NCBI GenBank assembly: GCA_964593065.1
Contig: CAZQGO010000009.1
Span: 20,702-84,701, forward strand
Direction of reading: 5' to 3'
Length of the DNA: 64,000 nt
Source of the DNA: an uncultured bacterium
Lineage (GTDB): Bacteria > Oederibacteriota > JAAXVQ01
Below are positions 1 through 64,000 of the stretch, piece by piece (position 1 is the first letter of the stretch; each line of letters starts with the position of its first letter). The position numbers and the translations under genes are program-made. The notes below the pieces were generated by a model. It saw only the letters and a program-made list of their open reading frames with translations. It was not told the DNA's origin and ran no database searches.

Positions 1-1
1 C

Positions 2-3000
2 AGGCAGCCGCGGGAGCGGCGCACGGTGGTGGATTCCAGCGGAGCCGAGACCGTCTATCCCGGACTGGATCCGGTGAAGGTTGCGGCGCGCATGCTCGGC
101 CTGGAAGGCCGGACCGTGGTGGACACCTACGATTTCCTGTCCGACGCGGACATCAAAACCTTCCTGGCCTTAGGCTGGGATGTGCGCGCCATGGGCAAGG
201 GGCATATCGAGGTGCTGGCCGGCCAGCTGACGCTCGCAGAGAGAATCGCCGCCACCGAGGAACTGCTCGCGGAACTGACGAATTTGGCCCGGCCGCAAAC
301 CCTGTCCGCCCTGCAGGCGCAGGGCTCGTCCTTAGACGCCGCGGCCCTGGACCGGGCACGGAGAACGGCGGAGGCGAAACTCGCCTACCTCAAAGCCGAA
401 GTCACCGGCAGCCCCGACCGCAACCGCCTGCAGACCGCCTACGAGCTGGCCAAAACCGGGCAGGAGCTGCGCTACGCCCATGCGGAAGAGCAGGCCGCCC
501 TGCGCGCCAAGCAGGTGTACCTGAACTACCAGCAGGAGCATTACCGCCTGCTGGACGAGGCCGAACCGGCCCGTGTGCAATCCCATCTGCGCCAGGTCAG
601 GCGGTTCTACACGCGTTATCGCCGGCTCTGGGCCGAGCAGCAGCGCCGGACGCATGCCCGCCTGGCCGAGATCGCGATCGCGCCCCGCCAGCGCGTGATC
701 CTGCGCACACTGCAGCAGATCGCCGAATTCGCAACGGCGCTGGCCGGCGTTCTGCAGCGCCGGACCGCAGCCGTGCCCGAGGAACGCCTGCAGGGCCGGG
801 CCCTGCGGCGGGAGCTGTCCGGCACCAAGTATCTGCAGGACCAGCTGCAGCGAACCCTGGACGATCTGGACCGCATGTACGTGGAGCTGCTGGACCCCGA
901 GGAACGCGCGGCCATGCAGCAAGAGTTGCGGCGGCTGCGGCGGCGACCCCGCCTGGCCCTGTCCGGGCGGTCCACGCGCACCGGACAGGTGGACCTGACC
1001 CAGCTGACCGCGGCCGAAAGCATGCGCGGCTGGAAGATCGAGATCCAGGACCGCGTTCACGCCGATTGGGAGCTCGAAAAACAGAGGATCCGCGACCTGC
1101 AGGACGGCGGCGTCTACGTGATTCTGCGGGACAAGCTCGTGGACGCCGCCGGCCGCATGCTGGAATTCGTGCCCTTCACGGTGTTCGAACAGGGGCCGGA
1201 CGGCAAACTCGTCAAGCGCGAGGATCCCCAGGGCTTCTCGCGGGCGCGCACCATCAAGTGGCGCAAGGATGCCGAGGGCGGGAAGCACCGCGCCCTCAAT
1301 CCCCTGTGGGCCAAATTCATGGTCAAGGTTCCGCTGAACCTGGCCCCGGTGGCTTCCGAGGATTTCACTCCCGAAATGTACCCCAATTTCGACAAGCTGC
1401 CCCTGGAAACGCGCGAATGGCTGGTGCGCAACGTATTCGGGCAGGGCAAAATCCTGTCCACCGTGGCCGGAGAGCCCCAGGCCCGGTTTTACCTCCTGAT
1501 GGACGTCAACCTCGATCCCCTCACCTGGGCCGCGGGCCGCGGCGGAATTTTGATGGACGCCGAAACCGACGAGCCGGTGGTGGTCACCACCGAGGAGGGG
1601 GCCGAGCAGGTCGTCATGCTTAAGGCCTCGGGCCCGCACCAGGCCATGGATCCGGCCCTGCTGGACGTGGACACCAGCCGGGTGGTGCAGGGCGGGCGCG
1701 TGCTGCACGATCTCTACACCGTGCACGCCCCGGACGGCGCGGTGCTGGGACAGATCGAGACCTATGACCGGAAGGTCGTGGAATTCCCGGTGGGCGAGGG
1801 CTATACGGCCCACGTGCGCGCCGGGCGGATCGAAACGCTCCGGGACCCGCAAAACCGGGAGGTGCTTTTCGGCACGGAACCGGCCGCCGACGGCTGGATC
1901 CAGTTGCACGTGCGGGCCACGGGGGAGAAGGTGGGCCGGGTGCGCATGCGCGAGGGCGAAGTTACGGAATGCCTGCTGCCCGGCGGATACCGCGTCCAGA
2001 TCCGGCAGGGACGCATTGCGGCCATTCAGAACGAAGCGGGCCGCGACCAGCTGGCCAGGATGCAGGTGCGGGGCGAACAGGTGACCCGGACCAGCAAATC
2101 CTCCCTGGGCCAGATCCTCGGCCACACCACCGAGGCCGACCCGGAATCCATACTGAAAAAGGAGGGCACGCCGGAGTACCGGGCCGGCCGGACCTCGCGC
2201 GCGCTGTTCCGGGCGGTTTTCCGCTACGCGCAGAACGGGCGGCACGAACTGCAGCAGCTGTGGCGGAGCGTACCCTCCACGGCGCGCCTGGGCTGGATGC
2301 TGCTGGGCGACGAGAGGGATTTTGATCCGCAGCAAATGACGCGCGTCATGGCGTGGAACGCGGCCGAAATCCTCGGCCAGACCGAAGCCTGCGTGCATAT
2401 CGCCCCCAACCCGGATAATATTTATTCCACGGAATACTACACCGACGAGGACAGCCAGATCCCCCTCTACAACGAGCGCGATCCTTACGGCGCTTTCTTC
2501 AAGTACTTCGGCTACGCCCTGCAGCTGATCTACTGGGATTTCGAAGGCGCCCGGACGGACAACTACGACACCATCGACCTGTCCGTCCTGCCGATCTGGA
2601 TTGACGCTTTCTTAGACCACCTGCTGGAAATCCGGCAGGGCGGTCGGCCGCTGGTGCGCAATCCCGAAGCGTTCGAACGTTTCCGGCGCCGGGCGCGCGG
2701 CGTCACCCGGGAAAACCTGGAAAGCTTTGAAAACGACTTCATGCAGACCTTGTGGAACGAATACCTGGCCCATCACGTCCTGCGCAACCGCCTGGAACGC
2801 GGGTATGAGCCGACCCTGGAAAGCACTTTTTCCAGCAGCGAGGCCAAGGGCCGCTTCGACCCCAACGACCGCGACAAGGCCGAACGTTTCCTACAAAACC
2901 AGCGGGAGCTGCTGGAAGCCGCCCGCCGCCTGAGCGCGGAGGAGGGATACGCCCCCCTGTACCTGCGGGGCGTGCCCTTCAATTACGACGAGGCCTTCGC

Positions 3001-6000
3001 CGAGCTGGACCGGAAAATGCAGCACGCGGCCCTGCTGGCCTCGCAACCGCCCCGGAAAAACCGCTACGCCGATATTTACCAGTTAAGCTTCTATCCTCCC
3101 CTGCGCCCCAATGTCTATTCCATCCTGGATTTCGCCGGCATCCGGCAGGGGCTCGCGAAAATGCGCCTGGTCATTTCGCAGGCCCTGCCGGCCGTGCTGC
3201 GGGAAAAGGTGGACGTGAAACTGCAGGACGTGCTGGGTTCGACCGAAACCCGGATCCGGGACATGTTCTACGACGGCCTGGAGAGTTTCGGCGCCTTAAA
3301 CTCGGAATGGGCCGAGTTTCCCCTGGTGCCGGCTTACTTTTCGGCCTGGCTGCGCCATGCCGGCCCGGCCGAAATCACCACGGCCGCCTCGGCGGAAGAC
3401 GTGTATTACCTTCTGCAGAGCGATTATCAGATGACCTGCCAGAATCTGACGCGCCTTTCCTCCCTGGGGCCCGTTGAATTCCAACCGCATCCCGTCCGTT
3501 CGGGGGAAGCCTTGTATTTTTATTACCGGCGCGGCAACCGGACCCATTACGTCAAGGTTGACCTGGCCAGCCGGCAAATCCTGCCGGTGAACGCCGAAAC
3601 CTATCGACAGGAGACCGCAGGCCGGGCGGCCCGGCCGGCGGAAACCGCAGCGCGCGCAGGACTGGCGGCCAACCTCCTGGCCCGCGAGGGTTTCCAGGCC
3701 GCGGCCGGGTACGGCGCGCTCACCGCGGGAATCGCGGGCATCCTGGCGGCCGCAGGAGCCGGCAGCCTGCTGGCCAACCTGACGCCGGTGGGGGTCGTGG
3801 TGGGTTTCTTGAGCGGGCGGGCCGCGCTCACGGCCCTGGCCGAATGGCTCATCCACGGCCAGCTGCTGCGCGGCAGCCCCGGCGAAGAGGGAGTGGTACA
3901 CGTCCGGGCGGACGGGTCCTTAGGCTTCCATCTCACTCCCGCTTCCCGTTTCACGCCGCTCAGGCGCCTGGTGGCCTACGGGCTGGGCTACCCCGTGGCG
4001 GCGGTGGTCGTGGCCACCGCGGCCTGGCATGAGTTCCTTCATACATCTATCCGTTCGGAAATCGTCGTGTACGGGCTGGAATCCCTGACCGTCCTGTCCC
4101 TGTCCGCGGTGGCCTTGCATGGCTTGTGGTTCGCGGCCGCGGCGGCCCTGGCGGGATTCGCGGTCATCCTGGTTCCCCGCGTCCTTGGCTGGACCAGCCG
4201 GGCTCTACGCCGGCGCGTTCAGCAGCAGGCGCTTCGGGCGCGCCTGGCCCGCGCGCAGCATACACTGCAGCGCTACGGGCAGCCGTTGTCGCTGCTGGCT
4301 CATTGGGACGAACTCACCCCCTCCCAGCAGGACCATCTGCTGACACAAATCGAGCAAACGGACTGGCAGGAAGCCGGCGACCTCTACGAGCGGCTCGTGC
4401 GCCGGGGCGAACAGCCCAAATTGGATGTGTCGCGAACCGAACCGGCACCCGTCATCACGGACCGGCGGGAGGCGGCCCTGGAAGCGGGCGAGGAAATCCT
4501 GTCCTGGGGCGCGGAAACGGGACGAGCCCGTTTTGCCTGCGTCCTGCCCTCCGGAGGCGGCGGAACGGGCTTGGGCTTCACGGATGAGACCGGCGCACTC
4601 CTGCCTAAAGGGACTTTTCCCGCCACGCCTTTGAGCAACGAGAGCATGTACCTCTCGCTGGTCCGGAAAAACCTGGCCGCGGCCCGGGCCCACGGCCATC
4701 AGAAAATGTACCCCTTTGTCATCATGGTCAACGAGGAAACCAACGAGGCGGTGCGGGCGCATTTCCGGAACTCCGACCTCTGGGACCAAGTCAAGGACCG
4801 CCTGCTTTTCGTCAATCAGAAAATGCTGCCGCAACTCGACCCGGAAACGGGCCAGGCTTTCCTGAACGGCCAGGACAGCCTCAGCCTCGGCGGCTGCGGT
4901 GCCGGAGACATGCTGGATTACGTGCTCGACGGAAAGCAGGGAGCCGAGGGGCTGGTATGGTCCGAGCAAGCCGGGGATTTCGTGCCGCAAAACGTGGTGG
5001 GCTGGCTGGAAGGTTTCGGCGTGGAATACACCCAGTATATGAACGTGGACAACCTCCTGACGCCGATCGCGGATCCGTATTTCCTCGGCGAGCATGCCCT
5101 GAGCCGCGACCCGGAGCAGGAACGCGGCGGCTGGGCCCACCGCTCCATCGGCATGATCCCCAAGCGCCTGTGGGACGAAGAAGGCCAGACCTGGCGCGAC
5201 CGCCTCGGCAATGTCGTCGAGGCGGACGTGGAGACAGGACCGGGCCGCAGGGAACGCCGCCCGGTGCCCGTGGATTACGGCCGGATGCGGGCGGTGGACG
5301 CCATGTGTTCCTGGGGCAGCCCGAGCTTCGTGCTGCTGACCCTGCCGAGCCTGCAGGGAGCCAGGAGAATTCCTTGGGCGGCCATCACCGGGAAAACCGA
5401 CTGGGACGAAACCGGGCGGAAGCGGCCCATCGTTAAATTCGAGCGCAAGCCCGACAAGCCGGGTTACGGGGTGTTGTTCGGATTCAATGAGGCGGACACG
5501 TTCGCGGCCATCAAAAAGCCGGACGGCACCCAGCCCGTGGAAACGCCCGCCTCCTCCAAACGCATGCAGTCCGATTTCTGGAAGCGCAAAATTCGGGCTG
5601 CCTGGCCGCAGTTAACCTTGGACGATGCCGCCTTCGTTGAGCTGCCCTGGGAGGCGGCCTACATGACGCCCGGCCAACTGCGGGCGGCCCTGGAAGCCAC
5701 CGACTTCGCGCGCCGGCAGCAGGAGCATCCGGGCGAGGGGATCCTGGTCCGGGCGGATCGCGCCGCCTTTGGCCGGTTCAGTCCGGCGGTTCAAGTCCTG
5801 CCCAATCCCCTGCGCGACCTGCAATCGATGGCGGCGGAGCAGTCGGAACCGAATCTGATCGGGGCGATGATGAGGCCCTGGATCGCTCGCGCCCTGGCGG
5901 GAAAACTGAATCCCTCGGATACCAGTGCGGTTCTCATGCGCCTGAACAGCCTGGACCCGAAGTTCATTAATTTTGATCAGGGACAGCGCCTGCTGAAATC

Positions 6001-9000
6001 TGCGCGGGCTTTCCGGCCGATTGCCACTCAGGCCCAACGCCAGGGCTTGTTCAGTTGGATTCGCCTCCTGGCAAAGTTGCAGGCCGAAAATCCCGCCTGG
6101 GCCAAAGCCGTGGCCCTCTTCGACCATGAAAGAAGCGGGGCCTACGTGGATTATCTGCGCGGAGTTGGCGAGCAAATCAGACGATTCCCCGTGGAAGAAT
6201 TGTTGGGCCCGGAACTTCTCGCCGCCATCGCCGCCACCAGTCCCGGCGGACGCCTGCCGGCTTCCCTGACGGTCGTGGATGATTCGGATGCCGACAGCTT
6301 GGAACGCCAATTGAATTTGCGCGATCACCCGGAGGCGGAATCAGGGCTTCCCCTCGCGGCCCGTCTGACGCTGATCAATCCTTATACCCGAACCGTGCGG
6401 ATGGTTCTGCTCGTGGGTCCGATGGACCGCCTCAGGAAAGCGATGAGAACCATCGCCGAAATGGAAGAAAAATTCGGAGGCTGGATTTACGGTCTGGGAC
6501 AAGTGGCCCTGGATTTCACGATTAAGCCTTTCAACGGGGAGGACGGTGAAGTCGATTCGTCCACCATGTACCTCGACGAAGACCTGCAGGGACGCGGCGT
6601 GGGCCGTGCCTTGTCCGAAGGCAGAAGGCGCCTGTTGATCCACCTCGTTCCCGGCGCGGTCATTCGCTCCAAAGTCCTCCATCCCGCGGCTTTGATTAAT
6701 CTCGTTCATCACTTTGGTGCAGAGATAGATTGGGAGGAGCCCCGCGTATTCAAAAGCTACTGGCCGCCAGTCCTTTCGGATTTGGGCTTGCTGCACGAAC
6801 CACTGCCGGATCAAGAAATATCCACAGCCCAAGCGGCCTTGCATCAAGCAAAAGCCGAGTCGCAAACTCCAGAGCTCAACGACGCGGAATTCCTGTACGA
6901 CCGCATCCGCGGTCTGGCCCAGCAAATCGCCCGCGATCCGGCCCAATATCCGCATTTGGCCGCAACCCATGGCTGGAAGCACAAAGAACTGCCCGCGAAA
7001 ATGCAGGGCAAGGAACAGGACTGGCAGAGCGTGGCCCATTTCCTGTACTCCATGATTCTGGACCGACTGTATGTCCGGGGCCGCGTACCCGATGTGGAGG
7101 AAGAGGCTCCGCCGGCTGCTCCGCCAGCCCCCAAAGCCTTGGGCGGGATCATGGATTGGCTCAAGGCGCCGGTCATGAAGGTCTTCGGCATCGACAGCGC
7201 GACCTACGACCGCCGGGTGGCCTGGTGGCTGGAGAACGGCCTGGTGTACGGCCTGGCCCTGCCCGGCGTCCTGCTGGCGCTGGCCTTCGGCGCGCCCTTG
7301 GTCTCGACCCTGGGCGCGGGCTACGTGCTGGCCTGGGCCGCGTTCGCGCGCCTGCACTACCGCCTGCCCTGGGCCGGGCGGGCGCCGCCCGCGCACCGCG
7401 TGGCGGCACTGGTCATCAGCCTCGTCAACATCTCCCTGCTGGCGGCGGTGCTGTTCGCGCCTTGGCTTTTCCCCGTCGTGTTCCTCTCCTCCTTTGTCGT
7501 GCATGGTCTCGTGAACGCCGGCTTCCTGGAGCGCGCGGCCGAAACTTTCCGGCGGACCAAAGCCTTGGGCGAGGATGCGATTGCGCGCATCCGCGCCCGC
7601 AGCACCGACCTGGCGGGAGGCTTTGCCTTCACCGGCCTGCTGGCCTTGCCGATCACGGTGCTGGTGCTGGTGCTCCGCGGGGTGGGCGGGCTCGTCATCC
7701 CAGGCATCCTGCCCTGGATCGCGGTGCCGGCCGGCGTCGTGCTCGTCTCCTGGGCCCTGGTCTCCCTGGCCCCGCCTTCCGCTTCGGCCGGCCGACCCGC
7801 GGCCCCGGCCGGCGGCGTTTCCCGCCGGCAAGTCCTGCAGCTCCTGGCCCTGTCGCCGGTGGTGGCGGGCGCGCTGATCCTGGCCGCCTGCACGCCGCAA
7901 CCGACCGCTGCGCCCACCCAGGCCTGGACCCAGGAATTGCGCACGCGCCTGTTCGTGCCCACTCAGCAGTATGTGGCCGACTACCTCGCTTCTCCGGAGC
8001 GCGTGGCCGATCCGAACGTGGACCATGCCGGGCTGGTCTCCTACACCGATCCGCAGACCGGGCGCAGAATCTTCCTGGTGCCCAACAGCCACGCCTCCAA
8101 GCGCGCACAGACTCTCATCCGCGAACACATCCTGCCCGAGATCGGCGACCGGGATCCCAACTGGCTGTTCGCGCTGGAAGGCATGAGCGCGGACATCGAC
8201 TGGAGCCGCATGTCCGCGCATCTGCCGGAATACTCGGACCTGCTGGAAAAGGCCGCGGCCGGCGGCGACCAGGTCTTCAATCCCCTGGTCGGAAATTACG
8301 ATCCGCGCGTGCTGGTGCAGGTGGCCAGCGGGACGCGCGTCAACCTCCTGGGCGTGGTCCTGGTGTACAACGACGCGGAGGCCGAACCAGGAGTCGGCGG
8401 CCATCTGACCGCGGACAGCATCCGGGCCATCTCCCCGGAACGCCTTTCCGACCTGGCGATGTTCGAGGCCGGCGTCCTCCTGCAGGCCTTCCCGGACCAC
8501 GAGCGGAATTCCGAAGCCTTCCGGGCCTGGCTCGCCGGATTGCCGGCGGAGACCCGCGAACAATTCGGCCCCGATACGGAAAGGAATTTTCGCCGGGGTT
8601 ACCTGGCGCAAATTTTCCTGAATTCACTGGTCCTGCAGCTGCAGACCGATCCAGCCCTCCTGAACTCCAACGTGGCCGAGATGAACGACCAGATGACCGC
8701 GGCCGCCGATCTCCTGTCGATGGACTTGTTCCGGGCGGCGCTGGCGGCCGAGCCTACGGACCGCAACGTGGTGGTGGTCTTCGGCGCTCTCCACCGCGAC
8801 GCGTTCGAGCAAACCTTGCGCAACGCGGGCTTCACCCAGGACCCCGGAGAGATCCCCGACGAGCACGGGACCTCGCAGCTGCCCCTGACGCCGTACGTTC
8901 TGCGCTTGGGGATGCCGGCCGGAGGGCCGGCGGCGTGGGGAGCGCTGGGTCTCCTGGGAACCGGCCGGGCAGGGGCGGCAGGCGAAGCCGCCGGCGCCGG

Positions 9001-12000
9001 GCAGCCAGCGATCCAGGCCGAGGCTCCGGCCGGCGAAACCACGCAGGCGCGGCTGCTGCTGGCCGTGCTGGTCCTCGGGATCGGCGCGGGCCTGGCGGGT
9101 GTTCTGGGCTTGGTGGTCGGCTTGACCGTCTCCCCGGTCCTCCTCTGGGTACTGGCCGGCGCCGGCTTAGTCGTTACGCTCGGCGTGCTGATCGCGCAGA
9201 CCGGCCGGACCACGGCCCGCGTGCCCGGGCGCCGGAATTTCCTGATCACGGGCAGCCTGTCGGTCCTGGCTCTGGTGCTCGCTGCCTGCGGCCTGCCCAT
9301 CCCGGCCACGGCGACGCCCGGTCCGGTCCAGCCAACACCGGAAATGCCCACCATCGAACCGACCTGGACCTACCCGCCGAGTCCGACGCCTCCGCCCACC
9401 CTGGAAGGCAAATTGCTGGCGGAATGGAACCACCGTAAATTCGTGCCGGAAAGAAATTTCTGGCTCGTGTACCCCGATACGCCCCCGGTGGAGGCCCTCG
9501 CCCCCAGTCAGGACCATGCCGAAATGATGGTGTACCAGCGCGGGGAGAGGACCGTTTACCTGATCCCCAACGGCCATTTATCCAACCGGGCTTTGGAACT
9601 GGAGCAGCAACACATCCTGGACGTGACCAACCCAGAGAATACGTCCGTGCTGAACAAGTTCCAGGCAGGCAAGGTCATGCTGGGCATCGAGGGCCTGAAC
9701 CCCAGCGCCCTGGTGGGAGGGTGGAACGCCGGCCCGGCGGTCTGGTCCCTGGTCGAGAAAACGAAGGATGCGGAACCCATCACCATCGCGGATCCCACCA
9801 TCGCCTATTCCGACCCCCTGGTCCTGAGCGCTCTCCAGGGGGAAGGCTTCCGCACCGTCGACATCGCCCTGCAGTTCGTGCTGGCCTTCCTGGAGGCCCC
9901 GAACGGCGGGCCGGTCGAGAACCTGGAACAGTTCAACGCCCTGTCCGAGCAGGACAGCGTGGGCACGATCTACACCGTCACAGACATCTTCATGGCCTAT
10001 GACCGCGAGTTCTCGGCCTCGCCGGACCTCCGGTCCGTGTACGAGCAGCACCTGGCCGAGGTCCGGCAAACGAATCCGGACCAGCAGGATACCTTCGCCG
10101 AACGCCGGGAATGGCTGCTGGCCTATTTGCGGCAGAACGTGCTGGATTACCTGGGGGCGTCTCCGGAAGCCCGGGCCCAACAGGCGCAGGACGTGGCCAG
10201 GATCGGCACAGAAAAGTTCGTGCAGAGCAACAAGCTGTCCAGGAAATTCTTCGAAGTGATCCTGGAACAGGTCCCGGCGGACAATGACCTCATCCTGGTT
10301 TATGGATTCCTGCACCAGGAGGCTTTCGAACCGCTCCTCATCGAGCAAGGGTATCAAAGGACACAGTACTACCCTGACCAGAATCCCAATCCCAGGAGCG
10401 AAGTGGACGGCACGCTGGCGCGCCTGCAGCCGGCGGACCAGACCCGGTCGCGGAGTTACCGGACAGCCCGCAGAGTGGAGGCCGTGCTCTCGAGCCTGAC
10501 CTCGCCCTTCCGGGGAGGCATCATGCCCTGGCTGCGAGGCCTGGTGGTCCGCCTCTCGGGCGGCAGGATCACCCCGCGCGCCTACGACCGTTTCATCGCC
10601 TTCTGGCTGGAGAACGTGCTGTCCCTGACCGCCGGCGGCCTGGTGGCCGCGGCCGGAGCGGCGGTGCTGGCCGTGGCGACCGGGGGCGCATTCGCGTTTC
10701 CGGCGACGGCGGCGTATTTCCTGGCATGGCCCCTCTTCTTCCTGTTGCACCTCGTGCCCGGACGGGAAGGGCAGCGGGCTCCGCCCCTGAACCTGGCCTT
10801 GGCGGGCGTGATCGCTGTTGTCAACCTCGCACTGGTTTTCACACCCCTGTCGTGGCCGCTGCTTCTCCTGTCGGGCGTACTGGTCCACCTGGCCGCGAAT
10901 GTGGCGGCCGCCGTTTTCTTCCGCGCGCGGGCCCTGCGGACCTGGACCCTGCCCAACGGGGAGAGGGTGAGCCTGCAGGCCGCGGACCAAGCCTTCCTGC
11001 AACAACACGCGGACGAGATCCTGCCCCTGCTGGACCCGGAAACCTTCGGCGCCTGGAACCGGGAAAAACTGGCGGCCGGGGAAGAGGGCTATGACGGCCG
11101 GCCGCACTACGGCAAATTCCAACACAGCCTGGCCATCACGGATTCATCCGGCAGGGTGATCGCCCTGGCCCTGGCGTATGAACGCGGGTGGAAGGAATAC
11201 CAGGAACTCGGTTCCGACAGCCTGTATCTCAACGTGCTGGCCGTGGCCCCGGATTACCAAGGCCTGGGACTCGGCACTCTGCTCACGCGCTCGGTCATCG
11301 AGCGCTTCCGGCGCAGCCGCTTCCTGCATTTCCTCAACCGGCCGCTGGCCGTGTCCCTGCAATCCCACGTACCGGAGGCGCAAAGGCTTTTTGAGCGCAT
11401 GGGATTCCAGGCCGTAGGAGAAAAAAGCTATCCAGCCAGGAACCTCGTGGACCGGGTGTATCTCTACCATGAGACCGGGCCGGCCTGGATCGACGTCCAG
11501 CAGCGGCCCCGTCCCCTGGGAACCGTCTTGGATCCGGCGGGGGAGAAATACCGGCAGGCGCTTTTCGCCCTGTCGCAGCAATTGCAGCGTTTCCGGGAAA
11601 TCCCGCAGGCCTCCGAACGGCAAGACCTGAAGCTGCGCCTGGTGGCGGCGCAGCGGGCGCTGCCGGCCCGGGCCCTGACCGAGCTGAACGCGGCCCGTGA
11701 GGGATTCCGCGCCGGCCGGCTCTCGGTGGAGGACTTGGCCGCCGTATTCCTGCGCACCACCGAACTCGGCCTGCTGGGCGAGACCGGTGCCTGGACCCGG
11801 CGCGACGGCACGACCCTGGACCGCCGCGAGCACGTGCTCGAGGATGCGCGAGCTTTGGATGCTTTGCTCCAGGGAAGGCCGGTCTACCTCGGCTTGGACC
11901 CATCCGAGGCCGAACGCCTGAACGCTCTGGCCATGCGCATCCGCTTGAATCCCGAACTCCGCGAGGACCTGGCCCTGGCGCTGATCCTGCACGATTATGG

Positions 12001-15000
12001 TTTCCTGAACGGAAATCAGGATTACTTCCATACGCCCGAGGCCGACCACGCCCGTGAGGGCGCGGAGCTGGCGCGGCCCGTGCTGGCGGCCCTCGGACTT
12101 CCCGCTGCGCGCATTGATTTCATTTCGGAATTGATCGCCCGTCACGATTGGCTGAGCAACATTGCCGACGGCACCAACCGGCCGACGCTGGTCTCCCAAT
12201 ACGGGCCGCGCCTGGCGCCGGCGCATTTGCGCCAGGAAACGGCGGACCTGGTTCGGCGCTGGCAACAGTCCGGACGCCTAGCCCGGCCGGAAGCAGTGGA
12301 CGCTCTGGCAGAGAATTACCTTGCGGCCCTGGCCCTGCTGGGAGTGTCCGATATCTTCGGTTCGGGCGACCGCGCTGTTGACCAGGGCGTGGTGCAGGCC
12401 GCCGTCGATATCTCCGGCGTTGCCCGCCTGGAGGAAGCCGCGTACCGGCAGCAGATCCCGGAGGGCTTTGATCCGTCCGCCCGCGTGACCGTGGCGGGCG
12501 TGGCCATGGATGTGGACGCCACCCTGACCCGCAACCAGACTTTGCCGCCGGAAGGCCTTAATCTCAAGCAGGTCCTGCGGGCCCTGCGCGCCGGCAAGCG
12601 CGTGCTCTTAAACAGCGGCAGCCCGATGCTGCCAGCAGAGAAGGTCAGGGTGTACCGCTCAGAGGATCCCGGGGATTACGAAGAGGTGACCTTCCATTAT
12701 GAGCGGGAAGCCCTGGAGGAAAGGATCGTCAGGGTCCTGCAGGCGGAAATGATCGCCAGCGGCGACGCCGGCAAGCTGCCCAACCTGGAAGTGCAGGGTA
12801 TTTCCGGCGTGGAACACGTTACCTTCGACGCGCAGGGCCAGTATGTCTATCGGCTCGATGAAAGCCTCACCGTCGAGCCGGCGGCCCAACGGGACATCGG
12901 CAAGGCCCTGGCTGTGGGCTACATGCAAGTCTTGGGTCAAAAGCGCGGCGTGGACTTTTCGGCGGCCATCGCGGAGGTGCGGTCGGCGAAAAACCTTCCC
13001 GAGGTTCTGGAGCATTTCAACGGCGCCGTGGCCGGCCATGCTCAGGTGAAATTCCAGCCTTTCAATTCCGAGATCGTCCTCGTGGGTGAGGACGGGCAGG
13101 TGGACTGCAACCTGGCGCTGGCCGCGGCCCGCGAGGAGATCCGGCAGCAGGCGTACGCGGTCGACGAGGATAAATATTTCCCCTCCGCCGGAATGCTGTT
13201 CTTGAAGTTCAGCCGGATCAAGAAGAGCAGCGCCGTCGCAGCCTGGATGGACCGCGGGCGGGCTTCGGGAGCCTATCTCACCCTGGGGGATTCAGCCACC
13301 GACACCTTCCTGTGGGAGATCCGGCGGCCGAATTTCTTCCGCGTGTTCCTGGGGACGGCGCAGACCTTGCGTGCCCATCCGGGAGTCGTGGTGGCGCGCA
13401 GCGAGGAAGGCCGGGACAACGTCCGCCAGGAAGGCACCGGCCAAGCCCTGCAGCATTTCCTGGACGCCGAGGAGCAGGGTTTGGCTTATCGTGATTTGCC
13501 GTATTTCGACAACCGCTGGTCCTTAAGCGACCTGATGTCCCGGGGCCTGGCGCTGTTCCCGCGCTGGCAGAACGCTCGCGCCGCAGCCTTTTCGAGCCGG
13601 CGCATCCTGCTGCAGGCCTCGCGTTCCTGGCTGCTGCGCCTGCCCGCGTTTCTGGTGACCGCCTGGATCCTGGCGGCCGAAATTCTGTCGCCGCTGGCGG
13701 GGAAGTACACGGTGGAAACCTACCAGCGGGAGGGACTTGCGGTCTACCGCTTCACCGACCTGCGGGCGGATACCTCCTTCGATATCGTGCCCGGCTACGC
13801 CGCCAAAATCATCTCCTTTAAGGCCCAGGGGCGCGAGATCCTCCATTGCGACAGCATCAAGGCCTCGGGCGGTATCGAGGTCATGTATCCCTACATCGAC
13901 CGCGTGCAGGGCAACCGCTTTAGCTACCAGGGGCGCACCGTGGACCTGGGTGACGACGAACTGGTGCGGACCGGCCTGACCAAAAAGGACGGCTCGGGTA
14001 CGGTCTACCACGGCATGGCCCGCAGGCTGCCCTGGAAGGTGGAGGCCGCCGGCCTCGACCGCCGGGGCATCTACGTGCGCGTCTCGCTGGCCAACGCGGA
14101 CCAGCCCGAGATCGCGCGGCGCTTCGGCCGGGGAAAAGCCTTCCTGACCTATCACCTAAGCGGTGCTGAACTGACCAGCGACATCCGCCTGCGCAACCGC
14201 TCCTTAGCCTCCACGGGCAGCCATCCCTGGATCGCGCGCGGCCAAGGCGCCTGGCGCCTGCTCGTGCCCGCCCGGCGCGAGGTCGTGGCGGAAAACATGA
14301 TCCCCACCGGCGAACGCCGCGAGCTGGCCGGCACGCCGCTCGATTTGCGCGCCTTCCGGGATTCGGACCGCAACCGCCACGCCATCCTGGAAGGTTTGGA
14401 CCGTCGTCCCAACGGGGAAGCCGTGTCATACGCCTACAATGCCACGGACGGCACGCTCGTGGAGATCGCGCAGAGCGAAGGCCTGCCCTTCGTGGTGGTG
14501 TGGGACAAGGAGGAGAAATTCTTCGCCCTTGAGCCCGTGTCCTCGCCTCCGGACGCGCTCAACGACGCGGACGGGCGGCGGGGGCTCTTGCCCATCACCC
14601 AGAGGAACTACCATGCCCGGGTCTCTTACCGCGTGCGGCGGGTGGACCCGGACCAGGCAGCGGCCCTGCCGACAGAGAACGCGGCGGTGCAGGTCCGACC
14701 GGCAACGCCCGCGCACGCCTTCCGCGCCCTGACCGGCTACGCGGCCGGCCTCGTGTCCGTCCTGGGCGCGGCCGCCCAGTACGGCGTCTTCCGCCAGCTG
14801 GGCGCGACCCAGCCCGCGCTGGCGCCTTTCGTGACCGCGGCGGGTCTCTTCTTCGGGGGGCTGCTGGCCCTCGGCGCCACGGATTTCTTCATCACGGCCT
14901 GGGCCGTGCAGCAAGTCGAGTATGAGAAACTCTTGGACCAGCGCTCCCGGACACAGACCGTGGGGATTTTCAGGAAATTCCTGTTATGGTGGCAAGCGCT

Positions 15001-17281
15001 GGGGGCGGTGGTCGCCCGGGCCAACGGCTGGCGCGATACGGCCGCTTTAAAAATCCTCGAGGGCCATCCCCGGTACACTGTAGCCCGGGAACTGCTGGAA
15101 AAGCACGAGGAGTTTCCAAACGAATTGGCGGGCCTGATCGGCATGCACCCGGGCGTGCACCTGGCCTTGGTGGCGGGCAGCCTGCTGCTGGCCCTCATGG
15201 CCGGGGTGCTGCTCGCTTCCGCGGGTTGGTCCCTTACCGTGATCCTGCTTCTGGCCGGGACCGCCGGCTTCCTCCTGCTGTCCGAGTGGCTCCGCCAGTC
15301 GCAATGGCGGACCGCCGAAACCGAGGAGCAGGTGCGTGCCTCGCTGGCCGGCTACCAGCCGAATACCGGCGTGCTGCACAGCGGCCGGAAATTCCGCCTG
15401 GCCCAGAAGGTGTATCACGCCGTGCGCACCGACCCGGTCCTGCGGGCCTTGCGAACGGCCGGCGGCCTGACTGTGCGCGACGTGGCCGTACGCTTTGGGC
15501 TTAAAACGCGGGAGACCAGGCAGATGCTGGATTACCTTTCGGCCGACCACGGCCATCCCGAAATCATGGGCATCAGGCGCCTGGGGACGGGCCTGTACGC
15601 CTATCAAGCCGTCAGGCCCGAGGCCGACGAGAGCCACCGTGCAGCCGCGGAAGCGGTGTTCGCCGTGCTGCAGCGGAACTGGGGGATGAGATTCCTATCC
15701 CGCGTCATCGGTTTCGATGCGGCGGGCTTGGCGCGGCACTTAAGTCATACCGGCATGACCCGGGAGCAGGCCCAGCAAGCCCTGGAGTACCTGGCCTCGG
15801 AAAAAGCCTGGGGCGGCCGGCTGGCCGGCGTCTACCACCGCCTCGGCTTCTTCCAATATCAGCCGCTGCCGGAATATGCCTGGGGCGAAGAGACGCCCAA
15901 GTTGGCCCGCATGGTCCACAGCGTCATCCGGGACCGTCAATCCCTCCGCTACAGGGCCGCGCTGGGGCAGCTGACGGCCGAAGACCTGGTCCGCGAACTC
16001 CACTTCGGAGTGCAGGCGGCGCAGCGCGCCCTGGCCTACCTGGTGTCCGACCAGGCCGCCGGCCAGGGCCTGGGTGGCATCAGCTCCGAGGTCAAGAACG
16101 GCCGCCGCATCTACCGCTGGTCCCCGGGACAAACCGAGACCCGCGCCGAGCCGGCGCCGCGGGCCCCGGCGGGTGCGCCCGAAAAAGCCGCAGGCCGGTC
16201 CGGCCTGAGATTTGCAGCCAACGAAACTCTCCGCGGCGAACGCAACTGGGCGGGAAAAGTTCTGGACAACTTCCTGGGCGTCGTGCTCTTCGGGCGCGAG
16301 GCCGATCCGGCAGCCCATTCGCTGTCCCGCGGTCTGGCGGCGGGCAACGTTCCGCTGTTCCGGGCCAGCGGCTCGCTGTTCGCGGCCCTGCTGGGCTTGT
16401 CCTGGCTGGCGCGCCGGCCCGCGGCGGCGACGGCGGACCAAGCCGCGGAACTGGATCGCGTCGTGCTGGCGGCGCAGGTGGATGACGTCGCCGCGGCCGT
16501 CTACGCCCGGTACGGAGCAGGGGATTTTGTGCGGCCGAAAACCGAACTTCTGCCCCTGTCGGACCTGAGCCCCTGGCGGAGGCTATTCCATCTCCTGGGA
16601 CACGCGCAACGGGATCCGCAAACCGGCGAGCCGGTAATTTTCGTTCCCGACACGCTTCTGCGCGGCGGCGTGCGTCCGGGCCTGCAGGCGGAGTTGTTGC
16701 GGCTCATGGTCGTCCATCAGCTGCGAAAATTTTACGCCCAAAGCCGCCGAGCCGCCCGGTTGTCCGGATCGCCGGTACGAGTGCCCATCTGGGACCGTGT
16801 GATGAGTCGTCTCCGGATGAGAAGCGATCCCCGCGGCTATCTGACCCGAGTGCTGCAGGGCGATGCCTCCCCGCTTGCGCGGGAACTGCTGCAACAAGAA
16901 ACCGGGCGGGAGAGTCCTGCCGCGTCCGCTTTCCTGGACTGGGTCCATCATCCCGAACCGGAACGCCTGGAAGCCTGGGTGGCGGAGATGGTCCGGAGCA
17001 TCAACGTATCGCCCGCTCCGGGTCAGAGCCTGGCGACTTTATGCACTCTGAGCAGCCGCCTGCCGGCCCTCGAGGGAATTCGGGTCGGGGAGTGGTTGAC
17101 ACGGCCACCGGGTACGGCCTCTGGGGCCATCGTTCTGCCGGGAATTCTCTCCCGGCCTGCCCTGAAGTCGTGGCTGCGCACGCTGGAAGACCGATTGCAG
17201 GGGCTGCCGCTCAAGATGAATCCGCAGCCCCTTTCTCCCCGCGGGCCTCGTTCCCAGCGCTCCAGCGCGCGGGCGGCGTGA
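2..17281 (+). CDS. Giant multidomain membrane-associated protein 1 (5'-truncated, at least 5,759 aa)
   Basis: ORF track 26..17281. The frame is also open from position 2 (AGG CAG CCG CGG...), so the real start is upstream of the window. GC3-rich coding pattern; recognisable domains (UDP-sugar pyrophosphorylase-like, 2 GNAT, HD, HAD, aldose 1-epimerase) and several TM clusters. Confidence 0.93.
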   Translation, partial: RQPRERRTVVDSSGAETVYPGLDPVKVAARMLGLEGRTVVDTYDFLSDADIKTFLALGWDVRAMGKGHIEVLAGQLTLAERIAATEELLAELTNLARPQTLSALQAQGSSLDAAALDRARRTAEAKLAYLKAEVTGSPDRNRLQTAYELAKTGQELRYAHAEEQAALRAKQVYLNYQQEHYRLLDEAEPARVQSHLRQVRRFYTRYRRLWAEQQRRTHARLAEIAIAPRQRVILRTLQQIAEFATALAGVLQRRTAAVPEERLQGRALRRELSGTKYLQDQLQRTLDDLDRMYVELLDPEERAAMQQELRRLRRRPRLALSGRSTRTGQVDLTQLTAAESMRGWKIEIQDRVHADWELEKQRIRDLQDGGVYVILRDKLVDAAGRMLEFVPFTVFEQGPDGKLVKREDPQGFSRARTIKWRKDAEGGKHRALNPLWAKFMVKVPLNLAPVASEDFTPEMYPNFDKLPLETREWLVRNVFGQGKILSTVAGEPQARFYLLMDVNLDPLTWAAGRGGILMDAETDEPVVVTTEEGAEQVVMLKASGPHQAMDPALLDVDTSRVVQGGRVLHDLYTVHAPDGAVLGQIETYDRKVVEFPVGEGYTAHVRAGRIETLRDPQNREVLFGTEPAADGWIQLHVRATGEKVGRVRMREGEVTECLLPGGYRVQIRQGRIAAIQNEAGRDQLARMQVRGEQVTRTSKSSLGQILGHTTEADPESILKKEGTPEYRAGRTSRALFRAVFRYAQNGRHELQQLWRSVPSTARLGWMLLGDERDFDPQQMTRVMAWNAAEILGQTEACVHIAPNPDNIYSTEYYTDEDSQIPLYNERDPYGAFFKYFGYALQLIYWDFEGARTDNYDTIDLSVLPIWIDAFLDHLLEIRQGGRPLVRNPEAFERFRRRARGVTRENLESFENDFMQTLWNEYLAHHVLRNRLERGYEPTLESTFSSSEAKGRFDPNDRDKAERFLQNQRELLEAARRLSAEEGYAPLYLRGVPFNYDEAFAELDRKMQHAALLASQPPRKNRYADIYQLSFYPPLRPNVYSILDFAGIRQGLAKMRLVISQALPAVLREKVDVKLQDVLGSTETRIRDMFYDGLESFGALNSEWAEFPLVPAYFSAWLRHAGPAEITTAASAEDVYYLLQSDYQMTCQNLTRLSSLGPVEFQPHPVRSGEALYFYYRRGNRTHYVKVDLASRQILPVNAETYRQETAGRAARPAETAARAGLAANLLAREGFQAAAGYGALTAGIAGILAAAGAGSLLANLTPVGVVVGFLSGRAALTALAEWLIHGQLLRGSPGEEGVVHVRADGSLGFHLTPASRFTPLRRLVAYGLGYPVAAVVVATAAWHEFLHTSIRSEIVVYGLESLTVLSLSAVALHGLWFAAAAALAGFAVILVPRVLGWTSRALRRRVQQQALRARLARAQHTLQRYGQPLSLLAHWDELTPSQQDHLLTQIEQTDWQEAGDLYERLVRRGEQPKLDVSRTEPAPVITDRREAALEAGEEILSWGAETGRARFACVLPSGGGGTGLGFTDETGALLPKGTFPATPLSNESMYLSLVRKNLAAARAHGHQKMYPFVIMVNEETNEAVRAHFRNSDLWDQVKDRLLFVNQKMLPQLDPETGQAFLNGQDSLSLGGCGAGDMLDYVLDGKQGAEGLVWSEQAGDFVPQNVVGWLEGFGVEYTQYMNVDNLLTPIADPYFLGEHALSRDPEQERGGWAHRSIGMIPKRLWDEEGQTWRDRLGNVVEADVETGPGRRERRPVPVDYGRMRAVDAMCSWGSPSFVLLTLPSLQGARRIPWAAITGKTDWDETGRKRPIVKFERKPDKPGYGVLFGFNEADTFAAIKKPDGTQPVETPASSKRMQSDFWKRKIRAAWPQLTLDDAAFVELPWEAAYMTPGQLRAALEATDFARRQQEHPGEGILVRADRAAFGRFSPAVQVLPNPLRDLQSMAAEQSEPNLIGAMMRPWIARALAGKLNPSDTSAVLMRLNSLDPKFINFDQGQRLLKSARAFRPIATQAQRQGLFSWIRLLAKLQAENPAWAKAVALFDHERSGAYVDYLRGVGEQIRRFPVEELLGPELLAAIAATSPGGRLPASLTVVDDSDADSLERQLNLRDHPEAESGLPLAARLTLINPYTRTVRMVLLVGPMDRLRKAMRTIAEMEEKFGGWIYGLGQVALDFTIKPFNGEDGEVDSSTMYLDEDLQGRGVGRALSEGRRRLLIHLVPGAVIRSKVLHPAALINLVHHFGAEIDWEEPRVFKSYWPPVLSDLGLLHEPLPDQEISTAQAALHQAKAESQTPELNDAEFLYDRIRGLAQQIARDPAQYPHLAATHGWKHKELPAKMQGKEQDWQSVAHFLYSMILDRLYVRGRVPDVEEEAPPAAPPAPKALGGIMDWLKAPVMKVFGIDSATYDRRVAWWLENGLVYGLALPGVLLALAFGAPLVSTLGAGYVLAWAAFARLHYRLPWAGRAPPAHRVAALVISLVNISLLAAVLFAPWLFPVVFLSSFVVHGLVNAGFLERAAETFRRTKALGEDAIARIRARSTDLAGGFAFTGLLALPITVLVLVLRGVGGLVIPGILPWIAVPAGVVLVSWALVSLAPPSASAGRPAAPAGGVSRRQVLQLLALSPVVAGALILAACTPQPTAAPTQAWTQELRTRLFVPTQQYVADYLASPERVADPNVDHAGLVSYTDPQTGRRIFLVPNSHASKRAQTLIREHILPEIGDRDPNWLFALEGMSADIDWSRMSAHLPEYSDLLEKAAAGGDQVFNPLVGNYDPRVLVQVASGTRVNLLGVVLVYNDAEAEPGVGGHLTADSIRAISPERLSDLAMFEAGVLLQAFPDHERNSEAFRAWLAGLPAETREQFGPDTERNFRRGYLAQIFLNSLVLQLQTDPALLNSNVAEMNDQMTAAADLLSMDLFRAALAAEPTDRNVVVVFGALHRDAFEQTLRNAGFTQDPGEIPDEHGTSQLPLTPYVLRLGMPAGGPAAWGALGLLGTGRAGAAGEAAGAGQPAIQAEAPAGETTQARLLLAVLVLGIGAGLAGVLGLVVGLTVSPVLLWVLAGAGLVVTLGVLIAQTGRTTARVPGRRNFLITGSLSVLALVLAACGLPIPATATPGPVQPTPEMPTIEPTWTYPPSPTPPPTLEGKLLAEWNHRKFVPERNFWLVYPDTPPVEALAPSQDHAEMMVYQRGERTVYLIPNGHLSNRALELEQQHILDVTNPENTSVLNKFQAGKVMLGIEGLNPSALVGGWNAGPAVWSLVEKTKDAEPITIADPTIAYSDPLVLSALQGEGFRTVDIALQFVLAFLEAPNGGPVENLEQFNALSEQDSVGTIYTVTDIFMAYDREFSASPDLRSVYEQHLAEVRQTNPDQQDTFAERREWLLAYLRQNVLDYLGASPEARAQQAQDVARIGTEKFVQSNKLSRKFFEVILEQVPADNDLILVYGFLHQEAFEPLLIEQGYQRTQYYPDQNPNPRSEVDGTLARLQPADQTRSRSYRTARRVEAVLSSLTSPFRGGIMPWLRGLVVRLSGGRITPRAYDRFIAFWLENVLSLTAGGLVAAAGAAVLAVATGGAFAFPATAAYFLAWPLFFLLHLVPGREGQRAPPLNLALAGVIAVVNLALVFTPLSWPLLLLSGVLVHLAANVAAAVFFRARALRTWTLPNGERVSLQAADQAFLQQHADEILPLLDPETFGAWNREKLAAGEEGYDGRPHYGKFQHSLAITDSSGRVIALALAYERGWKEYQELGSDSLYLNVLAVAPDYQGLGLGTLLTRSVIERFRRSRFLHFLNRPLAVSLQSHVPEAQRLFERMGFQAVGEKSYPARNLVDRVYLYHETGPAWIDVQQRPRPLGTVLDPAGEKYRQALFALSQQLQRFREIPQASERQDLKLRLVAAQRALPARALTELNAAREGFRAGRLSVEDLAAVFLRTTELGLLGETGAWTRRDGTTLDRREHVLEDARALDALLQGRPVYLGLDPSEAERLNALAMRIRLNPELREDLALALILHDYGFLNGNQDYFHTPEADHAREGAELARPVLAALGLPAARIDFISELIARHDWLSNIADGTNRPTLVSQYGPRLAPAHLRQETADLVRRWQQSGRLARPEAVDALAENYLAALALLGVSDIFGSGDRAVDQGVVQAAVDISGVARLEEAAYRQQIPEGFDPSARVTVAGVAMDVDATLTRNQTLPPEGLNLKQVLRALRAGKRVLLNSGSPMLPAEKVRVYRSEDPGDYEEVTFHYEREALEERIVRVLQAEMIASGDAGKLPNLEVQGISGVEHVTFDAQGQYVYRLDESLTVEPAAQRDIGKALAVGYMQVLGQKRGVDFSAAIAEVRSAKNLPEVLEHFNGAVAGHAQVKFQPFNSEIVLVGEDGQVDCNLALAAAREEIRQQAYAVDEDKYFPSAGMLFLKFSRIKKSSAVAAWMDRGRASGAYLTLGDSATDTFLWEIRRPNFFRVFLGTAQTLRAHPGVVVARSEEGRDNVRQEGTGQALQHFLDAEEQGLAYRDLPYFDNRWSLSDLMSRGLALFPRWQNARAAAFSSRRILLQASRSWLLRLPAFLVTAWILAAEILSPLAGKYTVETYQREGLAVYRFTDLRADTSFDIVPGYAAKIISFKAQGREILHCDSIKASGGIEVMYPYIDRVQGNRFSYQGRTVDLGDDELVRTGLTKKDGSGTVYHGMARRLPWKVEAAGLDRRGIYVRVSLANADQPEIARRFGRGKAFLTYHLSGAELTSDIRLRNRSLASTGSHPWIARGQGAWRLLVPARREVVAENMIPTGERRELAGTPLDLRAFRDSDRNRHAILEGLDRRPNGEAVSYAYNATDGTLVEIAQSEGLPFVVVWDKEEKFFALEPVSSPPDALNDADGRRGLLPITQRNYHARVSYRVRRVDPDQAAALPTENAAVQVRPATPAHAFRALTGYAAGLVSVLGAAAQYGVFRQLGATQPALAPFVTAAGLFFGGLLALGATDFFITAWAVQQVEYEKLLDQRSRTQTVGIFRKFLLWWQALGAVVARANGWRDTAALKILEGHPRYTVARELLEKHEEFPNELAGLIGMHPGVHLALVAGSLLLALMAGVLLASAGWSLTVILLLAGTAGFLLLSEWLRQSQWRTAETEEQVRASLAGYQPNTGVLHSGRKFRLAQKVYHAVRTDPVLRALRTAGGLTVRDVAVRFGLKTRETRQMLDYLSADHGHPEIMGIRRLGTGLYAYQAVRPEADESHRAAAEAVFAVLQRNWGMRFLSRVIGFDAAGLARHLSHTGMTREQAQQALEYLASEKAWGGRLAGVYHRLGFFQYQPLPEYAWGEETPKLARMVHSVIRDRQSLRYRAALGQLTAEDLVRELHFGVQAAQRALAYLVSDQAAGQGLGGISSEVKNGRRIYRWSPGQTETRAEPAPRAPAGAPEKAAGRSGLRFAANETLRGERNWAGKVLDNFLGVVLFGREADPAAHSLSRGLAAGNVPLFRASGSLFAALLGLSWLARRPAAATADQAAELDRVVLAAQVDDVAAAVYARYGAGDFVRPKTELLPLSDLSPWRRLFHLLGHAQRDPQTGEPVIFVPDTLLRGGVRPGLQAELLRLMVVHQLRKFYAQSRRAARLSGSPVRVPIWDRVMSRLRMRSDPRGYLTRVLQGDASPLARELLQQETGRESPAASAFLDWVHHPEPERLEAWVAEMVRSINVSPAPGQSLATLCTLSSRLPALEGIRVGEWLTRPPGTASGAIVLPGILSRPALKSWLRTLEDRLQGLPLKMNPQPLSPRGPRSQRSSARAA
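1520..2470 (+). other. Domain in giant protein 1: SelO/protein-kinase-like (possible AMPylase/pseudokinase)
   Basis: Ordered motifs GRGGIL, MLKASG, RTSRAL, RSVPSTARLG, HIAPNPDN and YTDED parallel SelO GRAILL, QLKGAG, PTTRAL, RVAPSHIRFG, HGVMNTDN and IDYG; there is a large beta-rich insertion. Confidence 0.4.
4265..5700 (+). other. Domain in giant protein 1: UDP-sugar (UAP/UGPase-type) pyrophosphorylase-like
   Basis: GQ..LLAHWDELTPSQQDHLLTQI N-cap, SGGGGTGLG..PKG, FVNQKMLP, NVDNLL..DPYFLG, KFE, FAAIK. Confidence 0.8.
6480..6730 (+). other. Domain in giant protein 1: GNAT acetyltransferase-like 1
   Basis: Motif A-like MYLDEDLQGRGVGRAL. Confidence 0.55.
7139..7530 (+). other. Domain in giant protein 1: 4-TM CPBP/Abi-like module, copy 1
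   Basis: GGIM..YDR..AWWLEN (E 7232), FARLH (H 7355), RAPP, HGLVN (7502-7516); paralogous to 10508..10920. Confidence 0.55.
7820..8835 (+). other. Internal twin-arginine/lipobox segment followed by ChaN/TraB/EreA-like domain, copy 1
   Basis: SRRQVL-hydrophobic-LAAC (Cys 7889-7891), Pro/Thr linker, then NSH..FALEG..VVFGALH. Confidence 0.6.
9227..10375 (+). other. Internal twin-arginine/lipobox segment followed by ChaN/TraB/EreA-like domain, copy 2
   Basis: GRRNFL-hydrophobic-LAAC (Cys 9287-9289), long Pro/Thr linker, then NGH..LGIEG..VYGFLH. Confidence 0.6.
10508..10920 (+). other. Domain in giant protein 1: 4-TM CPBP/Abi-like module, copy 2
   Basis: GGIM..YDR..AFWLEN (E 10610), FFLLH (H 10748), RAPP, HLAAN (10886-10900). 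Confidence 0.55.
10960..11470 (+). other. Domain in giant protein 1: GNAT acetyltransferase 2
   Basis: LYLNVLAVAPDYQGLGLGTLL and AQRLFERMGF. Confidence 0.8.
11820..12375 (+). other. Domain in giant protein 1: HD-superfamily phosphohydrolase
   Basis: EH..ALILHDYG..DHAREGAELA..LIARHD..SD. Confidence 0.75.
12490..13470 (+). other. Domain in giant protein 1: HAD-superfamily hydrolase
   Basis: Motif I MDVDATL, motif II LNSG, K, motif IV LGDSATD. Confidence 0.75.
13700..14640 (+). other. Domain in giant protein 1: aldose 1-epimerase/galactose mutarotase-like
   Basis: MYPYIDRV..FSYQG, HGMAR, GSHPW, MIPTGE, FALEP. Confidence 0.85.
15398..16120 (+). repeat. Three tandem ~75-80 aa winged-helix-like repeats in giant protein 1
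   Basis: Each repeat: helix (LAQKVYHAV / AAEAVFAVL / LARMVHSVI), HTH-like segment ending LDYLS / LEYLA / LAYLV, then a Gly-rich hairpin ending YAYQ / FQYQ / YRWS. Confidence 0.6.
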
Positions 17282-17380
17282 AGCTTTCCATGAAGAGCGT
17301 GGCAGGTTTGGCCATCCGGACCCGGCGCGCCCCATCTTTGCACCTCAGAACGTCCCGGGCCGGGGATGCAAATTTTAACC

Positions 17381-17409
17381 TTGACAAATTCCCGGATTTT
17401 CACTAAAGT
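17381..17409 (+). promoter_or_regulatory. Sigma70-type promoter of rplM-rpsI
   Basis: TTGACA-17 nt-TAAAGT. Confidence 0.8.
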
Positions 17410-17446
17410 ACTCGTTCTGTTTGCATTTTCCTGTCAGGAGGAAGCC

Positions 17447-17875
17447 ATGGCAACGCCCTTTCCCAAAGCCGGAAAGGTGGAGCGCAAATGGTACCTGGTG
17501 GACGTCGAGGACAAGGTCCTCGGGCGAGCCGCCAGCCGCGTAGCCAGCATCTTGAAAGGCAAGCACAAGGCGAGCTATGCGCCTTTTATCGACACCGGCG
17601 ATCACGTGGTGGTGATCAATGCCTCCAAGATACGCCTCACCGGCAAAAAGCTCGATCAAAAACTGGATTTCCGGCATTCCGGCTGGCCCCGGGGAGACCA
17701 CTTCACTCCCTACCGCGTTCTGCTGGCCAAGCATCCGGAACGGACTTTCACCCTGGCCGTGCGGGGCATGCTGCCCAAGAATTCCATCGGCCGCACCATG
17801 ATTAAAAAGATGAAAGTTTACGCCGGTTCCGCGCACGAGCAGCAGGCGCAAAAACCCGAAAGGTTGGAGATTTAA
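17447..17875 (+). CDS. rplM: 50S ribosomal protein L13
   Basis: RKWYLVD..LGRAAS..GKHK..DTGDHVVVINA..AVRGMLPKN; start set at ATG 17447 after an AGGAGG RBS. Confidence 0.98.
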   Translation: MATPFPKAGKVERKWYLVDVEDKVLGRAASRVASILKGKHKASYAPFIDTGDHVVVINASKIRLTGKKLDQKLDFRHSGWPRGDHFTPYRVLLAKHPERTFTLAVRGMLPKNSIGRTMIKKMKVYAGSAHEQQAQKPERLEI

Positions 17876-18304
17876 ATGGAAGAAATGGCCACGGCACCCG
17901 AACAAACCCAGCCGCCCGTGTTGGAATTCCGGGGCACCGGCCGCCGCAAAACCGCGGTGGCGCGCGTCCGCCTGAAACCCGGGCAGGGAAATATCTTCGT
18001 CAATCACAAGCCGCTCGAGGAATATTTCTCCGGCAAGTTTTATATCCAGAAGATCCGGGAACCGCTCGAACTCACCGCCAATGCCAATAAGTTCGACGTG
18101 CATGTCAACGTGCACGGCGGGGGTCTGACGGGGCAATACGGAGCCGTGGTTCACGGCATTGCGCGCGCCCTGGTGCAGGCGGACGGGGACTTGCGGGCCG
18201 CGCTTTCCAAGGCGGGCCTGCTCACCCGCGATTCGCGCATGGTGGAACGTAAGAAATATGGCCAGCCAGGAGCCCGCCGCCGCTTCCAATTCTCAAAGCG
18301 TTAA
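17876..18304 (+). CDS. rpsI: 30S ribosomal protein S9
   Basis: [12 protein letters not shown]; C-terminal [19 protein letters not shown]. Confidence 0.98.
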
Positions 18305-18323
18305 TCTCCGGCAAGCGCATCCC

Positions 18324-18363
18324 AGCCGCCGCCCTTGGCAATCAGGGTGGCGGCTTTTTTTTT
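18324..18363 (+). terminator. Rho-independent terminator of rplM-rpsI
   Basis: AGCCGCCGCCCT / AGGGTGGCGGCT stem followed by a T run. Confidence 0.85.
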
Positions 18364-18467
18364 ATCCTTTCCCGGCCCACCCTCTCCTTTTAAGGATATG
18401 GACCCCCAGCCCCGATTGCTGGAAAAGGAGTTAGAAGCTCAAATATTAAGGAAATATTAAATACCTG

Positions 18468-18496
18468 TTGACAAAATGGGGAGCCGGGGTTAAATT
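18468..18496 (+). promoter_or_regulatory. Sigma70-type promoter of the mraZ/dcw operon
   Basis: TTGACA-17 nt-TAAATT; AT-rich AAATATTAA direct repeats upstream (18441, 18452). Confidence 0.8.
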
Positions 18497-18504
18497 AGCC
18501 CATG

Positions 18505-18536
18505 GAGTGGGGAAAAGTGGTGGAAAGTGGGGAAAA
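18505..18536 (+). promoter_or_regulatory. MraZ-binding boxes
   Basis: GTGG at 18507, 18517 and 18527 (10-bp period) between the promoter and mraZ, the known MraZ operator pattern. Confidence 0.8.
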
Positions 18537-18540
18537 CTCC

Positions 18541-18978
18541 ATGTTCATGGGGACCTTTGAACATACGCTGGATGAAAAGGGGAGACTGTCCATCCCCTCC
18601 CGGTTTCGTGAAATCCTCGTTGAAAAACAAGTCAGCGAGCGCTTGATTGTCACCCACGGTCTGGACGCCTGCCTGTTTGCCTACCCGCTGGATGAATGGA
18701 AAAAATTCGAGGAAAAAATCATTTCCCGGCCGCTGAACAAAACGGATGACCGTTATTTTGTGCGCCGTTTGCTGGCCGGGGCCGTGGACTGTCCGCTGGA
18801 TAAGCAGGGCCGGATCGGCCTGCCCGCAAGCCTGCGGCAGTATGCCGGGCTCAACCGGGAGGCCGTGCTGGTAGGGGTCTCCAACCGCATCGAAATCTGG
18901 TCGCCCGAGCATTGGCGGGAATATCTGGAAAAGGGAAAAACGCTCGAGGAAATTGCCGAGCAGATGCAGGAAATCTAG
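18541..18978 (+). CDS. mraZ: Division/cell wall cluster transcriptional repressor MraZ
   Basis: MFMGTFEHTLDEKGRLSIP and second DKQGRI motif; canonical start at 18541. Confidence 0.96.
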   Translation: MFMGTFEHTLDEKGRLSIPSRFREILVEKQVSERLIVTHGLDACLFAYPLDEWKKFEEKIISRPLNKTDDRYFVRRLLAGAVDCPLDKQGRIGLPASLRQYAGLNREAVLVGVSNRIEIWSPEHWREYLEKGKTLEEIAEQMQEI

Positions 18979-19037
18979 GGGCGAGAGCGACCGCACCGAG
19001 TCCCGTCACTTGACCAGAAAGGAGGTGAAAGGGTAAC

Positions 19038-19391
19038 GTGCCACTCAAAGCGATGCACAGGGAAGGCGTGGCGGTAATCACTTTAACGGGAGATATCGAC
19101 ATGGAGGACGTGGTGAGCATCAAGAATCTCGTCACCACGACCGTGGCGGATGGCTGCTACTCGATCGTCCTGGATTTTTCGCGCGTACAACATATCAATG
19201 CCACCGGGATCGGCATCTTGGCGGATCGCCTGCGCTTTGTCCGCACCTTTCACGGGGACATCCGCCTGGCGGGTTTGAGTCCGTATTTGCATAACGTGTT
19301 CGAACTGACCGGGGTCAGGAACGTCTTCAGGATTTTTGGAAACGCGGACCAGGCCGTGAGGAGTTTCGTACCGGCCGTGATTGCAGCCTGA
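19038..19391 (+). CDS. STAS domain / anti-sigma factor antagonist-like protein
   Basis: VITLTGDID..IVLDFSRVQHINATGIGIL..GDIRLAGL..VFELTG; RBS AGGAGG; stop overlaps the rsmH ATG. Confidence 0.88.
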   Translation: MPLKAMHREGVAVITLTGDIDMEDVVSIKNLVTTTVADGCYSIVLDFSRVQHINATGIGILADRLRFVRTFHGDIRLAGLSPYLHNVFELTGVRNVFRIFGNADQAVRSFVPAVIAA

Positions 19392-20257
19392 TGACGGCGC
19401 ACGTCCCCGTCCTGCTCGCGGAGGCGCTGCGCTGGCTGCACCCGGCGCCGGAAGGATGGTGGGCGGACGGCACGGTCGGGGCCGGCGGCCATACGCAGGC
19501 CCTGCTGGAGGCGACGGCGCCGCAGGGCCGGGTTTTGGGCCTGGACCGTGACGGGGAAACGCTGGCGCTGGCCCGGCAGCGGCTGGCGGGCTACGGGGAC
19601 CGGATCCGGCTGGTCAAGGCCAATTTCGCGGATTTGGCCGAAGTGGTGAAGAGCCTGCAGTTGCCGGCGTTCGCGGGCGTGCTGCTGGACCTGGGCGTCT
19701 CCTCGCTGCAACTGGAAGGGGCGGAACGCGGTTTTTCGTTTCAGCACGACGGCCCGCTGGACATGCGTTTGGACCGGGAGCAGCGCCTCACCGCCGCCGA
19801 GCTCGTGAATCACGCCTCCGAGGAGGAATTGGCGGACGTGTTATTTCACTATGGCGAGGAACGCCGCTCCCGGCGCCTGGCACGGTGGATCGTGCGCCGG
19901 CGGCCCCTGACCACCACCGGGCAACTGGCCGATGTGGCGCGGCGGGCGGTGGGGCGCGCCGGCAGGATTCATCCGGCGACGCGGGCTTTTCAGGCCCTGC
20001 GCATCGCCGTCAACGACGAGTTGGGCAGCTTGGACAGGGGCTTGGCCGCGGCGCGCGGAATATTGGCGGAGGGCGGAAGACTCGTGGTCATCAGCTTCCA
20101 TTCGCTGGAGGACCGGATCGTCAAGCGGTTTTTTCGCGCCGGCGGCTGGGAAATCCTGACGCGCCATGTGGTGAGGCCCGGGCCCGAGGAAATGCGCGCC
20201 AATCCGCGCGCGCGCAGCGCCCGGCTGCGGGCCGCCGCCCGCGCCGCGGGCGCGTAA
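19391..20257 (+). CDS. rsmH: 16S rRNA m4C1402 methyltransferase
   Basis: HVPVLL, DGTVGAGGH, DLGVSS, ISFHSLED, NPRARSARLR. Confidence 0.97.
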   Translation: MTAHVPVLLAEALRWLHPAPEGWWADGTVGAGGHTQALLEATAPQGRVLGLDRDGETLALARQRLAGYGDRIRLVKANFADLAEVVKSLQLPAFAGVLLDLGVSSLQLEGAERGFSFQHDGPLDMRLDREQRLTAAELVNHASEEELADVLFHYGEERRSRRLARWIVRRRPLTTTGQLADVARRAVGRAGRIHPATRAFQALRIAVNDELGSLDRGLAAARGILAEGGRLVVISFHSLEDRIVKRFFRAGGWEILTRHVVRPGPEEMRANPRARSARLRAAARAAGA

Positions 20258-20260
20258 TCC

Positions 20261-20728
20261 GTGGCCTCGCCCCGCCGGCGCCCGGAGCGGGATTCCGAAC
20301 GCGTGACCATTTATTTCATGCAGGGGTCGCGCGTCGACCGGAAAATATCCGTGCGCCGGGTATGGATCGTGCTGGGCCTGCTCGCACTGGTCTTCGGCGT
20401 GGTGTTTCTCCGCGTCTGGCAGGAAATGCAGATCGTGCAGCTGGGCTACCGGGTCAACCAGCTGAACGAGGAACGCCAGCGCCTGTTGAACCGGCAACGG
20501 ATTCTCTTGAGCCGCCGGAACGCCCTGGCCAGCCTGGAAAGGGTGGAGGCCATCGCCGGGCAAAAGCTCGGCATGCGCGTTCCGGAGCGGGAACAGGTCG
20601 TTTTTTTGGTGGACCCGTCGCCTCGGCGATCGGGCCTGGCGGGGTGGCTGGCCAGCGGGGGGACGCTGGCGCGCTGGGTCGAGGCCGTAACCAGAGGGTG
20701 GCGCGCCCACCATCAGGGCAGCATCTGA
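20261..20728 (+). CDS. ftsL: Cell division protein FtsL
   Basis: Single TM then coiled coil ending LERVEAIAGQKLGM; position between rsmH and ftsI. Confidence 0.85.
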   Translation: MASPRRRPERDSERVTIYFMQGSRVDRKISVRRVWIVLGLLALVFGVVFLRVWQEMQIVQLGYRVNQLNEERQRLLNRQRILLSRRNALASLERVEAIAGQKLGMRVPEREQVVFLVDPSPRRSGLAGWLASGGTLARWVEAVTRGWRAHHQGSI

Positions 20729-20739
20729 GGAGGCCGGTC

Positions 20740-22872
20740 TTGGGGGGCAAGGCCATTGACAACCGCATCATGACCGTCACGGTCGGGTTCGGCCTCATCC
20801 TGGCCGCGCTTACGGCGCGGCTGTTTTATTTGCAAATCGTTGAACACCGTCATCTCGTGCAGCTGGCCCAGCGGCAGCAGGAACGCTCGCTGGAAATCCA
20901 GCCCGCCCGCGGGAAGATTTTCGACCGTCAGGGGCGCCTGCTGGCCTTCAACCGGGAATGCGCCTCGTTTTTCGCCGTTCCCGAAGAGATCCGGGACCCC
21001 GCCGCCACGGCCCGGAAGCTGGAATCGCTGACCGGCGTCTCCTCTGCCACCTTGTTGCGCCACTTCCGGAGCCGAAAGAATTTTGTCTGGATCCGGCGGA
21101 AAGTTCCGGATGCTGCGGCCGCGGCCATCACCCGCTTGAACCTTCCGGGCGTCTACTCGCTGCCGGAAACCCAGCGCGTGTACCCGGAAGGGCGGCTGGC
21201 CTGTCACGTCCTGGGGTTTGTCGGCGTGGACAACCAGGGTTTGGCGGGGGTGGAGGTCCAGTTCGACCGGTCCATCCGGGGACAAAAAGGCTGGATGCGG
21301 CTGTCGCGGGACGCCCACGGGCGGGTCGTGCCCACCAGTAACCGCATCCTCCAGCGGCCGGAGCCGGGGCAGGATTTGGTTCTGACCTTGGACAAAGTCG
21401 TGCAACACGTGGCGGAGCGTGAATTGGCGCGCACCGTGGAACATTACCGCGCCCGCTCGGGTTCCGTGGTGGTCCTGGACCCGGGCACAGGGGAAATCCT
21501 GGCGCTGGCCAACTCGCCCGACTACGATCCCAACCGGTTCGGCGCCTATCCCGCGGCCAGCCGCCGCGACCGTGCGGTCCGGGACGTTTTTGAACCCGGT
21601 TCCACCTTCAAGCTGGTGGTGGCCGGCGCAGCCCTGGAGGAAGGCGTCTTTTCCGAAAACGACATCGTGGACTGCGAACAGGGCCTGGCGCGTTTCCACG
21701 GCCGCGTCGTCAGGGATCATGAGCCGCACGGCCGCATCACCTTCCAGGAAGTCGTCGAGTATTCGAGCAACATCGGGGCGGTGAAGATCGGGCTGAAGCT
21801 GGGCGCGGAGAGATTGGCGCACTATGCCCGCAGCATGGGCTTCGGCCGGAGGACCGGCATCGAGCTTCCGGGAGAAGCCGAAGGCTTGATGCGGATACGG
21901 GGAAATTCCGCGGCCTTGACCTCCGTGCCCTTCGGGCAGGGCGTGGCCGTCAGTGCGATCCAGCTTGCCATGGCCTACGCCATGGTGGCCAACGACGGCT
22001 GGCTGCTCAAGCCGACGGTGGTGAAGGAACTGCGCGGCCCGGCCGGGGTCACAAGCAACGCGGGCGGGCGCGGCGTGCGCGAGCAGGTGCTGTCGGCGAA
22101 ATCCGCCCGGCGCTTGCGCGAGATTTTGACGCGCGCGGTCGAAATCGGCACGGGCGTTGAGGCCCGCGTTGCGAATTACCGGGTGGCAGGCAAAACCGGC
22201 ACGGCGCAAAAGCCGCTGCAGGGCGGGCGCGGATACGACCCGGTCCATCACGTGGCTTCCTTCGTGGGTTTTCTGCCCGCGGACCGGCCGCGCCTTCTCA
22301 TCGCGGTGGTCATCGATTCGCCGCACGGACCGCAGTGGGGCGGAGTGGTCGCCGGGCCGGTGTTCAAGGCCGTGACGCAGAACCTGGTCGCCTACCTGGG
22401 CATCCCGCCCGCGGCCGAAAAAGTCTTCCGGCTGGCCCGGGAGGACAAGCCGCAGGCTCCGTCGGTGGCTGATCTGAAGCGCGTCCCGGACTTCAGGGGC
22501 CGGGAGCCGGGCGCCGCCAAGGCCGAGCTGCGGCGACTGGGGTTGAATCCCGCCTGCCTGGGGCAGGGTTCGCGCGTGCTGGGCCAGCTGCCGGAAGCCG
22601 GCGCCTTGGTTCGCGGCCGGGCGCCCGTGGTGCTGTATCTGTCCCAGGCAGAGGGGGACGATGCGCGCGGCCTGCAGCCCCCGAAGGTCGTGGTGCCCAA
22701 TCTCTCGGGGCAGAGTCTGCGTGATGCCCTGCAGGTGTTGTCCACCTACGGTCTGCAGGCCAGAATCATCGGCAGCGGCGTGGTTCAATCCCAGACCCCC
22801 CAAGCCGAGTCGTGGCTCCGGGTGGATGCGGTTTGCACCCTGCATTGTCAGGACCCCGAGGTCGTGCCGTGA
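20740..22872 (+). CDS. ftsI: Penicillin-binding protein 3 (transpeptidase) with two C-terminal PASTA-like domains
   Basis: RGKIFDR, GSTFK (SxxK), SSN, KTGT; VPDFRG and VVPNLSG repeats. Start reassigned to TTG 20740 after a GGAGG RBS. Confidence 0.94.
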   Translation: MGGKAIDNRIMTVTVGFGLILAALTARLFYLQIVEHRHLVQLAQRQQERSLEIQPARGKIFDRQGRLLAFNRECASFFAVPEEIRDPAATARKLESLTGVSSATLLRHFRSRKNFVWIRRKVPDAAAAAITRLNLPGVYSLPETQRVYPEGRLACHVLGFVGVDNQGLAGVEVQFDRSIRGQKGWMRLSRDAHGRVVPTSNRILQRPEPGQDLVLTLDKVVQHVAERELARTVEHYRARSGSVVVLDPGTGEILALANSPDYDPNRFGAYPAASRRDRAVRDVFEPGSTFKLVVAGAALEEGVFSENDIVDCEQGLARFHGRVVRDHEPHGRITFQEVVEYSSNIGAVKIGLKLGAERLAHYARSMGFGRRTGIELPGEAEGLMRIRGNSAALTSVPFGQGVAVSAIQLAMAYAMVANDGWLLKPTVVKELRGPAGVTSNAGGRGVREQVLSAKSARRLREILTRAVEIGTGVEARVANYRVAGKTGTAQKPLQGGRGYDPVHHVASFVGFLPADRPRLLIAVVIDSPHGPQWGGVVAGPVFKAVTQNLVAYLGIPPAAEKVFRLAREDKPQAPSVADLKRVPDFRGREPGAAKAELRRLGLNPACLGQGSRVLGQLPEAGALVRGRAPVVLYLSQAEGDDARGLQPPKVVVPNLSGQSLRDALQVLSTYGLQARIIGSGVVQSQTPQAESWLRVDAVCTLHCQDPEVVP

Positions 22873-24437
22873 TCCGCGTGCCGCTGGGACTCGTGGCCCA
22901 GGCCCTGCCGGGCGCCAAACTCCGGGGCCGGGCGGGTCAGCTGGTGTGGCGGCTGAACGCCGATTCCCGCCGCGCGCGCCCGGGGGACTTGTTCGCGTGC
23001 ATTGCCGGCAAAAGAGTGGACGGGCACCTGTTCGCGGCCGAAGCCGTGCGCCGCGGCGCCACGGCCGTTTTGCTGTCCCGGGAAATTCCGGGACTGGACC
23101 TGCGGCGCATCGGGGTGATCCAAACCGAACAGGTGGCGCGGGCCTTGGGCGCCATGGCCGCGTCCTTCTACAATCATCCCTCCCTGGGCCTGCGTTTGCT
23201 CGGCGTGACCGGAACCAGCGGCAAGACCACCGTCACCTACATGCTGCGCTCCATCCTCCAGGCCAGCCCGGCCGCACTGGGTTTGCGGCGCGTGGGCCTG
23301 CTGGGGACCATCCGCTACGAGCTGCCCGGCCAGCGGCCCCAGGCCGCACCCAACACCACTCCCATGGCCTGGGACCTGCAGGATTGGCTGGCGCGCATGG
23401 CGGCCGGACGTTGCGGGGCGGCAGTCATGGAAGTCTCGTCCCATGCGCTGTCCGAGGAGCGGATCACGGGCTGTGAATTCGACGTGGGCGTGTTCACCAA
23501 TTTAAGCCCCGAGCATTTGGACTACCACGTCAGCTTGGAAGAATACGCGGCGGCCAAGGCCAGGCTGTTTGCCCAATTGGCGGCGCCGGGCTTGAAAGCG
23601 GGGGTGAAATACGCGGTGATCAACCGGGATGATCCGCGCAGCCGGGTCATGACCTTAGCCGCCCGCGCCGCGAAAATCGTCACCTACGGCCTGGACGGTT
23701 CCGCAGACGTGACCGCAACCGGGCTGAAATTGTCTCCGCGCCACAGCACCTTCCGGCTCCGGACGCCGGCCGGCGAAACGCCGGTGCGCGTACTGCTTCC
23801 CGGGCGGACCAACGTGCTCAACGCCCTGGCGGCGGCCGCCGCGGCCGGATGCCTGGGCGTCCCGCTGCGTGCGATCCGGACCGGCTTGGCGCGTTTGGCG
23901 GGAGTTCCGGGACGCATGGAGATCGTGCCGGGTTCGCAACCCTTCACGGTCATGGTGGATTACGCGCACAAACCGGACGCCCTGGAAAAACTTCTGCAGG
24001 CCGTCCGGGAGGCGACGCCGGCCCGGGTCATTCTGGTGTTCGGCTGCGGAGGGGATCGCGACGCCGGGAAGCGGGGGCCCATGGGCGAAATCTCGGCCCG
24101 CTTGGCGGACCGCGTGGTGGTGACGACGGACAACCCGCGCAGCGAGGATCCCGGGCGCATTGCGGCGGAGATCCTCGCGGGCATACGCCGCTCCCACCCG
24201 GAGTCTCTCTCCGACCCCGGCGGGCGTATCCGCGTGGAGCCGGACCGGGTCCGGGCCATTCGCCTGGGCCTGCGCTCGGCGCGGCGGGGGGACACCGTGG
24301 TGATCGCCGGCAAAGGCCACGAAAACTACCAGATCTTCAAGGACCGGACGGTTCGCTTCAGCGACCGGGCCGTGGCCCTGCGGGAACTTGCCCGCTTGGG
24401 TTTCGGCCGGACGGCCGCCCGTCGCGGCAGGAGCTGA
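22869..24437 (+). CDS. murE: UDP-MurNAc-tripeptide synthetase (meso-DAP-adding)
   Basis: GVTGTSGKTT, MEVSSH, DYAHKPD, DNPR (DAP motif), GKGHE; GTG start overlaps the ftsI stop. Confidence 0.96.
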   Translation: MIRVPLGLVAQALPGAKLRGRAGQLVWRLNADSRRARPGDLFACIAGKRVDGHLFAAEAVRRGATAVLLSREIPGLDLRRIGVIQTEQVARALGAMAASFYNHPSLGLRLLGVTGTSGKTTVTYMLRSILQASPAALGLRRVGLLGTIRYELPGQRPQAAPNTTPMAWDLQDWLARMAAGRCGAAVMEVSSHALSEERITGCEFDVGVFTNLSPEHLDYHVSLEEYAAAKARLFAQLAAPGLKAGVKYAVINRDDPRSRVMTLAARAAKIVTYGLDGSADVTATGLKLSPRHSTFRLRTPAGETPVRVLLPGRTNVLNALAAAAAAGCLGVPLRAIRTGLARLAGVPGRMEIVPGSQPFTVMVDYAHKPDALEKLLQAVREATPARVILVFGCGGDRDAGKRGPMGEISARLADRVVVTTDNPRSEDPGRIAAEILAGIRRSHPESLSDPGGRIRVEPDRVRAIRLGLRSARRGDTVVIAGKGHENYQIFKDRTVRFSDRAVALRELARLGFGRTAARRGRS

Positions 24438-24441
24438 GCGC

Positions 24442-25905
24442 ATGCCTTCCAGGAGCCGGCGCGGAAAAAACGCAGGCGACCGGAAACGGCCCGCGGACTC
24501 GGGCTTGCCGGGCGTGACGCTGGGCTGGGCCGCCGCGGCCTGCGGCGGGCGGTTGCAGGGCGCGGGCGCCGCGGACCCAATCGCGGGCATCTGCCTCGAT
24601 TCCCGGGGAGTGAAACCCGGTGAGATTTTCGTCGCCCTTGCGGGCCGCAGGACGGACGGGCACCGCTTCATGCCCGCGGCGCTGGCGAAAGGCGCGGCCG
24701 CCGTGCTGTGCCGGCGTCCTCCGTCTGCCTCCGCGCCGGCCATTGTCGTGCCGGACCCGCGCCGGGCCTTGGGACGCATCGCCGCGGCCTACCGTCGGCG
24801 TTTTCCGCGCGTGAAGATAGTCGCCGTGTCCGGCAGCACGGGCAAGACCGCGGCCAAGGAAATGGTGGCCCGCGTGCTTGCCAGCCGCCACCGGGTGCTG
24901 CAAAGCCAGGGCAACCTGAACAACGACCTGGGTTTGCCCCTGACCCTGTTGCGGTTGCGCCGCCACCACACGGCCGCGGCCGTGGAATTGGGCATGAGCG
25001 CCCCCGGCGAGATTCGCCAGCTTGCGAAAATGGCCAAGCCACACATCGGACTCCTGACCAACATCGGCGACGCTCATCTTGGCCATTTTCGCAACCGCCG
25101 CAGCGTGGCGCGGGCCAAGGCGGAACTGCTTGAGGAACTGATGCCCGGCGGAACGGCGGTTCTCAATGCGGACGATCCCGAACTGGCCCGCCTGGCCGCG
25201 CGGCGGCGGCTGACGTTCGGCATGGCCAAGGGCGCGGACGTGCAAGTCGTGAGCACGGGGGTGCATTACGCGGGGACGCACGTGGTGTTGAGCCATCGCC
25301 GGCGCCGCGCCGAAATCCGGCTGCGCGCCCTCGGGGCGCACCAGGCCTGGAACGCGGCCGCGGCCGTCGCCGCCGGCCTGGCGGCGGGCGTGCCGTTTCC
25401 CACGGGCTGCCGGGCCTTGGCGGGTTTCAGGCCGGAAACGGCCATGCGCCTGCAGCTGCTGCGGCTCGGACCGCATCGCATCCTGAACGACGCCTACAAC
25501 AGCAATCCGCAATCCGCGGCGGCGGCTTTGGGCCTGCTGGCGGAACTGCCCGCGCGGGGGCGGAAAATCTTCGTGGCCGGAAGCATGCTGGAGCTGGGGG
25601 CCGCCACGCAGGCTAGCCACGCCAACCTGGGACGCGAAGCGGCCATCAGCGGCGTGTACGCCTTGCTGGCGGTCGGGCGCGAGGCCCGTGCGGCGGCGAA
25701 GAGCGCCGCCGCGGCGGGGGTGGAAAAAATCGCCACCCTGCCCACGGCGGAGGGCGCGGCCCGGGTTCTGGCCCGCTGGCTGTCCGCGGACGGCGACTTG
25801 ATCCTGATCAAGGGCTCGAGGCGATTGCAGTTGGAAACCATCGTGCAGGATTTGCAGTGCCGGTGGCGGCGTTCGCGAGGCCGCCGTGCGGCCGGCGCGG
25901 CGTAA
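24442..25905 (+). CDS. murF: UDP-MurNAc-tripeptide--D-Ala-D-Ala ligase
   Basis: GSTGKT, GNLNNDLGLP, ELGMS, NDAYNSNP, MLELG, KGSR; exact start uncertain. Confidence 0.94.
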   Translation: MPSRSRRGKNAGDRKRPADSGLPGVTLGWAAAACGGRLQGAGAADPIAGICLDSRGVKPGEIFVALAGRRTDGHRFMPAALAKGAAAVLCRRPPSASAPAIVVPDPRRALGRIAAAYRRRFPRVKIVAVSGSTGKTAAKEMVARVLASRHRVLQSQGNLNNDLGLPLTLLRLRRHHTAAAVELGMSAPGEIRQLAKMAKPHIGLLTNIGDAHLGHFRNRRSVARAKAELLEELMPGGTAVLNADDPELARLAARRRLTFGMAKGADVQVVSTGVHYAGTHVVLSHRRRRAEIRLRALGAHQAWNAAAAVAAGLAAGVPFPTGCRALAGFRPETAMRLQLLRLGPHRILNDAYNSNPQSAAAALGLLAELPARGRKIFVAGSMLELGAATQASHANLGREAAISGVYALLAVGREARAAAKSAAAAGVEKIATLPTAEGAARVLARWLSADGDLILIKGSRRLQLETIVQDLQCRWRRSRGRRAAGAA

Positions 25906-26079
25906 GGCAATAACGGGCGGATTCTCCGCCCGGCAGGGAACATACGGTTTCCGGCGGGTGCCCCCCACCACGACTCGGTTCGCTCCCCACGAATCCGAGA
26001 TACCCGCCGGATAAGCTGGGCGGGGCGGGCTTGGCGGCCCGCCCCGGCCCGAAACCTTCGCAAGGCAGGAGGCGACTAC

Positions 26080-27165
26080 TTGCTGTACTACTGGCTGTAT
26101 CCTCTGGCGGACGTGATCAAGGTCTTCAATGTCTTCCGCTACATCACGTTCCGTTCGGTGTACGCGGCCTTGACCGCCTTCCTGCTGTGCCTGCTGCTGG
26201 GGCCCGCGATCATCCGGGCGCTCAAGCGCAGCGGCGTCGGCCAGAATATCCGGGAGGACGGTCCCGGGGGGCATCTGAAAAAGGCCGGCACTCCGACCAT
26301 GGGCGGCCTGATCATCCTGCCGGCCGTCCTGATCAGCCTGATCCTGTGGGCGCGCTGGGAGCAGTCGGCGGTGTGGATCGCGACGTTCTCCTTGGTCTGG
26401 TTCGGGATCGTGGGCCTTTTAGACGACCTGCTGAAGCTGAAATGGAAGCGTTCGCAGGGGCTGATCGCGGGCAGCAAACTGTTTTTACAGCTGTGCGGCG
26501 CCGCCGCCATCCTGTGGTTCGTGTTGCGCAGCAACCAGGGCTGGAACCTGGCGAGTTCCACCAACATTCCCTTCTTCAAGCACGCCGTCTACCTGCCCCT
26601 GGGGTTGTACGTGCTGTTCGGCATGACCGTGATCGTGGGCGCCAGCAACGGCGTGAATTTGACCGACGGCCTCGACGGCCTGGCGATCGGGTCGCTGGCG
26701 CTGGTGGGCGGAACCTTCGCCATCATGAGCTATCTGGTGGCCAACGTGAAATTCGCCAATTACCTGAAAATCATCTATGTGGCCGGCGGCTCGGAACTGA
26801 CCGTGGTCTGCAGTGCCATGGTGGGCGCCGCCTTGGGGTTCCTGTGGTTCAATTCCCACCCGGCGGAGATCTTTATGGGCGATACCGGCTCCCTGTCCTT
26901 GGGGGCCCTGCTCGGCACCGTCGCCGTGCTGACCAAGCAGGAGATCCTGTTGTTCGTCGTGGGCGGAATTTTCGTGGCCGAGGTGGTTTCCGTCATTCTG
27001 CAGGTCGGAAGTTACAAGCTGACGGGCAAGCGCATTTTCCTGATGGCGCCCCTGCATCATCACTTCGAGCTGAAAGGGTGGTCGGAGCCCAAGATCATCC
27101 TCCGCTTCTGGATCGTCGCCATCATGCTGGCGGTGATCACGTTGAGCACGTTGAAACTGCGCTAG
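26080..27165 (+). CDS. mraY: Phospho-N-acetylmuramoyl-pentapeptide transferase
   Basis: KAGTPTMGG, NLTDGLDGL, FMGDTGS, MAPLHHHFE. Confidence 0.98.
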   Translation: MLYYWLYPLADVIKVFNVFRYITFRSVYAALTAFLLCLLLGPAIIRALKRSGVGQNIREDGPGGHLKKAGTPTMGGLIILPAVLISLILWARWEQSAVWIATFSLVWFGIVGLLDDLLKLKWKRSQGLIAGSKLFLQLCGAAAILWFVLRSNQGWNLASSTNIPFFKHAVYLPLGLYVLFGMTVIVGASNGVNLTDGLDGLAIGSLALVGGTFAIMSYLVANVKFANYLKIIYVAGGSELTVVCSAMVGAALGFLWFNSHPAEIFMGDTGSLSLGALLGTVAVLTKQEILLFVVGGIFVAEVVSVILQVGSYKLTGKRIFLMAPLHHHFELKGWSEPKIILRFWIVAIMLAVITLSTLKLR

Positions 27166-27215
27166 CGCGCGGCGAGCCGGGCCGGCGGCCCGCCTCGGCC
27201 GGAGAGGAGCAGGAC

Positions 27216-27635
27216 ATGAAGAAACTTGCCGTGATCGGAACGCGGCCGGAACGCCGGGCCAAACCGCGGGCCCGGGTCAGCCTGCAGGCGGAGTACCGCG
27301 TGCTGACCCTGCGGGACTTGGCGCGGGGCCGGAAACGCCTGGCGCGGCTGTCCGCGCGGGTGAAGAACCTGGGAGCCGGCGGCGTGCTGCTGCGGGTCCA
27401 CCGGCGCTTGGCCCGCCGGTCCGTGCTGTCCCTGGCCCTGGCCCTGCCGGAGCGGCAGGCGCCGGTCCGGAGCCTGGCCGAGGTCAAACACGTGCGGGAG
27501 GTCCTGGCCCGGGCTCATTACCCCTATGCCGTGGGCCTGGAGTTTTTGGCCATTTCACCGGGGGACACTGCGGCCGTGCGCCGTTTCGTGTCCCGGCGGG
27601 CAGGCGAAACGCCCGGGAACTCCGGGAAGCGCTGA
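27216..27635 (+). CDS. Stand-alone PilZ-domain protein (139 aa)
   Basis: Own RBS (GGAGAGGAG) and ATG 27216; ERRAKPR (RxxxR), NLGAGG (D/NxSxxG-like) and C-terminal VGLEF; it is the 3' part of track ORF 26031..27635. Confidence 0.82.
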   Translation: MKKLAVIGTRPERRAKPRARVSLQAEYRVLTLRDLARGRKRLARLSARVKNLGAGGVLLRVHRRLARRSVLSLALALPERQAPVRSLAEVKHVREVLARAHYPYAVGLEFLAISPGDTAAVRRFVSRRAGETPGNSGKR

Positions 27636-27652
27636 AAGGAAAGCAGGCTGCC

Positions 27653-29032
27653 ATGGATTTGGACCAACGGAAGGTGGTTGTGCTGGGCATGGCGCGCAGC
27701 GGCTTGGCCGCGGCCGCCCTGTTGCAGCGCCACGGCGCGCGGGTGACGGTCTCCGACCGCAAACCGGCCGAGGATTTAGCGCCCGCCCTGGCCGAGCTGG
27801 CCAGGCTGGGCGTCGCCGCGGAAACGGGCGCCCAGCATTTGACCAGCCTGCAGGAGGCCGAGGTGATCGTGCTGTCGCCCGGCGTACCGGCGAATCTGCC
27901 CGAACTGGCCGCGGCCCGCGAACAGGGCAAGTCCGTCGTTTCCGAAGTCGAGCTGGGCTTCTGGTTCTGCCGGGGCCGCATCGCGGGCCTGACCGGCACC
28001 AACGGCAAGACGACCACGGTGCACCTGCTGACCCGCATGATCGAGGAGGCGGGGCTGAAAGCCTACCTGGCCGGCAACGTGGGACTGCCCTTCACGGCCG
28101 TGGCCGAAACCATGGCGCCGCGGGACTTGGCCGTGCTGGAGCTGTCCAGTTTTCAGCTGGAGACGATCGTGGATTTCCGGGCGGAGGTCGCGGCCATTCT
28201 CAACATCACGCCGGACCATCTGGACCGCTACCCGCACATGCAGGCCTACGTGGAAGCCAAGGCCGCCATCATGCGCAACCAGCGGGATCGCGACGTGGTG
28301 GTGTTGAACGCCGACGACAAATACACCCCGCTGCTGGCGGCGCAGGCGCCCGCGCGCGTCCTGCAGTTTTCCCGTCAGCAAATCCTCGCGACGGAAGGCG
28401 TGTGGGTGCAGGACGGGGTGATCCGCCACCGCCTCTTCGGCGGGCAGGCCCGTGAGCTGCTGCCGGCCGACCAGGTGCTGCTGCCGGGTCCCCATAATTT
28501 GGAGAACGCCCTGGCCGCGACGGCCATGGGGTTGTCGCTGGACCTCCCGGAGGCCGCCGTGGCCGCAGCCCTGCGAACCTTCCCGGGCGTGGCGCACCGG
28601 CTCGAATTCGTGGGGGAGGTCGGAGGCGTCCGCTTCATCAACGATTCCAAGGGGACGAACGTGGATGCCGTGAGCAAGGCCCTGCAAAGCTATTCGCAAC
28701 CCATCGTCCTGATCCTGGGCGGGCGGGACAAGCAGGGGGACTTCACCCTCCTGCAGCCCCTGCTGCGGGCACACGCCCGGGCGGTGGTGGTTCTGGGCGA
28801 GGCGGCGGAGAAAATCACCCGCCAGATCCAGAACACGGTGGCCGTGCATCCGGCGCAGGATTTGCGCGCGGCCGTGCGCACCGCGGCCGGGCTGGCCCGG
28901 CCGGGAGACGTGGTCCTGCTGTCCCCGGGCTGCGCCAGTTTCGACCAGTTTAGAAATTTCGAGGAACGCGGGGATACCTTCCGCGAGGAAATCCGCCGCT
29001 TGGCCGGCGAACCGACGGGAGCGGGCGCATGA
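27653..29032 (+). CDS. murD: UDP-MurNAc-L-Ala--D-Glu ligase
   Basis: GMARSG, TGTNGKTTT, ELSSFQL, DHLDRY, NDSKGTN, LLSPGCASFDQF. Confidence 0.97.
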   Translation: MDLDQRKVVVLGMARSGLAAAALLQRHGARVTVSDRKPAEDLAPALAELARLGVAAETGAQHLTSLQEAEVIVLSPGVPANLPELAAAREQGKSVVSEVELGFWFCRGRIAGLTGTNGKTTTVHLLTRMIEEAGLKAYLAGNVGLPFTAVAETMAPRDLAVLELSSFQLETIVDFRAEVAAILNITPDHLDRYPHMQAYVEAKAAIMRNQRDRDVVVLNADDKYTPLLAAQAPARVLQFSRQQILATEGVWVQDGVIRHRLFGGQARELLPADQVLLPGPHNLENALAATAMGLSLDLPEAAVAAALRTFPGVAHRLEFVGEVGGVRFINDSKGTNVDAVSKALQSYSQPIVLILGGRDKQGDFTLLQPLLRAHARAVVVLGEAAEKITRQIQNTVAVHPAQDLRAAVRTAAGLARPGDVVLLSPGCASFDQFRNFEERGDTFREEIRRLAGEPTGAGA

Positions 29033-30147
29033 ACCGCCCCGCCGCGCAAACCCGGTCCATGGACATGAACCTGCTGACGCTGACCGCGGTTCTGGTCGGG
29101 ATCGGGCTCATCATGATCTATTCGTCCTCGACCATCCTGGCGTTGCGCATGTACGGGGACGCCTATTTCTTCATCAAACGCCAGGTGCTGTGGGCGATCC
29201 TGGGATTCGGAACGCTGTGGGCTTTCAGCCGTTATCCCTACCTCAAGTTGCGCCGCTGGGTCATGCCCCTGCTGGCGGCGTGCGTGTTCCTGCTTCTCGC
29301 CGTGCTGGTCTTGCCGGTCGGCAAGGCCGTGGGCGGGGCCCGGCGCTGGTTGTCCTTGGGGGGGCTGTCGTTTCAACCCGCCGAGATGCTCAAACTCGTG
29401 ATCGTGATTTATCTGGCGGACGCACTGGTGCGGAAGCACGACTCGATCAAGTCCTTCGTCGCGGGCGTGCTGCCGCACCTGCTGGTGGTCGGGCTGCTGG
29501 CCACGCTCCTGCTGCTGCAGCCCGATTTGGGCACGGCGGCCATCGTGGTGGCTTTGGCCGGCGGCATGCTCTTCGTGGGCGGGGCGCGGTTCTCGCACCT
29601 GCTTTCCCTGCTGCTGACCTCCTTGCCGGCCGTGTTTCTGCTGGTGTTCAAAGTCGGCTACCGCAAGCGGCGGCTGGACGCTTTCCTGGATCCCTGGCGC
29701 GAACCCCTGGGCAAGGGTTTTCAGATGATCCAGTCTTTCCTGGCCCTGGGCAGCGGCGGGTTATGGGGGCGGGGCTTGTGCGAGAGCCAGCAAAAACTGT
29801 TTTATCTGCCCACGCCCCACACGGATTTCATTTTCAGCATCCTGGGGGAGGAATTGGGCTTCGTGGGCACGTTCCTCGTAATCGTGCTGTATGGGATTTT
29901 CATCTGGGCCGGGTTTTCCATCGGGCGGCGCTGCGCGGAACCGTTTGGCAAATTGCTGGCCTTCGGTTTGACGCTGCTGCTGGGTTTGCAGGCCGTGATC
30001 AATATCGGCGTGGTGTGCGGACTGGTGCCCACCAAGGGCACGACCCTGCCTTTCATCAGCGCGGGAGGATCGTCGCTGCTCTTTTCCCTGATGGCCGTGG
30101 GCATCCTGCTGTCCATTTCCCGCACGCTGCCGGAGGAGGGAGCATGA
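29029..30147 (+). CDS. ftsW: Peptidoglycan glycosyltransferase FtsW
   Basis: GARRW, FQPAE, QPDLGT, HTDFIFSILGEELG, LPFISAGGSS. Confidence 0.96.
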   Translation: MNRPAAQTRSMDMNLLTLTAVLVGIGLIMIYSSSTILALRMYGDAYFFIKRQVLWAILGFGTLWAFSRYPYLKLRRWVMPLLAACVFLLLAVLVLPVGKAVGGARRWLSLGGLSFQPAEMLKLVIVIYLADALVRKHDSIKSFVAGVLPHLLVVGLLATLLLLQPDLGTAAIVVALAGGMLFVGGARFSHLLSLLLTSLPAVFLLVFKVGYRKRRLDAFLDPWREPLGKGFQMIQSFLALGSGGLWGRGLCESQQKLFYLPTPHTDFIFSILGEELGFVGTFLVIVLYGIFIWAGFSIGRRCAEPFGKLLAFGLTLLLGLQAVINIGVVCGLVPTKGTTLPFISAGGSSLLFSLMAVGILLSISRTLPEEGA

Positions 30148-31283
30148 ACGCGGCGGGCGCGGGTTGGGCGGTCTGCGGCGGCGGCACGGGGGGGCACATC
30201 TACCCGGCTCTGGCCGTGGCGGCCGAGCTGCGCCGGCTGGCGCCCGGAGACGAAATCTATTTCCTGGGCAAGGAAGGCGGCATGGAACAGGAGCTGGCCA
30301 GCCGCGCGGGCTTGTCCTTTTACGGGCTGCCGGCGGCCGGTTTGGAGCGCAACCTGACGCCGCGGAACGTGGTCGCCCTGTGGAAGGCCATGAGCGGGAC
30401 CCAGCAGGCTTTGAAGCTTTTCCACCGCCTGCCGGTGAAGGCGATCTTGGGGACCGGGGGATTCGTGTGCGGGCCGGTGATCCTGGCCGCGGCCATGCTC
30501 AGGATTCCCAGCATCGTGCACGAGAGCAACGCCGTTCCCGGGCTGACCAATAAACTGCTCGGAGCCATGGTGACGCGGGTGGCCGTGGCGTACCCCGAGG
30601 CCGCCGCACCGTTTCCCGCGAAAAAAACCGTGGTCACCGGCTTTCCGTTGCGGCCGGACCTCAACCGTTCCAGCCGGGAGGAAGGCTGCCTGACCTTCGG
30701 CCTGGATCCGGCCAAACGGGTGCTGCTCGTGTTTCCGGGCAGCCTGGCGGCCAGGCGCGTGAACCGCGCCGTGGCCGAGGTCCTGCCCAAACTTTTCCGG
30801 CGCATGCCGGACCTGCAAATTTTGTGGATGACCGGCAAGGCCGATTACGCCCTGGCACGCCGCCTGGTGGAGAAGTTCGCCCTGCCGGTGACCATCCGGG
30901 AATTCATCCACGAAGTCCCGGCCGCCTACGCGGCCGCCGACCTGGTGCTGGCCCGCGCCGGAGCCGGGACCTTGGCGGAACTTGCGGCCACCGGCAAGCC
31001 GGCGATCCTGGTGCCCTATCCCTACGCCACGCACAACCATCAGGAACGCAACGCCGGCTTCATGCTGGCAGCCGGCTCGGCCGAGCTGCTGGCGGACGAA
31101 TCCTTGGACGGGGATGCGCTGCTGGAGAAGGTCCGCGAGGTCTTCGCGAAACTGGAAGGCATGACCCAACGGGCCGCGGAGCTGCGGGCCCGATACCCGC
31201 AGGGGGCGGCGGAAGTTCTGGCCAAGATGCTGCTGGCGTTGGCCGCGGACCGGACGCCATCCGCCGGGGGACAGAAAGGGTAG
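30144..31283 (+). CDS. murG: Undecaprenyl-PP-MurNAc-pentapeptide GlcNAc transferase
   Basis: GGGTGGHIYP, HESN, RAGAGT, HQERNA; ATG 30144 overlaps the ftsW stop. Confidence 0.96.
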   Translation: MNAAGAGWAVCGGGTGGHIYPALAVAAELRRLAPGDEIYFLGKEGGMEQELASRAGLSFYGLPAAGLERNLTPRNVVALWKAMSGTQQALKLFHRLPVKAILGTGGFVCGPVILAAAMLRIPSIVHESNAVPGLTNKLLGAMVTRVAVAYPEAAAPFPAKKTVVTGFPLRPDLNRSSREEGCLTFGLDPAKRVLLVFPGSLAARRVNRAVAEVLPKLFRRMPDLQILWMTGKADYALARRLVEKFALPVTIREFIHEVPAAYAAADLVLARAGAGTLAELAATGKPAILVPYPYATHNHQERNAGFMLAAGSAELLADESLDGDALLEKVREVFAKLEGMTQRAAELRARYPQGAAEVLAKMLLALAADRTPSAGGQKG

Positions 31284-31287
31284 AAGC

Positions 31288-32688
31288 ATGCGTCATTATC
31301 ATCGGGTGCACTTCATCGGCATCGGGGGCGCCGGCATGAGCGGGATCGCCGAGGTGCTGTTGAACCTCGGCTACCACGTGAGCGGATCCGACCTGAAGGC
31401 TTCGGACGCTACGCGCCGCCTGGCCCGCTTGGGGGCCGAGATTTTCATCGGGCACCGCGCCCGCCAGGTCCAGCCGGGCACGGACTTGGTCGTGGTGTCG
31501 AACGCGGTTCCCGACACGAATCCGGAGGTGCTGGCCGCCCGGGACAGGGAGATCCCCGTTTTCTCGCGGGCCCGCATGCTCAACGACCTCATGCGCTTGA
31601 AGCAGGGGCTCGCGATCGCGGGCACCCACGGCAAAACCACGACCACGTCCATGCTGGCCTGGATCATGGCGCAGGCGGGAATGGATCCCACCCTGGTCAT
31701 CGGCGGCGTGCTGAACAACATTCACCGCAACGCGCGCAAGGGCAAGGGCGAATATTTCGTGGTCGAGGCCTGCGAGGCCTATTCCTCGTTTCTGCAGCTG
31801 AACCCGGTGGCGGTCATCGTGACCAACATCGACGACGACCATCTGGAAAACTACGGTTCCCGGGGAGCCTTGGACGACGCCTTCGTGGAGTTCGTCAACC
31901 GGGTGCCCTTCTGGGGGTTCGCGGTGCTCAACGGCGACGATCCCGGCGTGAAGGCCATCGCCCCGCGCATCGTGCCGCGCACCATCACCTACGGTTTCTC
32001 GGCTGAGGCGGATGTGCAGGCGGCTTCCCCGGTGCAAACCGGCTTGCGTCAGGATGTGCTCGTGACCTACCACGGCCGGGTCCTGGGCCACTTGCGGATC
32101 GGCCTGCCGGGCCGGTTCAATCTCGCCAACGCCCTGGCGGCCACGGCCATGGCCCTGGAACTGGGCGTCCCGTTCAAAACCGTGCAACGGGCCCTGACCA
32201 CCTTCCGCGGCGTGCGGCGGCGGTTCGAATTCAAGGGCCGTCTCAACCGCGCCCTGGTGGTGGACGATTACGGGCATCATCCCACGGAGGTGGCCGCCAC
32301 CCTGACGGCGGCGCGCACGCTCAATCCGGGCCGGCTGCTGGTGCTGTTTCAGCCGCACTTATTTTCCCGGACCCAAAGACTGTACAAGGAGTTCGCCCGC
32401 TCCCTCCTGCTGGCCGACGAAGTGTATTTGGCCGACATCTATCCGGCGCGCGAGCGGCCGATCCCGGGCGTGTCCTCGCAGTTGATCGCGGACCAGCTGC
32501 AAATCGAAGGCCGGCCCGTGGCCGCGGGGCCGCTGCCCTTGGCCCGCTTGGCGCCGCGCCTGCGGCGCGAATTGCGGCCCGGGGATCTGTTCCTGACCGT
32601 AGGGGCGGGAGACGTCTGGAAGTTGGGAGAACAGTTGGTCCGGCCGGCCAAGACGGCCCGGGCCGGAAAAAAAACGAGGAGCAAGTAG
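31288..32688 (+). CDS. murC: UDP-MurNAc--L-alanine ligase
   Basis: HFIGIGGAGMSG, AGTHGKTTT, DDYGHHPTE, FQPH. Confidence 0.97.
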   Translation: MRHYHRVHFIGIGGAGMSGIAEVLLNLGYHVSGSDLKASDATRRLARLGAEIFIGHRARQVQPGTDLVVVSNAVPDTNPEVLAARDREIPVFSRARMLNDLMRLKQGLAIAGTHGKTTTTSMLAWIMAQAGMDPTLVIGGVLNNIHRNARKGKGEYFVVEACEAYSSFLQLNPVAVIVTNIDDDHLENYGSRGALDDAFVEFVNRVPFWGFAVLNGDDPGVKAIAPRIVPRTITYGFSAEADVQAASPVQTGLRQDVLVTYHGRVLGHLRIGLPGRFNLANALAATAMALELGVPFKTVQRALTTFRGVRRRFEFKGRLNRALVVDDYGHHPTEVAATLTAARTLNPGRLLVLFQPHLFSRTQRLYKEFARSLLLADEVYLADIYPARERPIPGVSSQLIADQLQIEGRPVAAGPLPLARLAPRLRRELRPGDLFLTVGAGDVWKLGEQLVRPAKTARAGKKTRSK

Positions 32689-32833
32689 TGAAGCGGGACG
32701 TGCGTCCTTATCCCACGACGCAGCCATTTCCATCGCCGCCGACGCCTGCGACGCAACTTCGCCGAACACCCCGGCCCACGCCAGGGGTAAGGGTGCACGT
32801 CCGGCTTCACTACGCTCCCGCGGGAGGGGCCGC

Positions 32834-33787
32834 ATGCGGGCAAGCGCGGCCGCGCTGAAAAGAAAAATACAGGCCCGCCTCGGCTCCAAGCCCCTGGCCG
32901 TGCTCATGGGCGGTTTTTCGGCCGAGCGCGAGATTTCCCTGCACAGCGGCGCCAAGGTCCTGCAGGCGCTGCGCCGGACGGGCCTGCGGGCCTTCGGGCT
33001 CGACGTCAGGCGCTGGGCCGATTTGGAAGCCCTGCGCCGCCGCGCCGGCGCGGCCTGGATCTGCCTGCACGGCACGGGCGGCGAGGACGGCCAGCTTCAG
33101 GGCGCGCTGGAGTGGATGGGCCTGCCTTACACGGGCTCCGGCGTGTCGGCTTCGGCTCTGGCCATGAACAAGTCTTTGGCCAAGGCGGTTCTGAAAGCGC
33201 ATGGCCTGCCCACCCCGCCCTGGCGCCTGCTGGCCGGACCCGGCGACGCCCCCGGGCCCGGTCTGCCGCTGCCGCTGGTGGTCAAACCCAACCGCCAGGG
33301 GTCGGCCGTGGGCATCACCATCGTGCGGCGGCGGGCGCGGCTGGCGGCCGCCGTACGCGCGGCGCGGCGCCTGGACGCGGAGGTGCTGCTGGAAAAATAT
33401 TGTCCCGGCCGGGAAATCACGGTCGGCATTCTGGGGGCGGAAGCGTTGCCGGTCATCGAGATCGTTCCGAAAAACGAATTCTATGATTTTCAGGCCAAGT
33501 ACGAACCCGGCATGTCGGCGCACCTCTTGCCGGCCCGGATTCCGCCTGCGCTCCGGCGGCGGGCGCAGGCCTTGTCCTTGGACGCCCACCGGCTTTTGGG
33601 CTGCCACGGCGTCAGCCGGGTGGACCTCATGGCCGGCCCGGGCGGCTGCCTGCACATCCTGGAGGTCAATACCATTCCGGGCATGACGGAGACCAGCCTG
33701 CTGCCCGACGCGGCGAGGCACGCGGGGCTCGGCTTCGAGGAATTGGTGCTGCGCATCGCCGCCTCGGCCTGGGAGCCGCGGCCGTGA
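32834..33787 (+). CDS. ddl: D-alanine--D-alanine ligase
   Basis: GGFSAEREISL, LHGTGGEDG, FYDFQAKY, LEVNTIPGMT. Confidence 0.96.
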   Translation: MRASAAALKRKIQARLGSKPLAVLMGGFSAEREISLHSGAKVLQALRRTGLRAFGLDVRRWADLEALRRRAGAAWICLHGTGGEDGQLQGALEWMGLPYTGSGVSASALAMNKSLAKAVLKAHGLPTPPWRLLAGPGDAPGPGLPLPLVVKPNRQGSAVGITIVRRRARLAAAVRAARRLDAEVLLEKYCPGREITVGILGAEALPVIEIVPKNEFYDFQAKYEPGMSAHLLPARIPPALRRRAQALSLDAHRLLGCHGVSRVDLMAGPGGCLHILEVNTIPGMTETSLLPDAARHAGLGFEELVLRIAASAWEPRP

Positions 33788-34626
33788 CCTCCGTTTCCCG
33801 CCTGGCCTACGCGGGCCGGAGCCTGTCGGCCGGAAGAATGCAAAGCGTCCGCAGGCGGCCGAATCGGTATGTTTCCCGGCGCCGCCCGCGCAACGACTGG
33901 GAGCGGCTTCACACCACGCTGGGCGAGCGGCACCTGGCGCGGCCGCAGGGCTTGAGCTTGCCCCTGCGCATCCTGGTCACGGCCGCGCTGCTCGGCATCA
34001 GTTTCGCCATCGTCAGCAAGGAGCCCGGCCTGCACGATCAGGTTGCCGCGGCGGCGGAGGGAGTCTGGGACCAGGCCCGAAGCTGGTTCGCGAATTCGGA
34101 GGCGCGCCCGGCGGTCCCGGCCCGGGCACCCCGGACCTCGTACCCGGCAACCGGCGGCGGATTCCCGGGACGGTCCGGGGCCCGGGCGGCGGCCGACTTC
34201 CAGCCGCTGGCCTTGATTTCGGACGGCGGCGTCTTCGTCCTGGGGGTGGACGGCGGGGTCCATGCCTGGAACGCGCGGATGGCCGCACGCGGCTTGCCGG
34301 TGATCACCGGCGTCAAGGTCTGGGAAGAACCGGTAAGGATGGGCGTGGGCTTGAAATCCGACCTGCCGCCGGATTTAATCCGGCGGATTATCAGCATGCC
34401 GTTCGCCGTGTGGCTTTCGGAGATCCACCTGGGGAGCCCCGGGGATTTGATCCTTTACACGCGCGACGCCATCAAGATCAAGCTGGAAAACGGTCCGCAC
34501 CTGGCCCGCGACTTGCGGCGCCTGGAGGCGGTGCTGGAAGACATCCGCGTGAAGCACAAGGCCATCGCCGCGATCGACATGCGTTTTTTGAACTGCATCG
34601 TGGTCAGGCCGCGTGACGGGAGGTGA
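33784..34626 (+). CDS. ftsQ: Divergent FtsQ/DivIB-like protein
   Basis: Position between ddl and ftsA; one TM; C-terminal LPVITG..LSEIHL..IDMRF..IVV typical of FtsQ; POTRA region not recognisable. Confidence 0.65.
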   Translation: MTSVSRLAYAGRSLSAGRMQSVRRRPNRYVSRRRPRNDWERLHTTLGERHLARPQGLSLPLRILVTAALLGISFAIVSKEPGLHDQVAAAAEGVWDQARSWFANSEARPAVPARAPRTSYPATGGGFPGRSGARAAADFQPLALISDGGVFVLGVDGGVHAWNARMAARGLPVITGVKVWEEPVRMGVGLKSDLPPDLIRRIISMPFAVWLSEIHLGSPGDLILYTRDAIKIKLENGPHLARDLRRLEAVLEDIRVKHKAIAAIDMRFLNCIVVRPRDGR

Positions 34627-34630
34627 AGAC

Positions 34631-35878
34631 ATGGCCAAGGACCTGCACGACAACCTTGTCGTCGGCCTGGACCTGGGCACGACGAAGATCTGCACGGTAA
34701 TCGGGGAAGTCCTGCCCGAGGGGACCGTGAACATCATCGGCGTGGGCGTCAAGCCCTCGCGCGGCCTGCGCAAGGGCGTGGTGGTCAACATCGAAAACAC
34801 CATCGAATCGGTCAAGGCGGCGGTGACCGAGGCCGAGCGCATGGCCGGCGTGCACGTGGGTTCCGTGTTCGCGGGGATCGCCGGCGGGCACATCAAGGGC
34901 CTGAACTCGCATGGCGTGATCGCGGTTTCGCGCAAGGACAAGGAAATCACCCGGGAGGACGTGGAACGGGTCATCGAGGCGGCCAAGGCCATCTCGCTGC
35001 CCCTGGACCGCGAGGTCATCCACGTGCTGCCCCAGGAATTCATCATCGACAACCAGGACGGCATCAAGGAACCGGTGGGCATGTCGGGGGTACGGCTGGA
35101 GGCCGAGGTCCATATCGTCACCGGCGCGGTGACCAGCGCCCAAAACATCATCAAGAGCGTGGAGCGGGCCGGCTACGCCGTGGAGGACATCGTGCTGCAG
35201 CCCTTGGCCAGCGCCGAGGCCGTCATGAGCCCGGATGAACGGGAGCTGGGCGTGGTTTTGGCGGACATCGGCGGCGGCACCACCGACTTGGCCGTGTTCA
35301 TCGACGGGGCCCTGTGGCACTCCAGCGTCCTGGCCATCGGCGGCAATCAGCTCACGGCGGACATTGCCATCGGGCTGCGCACCCCCAACCAGGAAGCCGA
35401 GGCCATCAAACGCAAGTACGGCTGCGCCTCGGTGTCGCTGGTGGAGGAGGGGGAGGAGATCACCGTGCCCGGCGTGGGCGGGCGGCCGCCGCGGACCCTG
35501 CCGCGCCGCAGCCTGGCCGAGATCATCCAGCCCCGGATGGAGGAAATATTCGAACTGATCGACATGGAGATCAAGAAAAACGGCTTCGAGGAAAAGGCGG
35601 CCGCGGGCGTCATCCTGACCGGGGGCTCCGCCTTGCTGGCGGGCACGGCCCAGCTGGCCGAGGAAATCCTGCAGGTCCCGATCCGCGTCGGCGTGCCGCG
35701 CAACGTGACCGGCATGCTGGATGTGGTCAATTCCCCCGAGTTCGCCACCGGCGTCGGACTGGTCTGCTTTGGCGCCAAGAGCCGGCCCGAAGGCGTGCGC
35801 CAGCGATTCCGGGGGGAAGGCAGTCTTTTTACCCGCGCCCTGCAGCGCATGCGGGATTGGTTCACCGAATATTTTTAG
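34631..35878 (+). CDS. ftsA: Cell division protein FtsA
   Basis: GLDLGTTKI, DIGGGTTD, ILTGG, FATGVGL. Confidence 0.97.
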   Translation: MAKDLHDNLVVGLDLGTTKICTVIGEVLPEGTVNIIGVGVKPSRGLRKGVVVNIENTIESVKAAVTEAERMAGVHVGSVFAGIAGGHIKGLNSHGVIAVSRKDKEITREDVERVIEAAKAISLPLDREVIHVLPQEFIIDNQDGIKEPVGMSGVRLEAEVHIVTGAVTSAQNIIKSVERAGYAVEDIVLQPLASAEAVMSPDERELGVVLADIGGGTTDLAVFIDGALWHSSVLAIGGNQLTADIAIGLRTPNQEAEAIKRKYGCASVSLVEEGEEITVPGVGGRPPRTLPRRSLAEIIQPRMEEIFELIDMEIKKNGFEEKAAAGVILTGGSALLAGTAQLAEEILQVPIRVGVPRNVTGMLDVVNSPEFATGVGLVCFGAKSRPEGVRQRFRGEGSLFTRALQRMRDWFTEYF

Positions 35879-36009
35879 CCGGCCGGGGCAGGCTGGGCCG
35901 GGATGAGCGGGATCGGGCCCGGGGTCCGTGTCCCGCCGGCAGCACATGACGACTGTGGGCGGCGAGCCCGGCGGCCCCAAGCCGCAACTTGACGGGGAGG
36001 TGGCGTGGC

Positions 36010-37161
36010 ATGAAGTTCGAATTCGATGAGGAGCTCACGAAGTTGTCGGCCAACATCAAGGTGGTGGGAGTCGGAGGCGGCGGCAATAATGCGATCAACC
36101 GCATGATCGACATCGGGGTCCGGGGCGTGGAATACATCAGCGTCAATACGGATGCGCAGGATCTGCTGTCCTCGCGCGCCCCGACCCGGCTGCAAATCGG
36201 GCGCCAACTGACGGAAGGGTTGGGAGCCGGCGCAGACCCCGAGGTGGGCCGCAAGGCGGCCCTGGAGAGCCAGGAGGAGCTGGCGGCCGTGGTGGCGGGC
36301 GCCCACATGGTGTTCGTCACCGCCGGTTTGGGAGGCGGAACCGGAACCGGCGCCGCCCCGGTGATCGGGGAACTCGCCCGCAAACAGGGTTCCCTGACCG
36401 TGGCCGTGGTCACCCTGCCGTTTATTTTCGAAGGCCGGGCGCGGCGGCTGCAGGCGGAGCAGGGATTCCACGCCCTGCGCGAGGTCGTGGACACGGTCAT
36501 TACCGTGCCCAACGAGCACCTGCTCAAGGTGGTCAGCAAGCAAACCACGCTGACCGAGGCCTTCAAGACCGCGGATGACGTCCTGCGCCAAGCGGTCCAG
36601 GGCATCGCCGAACTGATCACCGAGCCGGGCATCATCAACCTGGATTTCGCGGACATCAAGACCGTCATGTCGGAAATGGGCGGGGCCCTCATGGGCATCG
36701 GCCATGGCAGCGGCGATCAACGGGCGCTCAAAGCGGCCCAGCAGGCCATTTCCAGCCCGTTGCTGGAAAACGTGAGCATCGAGGGGGCGCGCGGCCTGCT
36801 CATCAATATCACGGGCCCGAAGACCCTGACCCTGCACGAGGTCAGCGAGGCCACCAGCGCCGTGTTCGAAAGCTCGGGCAAGGAAGCCAACGTGATTTTC
36901 GGGACCGTGGTGGACGAGAAACTCAACGACGAGGTCAAGGTCACGGTGATCGCCACGGGTTTCGAAAAGTCGCAGCTGCAGCGGGAACGGGACACGCAGC
37001 GCCTGAAGGGTGTCAAAGGCATGGACTTGAGCAGCTTCATCGCGGCGCGCGAAAACCAGCGCCGCCCGGCTCCCAGCGAAAACCTGTCCTTGGAGCCGGT
37101 CATGTCCGAGGCCGACCTGGACATCCCGACCTTCCTGCGGCGCAAGATCGAGGCCCGCTGA
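36010..37161 (+). CDS. ftsZ: Cell division protein FtsZ
   Basis: GVGGGGNNA, GGGTGTG, NLDFAD, C-terminal DLDIPTFLRR. Confidence 0.98.
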   Translation: MKFEFDEELTKLSANIKVVGVGGGGNNAINRMIDIGVRGVEYISVNTDAQDLLSSRAPTRLQIGRQLTEGLGAGADPEVGRKAALESQEELAAVVAGAHMVFVTAGLGGGTGTGAAPVIGELARKQGSLTVAVVTLPFIFEGRARRLQAEQGFHALREVVDTVITVPNEHLLKVVSKQTTLTEAFKTADDVLRQAVQGIAELITEPGIINLDFADIKTVMSEMGGALMGIGHGSGDQRALKAAQQAISSPLLENVSIEGARGLLINITGPKTLTLHEVSEATSAVFESSGKEANVIFGTVVDEKLNDEVKVTVIATGFEKSQLQRERDTQRLKGVKGMDLSSFIAARENQRRPAPSENLSLEPVMSEADLDIPTFLRRKIEAR

Positions 37162-37162
37162 C

Positions 37163-38380
37163 ATGAACCGGGGGCCGCGGGGGGCAGGCGCGCGGCGCCG
37201 CCTGCTGCCCCGGGTTGCCGCCTGCGCGGTTTGCCTGGGTATCCTGGCGCCGGGTTGGCCCGGCCTGGCGCAAAGCCAGTCCGGTCTGGTCGCCACCCTG
37301 GACGTGCGGCTGGAAGCCGGCGGCCACACGCAGCCGCTGGTCCTGCCGGCCTGGGAAGCCTCCGGCGATCTCTACCTGCCGTTGCAGGCGGCCGCGGAAT
37401 ACCTCGGCCTGGAATACGCCTGGTATGGAACCAAGAACAAAGCGGCGGTATGGACGGCCAGCGGTCACAAGGCCGTGCTGACGCTGGCCATGCCGACGGC
37501 GGTGGTGGACGGGCAAAGGATGATCCGCCTCCCGCGGCCGTTGAAATTCGTGCAGGGTGGCGTCGCCGTGACGCCCGAAACGCTGCTGGATCTCCTGCAG
37601 GCCCTGGGCGAAGAAAGCCTCCTGTATGTGCCCGAAAGCCGCACCTTAAAAGCCGCTGCCCCGGAGCACGCCGCCGGCCGCGCCCGCGTTCCCGCCCGCG
37701 TGGCGCCGGTTCCCTGGAAACTGCGGTGCGTGGTGGTCGATCCGGGGCACGGCGGCAGGGACCCGGGGGCCGTCGGCCCCAGCGGGCTGAAAGAGAAAAC
37801 CGTCACCCTGGAAATCGCCCGGCAGTTGGCGAAACTGCTGGAAGAACGGTGCGGCTGCGAGGTCATCCTGACGCGCAGCGACGATCGCTTCATCGCCTTG
37901 GACCAGCGCGCCCAGATCGCCAACGAAGCCAAGGCCGACCTCTTCGTTTCCATCCATGCCAACGCTTCCCGGGACCGCAAGGCCAGCGGCAGCCAGGTCT
38001 TCATCTACAACCGCGAGGCTTCCTCGGGCAAGGCCGCCGAAACGGCAGCGCTGGAGAACAGCGACAGCAACTACCTGGAAATGATCAAGGACGATCTCCG
38101 CCAGTCCGCACACGAGGCGGACAGCATCACCGCGGCGGGACTGATCAGCCAACAGCTGGAAAAACGCGGCCTGGATACGCGCCGCATCGAGCGGGCGCCG
38201 TTCTACGTTCTGGCCAAATCCCACATCCCGTCCATCCTGGTGGAAACGGCCTTCATCAGCCATCCCGGGGAGGAGCGGAAACTGCGCAGCCGGAGATTCT
38301 TGGCGGGGCTGGCCGCGGGCATTTTCACGGGCATCCAGGGATACGCGGCCGACAAGCGCCGGGGCACGATCGGACCCTGA
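37163..38380 (+). CDS. N-acetylmuramoyl-L-alanine amidase (Amidase_3) with signal peptide
   Basis: DPGHGG.D.GA, EK, SIHAN, LVETAF; N-terminal signal-like segment. Confidence 0.92.
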   Translation: MNRGPRGAGARRRLLPRVAACAVCLGILAPGWPGLAQSQSGLVATLDVRLEAGGHTQPLVLPAWEASGDLYLPLQAAAEYLGLEYAWYGTKNKAAVWTASGHKAVLTLAMPTAVVDGQRMIRLPRPLKFVQGGVAVTPETLLDLLQALGEESLLYVPESRTLKAAAPEHAAGRARVPARVAPVPWKLRCVVVDPGHGGRDPGAVGPSGLKEKTVTLEIARQLAKLLEERCGCEVILTRSDDRFIALDQRAQIANEAKADLFVSIHANASRDRKASGSQVFIYNREASSGKAAETAALENSDSNYLEMIKDDLRQSAHEADSITAAGLISQQLEKRGLDTRRIERAPFYVLAKSHIPSILVETAFISHPGEERKLRSRRFLAGLAAGIFTGIQGYAADKRRGTIGP

Positions 38381-38410
38381 TCCGGGCACGGCGGTCGCGG
38401 GCCAGGCGGG

Positions 38411-38440
38411 TTGACAAGCACCGGGAAAAAACCGTATAAT
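38411..38440 (+). promoter_or_regulatory. Consensus sigma70 promoter
   Basis: TTGACA-18 nt-TATAAT upstream of the beta-propeller gene and glgA. Confidence 0.85.
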
Positions 38441-38470
38441 CCCAAGCCGAAAGCGGAAAGGAGCTTATCC

Positions 38471-39556
38471 ATGCGCAAGCACTGGGGCACTTGGGTGATG
38501 GCTTGGGGTTTGCTGGTCTGCAGCGGCTGTGCCAGCGTGGCGGATCGGACCGGGGACGCGATGGAACCGTCCGGGAAAAATCAACCGTACGTGCAAAGGC
38601 GCATCCGCGTGGGCTTCAATCCCATCGGTGTGGCCGCCACCCCGGACGGGGATTTCGTCTACGTCACCAACAGCACGAGCAATTCGGTCTCCAAGATCGA
38701 CGCGCACACCCTGACGGTCGTGTCCACCATGCAACTGGCCGTGAGCCCCATCTGGATCGCCCTGGCGCCCCGCCTGGGGCTGGCGTGCGTGACTTCGCGC
38801 GACGGGCACGCCCTGGTCCTGCTGGACATTCAGGGTAATTACCAGGTGGCCAGCATCGACCTGCCCTATTCGCCGGAACAGGTCGCCGTCAGCCCGCTCC
38901 GGCCCGTGGCGTACGTCACCAACGGCAACGCCGCTTTTCTCACGGTGGTGGACCTGGCCAAGCGCAAGGTCATCCAGAACATTGCCGTCAACGGCGACAG
39001 CGTGGGCGTGGCGGTCACTCCGGACGATCAGTTCGTCTACGTCACGACCCGCAGCAGCGGGTACAACCTGATGGTGATCTCGACGAGCGACCACGGCGTG
39101 GTCACCCGGACCAACGCGGGCTCCGCGCCCGGCTCGATCGCCATGGCCCCGGACGGCAAGTACGCCTACGTGGCCAACCATGACTCGAACGATGTTTCGG
39201 TCATTCACATTCCCACCCACCATCCGGTTTTGGTGATTCCCGTCGGGCAGAACCCCCTCGACTTGAAAGTCACGCCCAGCGGGCGCTACGTGTATGTGAC
39301 CTGCACTTTGGACAGCGGGGTGTTCATCCTGGACACGGGCACCCATCAGACCGCTTTCCAGCTCTCCCTGGACGTCGCCCCCTGGGGCATCGACTTCGCT
39401 CCGGACGGGGCGCACGCCTTTGTCGCGAATTATCAGATGAAGCCCAATTCCGCCACCTACGACACTTCCCGGCCCAACCTGACTCTCGGCACCAGCGCCA
39501 CCCAGCGGGTGGACAACAACAATTTAATCGTCATCAACACCGGCCGCTTCCGGTAG
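38471..39556 (+). CDS. YVTN/YncE-type beta-propeller lipoprotein
   Basis: Lipobox-like CSGC; repeated PDG..YVTN/YVAN blades; start ATG 38471 after AAGGAG. Confidence 0.85.
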   Translation: MRKHWGTWVMAWGLLVCSGCASVADRTGDAMEPSGKNQPYVQRRIRVGFNPIGVAATPDGDFVYVTNSTSNSVSKIDAHTLTVVSTMQLAVSPIWIALAPRLGLACVTSRDGHALVLLDIQGNYQVASIDLPYSPEQVAVSPLRPVAYVTNGNAAFLTVVDLAKRKVIQNIAVNGDSVGVAVTPDDQFVYVTTRSSGYNLMVISTSDHGVVTRTNAGSAPGSIAMAPDGKYAYVANHDSNDVSVIHIPTHHPVLVIPVGQNPLDLKVTPSGRYVYVTCTLDSGVFILDTGTHQTAFQLSLDVAPWGIDFAPDGAHAFVANYQMKPNSATYDTSRPNLTLGTSATQRVDNNNLIVINTGRFR

Positions 39557-39607
39557 AAAGGCGACCGTCATCATTTTCCCGCCCGTTCCCAGGTTCCCGG
39601 ATCCGTC

Positions 39608-41068
39608 ATGCGCATAATCTTCGCCGCCTCCGAATGCGTGCCGTTCGCCAAAACCGGCGGATTGGCGGATGTGGTCGGCGCGCTGCCCAAAGCCCTGGCA
39701 CGCCTGGGGCACGAGGTGCAGGTGCTCCTGCCCCTCTACCGCCAGGCAAAGACCGCGGGGGTTCCCCTGGAACGCAGCGGCCTTGCCTTCGAGGTTCCAC
39801 TGGGTGCCGACCGGCTGAGCGTGGAGTGCTTCCGGTCCCAACTTCCCGGCAGCCGGGTCCCGGTGCAGTTCTTCCGCTTCGATCCTTTTTTCGACCGCGC
39901 CGCCCTGTACCGCACTGCGGAGGGGGATTACCCGGACAACGAGCGCCGCTATATTTTTTACTGCCGCGCCGTGCTGGAATGGGCCAAGCGCTCCGGGGCG
40001 GCCTGGGATATTTTCCACGCGCATGATTGGCACGCCGGTCTGATCCCGGTTTACCTGAAGACCCTCTATCGCTCCGAGCCCGCGGTCCGCGGCGCCCGGA
40101 GTTTGATCACCATCCACAATCTGGCCTACCAGGGGCTGTTTCCGCGCGAGACCCTGGATCTGGCCGGCCTGCCGAAATCCCTGTTTACATCCGAACGGCT
40201 GGAGTACTGGGGGCAGGTCAACTTTCTGAAGGCGGCCCTGGTTTTTTCGGACCGGCTCAACACCGTGTCGCCCACGTATGCGCGGGAAATCCAGGGCCCC
40301 GAAATGGGCTACGGCTTGGACGGCGTCTTGCGCAGCCGCCGGTCGGTCCTGAGCGGAATTTTAAACGGCATCGATCCGGAGGTTTGGGATCCGGAAACGG
40401 ACCGCACCCTGCCGCGGCATTACTCCGCCGCCCGCTGGGACGATAAGGCGAAATTGAAACAAGAGCTGCTGGAAAAGCAGCGGCTTTTCGCGTTGCCCCA
40501 GGCGCCCCTGCTGGGCATCATCAGCCGCTTGGATGACCAAAAGGGGTTCGACCTCTTGGCCGAGATCAGCGACTCCCTCCTGCGCATGAACTTGCAGCTG
40601 GTCTTGCTGGGCACGGGCCTGAAAAAATACCACGACTTTTTCCTGGGCTTGAAGGCCAAATACCCCCGGCGCATCGGGGTGAACCTCACCTTCGATGAAT
40701 CCCTGGCCCATTTGATCTATGCCGGCTCGGATATGTTTCTTATGCCCAGCAAATACGAGCCCTGCGGCTTAGGCCAGATGATCAGCTTGCGCTACGGCAC
40801 CCTGCCGGTGGTCCGGGAAACCGGAGGCTTGGCGGACACGGTTCGGGAAGGGGGCGGGGACGGCGGCAATGGTTTCACCTTCCGGGACTATACGGGCGAG
40901 GCGCTGCTCGCCTGCATCCGGCGCGCTTGCGGCGCCTATCAGGACCGCCGTCTGTGGCGGGAAAAAATGCGCACCGCCATGTCGGCGGACTATTCCTGGG
41001 AACGTTCCGCCCTGGCATACGAAGCACTCTACCGCCGGATGCTGGGCTCCGCTCCGGATCCGCTGTAA
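39608..41068 (+). CDS. glgA: Glycogen synthase
   Basis: KTGGLADV, HAHDWH, TIHNLAYQG, PSKYEPCGL, TGGLADTV. Confidence 0.96.
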   Translation: MRIIFAASECVPFAKTGGLADVVGALPKALARLGHEVQVLLPLYRQAKTAGVPLERSGLAFEVPLGADRLSVECFRSQLPGSRVPVQFFRFDPFFDRAALYRTAEGDYPDNERRYIFYCRAVLEWAKRSGAAWDIFHAHDWHAGLIPVYLKTLYRSEPAVRGARSLITIHNLAYQGLFPRETLDLAGLPKSLFTSERLEYWGQVNFLKAALVFSDRLNTVSPTYAREIQGPEMGYGLDGVLRSRRSVLSGILNGIDPEVWDPETDRTLPRHYSAARWDDKAKLKQELLEKQRLFALPQAPLLGIISRLDDQKGFDLLAEISDSLLRMNLQLVLLGTGLKKYHDFFLGLKAKYPRRIGVNLTFDESLAHLIYAGSDMFLMPSKYEPCGLGQMISLRYGTLPVVRETGGLADTVREGGGDGGNGFTFRDYTGEALLACIRRACGAYQDRRLWREKMRTAMSADYSWERSALAYEALYRRMLGSAPDPL

Positions 41069-41102
41069 TCCCCGGGCCCCATGCGCCGCCGGCAAATTTC
41101 AC

Positions 41103-41131
41103 TTGCATGTTGCGGGTTCTTCCGATATAAA
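41103..41131 (+). promoter_or_regulatory. tRNA promoter
   Basis: TTGCAT-17 nt-TATAAA, 15 nt upstream of the tRNA. Confidence 0.65.
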
Positions 41132-41146
41132 CGAGAGAACTTTTTC

Positions 41147-41222
41147 GTCCCCATCGTCTAGTGGCCTAGGACATCGCTCTTTCAAGGCGATGACACGGGT
41201 TCGAATCCCGTTGGGGACGCCA
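41147..41222 (+). tRNA. tRNA-Glu (TTC)
   Basis: 76 nt; GTCCCCA/TGGGGAC acceptor stem, TCGCT-CTTTCAA-GGCGA anticodon arm, GTTCGAATC T-loop, encoded CCA. Confidence 0.97.
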
Positions 41223-41373
41223 GATTTCCCGCCCGGGCCAACCGCGCTCCATCCTTTTCAAATCGCACGAGTGTCATGGGGAGGTGCCGGAGGGGATACC
41301 CTCCGGCTCCCTGGGGGGAGAAGCCTGCGCTGGGGCAGGCGCCAGAGGGGGAACACCCCCTCTGGGGAGCGGA

Positions 41374-41409
41374 GCGACGACACGGGTTCGAATCCCGTTG
41401 GGGACGCCA
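41374..41409 (+). repeat. Direct repeat of the tRNA-Glu 3' end (att-like copy 2)
   Basis: GCGACGACACGGGTTCGAATCCCGTTGGGGACGCCA, 35/36 identical to 41187..41222. Confidence 0.92.
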
Positions 41410-41423
41410 AATTAAATATATTT

Positions 41424-41464
41424 AAAGAAACCGCAGATAATCCTAGGCCACCGCGGTTTCTTTT
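41424..41464 (+). terminator. Probable terminator hairpin after the tRNA repeat
   Basis: AAAGAAACCGC / GCGGTTTCTTT stem with an 18-nt loop, ending in Ts. Confidence 0.5.
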
Positions 41465-41550
41465 GGTTCGGATGTAATTGCCTCTACGTCCCGAAAGATA
41501 CTAACTTTCAAACCCTTATATATTCTTGACATAATCCTGATAGATTTTCC

Positions 41551-41638
41551 TTTGCCGTCATACCGGCGTAAGCCGGTATCCAGTGTACATAATTGTAAAT
41601 GATTTTCTAGATTCCGGCTTAAAGCATGCCGGAATGAC
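41551..41638. repeat. Palindromic REP/dRS3-like pair (left and right arm)
   Basis: GTCATACCGGCGTAAGCCGGTATCCAG (41557-41583) and CTAGATTCCGGCTTAAAGCATGCCGGAATGAC (41607-41638). Confidence 0.85.
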
Positions 41639-41680
41639 GAATTACGGTACTGTCACCATGGTGAATGCTGTATTATTGCT

Positions 41681-41707
41681 GTCATACCGGCGAAAGCCGG
41701 GGTTTAG
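41681..41707 (+). repeat. Palindromic repeat, left arm
   Basis: GTCATACCGGCGAAAGCCGGGG directly upstream of the RBS of the 183-aa gene. Confidence 0.8.
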
Positions 41708-41727
41708 GGATTTATTAAGGAGGAAAA

Positions 41728-42279
41728 ATGATTCCTTCACAATCAAGTTCAATCAGACATTTGATAGATCAAATTAAAATCGCAAAAGAACTTTCAGATA
41801 TGCATGAACAGAAATGCTATATGTTATGCTTTGCGGGTGTTTTTATTGCTCTTGATATCTTATCGCAAGTTTATCTTCACCAGAATAAAAACAGTTACCA
41901 ATTTGAACAATTTAATGAAAGTGAAGAAAGATTTAAAGAATTTAATAATAAGATAACTAATTCAACTAACTCTAATGAAATATGTAAAAGCTACCCTGGG
42001 GTAATATTCCAGAACGGATTGAAAGGGCTTAAATTTAGTAATGATAAAGCTGTTATTAGTAAAATATATCAATTGAGATGTTCATTGCTACACAGATTTT
42101 CTACTAAGGACGGTTATAATATCAAGCCTGATAATTCAAAAACGGAGGAAATTATAGATAATGAAACCATTTATTTACCTGAAATCCTAACTTTTATAGA
42201 AACAAGCTATAACAATTTCGTTAGTCAGATGGGTGAGGATAAACTGAACCAAATAGTCGATACCTTATATTTTATCTGA
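41728..42279 (+). CDS. AT-rich hypothetical protein, HEPN-like
   Basis: Strong AAGGAGG RBS; helical; YQLRCSLLH fits the R-x4-H HEPN motif. Confidence 0.7.
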   Translation: MIPSQSSSIRHLIDQIKIAKELSDMHEQKCYMLCFAGVFIALDILSQVYLHQNKNSYQFEQFNESEERFKEFNNKITNSTNSNEICKSYPGVIFQNGLKGLKFSNDKAVISKIYQLRCSLLHRFSTKDGYNIKPDNSKTEEIIDNETIYLPEILTFIETSYNNFVSQMGEDKLNQIVDTLYFI

Positions 42280-42312
42280 TTGGATCCCGGCTTTCGCCGG
42301 GATGACGGCAAA
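42280..42312 (-). repeat. Palindromic repeat, right arm
   Basis: TTGGATCCCGGCTTTCGCCGGGATGACGGCAAA; its reverse complement matches 41551-41583 at 29/33 positions. Confidence 0.85.
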
Positions 42313-42391
42313 TTGGAAATACTTATTCAAAATCCCCAATTTAACCGCAATTTCCCTTGCCTTCCTCTTATCTAATATCTGCCAGTAGATT

Positions 42392-42458
42392 GTCACCACG
42401 GCGTAAACCCGGGCCTGGGGAAAAACCCGGATTCGGGCTTAAAGTCTACAAGAATGCC
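42392..42458. repeat. Degenerate palindromic repeat pair
   Basis: GTCACCACGGCGTAAACCCGG.. and CCGGATTCGGGCTTAAAGTCTACAAGAATGCC align with the 41557-41638 pair. Confidence 0.6.
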
Positions 42459-42483
42459 TAAAAAGATAAATTGATCGTATACG

Positions 42484-42774
42484 ATGGACAAGCAACCTTG
42501 CGTTTACATTCTTGCCAGCCGCCGAAATGGCACGCTCTATGTTGGCGTCACTTCTGATTTAATTAAACGCGTCTGGGAACATCAAAACGACCTTGCGGAA
42601 GGCTATACTAAGCGCTATTCCGTACACGATTTGGTTTGGTATGAAATTCACGAATCCATGGAAAGCGCAATATCACGGGAGAAGGCCATTAAGGAATGGA
42701 AAAGAAACTGGAAAATTCAATTAATTGAGAAAGAAAACCCAAATTGGCTCGACCTCTACGATTACTTCAACTGA
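42484..42774 (+). CDS. Short GIY-YIG nuclease (Ssn/SsnA-like family)
   Basis: VYILASRRNGTLYVGVTSDL..R..EH..LVWYE..AISREKAIK.WKRNWK..LIE..NP.W.DL; flanked by palindromic repeats. Confidence 0.92.
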   Translation: MDKQPCVYILASRRNGTLYVGVTSDLIKRVWEHQNDLAEGYTKRYSVHDLVWYEIHESMESAISREKAIKEWKRNWKIQLIEKENPNWLDLYDYFN

Positions 42775-42802
42775 CTGGATACCGGCTTTCACCGGTATGA
42801 CG
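42775..42802 (-). repeat. Palindromic repeat, right arm
   Basis: CTGGATACCGGCTTTCACCGGTATGACG immediately after the GIY-YIG stop codon. Confidence 0.85.
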
Positions 42803-42887
42803 ACATAAAGGCAAACCGGAAAGTCGTGGTTTGACGAGGTAAATCAAGGTGGGATTGCCGGCGCGGAAAATGCGGCAGGCCGGCCCC

Positions 42888-44252
42888 TCATTCCATCCCC
42901 GTTTCTTCCGAGGATTCCGGAAGCTGCTTTCCCAGGGACAGTTCCAGATTGATCAGCGCTTCGGCCGCGTCCATCTGCGCGCGGACGATGCCGGCGCGGG
43001 AGCGGAACAGATCCAGTTCCGCGTCCAGCACTTCGGTGCTGGTGTTGGTGCCGGCCTTCAAGCCCAGGGTGGCCAGCCTCACGCTTTCCTGGGATTTTTC
43101 CTCGGCCCGGAGCCGGGCCTGATATAGACTGGTGAAATATGCCCATTTGCGTTTCCAGGTTTTAAACTCGGTGGCGGCCCCCAGGAGCAATTGGCGGGAG
43201 GTTTGGGCGCTGGCTTGCGCCTGTTTGGAGGCTGCCTGCTCCCTGGCTAAGCTGGCGCCCCCGTCGAAAATGGCCCAGGTTAGCCTCGCACCCACCATAT
43301 AGGACATTTTGAAATCCTGCGTTTCCACCACGGACGGGTCGAAGGCCTTGTACCGGTAGTATTGATCTTCCGCGTACAGGGAAAGTTTCGGCCACCAGAA
43401 ACCGGAGGCCGCCTGTCCGGCCTGTTCCGCCGCGCGTTGACGCAGCAACTGGGCCCGCAGATCGTCCCGTTCCCGCAAAACGGGAGTGAGTCCCTCGGTC
43501 ATCAGGCCGGGTTGGGGCACGGGCAGGGAACCCGTCAAGGTCCGGTCGTCCGCCGGCAAACCCATGGCCAAAAACAGGTTTTCCCTGGCCAGGTCCACAT
43601 TGTTTTCGGCCAGGATCTTCTCGGCCCTTGCTTCCTCCAGCAGGGCCTCGATACGCAAAACATTAAAGCGGGTACTGGCGCCGCTGCGCTCACCGACCTG
43701 GGCGATCGCCAAGTGATCCTGCAAGGTGACGATATTCTGACTGGCGACTTGGAGCAGTTTCAGGGCCGCCAGAGCCTGGTAAAACCGCAGGCGGACGGTC
43801 TCTGCCACCTGGAAGCGGGCGCGGGACCATTCCGCCCGCCGGGCCTGATAATTCAAGTCGGCGGCCTGATAGGCGTGAACCGTGGCCAGACCGTCGAAAA
43901 TCATCCAGGAGACATCGAGATGAATGGTGGTGGAGGGTACGGCACTGGGGAATTCGAGGATCATGCCCTGAAAACGTTCCCCGGCATAAAGGTATTTTTG
44001 GTCCACGATCTGGTTGGCGGCGGCCGAGAGATGCGGCACGTGCCCCGAGGCGGCTTCGAGCCGTTTCCAGGCCGCGCCCTCCACTTCGGCCTGCAGCCCT
44101 TGGATGACCGGGCTGTTTTCCAGGCCTTGGTCAACGGCGGAAGAAACGGTCAGGGGATGGCCCGCGTCCGGAGGCGGAGATTCCGCGGCCCCAAGGCATG
44201 CGGCCGGCTGGAGGAGGATTCCCAACAAACCAAGGATGAGCTGTTTTTTCAT
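42888..44252 (-). CDS. TolC-family outer membrane efflux protein
   Basis: Signal peptide; two OEP repeats (WMIFDG, WAIFDGG); EVLDAE..L; downstream of the MFS and adaptor genes. Confidence 0.88.
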   Translation of the reverse strand: MKKQLILGLLGILLQPAACLGAAESPPPDAGHPLTVSSAVDQGLENSPVIQGLQAEVEGAAWKRLEAASGHVPHLSAAANQIVDQKYLYAGERFQGMILEFPSAVPSTTIHLDVSWMIFDGLATVHAYQAADLNYQARRAEWSRARFQVAETVRLRFYQALAALKLLQVASQNIVTLQDHLAIAQVGERSGASTRFNVLRIEALLEEARAEKILAENNVDLARENLFLAMGLPADDRTLTGSLPVPQPGLMTEGLTPVLRERDDLRAQLLRQRAAEQAGQAASGFWWPKLSLYAEDQYYRYKAFDPSVVETQDFKMSYMVGARLTWAIFDGGASLAREQAASKQAQASAQTSRQLLLGAATEFKTWKRKWAYFTSLYQARLRAEEKSQESVRLATLGLKAGTNTSTEVLDAELDLFRSRAGIVRAQMDAAEALINLELSLGKQLPESSEETGME

Positions 44253-44256
44253 GAGG

Positions 44257-45819
44257 TTACTCCAGGGGAATAAGTTCGTGTTCCTTATGGATCACGACTT
44301 TCAACGGCAGGAAAAGCGCCGGCACAATGGCGGCCAGAACGATGAGCATGCCGAATAGGAACACGTCTTGAAATCCGGCCACGGCCGAGGTTTGCCGGAC
44401 GTGGCCCAACAGCAGCGCCCGGGCAACGCCCAGGGCCTCGCGATGGCTGTGGCCCAGCCGGATGGCGAGGGCCGACGCCTGCTGGATGAAGTTCCGGACG
44501 GCGGGCCCCCAATGCACGGCGGCGCCCATGCTGCTGGCGTGAAATTGGGTCCGGATGGTCAGCACGGTGGTCAGGATCGCAATGCCCAAGGAACCGCCCA
44601 CCTGTTGCATCAGGGTCGACAGGGAAGACACGGTGGCGGCTTTCTTCCGGGGGGCGGCGTTCAGGGAGGCGGCCATGATCGGAGCCATCAGCAGCACCAG
44701 GCCGGCGCTGCGGATCATGGTGGGCCAAATGATGTCGAAGATGCGGGTGTTTACATTCAGGTTTCGCAATAGGTACATGAACCAGGCCACCAGGATCAAG
44801 CCGACAATCGAAGGGATCCGCGGCCCGATGCGATCCGCCATCCTTCCGACCATGGGGATGAGCAGCGCCATGGTCAAGGCGCCGGGCAGAAGAATCAGGC
44901 CCGTGGTCAACTCATCCAAGCCCATCAGGCGCTGCATGAAAACGGGCAGCAAAAAAGTGCTGCCGAACAAGGCCACGGCGCGCACGGCGTTCACCAGCAT
45001 GCAGATCGAAAACACGTGAGACTTGAACAACGACAAATCGATGATCCCCGCGGGCACCAGGCTTTCCACCAGCAGGAAGCCCCCCAGGCCCAGGAGGGCG
45101 AGAGTGAAACAGGACAGGATCAAAAGGGAAGTCCAGCCTTCCTGGTTGCCTTTGGAGAGCCCGAGCAAAAAGGCCACCAGGAACAGGGAGAGGAATAAGA
45201 ACCCCCACAGATCAAAGGGGCGTTGCTGGGAAGGGTGCGGGACGTCCCTGTTCAGCAAGCTGAAGGCGACCGCAAGACACAGCACGCCCACGGGAAGATT
45301 GACCATGAAAATAGAGCGCCAGCCCAGGGTGCGGGTCAAAAAACCGCCCAGGGTGGGACCGATGGCGGGAGCCATGATGATCCCCAGCCCCCAGTATCCC
45401 AAGGCCTGTCCGCGTTCACGCGGATCGAAAACATCCGAGATCATGGACATACCCGTGGGGGTGATTGCGCCGGCCCCAAATGCCTGGATGACGCGTGCGG
45501 CAATCAGGGTGGGCAAATTTACGGACAGGACGCAAAGCAGGGAACCCAGAGTGAACAAGGATATGGCGAAGAGATACAGGTATTTGTGCCCGATTTTGTC
45601 GCGGAACCAGCCGGTCAGGGGCATGAAGGTGGAAAAACTGAGCATGTATCCGGTCACGACCCACTGGATGTTATCCACCGTGGATCCGAAATCGGCCATA
45701 ATGACCGGGAGGGACACATTCACGATGCTGGAATCCAGGACGGCCATGAAAGTGCCGATCATGACCACCAGGAGCACCTGCCATTTGTAGCTGAAACGAT
45801 CCGCAAAGGTCTTAAGCAT
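44257..45819 (-). CDS. DHA2 (EmrB/QacA-type) MFS efflux transporter
   Basis: FMAVLDSSIVNVSLP, RVIQAFG, PAIGPTLGG, WRSIFMVNLPVG; about 14 TM. Confidence 0.93.
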   Translation of the reverse strand: MLKTFADRFSYKWQVLLVVMIGTFMAVLDSSIVNVSLPVIMADFGSTVDNIQWVVTGYMLSFSTFMPLTGWFRDKIGHKYLYLFAISLFTLGSLLCVLSVNLPTLIAARVIQAFGAGAITPTGMSMISDVFDPRERGQALGYWGLGIIMAPAIGPTLGGFLTRTLGWRSIFMVNLPVGVLCLAVAFSLLNRDVPHPSQQRPFDLWGFLFLSLFLVAFLLGLSKGNQEGWTSLLILSCFTLALLGLGGFLLVESLVPAGIIDLSLFKSHVFSICMLVNAVRAVALFGSTFLLPVFMQRLMGLDELTTGLILLPGALTMALLIPMVGRMADRIGPRIPSIVGLILVAWFMYLLRNLNVNTRIFDIIWPTMIRSAGLVLLMAPIMAASLNAAPRKKAATVSSLSTLMQQVGGSLGIAILTTVLTIRTQFHASSMGAAVHWGPAVRNFIQQASALAIRLGHSHREALGVARALLLGHVRQTSAVAGFQDVFLFGMLIVLAAIVPALFLPLKVVIHKEHELIPLE

Positions 45820-46002
45820 TTTCGTTTATCCCGATGGAATGAAACCGGCAAGACCATCCGCGCGCAGGCGGGGCGGGCTTGGTCCCGGCGATCCGACGGG
45901 CGCCAGCCGGGCGAAGGATCTGCAAGGAAGGACAGGCCGATTCGGCTCGTAAATTCCCGCGGCGAAGCCAGGCCCCCGGAACCTTAAACCGGAGGGCAAC
46001 CG

Positions 46003-46884
46003 TCAGCGGATCTTAATTTTGATCTCCACGGATTCCCCGACCCGAAGCCGGTGTCCGTCGGGCGGGATCAATGTCACCTTGACCGGGACACGCTGCACGA
46101 GTTTGGTGAAATTGCCCGAGGGGTTGTCCGCCGGGATGAGCGCGAACTGGGAGGCGGTTGCCGCCCGGATTTCGGCGACCCGGCCGGAATAGGTTCCGCC
46201 CGCATCCACATGAACCGTGACCGGTTGCCCGATCTTCAGGAGCCCGATGCTGGTTTCTTCGATATTGGCGGACACCCAGGCGTGGTCGATATCCGTGACC
46301 CATACGGCGGTTTGACCCGGATCCAGCATGTCGCCCACCTCCGTGCTTCTTTGGATCACCACGCCGTCCAGGGGGCTGCGCAAATAGGTGTTGTCCAGGG
46401 CGATCTCCGCCAGTTTGGCATCGGCTGCCATGGTTTGAAAATTCGCGCGCGCGGCATCCAGTTGCTGCGGCGAAATCCCGTTCCCGGCGGCCATCTGTTC
46501 CATGCGTTTGAACTCCTTGGCGGCCAGCTCCAGCCGGGCCTGCGCCCGCTGTAACTGGGCCTGGGCGGAACGGTGATCCAATTCCACCAAAACGTCGCCG
46601 CGGCGTACCCGGTCGCCTTCCGTCACCTTGATGCTCACCACCATGCCGCCCGCGCCCGGCGGCGCCACTTGCACCGTGGTGGCGGCGATGCGCGCGTCGT
46701 TGGTGCTGAGATAGGGCCGGAAAAAAAGAAACCAGCCCAGAAAAACCAGCAGGCCCACGCCAATGACAATCAGCCCCATGGTTTTGGCGCGGGGATGTCG
46801 CCACCATTTCACGCGCGAGGAGGCCGGCGTGTGCGGCTGAGACGGAGGCGACGGGGAATGGACGGTTTTGTTTTTGATAGCCAT
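46003..46884 (-). CDS. HlyD/EmrA-family periplasmic adaptor
   Basis: STNDA, LRSPLDG, SQFALIPADNPSGNFTKLVQRVPV. Confidence 0.93.
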   Translation of the reverse strand: MAIKNKTVHSPSPPSQPHTPASSRVKWWRHPRAKTMGLIVIGVGLLVFLGWFLFFRPYLSTNDARIAATTVQVAPPGAGGMVVSIKVTEGDRVRRGDVLVELDHRSAQAQLQRAQARLELAAKEFKRMEQMAAGNGISPQQLDAARANFQTMAADAKLAEIALDNTYLRSPLDGVVIQRSTEVGDMLDPGQTAVWVTDIDHAWVSANIEETSIGLLKIGQPVTVHVDAGGTYSGRVAEIRAATASQFALIPADNPSGNFTKLVQRVPVKVTLIPPDGHRLRVGESVEIKIKIR

Positions 46885-46887
46885 GAG

Positions 46888-47349
46888 CTATTCCTTTTCC
46901 TGATCAGCCCGAAAACCGGCCAGGATTTTGTCCAACAATTGAATCAGGGATACCGATTCCCGGGCATTCAGCGAACCGCTGAAGCGTTTTTCCAAACGCC
47001 TGAACAACACGCCGATTTTCTTGGCCAGGGTTTTCCCGCGCGGGGTCACCCGGAGTTCCCAGCACCGCCGGTCCCGGGGGTCGTCATGCTGCGCGATCCA
47101 GCCCTGTTTGAGCAGGGTGTTGAGCGCGCGGCTGATGGCGGCCGGGTCGCTGTTCGTGAACCGGGACAACTGCGCATGCGAGCTTTTACCCTGCCGGGCC
47201 AGGTAGAATATCAGAAACGCCTGTTTCAGGCCGATGCCGAAGGGCTTGAGATCCCGCGAAGCCGAAAGATTGATCGCCCGGCGGATCTGCCAAAATTTCT
47301 CGAAGGCCCGGGAGCCCACGGATGTCCTATTTGTTGACGTATCAATCAT
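46888..47349 (-). CDS. MarR-family transcriptional regulator
   Basis: DPAAISRALNTL..GWI..DPRDRR..VTPRG; start uncertain (47349, 47355 or 47367). Confidence 0.9.
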   Translation of the reverse strand: MIDTSTNRTSVGSRAFEKFWQIRRAINLSASRDLKPFGIGLKQAFLIFYLARQGKSSHAQLSRFTNSDPAAISRALNTLLKQGWIAQHDDPRDRRCWELRVTPRGKTLAKKIGVLFRRLEKRFSGSLNARESVSLIQLLDKILAGFRADQEKE

Positions 47350-47360
47350 GGACATATCAA
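47334..47360. promoter_or_regulatory. Putative tandem MarR operator boxes
   Basis: TTGA-CGTA-TCAA (47334-47345) and TGGA-CATA-TCAA (47349-47360) overlapping the marR start; minus-strand TTGACG at 47386-47381. Confidence 0.55.
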
Positions 47361-47451
47361 ATAACACGGCGGCCCGGTATCGTCAAGCATAAAAATACGC
47401 CGGGGGCGTCACCGGGGGCGGAACCCTGCCGCCGGTCCGGGAGACCGGGGG

Positions 47452-47490
47452 AGGCGATGGCGCGTATGCGAATCCCGTTGGGGACGCCAG
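47452..47490 (+). repeat. Degenerate direct repeat of the tRNA-Glu 3' end (att-like copy 3)
   Basis: CGAATCCCGTTGGGGACGCCAG (47469-47490) identical to 41202-41223, preceded by AGGCGATG. Confidence 0.85.
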
Positions 47491-47714
47491 TTTTTCGCTT
47501 CAATACCATTATTTCCGTGTATGATAGCTATGAGGATAGCCCTTCAATATTGATAGGAGATACAAAATATTCTTCAAACAAAACAGAAAAGAGAGTATTC
47601 ATTACGCGCAACGAATAAGGAGAAGGAGCGCACATGCTGCATTTTGATGATATTTCTATCAAATAAAGAGCGAATATTCTGAATGGATATTCCTGAGCAA
47701 GAAGTGGATATGTT

Positions 47715-49850
47715 ATGAAACAGCCTGCTTTTTATACTGTAAATAAAACGGGTATCATTTCAAACACGGCTTTCGCCATGGCTTTTTTGTGGGTTATGGT
47801 TGCGATTATTGGGATTCCGGGACGGGCCCGAGGATTTTTTCAAACCTCGGGCCAAAATATTATGGATAACGACAATAACCCATTTTTAGTCCGCGGTATT
47901 AATTTAAGTGGTTGGCTTATTCCAGAAGCATATATATTACGAATTGACAGAGTCCACAATCGTCACCTTAACAATCCATCAGATATCAGGAACAGGATTA
48001 AGCAAATACTGATTCAGGAAGAGGATATTCAAACCTTCTGGGAGACTTATCATTGTAACTTTGTGACTCAGTCAGATATCGCTGACTTTAAAGTTCAAGG
48101 CTTCAATACCGTGAGGGTGCCTTTTAATTACCGCCTGCTAAGCCCACAAGATACTCCCGGTGTATATGATGAAGCGGGATTCCTTAAGTTGGATGAGATT
48201 ATCGGCTGGTGCAAAAGTCAGGGGCTTGCGGTTATCTTGGATATGCACGCCTGCCCGGGCGGCCAATCTTATGCGCCGCATTCGGACCCGGAATATTCCT
48301 ATTGGTACTGGGATAATTCCAAAGGAAATTGGTATGAACGGGGTGTGGCGGTTTTATGGGAAAACAATCCGGAATATTTTCAAGCCACGGGTCGCACTCC
48401 GGCATTCCACAAACAAAGAACCGCGGATATCTGGCGGAAGATTGCCGAACGCTATAAGGATGAGACTGCCATTCTGGGGTACGAACTAATCAATGAACCG
48501 TATTTTTACGAGAGTGCCGGCGTGACCTATGCGGATATGCGCAATCTATTTATTCAAATCAGTTCGGCAATACGCCAAGTTGATAGTAATCATATCATTA
48601 TTGTTGAAGGGAATTTATTCGCAACCTCGCTGGAAGGATTGACTCCGCCTTGGGAGGAGAATCTGGTTTTAGCTTTTCACAGGTATTGGACCAGCACGGG
48701 ACTGGATGCAAATATGCAAAACTATATCGATGCCCGGGAGCAGAATAATGTCCCTTTGTTACTCACCGAGACCGGGGAGAATTCCCATCCCTGGTATTTC
48801 GAATTTAAACAACTCTTGGAAAATAATAATATCGGTTGGTGTTGGTGGGGTTTTAAAAAAGTAGACACTCTCACCGCGGCTTATTCAGTTGCCATCACCC
48901 AGGATTATCAGTATGTAATCGACAATTTCCGGGATAGCCCTATCCGGCAAGACCAGGCTAAAAAAGGTTTAATGGATTTGGCCAATCACTTGGCCACGAA
49001 TCAGTGTACCTATTTCCCCGGATATTACGCTTCTTTATTGGATGAGCAATTCGGTACTATCGCTAAACCGTATCAGGCCAATTCTGTGCCGGGAATTATT
49101 TATTTTGCTGATTATGATATGGGGAATCAGGGCCTGGCTTATTATGACACCTTCTATAAACTCACTGAATATAGCGGCGGAGGCACTGAATTTGAATGGA
49201 ATGCGGGGGGCGCTTATCGTAATGACGGTGTAGATATCTGGAAAGTCGCAGCCGGCAATGGTTATGCAGTGGGCGGTACTGAAAATGGGGAATGGCTGCG
49301 CTATACGATCAACGTCACTCAGAAGGGCAATTATGATGTAACTTTAAGTGCGGCCAACCCTGGCAATGCGCAGATGCAAATCTATTTAGATGGAAGTCCA
49401 CTCACCGCGATATTCAATCTGCCTCAAACCAACAGTTGGGAGGAATGGCGAAGTTTCAAGATATCAAATTTATTGATCTTAACAGGAACCCATGCTTTAG
49501 AAACGCGGATCATAAAGGGGGATGCACGTCTGGCTGCCATGCAATTTTCGTTAGGCCCTCCCCCGGCTGATGATTCTTCCGAAGAAGTGGAAGATACCAT
49601 CGCCTTCCCGAATCCGGCTCGAGATCATGTTACTTTCGCCTGGCACCATTCTGCAACTGAAGTCAAAATTGATATTTTCAATATTTCCGGCGAGCAGGTC
49701 ATGCGAATTAGAGAGGTGCCGGCAGATGGACATAGAACGACTTGTGATCTAACCACGGTAGCGCCAGGGATTTACATTTATAAAATTACAGTTTTCACTC
49801 CAAACCGAAAGATTGTTTATACTCCCGGGAAAGTTGCCATTATCAAATAA
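47715..49850 (+). CDS. Secreted GH5 glycoside hydrolase with CBM6/35-like module and T9SS-type-A-like C-terminal domain
   Basis: RGINLSGWL, FNTVRVPF, LDMHACPG, YELINEP (acid/base), LTETGE (nucleophile); GEWLRYTINV; AFPNP..IDIFNISGE..APGIYIY. Confidence 0.9.
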   Translation: MKQPAFYTVNKTGIISNTAFAMAFLWVMVAIIGIPGRARGFFQTSGQNIMDNDNNPFLVRGINLSGWLIPEAYILRIDRVHNRHLNNPSDIRNRIKQILIQEEDIQTFWETYHCNFVTQSDIADFKVQGFNTVRVPFNYRLLSPQDTPGVYDEAGFLKLDEIIGWCKSQGLAVILDMHACPGGQSYAPHSDPEYSYWYWDNSKGNWYERGVAVLWENNPEYFQATGRTPAFHKQRTADIWRKIAERYKDETAILGYELINEPYFYESAGVTYADMRNLFIQISSAIRQVDSNHIIIVEGNLFATSLEGLTPPWEENLVLAFHRYWTSTGLDANMQNYIDAREQNNVPLLLTETGENSHPWYFEFKQLLENNNIGWCWWGFKKVDTLTAAYSVAITQDYQYVIDNFRDSPIRQDQAKKGLMDLANHLATNQCTYFPGYYASLLDEQFGTIAKPYQANSVPGIIYFADYDMGNQGLAYYDTFYKLTEYSGGGTEFEWNAGGAYRNDGVDIWKVAAGNGYAVGGTENGEWLRYTINVTQKGNYDVTLSAANPGNAQMQIYLDGSPLTAIFNLPQTNSWEEWRSFKISNLLILTGTHALETRIIKGDARLAAMQFSLGPPPADDSSEEVEDTIAFPNPARDHVTFAWHHSATEVKIDIFNISGEQVMRIREVPADGHRTTCDLTTVAPGIYIYKITVFTPNRKIVYTPGKVAIIK

Positions 49851-49966
49851 AATTTAAAGCCAGATGGATAAAAAAATGCCGGCACCTATAGAGTGGTATT
49901 TCGATGATGCTGCGACTGTGAAATCTCGCGGATAAAAAGGTATTTTGAATTTGCTAAAAATATTCC

Positions 49967-49996
49967 TTGACAAGTCTTTCGCCGTTGTGGTTTAAT
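49967..49996 (+). promoter_or_regulatory. Promoter of the cold-shock gene (long 5' UTR follows)
   Basis: TTGACA-18 nt-TTTAAT; about 125 nt leader before the ATG. Confidence 0.6.
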
Positions 49997-50126
49997 CTTG
50001 CCAAAGCAACACATAGTAAATAAGGGAAAAGAAATCTTTAACCGCGAGGGGTAAGAGAATCATCCCTGGCGGTTTTCATTTTTTTGCCATTATTTACTCA
50101 TTCAGCAGGAAAGGAGGTTCTCAATA

Positions 50127-50327
50127 ATGGCAAACGGAACAGTGAAATGGTTCAATGCGAGCAAAGGCTTCGGCTTCATCTCCCTGGAAAACGGCAAAGA
50201 TGTCTTCGTGCATCACAGCGAAATTCAGGGCAGCGGCTACAAGTCCCTCGATGAGGGGCAGAAAGTCACCTGCGAAGTCAAGGACGGCCCCAAAGGACAG
50301 CAAGCGGTCAACGTCGTGAAACTGTAA
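50127..50327 (+). CDS. Cold-shock protein (CspA family)
   Basis: GTVKWFN..KGFGFI, DVFVHHS; RBS AGGAGG. Confidence 0.97.
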
Positions 50328-50358
50328 TCTTTGGCGCACGCATAGACTGTTAAACATC

Positions 50359-50388
50359 AAGGCCCGGCGTTACCGCCGGGCCTTTTTG
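50359..50388 (+). terminator. Rho-independent terminator
   Basis: AAGGCCCGGCG-TTAC-CGCCGGGCCTT followed by Ts. Confidence 0.85.
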
Positions 50389-50563
50389 TTTTCCGGGGCC
50401 ACAGGGTATCCGCCCCTCCAGCCGGCGGCCTTGCGGGCCGTTCTCCCGGCGGTTCAAGTTTTGCTTGGCGTTCCTCTCCCCGGGCGATACAATGATGTCT
50501 GGTTTTTTTCACGGGCGTTGCGACCCGGGAACCGATCCTGCCCTGACGGGAGTGTGATGCACA

Positions 50564-51157
50564 ATGCGTAAGGCGAGCCTGATGCTGTTGCTGGCGCTGG
50601 GACTGGGAACCTACGCGGCCCTGGCGGCCCCGGAGCGGCCGCCGGCGCCGGGGCGGAATGCCGTGTGGGAGCAGGCCTACACCATGCCGAACGGCGTTGT
50701 GGTCAAAGGCTTTTGGCGGCCCAAATCAAAACCCGGGTTCATCTGGTCACCGGGTTTTTTAGACGGGGAATGGCGCTATATCCCCGGCCATTGGCGTCCG
50801 GTGAAACCGGGAAGGCCCGGATATGTCTGGGTGCCCGGGTTTTGGCTGGAAGACCGTTGGTACGAGGGGCATTGGCGTCCGGACCGGCGGGAAAAGTTCG
50901 CTTGGATTCCGGGACATTGGGACCAGCAAGGGCAGTGGACCTTCGGTCATTGGCAGCCTGAAATGGCGTCCGCAGCGGGCCAAGCCTGGGTACCGGGGCA
51001 CTGGCAGGGCGAAACCTGGGTGGAGGGTTTTTGGCGGCCGGTCGCGAAAAAGGGGTATGCGTGGCGGCCTGGGCATTATATCCGGGAAGGCCAATGGGCG
51101 GAGGGCCGCTGGGAAAAAATGAAAGCCAACCCCAAGGAAAAAAAACGCCGCTGGTAA
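50564..51157 (+). CDS. Secreted WxxGxW (YXWGXW) repeat protein
   Basis: Signal peptide (AYAALA-like end); about 5.5 units of ~26 aa with WxPGxW..WxxGxWRP. Confidence 0.85.
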   Translation: MRKASLMLLLALGLGTYAALAAPERPPAPGRNAVWEQAYTMPNGVVVKGFWRPKSKPGFIWSPGFLDGEWRYIPGHWRPVKPGRPGYVWVPGFWLEDRWYEGHWRPDRREKFAWIPGHWDQQGQWTFGHWQPEMASAAGQAWVPGHWQGETWVEGFWRPVAKKGYAWRPGHYIREGQWAEGRWEKMKANPKEKKRRW

Positions 51158-51181
51158 GTCCGGGCGGGTAAAGGAACTTCC

Positions 51182-53311
51182 ATGCAAAATATTTTTTTCA
51201 ATGCCCAGCATGCCCCCTTGGGTGCTTACGCCACGTTCACGCTGGGGTACCGTGGAGCCTCGGGAGGGTTGGGATTCGAGCTGGCCCGTCCGGCTGACCA
51301 AAACATCTACCTCGGGCTCGAAACGGAAAAACCCTTCCTCTTCGAAGCCTTGCCGTTTTTCGCCGAAAGCGAGAACGACCGGGCGCGCTTCGCGGATCCG
51401 GATCCCGAAGGCCCTCCCCGCGCCAGGATCAGGAGTTTTGCGCCCGAAGAAATTCAACGGGAGTTTCATGCCTGCACGGACGTGTGGCGCGCCGGGGACC
51501 TGACCTTCAGCGTGTATACGCCCCTGCACGCGCTGCCCGATCCGGACCTGGCTCCGGAAGGAGAGTTGAAAAAAGCGCTCGTCCCGGCCGTGTTCGCCGA
51601 ATTGGTGGTGGACAACCGCCGGAGCCGGCGGCCGCGCCGGGCCTTTTTCGGATTCCAAGGCTCCGATCCCCACACCTCCATGCGGCGGCTGGCAGACTCC
51701 AGCCCGGGCAGGATCGTCGGCGTGGCCCAAGGCCGCCACACCGGCCTCGCGGCCGCCGATCCGAAGGTTCAGGCGGGTTTGGCTTTCTCCCTGGAAGAGC
51801 TGCTCGGCCCGAATGCCGAGGAAAATTTCCATTTCGGGCTGGGCACGCACGGCGCGCTGGTCATGCGGGTCGAGCCGGGGGAGCAGCGGAGTTTCCGCTT
51901 TGTCCTGAGCTTTTACCGGGGGGGCTGGGTGACCTCCGGAATCGACGCGTGCTACTATTACACCCGCTTCTTCCGCGACCTGGAAGACGTGGCCGGTTTC
52001 GGCCTGCAGCGGTTCGAAAAATACAAGGCGGCGGCCGTGACGGCCGACCGCGAACTGGAGCAGGCCGGATTGTCCTCGGAGCAGTATTTCATGCTGGCCC
52101 TGGCGGTGCGAAGCTACTACGCCAACAGCGAACTGCTCGATTTTGCCGGCCGGCCCTTCTGGATCGTCAACGAGGGCGAATACCGCATGCTGAACACGCT
52201 GGATTTGACCGTGGACCACGTTTTCTTCGAGCTGCGCTATCATCCCTGGACCGTGCGCAATGTTCTGGACCGTTATGCCGAGCGCTACGCCTACCGCGAT
52301 CAGGTCCGTTGGCCGGGGGAAGAACGCCTCCATCCGGGCGGCTTGAGCTTCACCCACGACATGGGCGTGGCCAACACCGTAACCCGGCCCGGCACCTCGG
52401 CCTATGAGCGTTTCGGGACGGACGGATGTTTTTCCTTCATGACGCACGAGGAATTGCTGAACTGGATTCTGTGCGCGGCGATGTATTACGAACAAACGCA
52501 GGACGGCGACTGGCTCCGGGGAAAAAGGGCTCTCCTGCTGGAAGCGCTGGAAAGCCTGGTGCGGCGAGATCATTACGATCCGGCGGCACGCGACGGAGTG
52601 ATGAGCCTGGACAGCGCCTTAACCCGCGGGCGGGGCGAGATCACCACTTACGACAGCCACGATGCCTCCCTGAAACAAGCCCGCCACAATTTATACTTAG
52701 CGGTAAAGACCTGGGCCGGATATGTGGTGCTGGAATGGCTCTTGGGAGTGCTGGAAGAGGGCAGGGCGGCGCAAGGCGCCGGCGAGCAGGCAGACCGCTG
52801 CGCCCGGACCGTAACCGCCCAGGCCGGGCCGGGGGGGGCGTTGCCGGCCATTTTGGCCTTGGACGGGGAAGCCGCGGACGATGCCAGAATCATCCCGGCC
52901 GCGGAAGGACTGCTCATCCCCTACCTCACGCCCTGCCGCAGCCTGATGACCGGCACCGGACGCTTCGCATTCCTGGTGACGGCGCTGAAAAACCATCTCC
53001 AGGCAGTCCTGGTTCCCGGCGTATGCCTGCTGGCGGACGGCGGCTGGAAGATCTCCTCCTCGTTTGAGAATACCTGGCTTTCCAAAACCTATTTATGCCA
53101 GTACATCGCCAGAGAAATCCTGGGTCTGCCCTGGGGCGAGACGGGTGCTGCCGCCGACCGCGCTCATGTCTCGTGGCTGCTCAACCCCGAAACCGCCTAC
53201 TGGGCCTGGTGCGATCAGATGGTCGCTGGCGCGGCCAAAGCCGCCCGGTATTATCCACGCGGCGTGACCAGCTTCCTGTGGCTGGAGGAAACCCGGCGGC
53301 CCGCGGGATGA
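51182..53311 (+). CDS. GH52 beta-xylosidase
   Basis: FFNAQHAPLGAYATFTLG, VNEGEYRM, SFTHDMGV, EITTYDS, YYPRGVTS. Confidence 0.92.
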   Translation: MQNIFFNAQHAPLGAYATFTLGYRGASGGLGFELARPADQNIYLGLETEKPFLFEALPFFAESENDRARFADPDPEGPPRARIRSFAPEEIQREFHACTDVWRAGDLTFSVYTPLHALPDPDLAPEGELKKALVPAVFAELVVDNRRSRRPRRAFFGFQGSDPHTSMRRLADSSPGRIVGVAQGRHTGLAAADPKVQAGLAFSLEELLGPNAEENFHFGLGTHGALVMRVEPGEQRSFRFVLSFYRGGWVTSGIDACYYYTRFFRDLEDVAGFGLQRFEKYKAAAVTADRELEQAGLSSEQYFMLALAVRSYYANSELLDFAGRPFWIVNEGEYRMLNTLDLTVDHVFFELRYHPWTVRNVLDRYAERYAYRDQVRWPGEERLHPGGLSFTHDMGVANTVTRPGTSAYERFGTDGCFSFMTHEELLNWILCAAMYYEQTQDGDWLRGKRALLLEALESLVRRDHYDPAARDGVMSLDSALTRGRGEITTYDSHDASLKQARHNLYLAVKTWAGYVVLEWLLGVLEEGRAAQGAGEQADRCARTVTAQAGPGGALPAILALDGEAADDARIIPAAEGLLIPYLTPCRSLMTGTGRFAFLVTALKNHLQAVLVPGVCLLADGGWKISSSFENTWLSKTYLCQYIAREILGLPWGETGAAADRAHVSWLLNPETAYWAWCDQMVAGAAKAARYYPRGVTSFLWLEETRRPAG

Positions 53312-53868
53312 ATTTCCGGGAGCGTGTGAACGCGCCGGCCTGCGGAGCGTCCGGAAGCGCAGGTCGGCCTCCTTATATACAGCTCCGCTGCAGCGTGCGG
53401 GATTTCCAGTCCGGCATTCCGGCAAGACGGAAGCCGAGTCTCGTTCGATTGCGGATGCCTCCGGATTATCTTCAAGCGCATCGTCGGACCACTCCCAATC
53501 CCAAGCGCGGAATTCCTAGGCAGAGGGAAGCCGCCGCCGCGTCAGAATCGGAAAAAAGAAAAATTCCCACGCTGTAAGCCGCGAGTTTTTCTTCGGGATT
53601 CAGACTATCCATCCTCCAAAAGATAAAAAGGCCGGTGATTAAAAAAAACACTGCAACACCGGTATGCAAAAAAATAAATATTTTCAGAAACGGTCCGGGG
53701 ATCGCGGCATAAAATCCCAAGAAAACCGCCATTATTGAAAATGGCTCACCGGCGGAATAAATTAAAATCAATTTGGAATATATCTACAATATTACTTACA
53801 TATAATTTGCCATTTAACGTTACAATTACTGTTTTTTACAGAACTAAAAATATGTTTCAATTTGCATC

Positions 53869-53940
53869 GTGGTATATTAACCTATTAAAAAATAGAATTA
53901 TTTATTTATTTGAAATCAAAATATTCATGTGGTATACTAA
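53869..53940 (+). promoter_or_regulatory. Tandem promoters upstream of giant gene 2
   Basis: TTGAAA(53910)-17 nt-TATACT(53933) with extended TG; a second GTGGTATATTAA exactly 60 bp upstream; very AT-rich. Confidence 0.7.
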
Positions 53941-54000
53941 AAATTGAAAATAGAAAATCTCCTTAATTCCTAGCATTCTCAGCTATGAGGTGGAGGAATA

Positions 54001-57000
54001 ATGAGTTTATTTTATCATCTTGTGAAAAGGCTCCGTAACCTCCCTCATCCCTTCTCGCTTTCAACCTGGACCGCACCTGAAAAAAGAACCTACACCAGGA
54101 TTTTAGCCCTGCTCGTATCCCTGTGCTTTCTCCTGCCCTCGCTGTCCTGGGCATTCGCCACCAGCAGTTACGCGGCGCCCATGGCGGTGCAGGTGGCTTA
54201 TGCGGGAAAACCGCTGACGCTGCCTTCCGAACTGGCCAACGTGCACGCCGGCTATCAGGGCGGAAATCGCCTGGTCATCCACATCCAGGATTTGCATTGC
54301 AATTACGAAGTCCAGATGAACATCGCCAAATTGGTCGATTACCTGGCCAAGCAGGAAGGGTTGAGCCTGGTCGGAATCGAAGCCGCCTCCCGCGCCATCA
54401 ATACCACCAAAATTTCCACCTTCCCGGACCCGGACGTGCGCCGGCAGGTCAGCGACAGCTTCGTCCGGCAGGGCAAACTGTCGGGCGCCGAATTCTACGC
54501 GGCCACGGGCGACAAGCCCATCCTGCTGGAGGGCATCGAGACGCCGCAGCTCTATCAGTCCAACCGCCAGTCCGTTGATTCCTTCGTCAACAACGAAAGC
54601 CAGGGCTATTGCTTCGACCTGCGGGAGATGCTCGAGGAGCTGAAAGGCACTGTGTACAACCCCCAGCTGGCCCAGTTCGACCGCAAGCGCATGGCCTTCC
54701 GGGACGCGGACATCGACCTGCTGCAGTACTGCCTGGAACTGCGCAAGTTCGCCGGGCGCCAGAAAGTGGACCTGTCCCCCTACCCGAACGTGTCGGCCTA
54801 TGTGCGGCGGAGAGTCCTCGCCTTTTCACCGGAGATCAACGTGGAGGCCCTGTACGCCGAGGTGGACGCCCTGGACCAAGCCATCCGGGAGAGCCTTTAT
54901 ACGCAGCCGGCGCAGCGCGAACTGGACGCGAACATGCGCCGCGTGGACACCATCGAGAAACTGATCAACATCTCCGCCTCCCCTGCGGATCTTGAACTGT
55001 TCCGCGGCGAACGGGACAAATTCCGCATCGCGCAATTCGAAAACTTTCTCCGCAGCCAGGACGAGGAACTGGCCAGCAGTTTCGATCCCGAACTCTTCCG
55101 CCTGGACGGCTATCTCAAGTCCGCCGAGGAGTTCTACCGCGTCGCGGACGAGCGCAGCCAGCATTTCGTGGACAACCTGGTGTCCAAAATGGACGCCTAC
55201 CACCAGAACATCGCCGTCATGGTCACGGGCGGCTTTCACACCGACGGCATCCTGAAGGCCCTGCGCGACCAAAACATCTCCTACCTGTCCCTGACGCCCC
55301 GCCTGACCAAGCAGGACATCGTCAATCCCTATTTCGCCCTCCTGAAAAATCAACGGACGCCGCTGGAACAGCTGCTGGCGAAAAACCAGATTTTCCTGGC
55401 CATCGAGCCCCTGTTGGCGGAAACGGACGCCGCGGACCGAAACCAGGTCCTGCCGGAAAACCGGCTCTCCCTGCGCACGCGCGTTTTCTACAACCAGCTG
55501 GAAATGGCCCAGGAGAGCGCGCTCTGGAACAAGCTGAAGCGGGCCGGGCTGCAGCTCGCGGCTCAGGTCCAGAGCCTGACCCGGGCCCTGCGCGGCGCTC
55601 CCGAGGAGGGCGTGGCCGGATACGCCGCCGATACCCCGGTGGGCATCGACCGCGAGACCCTGGCGCAGGTCCAGGAACAGATGCGGGCTGCACTCGGCCG
55701 CGAGCTGCCGGGCGTGAGCGTGCTGCCCATGAAAATGCCCAACGGACGGGAAATTACCGCCCTGCTGTGGAATCCCAACCAGGTCGCGGTCAGCCACGCC
55801 AATCTGCTGCCCTTGGACACGCTCAATGTCGACGGCCTGCAGCTCGCCTTCTATCCGGTCACGGAATTCACCCGGACGCAATTGGCGCAGATGATTAAAC
55901 CCGTGTCGCCGGTGGCGGGCGGCCTGAACCTGGGGCGCCTGGTCGGCTGGCTGGGAACCCTCGCCGGCAGCGTGGCGCAGGTCGTGCAACCGTCCCGGCT
56001 TCGCGCCTGGGCCGGCGGCGCGCTGGCAGCTCTGCAAAGCGATCAACCGTCGGGCATCTGGGTCCGAGGCTTGACGGCCGCCGCCCTGCTCGGCGCGGGC
56101 TTGGCCGCGGCCGCACTGGCCGGCGTGACTTTGGGGCCGGCGATCCCGTACCTCGCCTTGCTGGTGGTGTTCGCGGCCTTGTATCCGCAAATCCAGAATG
56201 GCATGGTCCGTTTCCAGGCGCAGCCGGCCTGGCTGCGGGTCACGATTTCCGCTGCAGCCATACTGGCCGTGTCCGTGGTGGCCGGCCAGCTGCCGGCGCT
56301 GTTCCAGGGCAACCTGGCGGGGCTGGCCGCCAATACGGCAGGCTTGAAGACCGGCGGCGCCATCCTCGGCGGCAGCACCTTCGCAGCGGCCATGGCATTT
56401 TTCACCGCGGGGAAGGGCTTGGGCCTCGACGGCCCGGCGATGGTGATGCAGCAGGCCGACCTGGCGAATGGCTTCGTGGTCAACTCCGCACAACGCCTGG
56501 CCGCCGCCCCGACCCGTACGGCCGCAGAACTCCAGGCCGAGCTGAACGATCTTTTTTATTACACCCGTGTCGCCAATGACCCCCAAGCCATCGCCCAGGT
56601 GCTGAAGCAGTATCAGGCCGCCTTCCAGGCCCATCATTTCCAGCACGCGGAGGAGCCTGCCCTGGGCCTGGCGGTCCTGGCCAGCCTCTTGGCCGCGATC
56701 CAGCAGAATCCGAACGAGGCGGTCGCGACCTGGCGCTCCCAGCAGCTCCAGGCGGCCTTGAACGGCCTGCCGCGGCTCATGGTGGAAGCCGCGACCCGCC
56801 TGGCCGAAGCCGCCAACGACCCGGCGCGCCTGCCCTTCCTGGCCGGGTTACCCTTGACTCAGAAAACGCTCCTCTACGAGTTGCGGAACTCCAGGGCCAT
56901 TGTTCTTTTCGCCGGGGGCGGCAGGGGCGGAGCCCTGGCGCGTTTCCAGAACGAGCTTCGCAACCGCACCTTCATGGCGGAGATGGTGACGGCCCTGCAA

Positions 57001-60000
57001 GGACAGCAATTGCAGACCGACGTGGAGCAAACCTTCGCCTATCCGGGCCATCCCGTGGCCTTGAAATTCGGTTCTTTGGACCATGAGCAAACCTTCTGGG
57101 TCATGCAGTACCAGGACCTGCCGCAGGCCGTACAGCAAGGCCTGCCTGCCGGAAACCAACTCTTCCTGGTGGATCTGAAAGACGCCGGATTGGAAGCCGG
57201 AAGTTCCGGCTGGATCGAACTGCGGCCCGAATCCACGAGCCTGGGTTTTGTCTCGGAGCAAGGTCGCTTCAGCCTCAAGTCCGACGGAGGCCAGCGCATG
57301 CGTCTGGCCGCGACGGATGGCAATATTAAAATCGATTACTCTCGCGGCATCCGTAACGCAGCGTGGATGGACGGCGCGCCCCTGGTGGAAAATCCGGACG
57401 TGGCCGGCCCCGCGAATCGCAGGGCCGAAATCGCGGCCAGAGTGCTGATGGAAATGTTCCCCGACATGGAGCCTGCGGCGCAGGCCCAGGCGCTCAACCA
57501 GGTGTGCTGGGACGTGCGCAACATAAACTCGGCCGGCCATTTGATCAATATCCTGGCGGCGGTCTCCAAGGCTTTCAGGGACGGGCGGATTTCCCAAGCG
57601 CAGACCGCCGAGCTGACCGCAAGCCTGCTGGCTGCGGGCTACCAGGCCGAGGGCCTGCGCGAAGGCATGCCTTTCGTGGAAAAACAATTTGCGGCGGCCA
57701 GACTCCAGGAAGAGGACGCCTGGCTAGCCGCGGCTGTGCTCGCGGCCAAGGCCATGGCCGATGACGCAGCCTTAGCGGACGTCCGCGCTGCCTCCGAGGC
57801 GATTAAAAACGAAATCATCAACCTCCTGAGCGCCCAGGTGGTCCAGCTGCGGGCCTTCGATCCAGCCGCTGCAGCCGACGCCGCGGACCAGGCCGCCGTG
57901 ACCGGCAGGCTGGAGGAAATCCTGAGGGCCGCGGCCGAAGGCACGCCCGGAGCCCTGGCCCGGATCGCGGGCCTGCGTCAGGCCGAGGAAGTCAATGAAG
58001 GCTTCAGGCTGGCGGCCGCAAACGTGCGCGGGGAGGCGGCCCAGACCCTCGTCGCCTCCGGACAGAAAACCATGGCCATGCCGGCCCCGCTGGCGCCTGA
58101 AGTAATCGTCGCCCGCAACGTTGACTTGCTGCGGTCCGCAAATGCCCGGCCCATCGGCAGCAAGCTTATGTACCTTGGGAATGACCGCGTCACGTATTTC
58201 CAGATCGGCGTGGATGAACAGGGCTCTCTCTTAACCCGGGAAGGGCGGACCATGGACAACCGGCCGCCCGTGGGCGAAGTGACCGAAATCCGGATATACA
58301 TGCTTCAGTACGGGCTGAGCACCACGCCTTTTTTCCAGCTGTCTCAGGACGATGCCTCCAACCTGCCGCCCGCGGTTCTGCCAACCGTCCGGCAGGCCCT
58401 GCAGCAGGCCGACGCCGCCCTCCGCGCCCAGGCCGGACAGAACGGCCTGCAAGTTTTAAGCGACAACGAGAAACGCCTGATCGCGGCCCTGCTGAAGGCC
58501 ACGGCAGGCCAGATCCAGGAAGGCGCGGCGATTCTGAGCAACCGGGACGCGGTTCCGGAAGTGGACGCGGCCGCTGCCGCGGCTTTCATCCAGGCGCGGG
58601 ACAATTATATAGTCGCCAATCGGCAGAGCGACGCCAGCGACCCGCTGTTTACCGCCCGCCAGAATCTGCGCCAAGCCATAGAGGGAAGTCCCGGATTCGC
58701 GGAATATTTCCAGCGCCCGGCGGGCGTTTGGTACACCCTGACCGAGCACGGCAGCTTCGAGAAGGTCGCGGCCCTGGAAACCGTGGCCCAGGCCGCCCAG
58801 GCCGAGGCGACGCCGGGCCTGCTGGGCTACTGGGGCCCGGTCACCCAACAGGCACTGCGGGACGGCATGGAGATATTCATCCGCTCCGGCAAGGTCACCA
58901 TGGTGGGCGCCGCGGCCGGACTGGCCTACGACGTGGTCCGGGACTTGTTCAGGGACATGCCGGCCGAGGCCATGCGCGCCTTCTTCGCCTATTTCGGGCA
59001 CGAGATCGGCGAGCCCTACCTCGCCATGGACTGGCTTTCCAAGGTCCTGCGCCAGATGGACGCGCGCCTGGAGAACCTGCCTCAGTACCAGGGACCGGTG
59101 CGGGAGGCGCTGGGACAACTGGCCCAACTGCAGAAGGGACAAACCGTCACCCTGCTGGTCAACGGCATCCAGCATACGGTCAAGAGCCTGGAGGTGGTCC
59201 GGGTCAGCCGGCTGGACCAGGTGCCGGATGATTTCATGCCGCTGGCCAAATCGCGCCGGGCGCAAGTTTTTGCCGAGATGCAGGAACGGCTGAAGGACGT
59301 GGGTTCCTTCCTGCAGGTGGACCAGGACCGGGAGACGGCGGTGGTGTACGTCCTGCCCGAAGCCCTGGAGGACGGGGGGAACGCCGGCACAGTGGTGGCG
59401 CACGAGTTCCTGGAGTTCGTCACCGGGATCCCCCACGACCAGGTGGTGAGGCTTCTGGCCGCGGTGGAGACGGGCCAGGAGTCCGCGTTGGGCACGCCGG
59501 CAGAACGGGCGCAGGTCGTGACCGAGGCTAAGACGTTCTTGACCGACCTGGTCCAGCAGCGCATCCGATCACAGGATATCGGCATGCGCCTGAACGAGGC
59601 GTTGTGGAACGTACAAAAGATGTCCTACGAGGATTTCATGGATGTCCTGGAGGCCTTCCCGCACATCCGGTACTTCCAGGCCACGCGATCAGCGGTGCTG
59701 GCAAGCCTGTTGGCGGCCGGCCTGCAGAATCCGGCCATCTCGGCCCGGTTCGACGGGGGCAGTCTGCGGCTGGCGTTCGGCGAGCGCCTGCAGGGTGACG
59801 CGAACGTCAAGGCGGCCGTCTTGGCGGGTATGGGCACCAGACAGGAGCCGGTCAGACGGTTCCTGGCACAGCAGAAGGTGGCGGACCGGGTTCAGGTGCT
59901 GGAACTTCTGGCCTCCGAGGCGTTCGTGCCCGTGGCCTATGAGCCCAAGGTCTCCGCCGGCCGCGGGGACGTCCTGGCGCGCATAGAGGCCCATCGGCGG

Positions 60001-63000
60001 GAAGTGGTCGCGAACGGCAGGTATCTGATGCGGCAGCTGCTGGGGGCCGCGGTGGGCCAGGAGTATGACCTGGAGACCAAGCTGGGCGAGCTCAAACTGA
60101 GGGATATCACCTCGGCGCTGTTCAAGACCGGCATCGAACAGGGCCTACTCAGGCCCGGGATAGGCGCCATGCTGGGGGCCTACGGAACCATCTTGTGGAA
60201 GGGCCTGGAGAAGAGCGCCCGCGACGCGGTGCGGGAAATGTACGACCGCACCCCCGCCCTTTACACGGGAGGGCTGGAACAATATTTCCGGGACGTGCTC
60301 CAGCAGGTTTTCGCGCAGCAACGCGTGGAGGCCATGAGACTGGAGGAGTACGACGCCGCCAACGCGGAAACCGTCCGGCAAAATCTGGTGAAATACCTGG
60401 CCGGCACCTCGCGCTGGGCGAACCTGTCCGATGAGATGGCCGCGGCCATCCGGGGCATTCCGAGCGACATCCCGATCCATATTCTCAAGCCGACCGACCC
60501 GCTGCCGCCGAATCTCGATACCGATACGGATCTGGACCGGCTGGGAGTCTTTCATTATCGCGGGCGGCTATACCTGACCGAGCGTTCCTACGGACGCTTG
60601 CAAGCCGAGCCCGGCGTGGCTGCGGCGGTGCTTTTGCACGAGGCCCTGGAACAATCGGGCGGCGGAAAGGTTTTTTCGCACGAGGACGCGGTCACCTGGA
60701 CCGAACACCTGACGGGGGTGCCGTTCGACGTTCTCGTGGGCAGCCTCGGTTTGCTGCCGGGTGCCTCCTTGACCAATATTTCCGACGCCATCGAGCGGTA
60801 CGAAAAGGCCGTGCAGGCCGGCGATAACGCCACCCTGCTCCAGGCTCTGAACGATCTGGGCTGGTTCGTACGCATGTATATGAAGAACGTCGCGGAACTG
60901 GAAGCTCTGCTGCGTCAGTACGCCATCAGCCAGCGGATCAACGGCCAGAGCGGGGTTTACGCCCTGGAAGCGGGCGAACCGCGGGTTTTGACCAGCATTC
61001 TGGCCGCGGCCATGCAGAATCCCCAATTGGCCCGGGAAATCACCCCGGACCAGGTGTTTTCCTGGCTGAACACCAGCGACGCGAATTATTTTGTTCCCGA
61101 GGCTTTTTTAGTGGCGAGCTGGGTGAACGACAAGGACGTGAGAAGTCTGCGCCTGACCCTCGAGCAACTCGCCAACCAGCAACCGGTCAACACCGAGCTG
61201 ATCGCCAATCTGCTGAACGACGGCGTCCTGTATTTTCACAGACCGGATCAGCCTGCCCACGTCGCCCAGCAGTTGCAAAAAGACCTGGCGATCCCGGCGC
61301 GGCAGGTGCTGGGCGATTTCCTGAACACCCAGGCCAGCCAGCAACGGCGCATAGCGGATCTGCGGAAACGCCTGCCCAATACGGGCCTGGGAGCGCGCGT
61401 GGCCGTCCAGGAGCTCGTCGACATCCTGGGGTTGGAAAGCCCCAACCTGCTCGTGCCGGCTTTGGAACTAGTGCGCCAGTACATAAACCGCTTCAACCCC
61501 CAGCAAATGGACCAGGTGGCGGCGCGCGTAGCCGAGCTGCAGGGTTCCCTGCATATTACGGTGCGCGAGGAAGCCAACGTGGCGCAGAACGCGATCCAGG
61601 CCGCCCGCCTGTCGGGCTCCAGGTCCGACCTTGCGCGGCAGCCCCTTAACCTCCCGGGCGCGATGCTGGGATTCACCTTCTCGCTGGGAATCATGATTCT
61701 GGCCGGTTTTTCACCGCTCCTTTCCGTGGCGGCCATCGGGTATTTCGCCTGGCACTCCGGGAAAGTGGCGCTGGTCCTGGCCCAGCTGTTCGGCACGTAC
61801 GGGCTGGGCATGTTCGGCCACCTCAATGACAGCGTGTCCCTCTTCGACCCGACGACTCGCCAAATGACGGACGCGGAAGGCAGGCCCATTGTCAATCCCG
61901 CGGGCCGGGCGCATGAATTCTCCCATTTTTGGATGCAGACAATCCTGGATCCCGTTATCCGTCTTTTCGGCGGCCGCTCCCTGGCCGCGTACGCCCTGGC
62001 CTATAACCAGGCGCAAGAAGCGCGGGCCCAGGGCCGCGCCGCCGGGGCGAAAGTACCGCTGGGATACTGGATCTGGAACGTGGGCGTGTCCGAAATGGCC
62101 GCGCACGCCCTGGACCTGAGCTTTTCCCTGTACGCCATCGCCGATGTCCTGGCCGAACGGGTTTCGCCGCGCCGCGGCGCACTTTTCCGGGCCACGGCCG
62201 TGGGAGTCACCACGGTCCTGGTTTTTGCCCCCCTGATCCTGACCTCGCTGGGCCTGGTCGCCGTTACGGGCTTTGCAGTCCCGGCCCTGCTGGCCGGCTT
62301 GGGTCTCCTCCTCCTGCTGCCACTTTTCGGCGAGTTCCTCAATCTGCGTCCCGAGCGCAATGAGGCGGATCTCCTTTCCCAGGAGATTCTCAAGGCTCCC
62401 AATTCCATGGCGGTTGCGGAAATCCTGTCGGCCTTTGTACAGCCCCGGGTCGGAACGGACCGTTACACTCCGCAGCAGCTGGTTGAATTGCTGGCCGCGG
62501 CCTTGGCCGCGGCCGCCCGGCACCAAAATGCGGCGATCCGGGACCACGCGGTGAACGGGAACCTCACCTTGATCCTGGCCGCGTACGACGTTCCGGATGC
62601 CTATGCACGCGCCGCTCAGGTGATGGCCGGGGCACTCAACGAACAGGTCGCGGCGGCCGAGGAGCCGGCCCTGACCGCCGACATCCAGGCTGGCGCCCTC
62701 CGGATCTCCGGCATGTTCCTGGCCGGCGTGGGATTGGCGGCGGCATTCCTGGGCGGGGCCGCCCTGGCGATCCCCGGCGCTGTTCTGGCCGCGGCGGGCA
62801 TGCTGGTGGCGCTGGCGCCACGAACTTTAAACTTTTTCCGTCCCCTCCAGGTTTCCGATCCTTTGTTCTCCCTGGGCTCCGAGCCGACGACACGCGCCCT
62901 GCGCCGCACCACCCTGGCCAGCGACATCGTCAGCCGTACTTCCGCCCAGGAGGTCGAGGCGGGATACCGCGGCGCCGTGGACAGCGACTACGGCAAGGAT

Positions 63001-63999
63001 TTTGTCGACGCGGTGAAAGACCTGGCGGACGGCCTGGCCAAGGTCATTTTCGAAAGCGTCATTTACCGTTGGGCCAGGCGCGTGATGATGCTTACTTCCG
63101 AGGGACGGGGACGCGACGGCCTGACCAAGGAACAAAGCTTCGACGCGGGCGACGTGATCAACGCGCGGAGTTTAAGGGCCAAGGCGCGGGCGCTGGTGTA
63201 CGCCATGGTGGACGTGGTGGAGAACACCAACGCCTTTGTCTCCAACAACTACCATATCTTGAGGGCCAAGCTATCCTGGTTCGCGCCGGGTGCCAACTCG
63301 GCTTTCGTTTCAGGCCAATCGGCGGAGCGACGGGGCAAGGCGCCGGACAATTACGGAATCGGCTTGTTCTTCCGCGTGCCTCCGGACCGGGTCGGGGATT
63401 TTGCCGATGTGGATCCCCTGCTGGAGAACGAAACGGACGTAGACGCCGTGCACGCCCAAATGGAAAAAACTCTGGCGCAAATCGCCCGGGCCCATGGGAA
63501 AACCATTAATGACATCAATTATGTTCTCATGATCCGGCCCCGCGAAAATGTCCGCCTGGCCGCCCTGGAGGCCATGCAGAAGCAATACCCGGGCTTGCAG
63601 ATCGTGCGCATTTTGGACGGCACCTTGCCCCATGGCCTGCGGGCCACGCTGGGAAGCAACGACGGGCGCATACCGGTCATGTGGACCGTGGGCGGAGCGC
63701 CGGAAATGATGATGAACCAAGTGGTGGCGGACGCCTTTGCCGCCCAGGGGGCCGTGGGGGTCATGCGGCACGCCTCCAAGAACGTGAACAAGGCCGAGAA
63801 TTACAGCCGGGCTTTCGCCTTCAGTGAACAAGAGACCGCCACCTACCGGAACCTGATGCCGGACCAGGCCGCGGACATCCTGCAAGGCCGAAAGAAGCTC
63901 AGCTCTTTCGAGTATCAGGACGAGCCACAGGACTTAGACGCCGCCTTCGGCATCATCACGGACAGCGGCCCGGGGGTTCTGAATCTGCCGGGGACCGAG
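54001..63999 (+). CDS. Giant multidomain protein 2 (3'-truncated, at least 3,333 aa), absent from the ORF track
   Basis: GGAGG RBS then ATG 54001; manual translation shows no stop to the window end; signal-like RILALLVSLCFLLPSLSWA, several TM clusters, GlpX-like domain. Confidence 0.92.
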   Translation, partial: MSLFYHLVKRLRNLPHPFSLSTWTAPEKRTYTRILALLVSLCFLLPSLSWAFATSSYAAPMAVQVAYAGKPLTLPSELANVHAGYQGGNRLVIHIQDLHCNYEVQMNIAKLVDYLAKQEGLSLVGIEAASRAINTTKISTFPDPDVRRQVSDSFVRQGKLSGAEFYAATGDKPILLEGIETPQLYQSNRQSVDSFVNNESQGYCFDLREMLEELKGTVYNPQLAQFDRKRMAFRDADIDLLQYCLELRKFAGRQKVDLSPYPNVSAYVRRRVLAFSPEINVEALYAEVDALDQAIRESLYTQPAQRELDANMRRVDTIEKLINISASPADLELFRGERDKFRIAQFENFLRSQDEELASSFDPELFRLDGYLKSAEEFYRVADERSQHFVDNLVSKMDAYHQNIAVMVTGGFHTDGILKALRDQNISYLSLTPRLTKQDIVNPYFALLKNQRTPLEQLLAKNQIFLAIEPLLAETDAADRNQVLPENRLSLRTRVFYNQLEMAQESALWNKLKRAGLQLAAQVQSLTRALRGAPEEGVAGYAADTPVGIDRETLAQVQEQMRAALGRELPGVSVLPMKMPNGREITALLWNPNQVAVSHANLLPLDTLNVDGLQLAFYPVTEFTRTQLAQMIKPVSPVAGGLNLGRLVGWLGTLAGSVAQVVQPSRLRAWAGGALAALQSDQPSGIWVRGLTAAALLGAGLAAAALAGVTLGPAIPYLALLVVFAALYPQIQNGMVRFQAQPAWLRVTISAAAILAVSVVAGQLPALFQGNLAGLAANTAGLKTGGAILGGSTFAAAMAFFTAGKGLGLDGPAMVMQQADLANGFVVNSAQRLAAAPTRTAAELQAELNDLFYYTRVANDPQAIAQVLKQYQAAFQAHHFQHAEEPALGLAVLASLLAAIQQNPNEAVATWRSQQLQAALNGLPRLMVEAATRLAEAANDPARLPFLAGLPLTQKTLLYELRNSRAIVLFAGGGRGGALARFQNELRNRTFMAEMVTALQGQQLQTDVEQTFAYPGHPVALKFGSLDHEQTFWVMQYQDLPQAVQQGLPAGNQLFLVDLKDAGLEAGSSGWIELRPESTSLGFVSEQGRFSLKSDGGQRMRLAATDGNIKIDYSRGIRNAAWMDGAPLVENPDVAGPANRRAEIAARVLMEMFPDMEPAAQAQALNQVCWDVRNINSAGHLINILAAVSKAFRDGRISQAQTAELTASLLAAGYQAEGLREGMPFVEKQFAAARLQEEDAWLAAAVLAAKAMADDAALADVRAASEAIKNEIINLLSAQVVQLRAFDPAAAADAADQAAVTGRLEEILRAAAEGTPGALARIAGLRQAEEVNEGFRLAAANVRGEAAQTLVASGQKTMAMPAPLAPEVIVARNVDLLRSANARPIGSKLMYLGNDRVTYFQIGVDEQGSLLTREGRTMDNRPPVGEVTEIRIYMLQYGLSTTPFFQLSQDDASNLPPAVLPTVRQALQQADAALRAQAGQNGLQVLSDNEKRLIAALLKATAGQIQEGAAILSNRDAVPEVDAAAAAAFIQARDNYIVANRQSDASDPLFTARQNLRQAIEGSPGFAEYFQRPAGVWYTLTEHGSFEKVAALETVAQAAQAEATPGLLGYWGPVTQQALRDGMEIFIRSGKVTMVGAAAGLAYDVVRDLFRDMPAEAMRAFFAYFGHEIGEPYLAMDWLSKVLRQMDARLENLPQYQGPVREALGQLAQLQKGQTVTLLVNGIQHTVKSLEVVRVSRLDQVPDDFMPLAKSRRAQVFAEMQERLKDVGSFLQVDQDRETAVVYVLPEALEDGGNAGTVVAHEFLEFVTGIPHDQVVRLLAAVETGQESALGTPAERAQVVTEAKTFLTDLVQQRIRSQDIGMRLNEALWNVQKMSYEDFMDVLEAFPHIRYFQATRSAVLASLLAAGLQNPAISARFDGGSLRLAFGERLQGDANVKAAVLAGMGTRQEPVRRFLAQQKVADRVQVLELLASEAFVPVAYEPKVSAGRGDVLARIEAHRREVVANGRYLMRQLLGAAVGQEYDLETKLGELKLRDITSALFKTGIEQGLLRPGIGAMLGAYGTILWKGLEKSARDAVREMYDRTPALYTGGLEQYFRDVLQQVFAQQRVEAMRLEEYDAANAETVRQNLVKYLAGTSRWANLSDEMAAAIRGIPSDIPIHILKPTDPLPPNLDTDTDLDRLGVFHYRGRLYLTERSYGRLQAEPGVAAAVLLHEALEQSGGGKVFSHEDAVTWTEHLTGVPFDVLVGSLGLLPGASLTNISDAIERYEKAVQAGDNATLLQALNDLGWFVRMYMKNVAELEALLRQYAISQRINGQSGVYALEAGEPRVLTSILAAAMQNPQLAREITPDQVFSWLNTSDANYFVPEAFLVASWVNDKDVRSLRLTLEQLANQQPVNTELIANLLNDGVLYFHRPDQPAHVAQQLQKDLAIPARQVLGDFLNTQASQQRRIADLRKRLPNTGLGARVAVQELVDILGLESPNLLVPALELVRQYINRFNPQQMDQVAARVAELQGSLHITVREEANVAQNAIQAARLSGSRSDLARQPLNLPGAMLGFTFSLGIMILAGFSPLLSVAAIGYFAWHSGKVALVLAQLFGTYGLGMFGHLNDSVSLFDPTTRQMTDAEGRPIVNPAGRAHEFSHFWMQTILDPVIRLFGGRSLAAYALAYNQAQEARAQGRAAGAKVPLGYWIWNVGVSEMAAHALDLSFSLYAIADVLAERVSPRRGALFRATAVGVTTVLVFAPLILTSLGLVAVTGFAVPALLAGLGLLLLLPLFGEFLNLRPERNEADLLSQEILKAPNSMAVAEILSAFVQPRVGTDRYTPQQLVELLAAALAAAARHQNAAIRDHAVNGNLTLILAAYDVPDAYARAAQVMAGALNEQVAAAEEPALTADIQAGALRISGMFLAGVGLAAAFLGGAALAIPGAVLAAAGMLVALAPRTLNFFRPLQVSDPLFSLGSEPTTRALRRTTLASDIVSRTSAQEVEAGYRGAVDSDYGKDFVDAVKDLADGLAKVIFESVIYRWARRVMMLTSEGRGRDGLTKEQSFDAGDVINARSLRAKARALVYAMVDVVENTNAFVSNNYHILRAKLSWFAPGANSAFVSGQSAERRGKAPDNYGIGLFFRVPPDRVGDFADVDPLLENETDVDAVHAQMEKTLAQIARAHGKTINDINYVLMIRPRENVRLAALEAMQKQYPGLQIVRILDGTLPHGLRATLGSNDGRIPVMWTVGGAPEMMMNQVVADAFAAQGAVGVMRHASKNVNKAENYSRAFAFSEQETATYRNLMPDQAADILQGRKKLSSFEYQDEPQDLDAAFGIITDSGPGVLNLPGTE
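54270..55310 (+). other. N-terminal ChaN/TraB/EreA-like domain of giant protein 2
   Basis: IHIQDLHC (H 54295), LVGIEA (E 54379), LEGIE..LY..N, R..VMVTGGFH (H 55237). Confidence 0.6.
62880..63999 (+). other. Class II fructose-1,6-bisphosphatase (GlpX)-like domain in giant protein 2
   Basis: KDLADG, SEG, VDVVENT, KAPDNY, IARAHGK..MIRPRE, ILDG, GGAPE, GIITD, in GlpX order. Confidence 0.8.
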
Positions 64000-64000
64000 A

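Follow-up and report, generated by a model that had tools for sequence, protein, structure and literature searches.

A giant gene of a candidate-phylum bacterium carries nucleotide-sugar and other enzyme domains between predicted membrane modules

The 64,000-nt stretch of DNA analyzed here (the window) opens with a single stop-free frame of 5,759 codons plus a stop, open at its 5' end (Table 1). The initial annotation had described one uninterrupted giant gene; this was borne out, with its size understated. Upstream, the frame extends to base 3 of the contig (C9) and comprises at least 12,659 codons, a total that includes the first 2,127 codons, which lie 5' of a 100-N scaffold gap (C9:6386-6485) and belong to the same gene only if the gap join holds; 3' of the gap are 10,498 uninterrupted codons. 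The window part is the C-terminal 45% of one genuine gene. At the base composition of this genome, stops should arise roughly once in 37 codons, which puts the log10 probability of 5,759 stop-free codons at approximately -69. Recovery of the upstream portion, advised in the initial annotation, succeeded only as far as base 3; the N terminus lies beyond the contig, and no contig end overlapped the C9 start by 15 to 200 bases. A dcw (division and cell-wall) cluster of genes also lies in the window.

Contigs assembled from four salt-marsh runs were colinear over window positions 1 to 17400 with zero insertions or deletions. All 30 bins of this interval were covered, and each junction was bridged by the contigs of at least one run, at a low read depth over the locus (~6 to 10x). 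At the 33 variant sites within the frame, 20 changes were synonymous, 13 were nonsynonymous, and none introduced a stop. Thus, the misassembly or frameshift joining of separate genes against which the initial annotation had cautioned was not found. Two apparent joints in the run contigs (8752/9858 and 13120/14837) had sides of merely 20 to 22 letters and were taken as repeat noise. A 2,668-aa gene call (P0002) matches the C-terminal part and differs by a V-to-I change at window position 9857; this variant occurs in all four runs, and P0002 therefore represents other DNA of the same population.

Table 1. Features along the giant frame in the window (window coordinates)
Feature	Position	Strand	Basis or remark
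3' part of giant frame	2..17281	+	5,759 codons + stop; whole frame at least 12,659 codons
End of UDP-glucose/GDP-mannose dehydrogenase unit	2..196	+	Extent within window inferred; three Pfam domains just upstream
Orphan region S1 (residues 330-1214)	989..3643	+	Motif pair HxxxNxDN (nt 2396-2419), DPYGxFF (nt 2480-2500)
Membrane module with invariant HExxH-x5-E...Y..E	3644..4201	+	WHEFLH at nt 4025-4042; 6-sequence alignment
UDP-sugar (UAP/AGX-type) pyrophosphorylase core	4265..5089	+	Solved-chain matches
Cassette common to the C3 giant and the G003 giants, probable divergent GNAT	6143..7171	+	LQGRGVGRAL at nt 6584-6613; subthreshold
Fourth of the gene's five 4-helix membrane cassettes	7142..7525	+	Profile/alignment
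Internal twin-arginine + hydrophobic + L-A-A-C (lipobox-like) segment before S3	7823..7891	+	Read from sequence; C side predicted outside (K/R flanks)
S3, first member of a tandem pair of orphan paralogues (initially ChaN/TraB-like 1)	7892..9037	+	S3-S4 profile match
Second internal RR + hydrophobic + L-A-A-C segment, before S4	9227..9289	+	Read from sequence
S4, second orphan paralogue (initially ChaN/TraB-like 2)	9290..10501	+	S3-S4 profile match
4-helix membrane cassette, copy 5	10499..10936	+	Alignment of 25 sequences; AlphaFold2 model
GNAT acetyltransferase	11015..11407	+	Pfam
HD phosphohydrolase domain	11924..12160	+	Pfam, borderline
HAD-superfamily phosphatase cassette	12440..13582	+	DVDAT at nt 12506-12529; GDSATD at nt 13283-13303
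Lone membrane helix at HAD/epimerase boundary	13631..13687	+	Hydropathy
Aldose 1-epimerase (mutarotase) cassette, predicted periplasm facing	13700..14740	+	Pfam, profile; K/R sidedness
Three-membrane-helix cluster	14816..15280	+	Hydropathy
Three tandem wHTH-like repeats	15293..16201	+	Repeats by eye; MarR_2 below cutoff
Family tail domain	16202..17278	+	Common to C terminus of C3 giant

Several enzymes named in the initial annotation were recovered by profile searches. Solved UAP/AGX chains (n = 10) matched the UDP-sugar pyrophosphorylase unit (residues 1422 to 1696) at E ≤ 8e-5, the strongest being 1vm8 (5e-12), to which the nucleotide loop (GGxGTxLG..PKG) and sugar loop (VDNxL..ADPxFxG) of the unit align; this upholds the call. 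A total of 275 residues align to UAP1/AGX-type pyrophosphorylases (1vm8, 1jv1, and 6z2f), with both loops and the helical N-terminal part among them; the unit differs in being embedded in a giant membrane protein and in being unscored by the Pfam UDPGP model (PF01704), which did not match it at E ≤ 10 or in a family search of the whole genome. For this cassette, searches of 14 further genomes of the order returned no relative. The HAD call was also confirmed: a profile of the unit (residues 4147 to 4527) matched 1wr8 at 3.7e-5, and motifs I (DxDxT), II (SG; S/T), III (K), and IV (GDxxxD), tested as the Cof-like type, are all present (D24, T28, S59, G60, K262, G283, D284, and D288 invariant and D26 nearly so in 10 sequences). 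The aldose 1-epimerase (PF01263; residues 4601 to 4858) scored 35.3 bits against a cutoff of 27, and a six-relative profile retrieved seven solved mutarotase-like chains (best, 1.2e-10), which secures this assignment; H143, H214, and E317, which we take to be the catalytic residues, are invariant in the six sequences.

The remaining assignments were less even. One of two predicted GNATs (PF00583; residues 3672 to 3802) scored 36.4 bits against a cutoff of 20.7; a copy farther upstream in the gene, with which it shares 43.8% identity, likewise follows a membrane cassette. The second is weak. An acetyl-CoA loop (Q/RxxGxG/A; residues 2183 to 2206) is its sole match, and all 20 solved-chain matches listed are GNATs, but at E values of 0.065 to 2.5; three of nine aligned members reach Pfam E values of 0.028 to 0.045. 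We regard this cassette as a probable divergent GNAT. The HD domain (PF01966; residues 3975 to 4053), which carries an H...HD doublet (ILHDYG), is borderline, with 22.8 bits against a cutoff of 22 on a 321-aa piece but 19.6 bits on a 2,000-aa piece. For the wHTH call, three repeats are visible by eye, but the MarR_2 model reached only 25.4 bits (two stretches; cutoff, 27). Upstream of the window, Pfam scans of the same frame found UDP-glucose dehydrogenase (UGDH), GH2, cytidylate kinase, and another GNAT; the dehydrogenase domains (UDPG_MGDP_dh_N, central, and C) lie just 5' of the window, the last ending at C9:20696. A sugar theme runs the length of the frame: 5' of the window lie UGDH, GH2, and cytidylate kinase, and within it UAP, HAD, and mutarotase. 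The catalytic motifs look intact, and the enzymes are apparently active.

Two domain types of the initial annotation did not withstand profile searches (2/10), an outcome that the annotation itself had listed as refuting. The first, a SelO-like unit, probably corresponds to S1, which gave no Pfam match at E ≤ 10 and had neither a relative among 14 genomes searched from the order nor a usable match in the protein atlas. The SelO model (PF02696) found nothing in the whole genome; the same model matched in 6/14 control genomes. A motif pair in S1 (HxxxNxDN ... DPYGxFF) resembles, by eye only, the SelO motif and was probably the source of the call. The second type, ChaN/TraB-like, had been assigned to S3 (residues 2631 to 3012) and S4 (residues 3097 to 3500), neither of which has a Pfam match at E ≤ 10; ChaN (PF04187) and DUF5694 (PF18950) are absent from the genome, and TraB-PrgY-GumN (PF01963) matches only elsewhere in it. 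S3 and S4 are paralogues (mutual matches, 2.9e-11 and 6.3e-12), and their joint profile retrieved from 1.84 billion proteins just their own protein and one repeat artifact. A word search with S4 among proteins of 217 to 692 aa gave no match, and its protein-atlas matches, all below 0.9, are leads only (DUF5694, 0.82; a cluster with 13% TraB_PrgY_gumN, 0.81). A relationship of S3 and S4 to the family head described below was not significant (hhalign E values of 0.01 and 0.068). Altogether, no function could be assigned to some 2,000 residues of this part of the frame, namely, S1, S3, S4, and residues 1700 to 2050.

As the initial annotation had stated, the frame lacks the tandem repeats of adhesins and the modules of NRPS and PKS enzymes: just one 40-nt tandem array was found, and no NRPS or PKS family was listed in the Pfam scans. 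Nor did scans of the whole frame contain SecA_DEAD; genome-wide, this model (PF07517) matched an ordinary secA on contig C4 and, at 15 bits, a sequence on C25. No HEAT family was present in the frame at E ≤ 0.1, and the scans revealed no dockerin, no adhesin repeat, and no pore-forming domain.

The hydrophobic blocks reported between domains correspond to seven Kyte-Doolittle clusters (residues 1239 to 1398, 2412 to 2633, 3013 to 3106, 3538 to 3640, 4544 to 4567, 4938 to 4964, and 5045 to 5098). Two types of membrane module recur. The 4-helix cassette, present in five copies in the gene, was modeled by AlphaFold2 with a pLDDT of 92.3 and a pTM of 0.84; in an alignment of 25 sequences, E38, F80, and H84 are invariant and H130 and N134 are ≥90% conserved. 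This order, E...FxxxH...HxxxN, is what we take to define CPBP/Rce1-like proteases. Membership in that group is not claimed, because Pfam and NCBIfam matched 0/25 sequences each and a search of solved structures gave no clear relative. In the second module, H129, E130, H133, E139, Y143, and E146 are invariant in six sequences; a 49% identical copy lies in the C1 giant (a giant gene on contig C1), and copies occur in 4/14 other genomes of the order. Its invariant HExxH suggested a site-2 protease (M50), yet no Pfam family matched below an E value of 0.085, protease matches numbered 0/6, and the search against solved chains returned no protease, only one unrelated chain (MtrE subunit 8q3v_E; E = 0.0042).

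Topology was predicted from Kyte-Doolittle windows and K/R counts, with helix counts within clusters uncertain. The 4-helix cassette has seven K/R residues on one face and none on the other, and both of its ends are therefore placed inside. Given this placement, together with one helix before the mutarotase and three after it, the HAD, GNAT, and wHTH units would lie inside and the mutarotase outside. The cofactor-dependent enzymes are hence predicted to be cytoplasmic, and S3 and the mutarotase are predicted to face the periplasm. For S4, the signals conflict: the RR/lipobox-like leader indicates the outside, and the strongly basic segment that leads into the following cassette indicates the inside.

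The host genome (2.8 Mb; 51 contigs; 100% complete by marker genes) encodes approximately ten paralogous giants, with 11% of its DNA in frames of at least 1,500 aa. The C-terminal domain of the gene (tail) is 39% identical over 314 aa to that of a giant of 11,927 aa encoded in full on contig C3, which possesses both this tail and a characteristic N-terminal domain (head). With an alignment of 10 tails, hmmsearch placed the domain at the end of the C3 and C9 giants and, with a weak match, of the C1 giant; against solved chains, the 10-sequence tail profile had no relative at E ≤ 1. The head occupies residues ~40 to 480 of nine other frames in the genome. Its sequence profile retrieved from solved chains only pannexin (E = 0.9), and a fold search was needed; by that search, the head model has an Ere/ChaN-like fold, compared here with the erythromycin esterase/ChaN/HopBA1 group (6xcq, 2g5g, 5t09, 2qgm, and 2rad). 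The membrane cassettes are common to the head-bearing C1 giant, and family cassettes are reshuffled between copies. The C9 gene thus appears to belong to a many-copy mosaic family of inner-membrane proteins arranged as head, variable body, and tail; its own head lies beyond the contig start, and membership is assigned through the tail and body cassettes. Among the members recorded from this genome to date, it is the longest.

The head was found in every one of the order's 14 other genomes, with copy numbers ranging from 6 to at least 17. Elsewhere in the phylum, it was found in 1/84 genomes, and marginally. In the genomes searched, the family is almost restricted to one order of a candidate phylum; the host does not belong to Omnitrophota, and the record of a close relative from its order assigns that relative to candidate division FCPU426. 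Relatives assembled in seven to eight contigs have frames of 9,859 to 12,551 aa with the same cassettes. Head relatives with 26 to 32% identity also occur in proteins named Candidatus Omnitrophica. A word search of residues 1 to 5000 against proteins of 3,167 to 10,079 aa returned no giant relative; since the genome searches did show relatives, this blank reflects the method only.

Our preferred, still tentative, reading is that the product is a head-body-tail chain of apparently active enzymes that serves in cis as a membrane-tethered multienzyme scaffold for glycans. The chain would be threaded through the membrane, with enzyme blocks alternating with family-specific membrane modules. The predicted cytoplasmic blocks (UGDH, cytidylate kinase, and a GNAT upstream of the window; UAP, GNAT, HD, and HAD inside it) would carry out the synthesis or modification of activated sugars as well as group transfer, and S3 and the mutarotase would face the periplasm. 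We infer that the enzymes, with the sidedness predicted above, work jointly and that the scaffold would make, salvage, or remodel envelope or extracellular glycans. The sugar theme may instead be a chance assortment and not a pathway. Between the metabolon and the effector or delivery scaffold raised in the initial annotation, the intact-looking motifs, the nucleotide-sugar content, and the predicted cytoplasmic sidedness lean toward the former.

A self-processing polyprotein, in which the precursor is cut into separate enzymes by its own membrane modules and perhaps also by host signal peptidases at RR...LAAC, is an alternative that we consider unlikely. Both membrane modules retain invariant polar residues within helices (25 and 6 sequences), a pattern typical of catalytic or metal sites, and the order of their motifs (E...FxxxH...HxxxN and HExxH) is reminiscent of intramembrane proteases. 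Twin-arginine and lipobox-like segments occur in frame (n = 2), before S3 and S4, and cleavage would remove the S4 sidedness conflict; it has also been speculated that the giants of Omnitrophota are cleaved into pieces (West-Roberts et al. 2023, bioRxiv 10.1101/2023.11.21.568195). Against cleavage by these modules stands the lack of any protease family match in either alignment by Pfam or, for the 4-helix cassette, by NCBIfam. A candidate junction motif (R-S-E-x-R) is likewise missing from the gene and occurs once in 105,247 giant residues versus 2.2 expected by shuffling. In its fullest form, this reading has a chain that exceeds 12,000 residues inserted into the membrane and then cut by two new kinds of intramembrane hydrolase of its own (4-helix E/H/H/N and HExxH-x5-E), maybe with host lipoprotein processing at the RR...LAAC segments, to yield enzymes in fixed stoichiometry on both membrane sides; this version is a shade more doubtful.

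Also improbable is a surface weapon or effector carrier of predatory or parasitic function, as has been proposed for the giants of Omnitrophota, with enzymes that target the envelope or cytoplasm of another cell. The head relatives in proteins named Candidatus Omnitrophica speak for it, as does the commitment of 11% of a small genome to such genes, in many fast-diverging copies; GH2, GNAT, and sugar enzymes are likewise listed for the Omnitrophota giants termed Archaeovorins. However, most of the recognizable enzymes depend on cytoplasmic cofactors (UTP, NAD, acetyl-CoA, and ATP), and their predicted side is the cytoplasmic one; in addition, the scans showed no SecA_DEAD, dockerin, adhesin-repeat, or pore-forming domain in the frame. 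With complete marker genes and a dcw cluster in the window, nothing points to a reduced parasite. Finally, a misassembly or a fusion of adjacent genes through sequencing errors is very improbable and, for the window part, already largely refuted: the genome is a metagenome bin whose giant frames are interrupted by many contig ends, the long frame contains the 100-N gap, and run depth is low, but the indel-free colinearity of four runs, the agreement of P0002, the bias toward synonymous sites, the equally long frames of near-complete relatives, and a random probability of ~1e-69 all contradict it.

To our knowledge, genes this large are rare in bacteria and have so far been discussed mainly for Omnitrophota. 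Here, a candidate phylum other than Omnitrophota contains a 2.8-Mb genome that spends approximately 11% of its DNA on giant frames. The gene offers a clear enzymatic theme, namely, nucleotide-sugar enzymes with intact-looking motifs, and the catalytic-looking residues conserved in its two kinds of membrane module provide a handle on the question of cleavage. It also contains orphan domains of 400 to 900 residues; a search of 1.84 billion proteins returned no outside relative of S3 or S4. Should the chain act as one unit, it would be a case of extreme enzyme tethering; should it be cut, it would represent a polyprotein strategy, which is unusual for cellular life.

The link to the Omnitrophota giants drawn in the initial annotation holds in part. 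Archaeovorin-type giants are reported to exceed 30,000 aa, to have HEAT repeats as their commonest domains, and, in most cases, to contain a divergent SecA DEAD helicase (West-Roberts et al. 2023, bioRxiv 10.1101/2023.11.21.568195). The present gene differs from the proteins so described in length (at least 12,659 aa versus more than 30,000 aa), in the absence of SecA_DEAD and HEAT repeats, and in belonging to another phylum. It resembles them in its very long single frame, many membrane helices, embedded GNAT and sugar enzymes, and long unannotated stretches, and its family head has relatives in proteins named Candidatus Omnitrophica.

Giant gene 1 is a stop-free frame of 5,759 codons with an open 5' end, in agreement with the single uninterrupted frame of the initial annotation. 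GC over the gene is 0.65-0.68; with a stop expected every ~37 codons at genome composition, a chance stop-free run of this length has a log10 P of ~-69. Upstream in the source contig (C9), of which the window occupies positions 20702-84701, the frame extends to base 3, giving 12,659 codons, and includes a 100-N scaffold gap (C9:6386-6485). After the gap, 10,498 codons run without interruption; before it, this frame has 0 stops in its 2,127 codons, and the remaining frames have 22 and 46. Because the gap length is arbitrary, these first 2,127 codons may, but need not, be part of the same gene. The gene's N-terminus is missing from C9; no contig end in the source genome (G000) overlaps the contig's start.

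The stretch was present in 11 salt-marsh metagenome runs, with at least half of its words in 6. When contigs of four runs were aligned to the window (X1-X4; possibly the source sample in the case of X1, and perhaps a single campaign for the rest), 30/30 bins of window 1-17400 were covered in each run, and the contigs showed no indels. The whole stretch is not contained in any one contig, but each junction is covered by overlapping pieces from one or more runs. The list of 33 variant sites comprises 20 synonymous, 13 nonsynonymous, and 0 stop variants, and P0002, a 2,668-aa gene call from other DNA of the same population that carries one of these variants, corresponds to the C-terminal part of giant gene 1. 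Taken together, the indel-free colinear contigs, synonymous-leaning variants, and P0002 match make misassembly or frameshift-joined genes, the refutation named in the initial annotation, very unlikely for the window part.

Of the domains proposed initially, the UDP-sugar pyrophosphorylase proved to be of the UAP/AGX type: at E <= 8e-5, its core matched 10 solved chains (5e-12 for the best), and the diagnostic loops were in register, though the Pfam UDPGP model gave no score in this region. The HAD and aldose 1-epimerase domains were likewise recovered, the latter with His/His/Glu invariant in 6 relatives. Other calls held in part: one of two GNATs was found, while the second is recognizable at the acetyl-CoA loop only; the HD domain scored just above the Pfam cutoff on a short piece but below it on a long piece; and the three wHTH-like repeats were weak (MarR_2, 25.4 bits; cutoff, 27). 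A SelO-like unit was not borne out: Pfam searches gave no match for it at E <= 10, and the SelO model had no match over the whole G000 genome while being positive in 6/14 control genomes. Two units read as ChaN/TraB-like (S3 and S4) also failed profile searches. They are tandem paralogues (26% identity), and an S3-plus-S4 profile run against 1,835,955,588 proteins found only their own protein and one repeat artifact. Even in the order's 14 other genomes, searches found no relative of S1 (an orphan region), S3, S4, or the UAP cassette. As originally stated, adhesin-type tandem repeats are lacking (no tandem repeats were found in the gene), and Pfam scans yielded no NRPS/PKS families.

Upstream of the window, Pfam scans of the same frame identified a cytidylate kinase, a GH2 glycosidase, another GNAT, and a weak P-loop; a full UDP-glucose/GDP-mannose dehydrogenase ends at the window's first bases. 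A unit of membrane cassette then GNAT is doubled in the gene, with the cassettes 49% and the GNATs 44% identical. Such a duplication may mean that cassette and GNAT act jointly.

The simplest reading, in which we place somewhat less than even confidence, is that the product would be a chain of enzymes tethered to the membrane, with extracellular glycans or the envelope of the cell itself as its target. We favor it because the catalytic motifs look intact and nucleotide-sugar enzymes occur in a run; this theme may be accidental. Sidedness was predicted from K/R counts. The basic residues counted for the four-helix cassette all lie on the same face (7 versus 0); thus, both ends are predicted to be inside, placing the GNAT after the cassette in the cytoplasm. 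With one helix before the mutarotase (aldose 1-epimerase) and three after, the HAD and wHTH/tail regions are predicted inside and the mutarotase outside. S3 is predicted outside, and the counts for S4 are contradictory.

The main rival, a polyprotein that cuts itself, draws its appeal from two catalytic-looking membrane modules and internal signal-like segments but appears unlikely. R-S-E-x-R, put forward as a junction motif in relatives from Omnitrophota, does not occur in giant gene 1 and occurs once in 105,247 residues of giants (2.2 expected by shuffling). The first module, a 135-residue cassette, occurs in five copies in giant gene 1 and again in giant frames on contigs C1, C25 (twice), and C44. 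Across 25 copies from G000 and from elsewhere, E38, F80, and H84 never vary, whereas Y29, D30, N39, W77, R93, H130, and N134 are nearly invariant; the structure is confidently predicted (pLDDT 92.3, pTM 0.84) as four membrane helices preceded by an amphipathic one. We take the motif order (E...FxxxH...HxxxN) to be reminiscent of CPBP/Rce1 proteases. Pfam and NCBIfam models matched 0/25 copies, and fold searches with the cassette model returned background only. The second module, with HExxH-x5-E...Y..E invariant in 6 sequences, matched no known family; a protease relationship was found for neither. Directly ahead of S3 and S4 stand two in-frame segments, each combining twin arginines with a hydrophobic core and L-A-A-C, that resemble signal peptides of lipoproteins kept within a chain. 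A predatory weapon, the role argued for Omnitrophota giants, is improbable given its poor fit with enzymes dependent on cytoplasmic cofactors.

The C-terminal tail of giant gene 1 shares 39% identity with that of an 11,927-aa frame on contig C3, which has both the family's head and its tail and is thus a complete head-body-tail gene. A predicted structure of the head confirmed its Ere/ChaN-like fold. Among 99 genomes of the phylum, a head search matched 14/14 other genomes of the order (6 to at least 17 matches each) and, elsewhere, 1/84, marginally (E 9.5e-4). Head-bearing frames reach 13,678 aa, and such frames also occur in assemblies with as few as 7-8 contigs. Body cassettes of giant gene 1 occur in 13/14 other genomes of the order and 0/26 genomes from other families; they match individually and in altered order, indicating that bodies are reshuffled. 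Records place a relative within the order in candidate division FCPU426, and remoter head-bearing proteins carry the names Firestonebacteria, Omnitrophica, Endomicrobia, or Elusimicrobia. The enzymes behind these remoter heads vary (UDPGP, HAD, NUDIX, methyltransferases, and, in one, SecA_DEAD plus SecY). In G000, 33 frames of at least 1,500 aa sum to 315.7 kb (11.2% of the genome).

The C9, C3, and C1 giants have basic C-terminal residues and similar endings (..RSSARAA, ..RLSAQAA, ..TVGRSA), possibly a short shared terminal signal. A second giant frame begins in the window. On contig C8, a head-bearing frame and the giant frame whose start it overlaps by ~10 bases are in different reading frames; a sequencing error at the head-body join, a frameshift, or a broken gene may account for this. 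Another head-like fragment lies just upstream.

The end of giant gene 1 lies 85 bases upstream of the rplM-holding frame, and the interval has no terminator-like site. After rplM comes a division and cell-wall cluster. In the expected mraY slot between murF and murD, one frame gave only a weak PilZ match; an overlapping frame would be the likelier mraY. Window 40000-54000 has a GC of 0.45-0.56 versus 0.65 elsewhere and may be acquired DNA.

Coordinates of giant gene 1, its domains, and associated features
Feature	Coordinates	Strand	Remark
Giant gene 1	window 2..17281	+	
S1	residues 330-1214		orphan region
Second membrane module	residues 1215-1400		
UAP core	residues 1422-1696		
S3; S4	residues 2631-3012; 3097-3500		
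Cassette-GNAT unit	window-protein residues 3504-3833; full-frame residues 4856-5279		
GNAT	residues 3672-3802		Pfam scan
HD	residues 3975-4053		
HAD	residues 4147-4527		
Aldose 1-epimerase	residues 4601-4858		
Tail	residues 5400-5759		
Bridging pieces, X3	window 1-6948; 8976-11263; 11245-13088		
Bridging pieces, X1	window 3006-8372; 11644-17400		
Bridging piece, X4	window 7688-10213		
rplM and cluster	window 17366-38380		mraZ, ftsI-like PBP with PASTA, murE, murF, murD, ftsW, murG, murC, ddl, ftsQ, ftsA, ftsZ, amidase
Frame in mraY slot	window 26031-27635		weak PilZ
Likelier mraY candidate	window 26080-27165		361 codons
OEP/MFS/HlyD efflux set	window 42888-46884	-	low-GC stretch
GH5 cellulase	window 47715-49850		CBM6/35, Por_Secre_tail sorting domain; low-GC stretch
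GH52	window 51182-53311		low-GC stretch
Second giant frame	window 54001-63999, on to C9:86647		3,986 codons in all; 100-N gap C9:86510-86609; weak FBPase_glpX, residues 3150-3250
Its Ere/ChaN-like head	window 54103-55410		
Giant frame	C8:54988-83982	-	9,665 codons
Head-bearing frame	C8:83973-87806	-	1,278 codons
Head-like fragment	C8:87810-89111		

Omnitrophota giants, in the accessible part of West-Roberts et al. 2023 (10.1101/2023.11.21.568195), have many membrane helices, GNATs, sugar enzymes, SecA DEAD domains, and HEAT repeats; their cleavage is speculated upon there, and FCPU426 has 0 occurrences in that part. The accessible part of Nielsen and Lui 2026 gives membrane helices or signal peptides for 94% of 916 long proteins, and that of a 2025 paper on PVC lineages only cites such ideas on giants. 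Among the matches listed (titles and abstract openings), literature on FCPU426 does not deal with giant genes. We found no literature linking giant proteins to erythromycin esterase, and that on Firestonebacteria giants does not describe the head-body-tail family. SecA DEAD and HEAT are reported for the Archaeovorins of Omnitrophota, whereas Pfam scans of giant gene 1 detected neither SecA_DEAD nor HEAT; thus, it is not classed as an Archaeovorin. We regard giant gene 1 as a variant of the broader kind to which the Omnitrophota giants belong.
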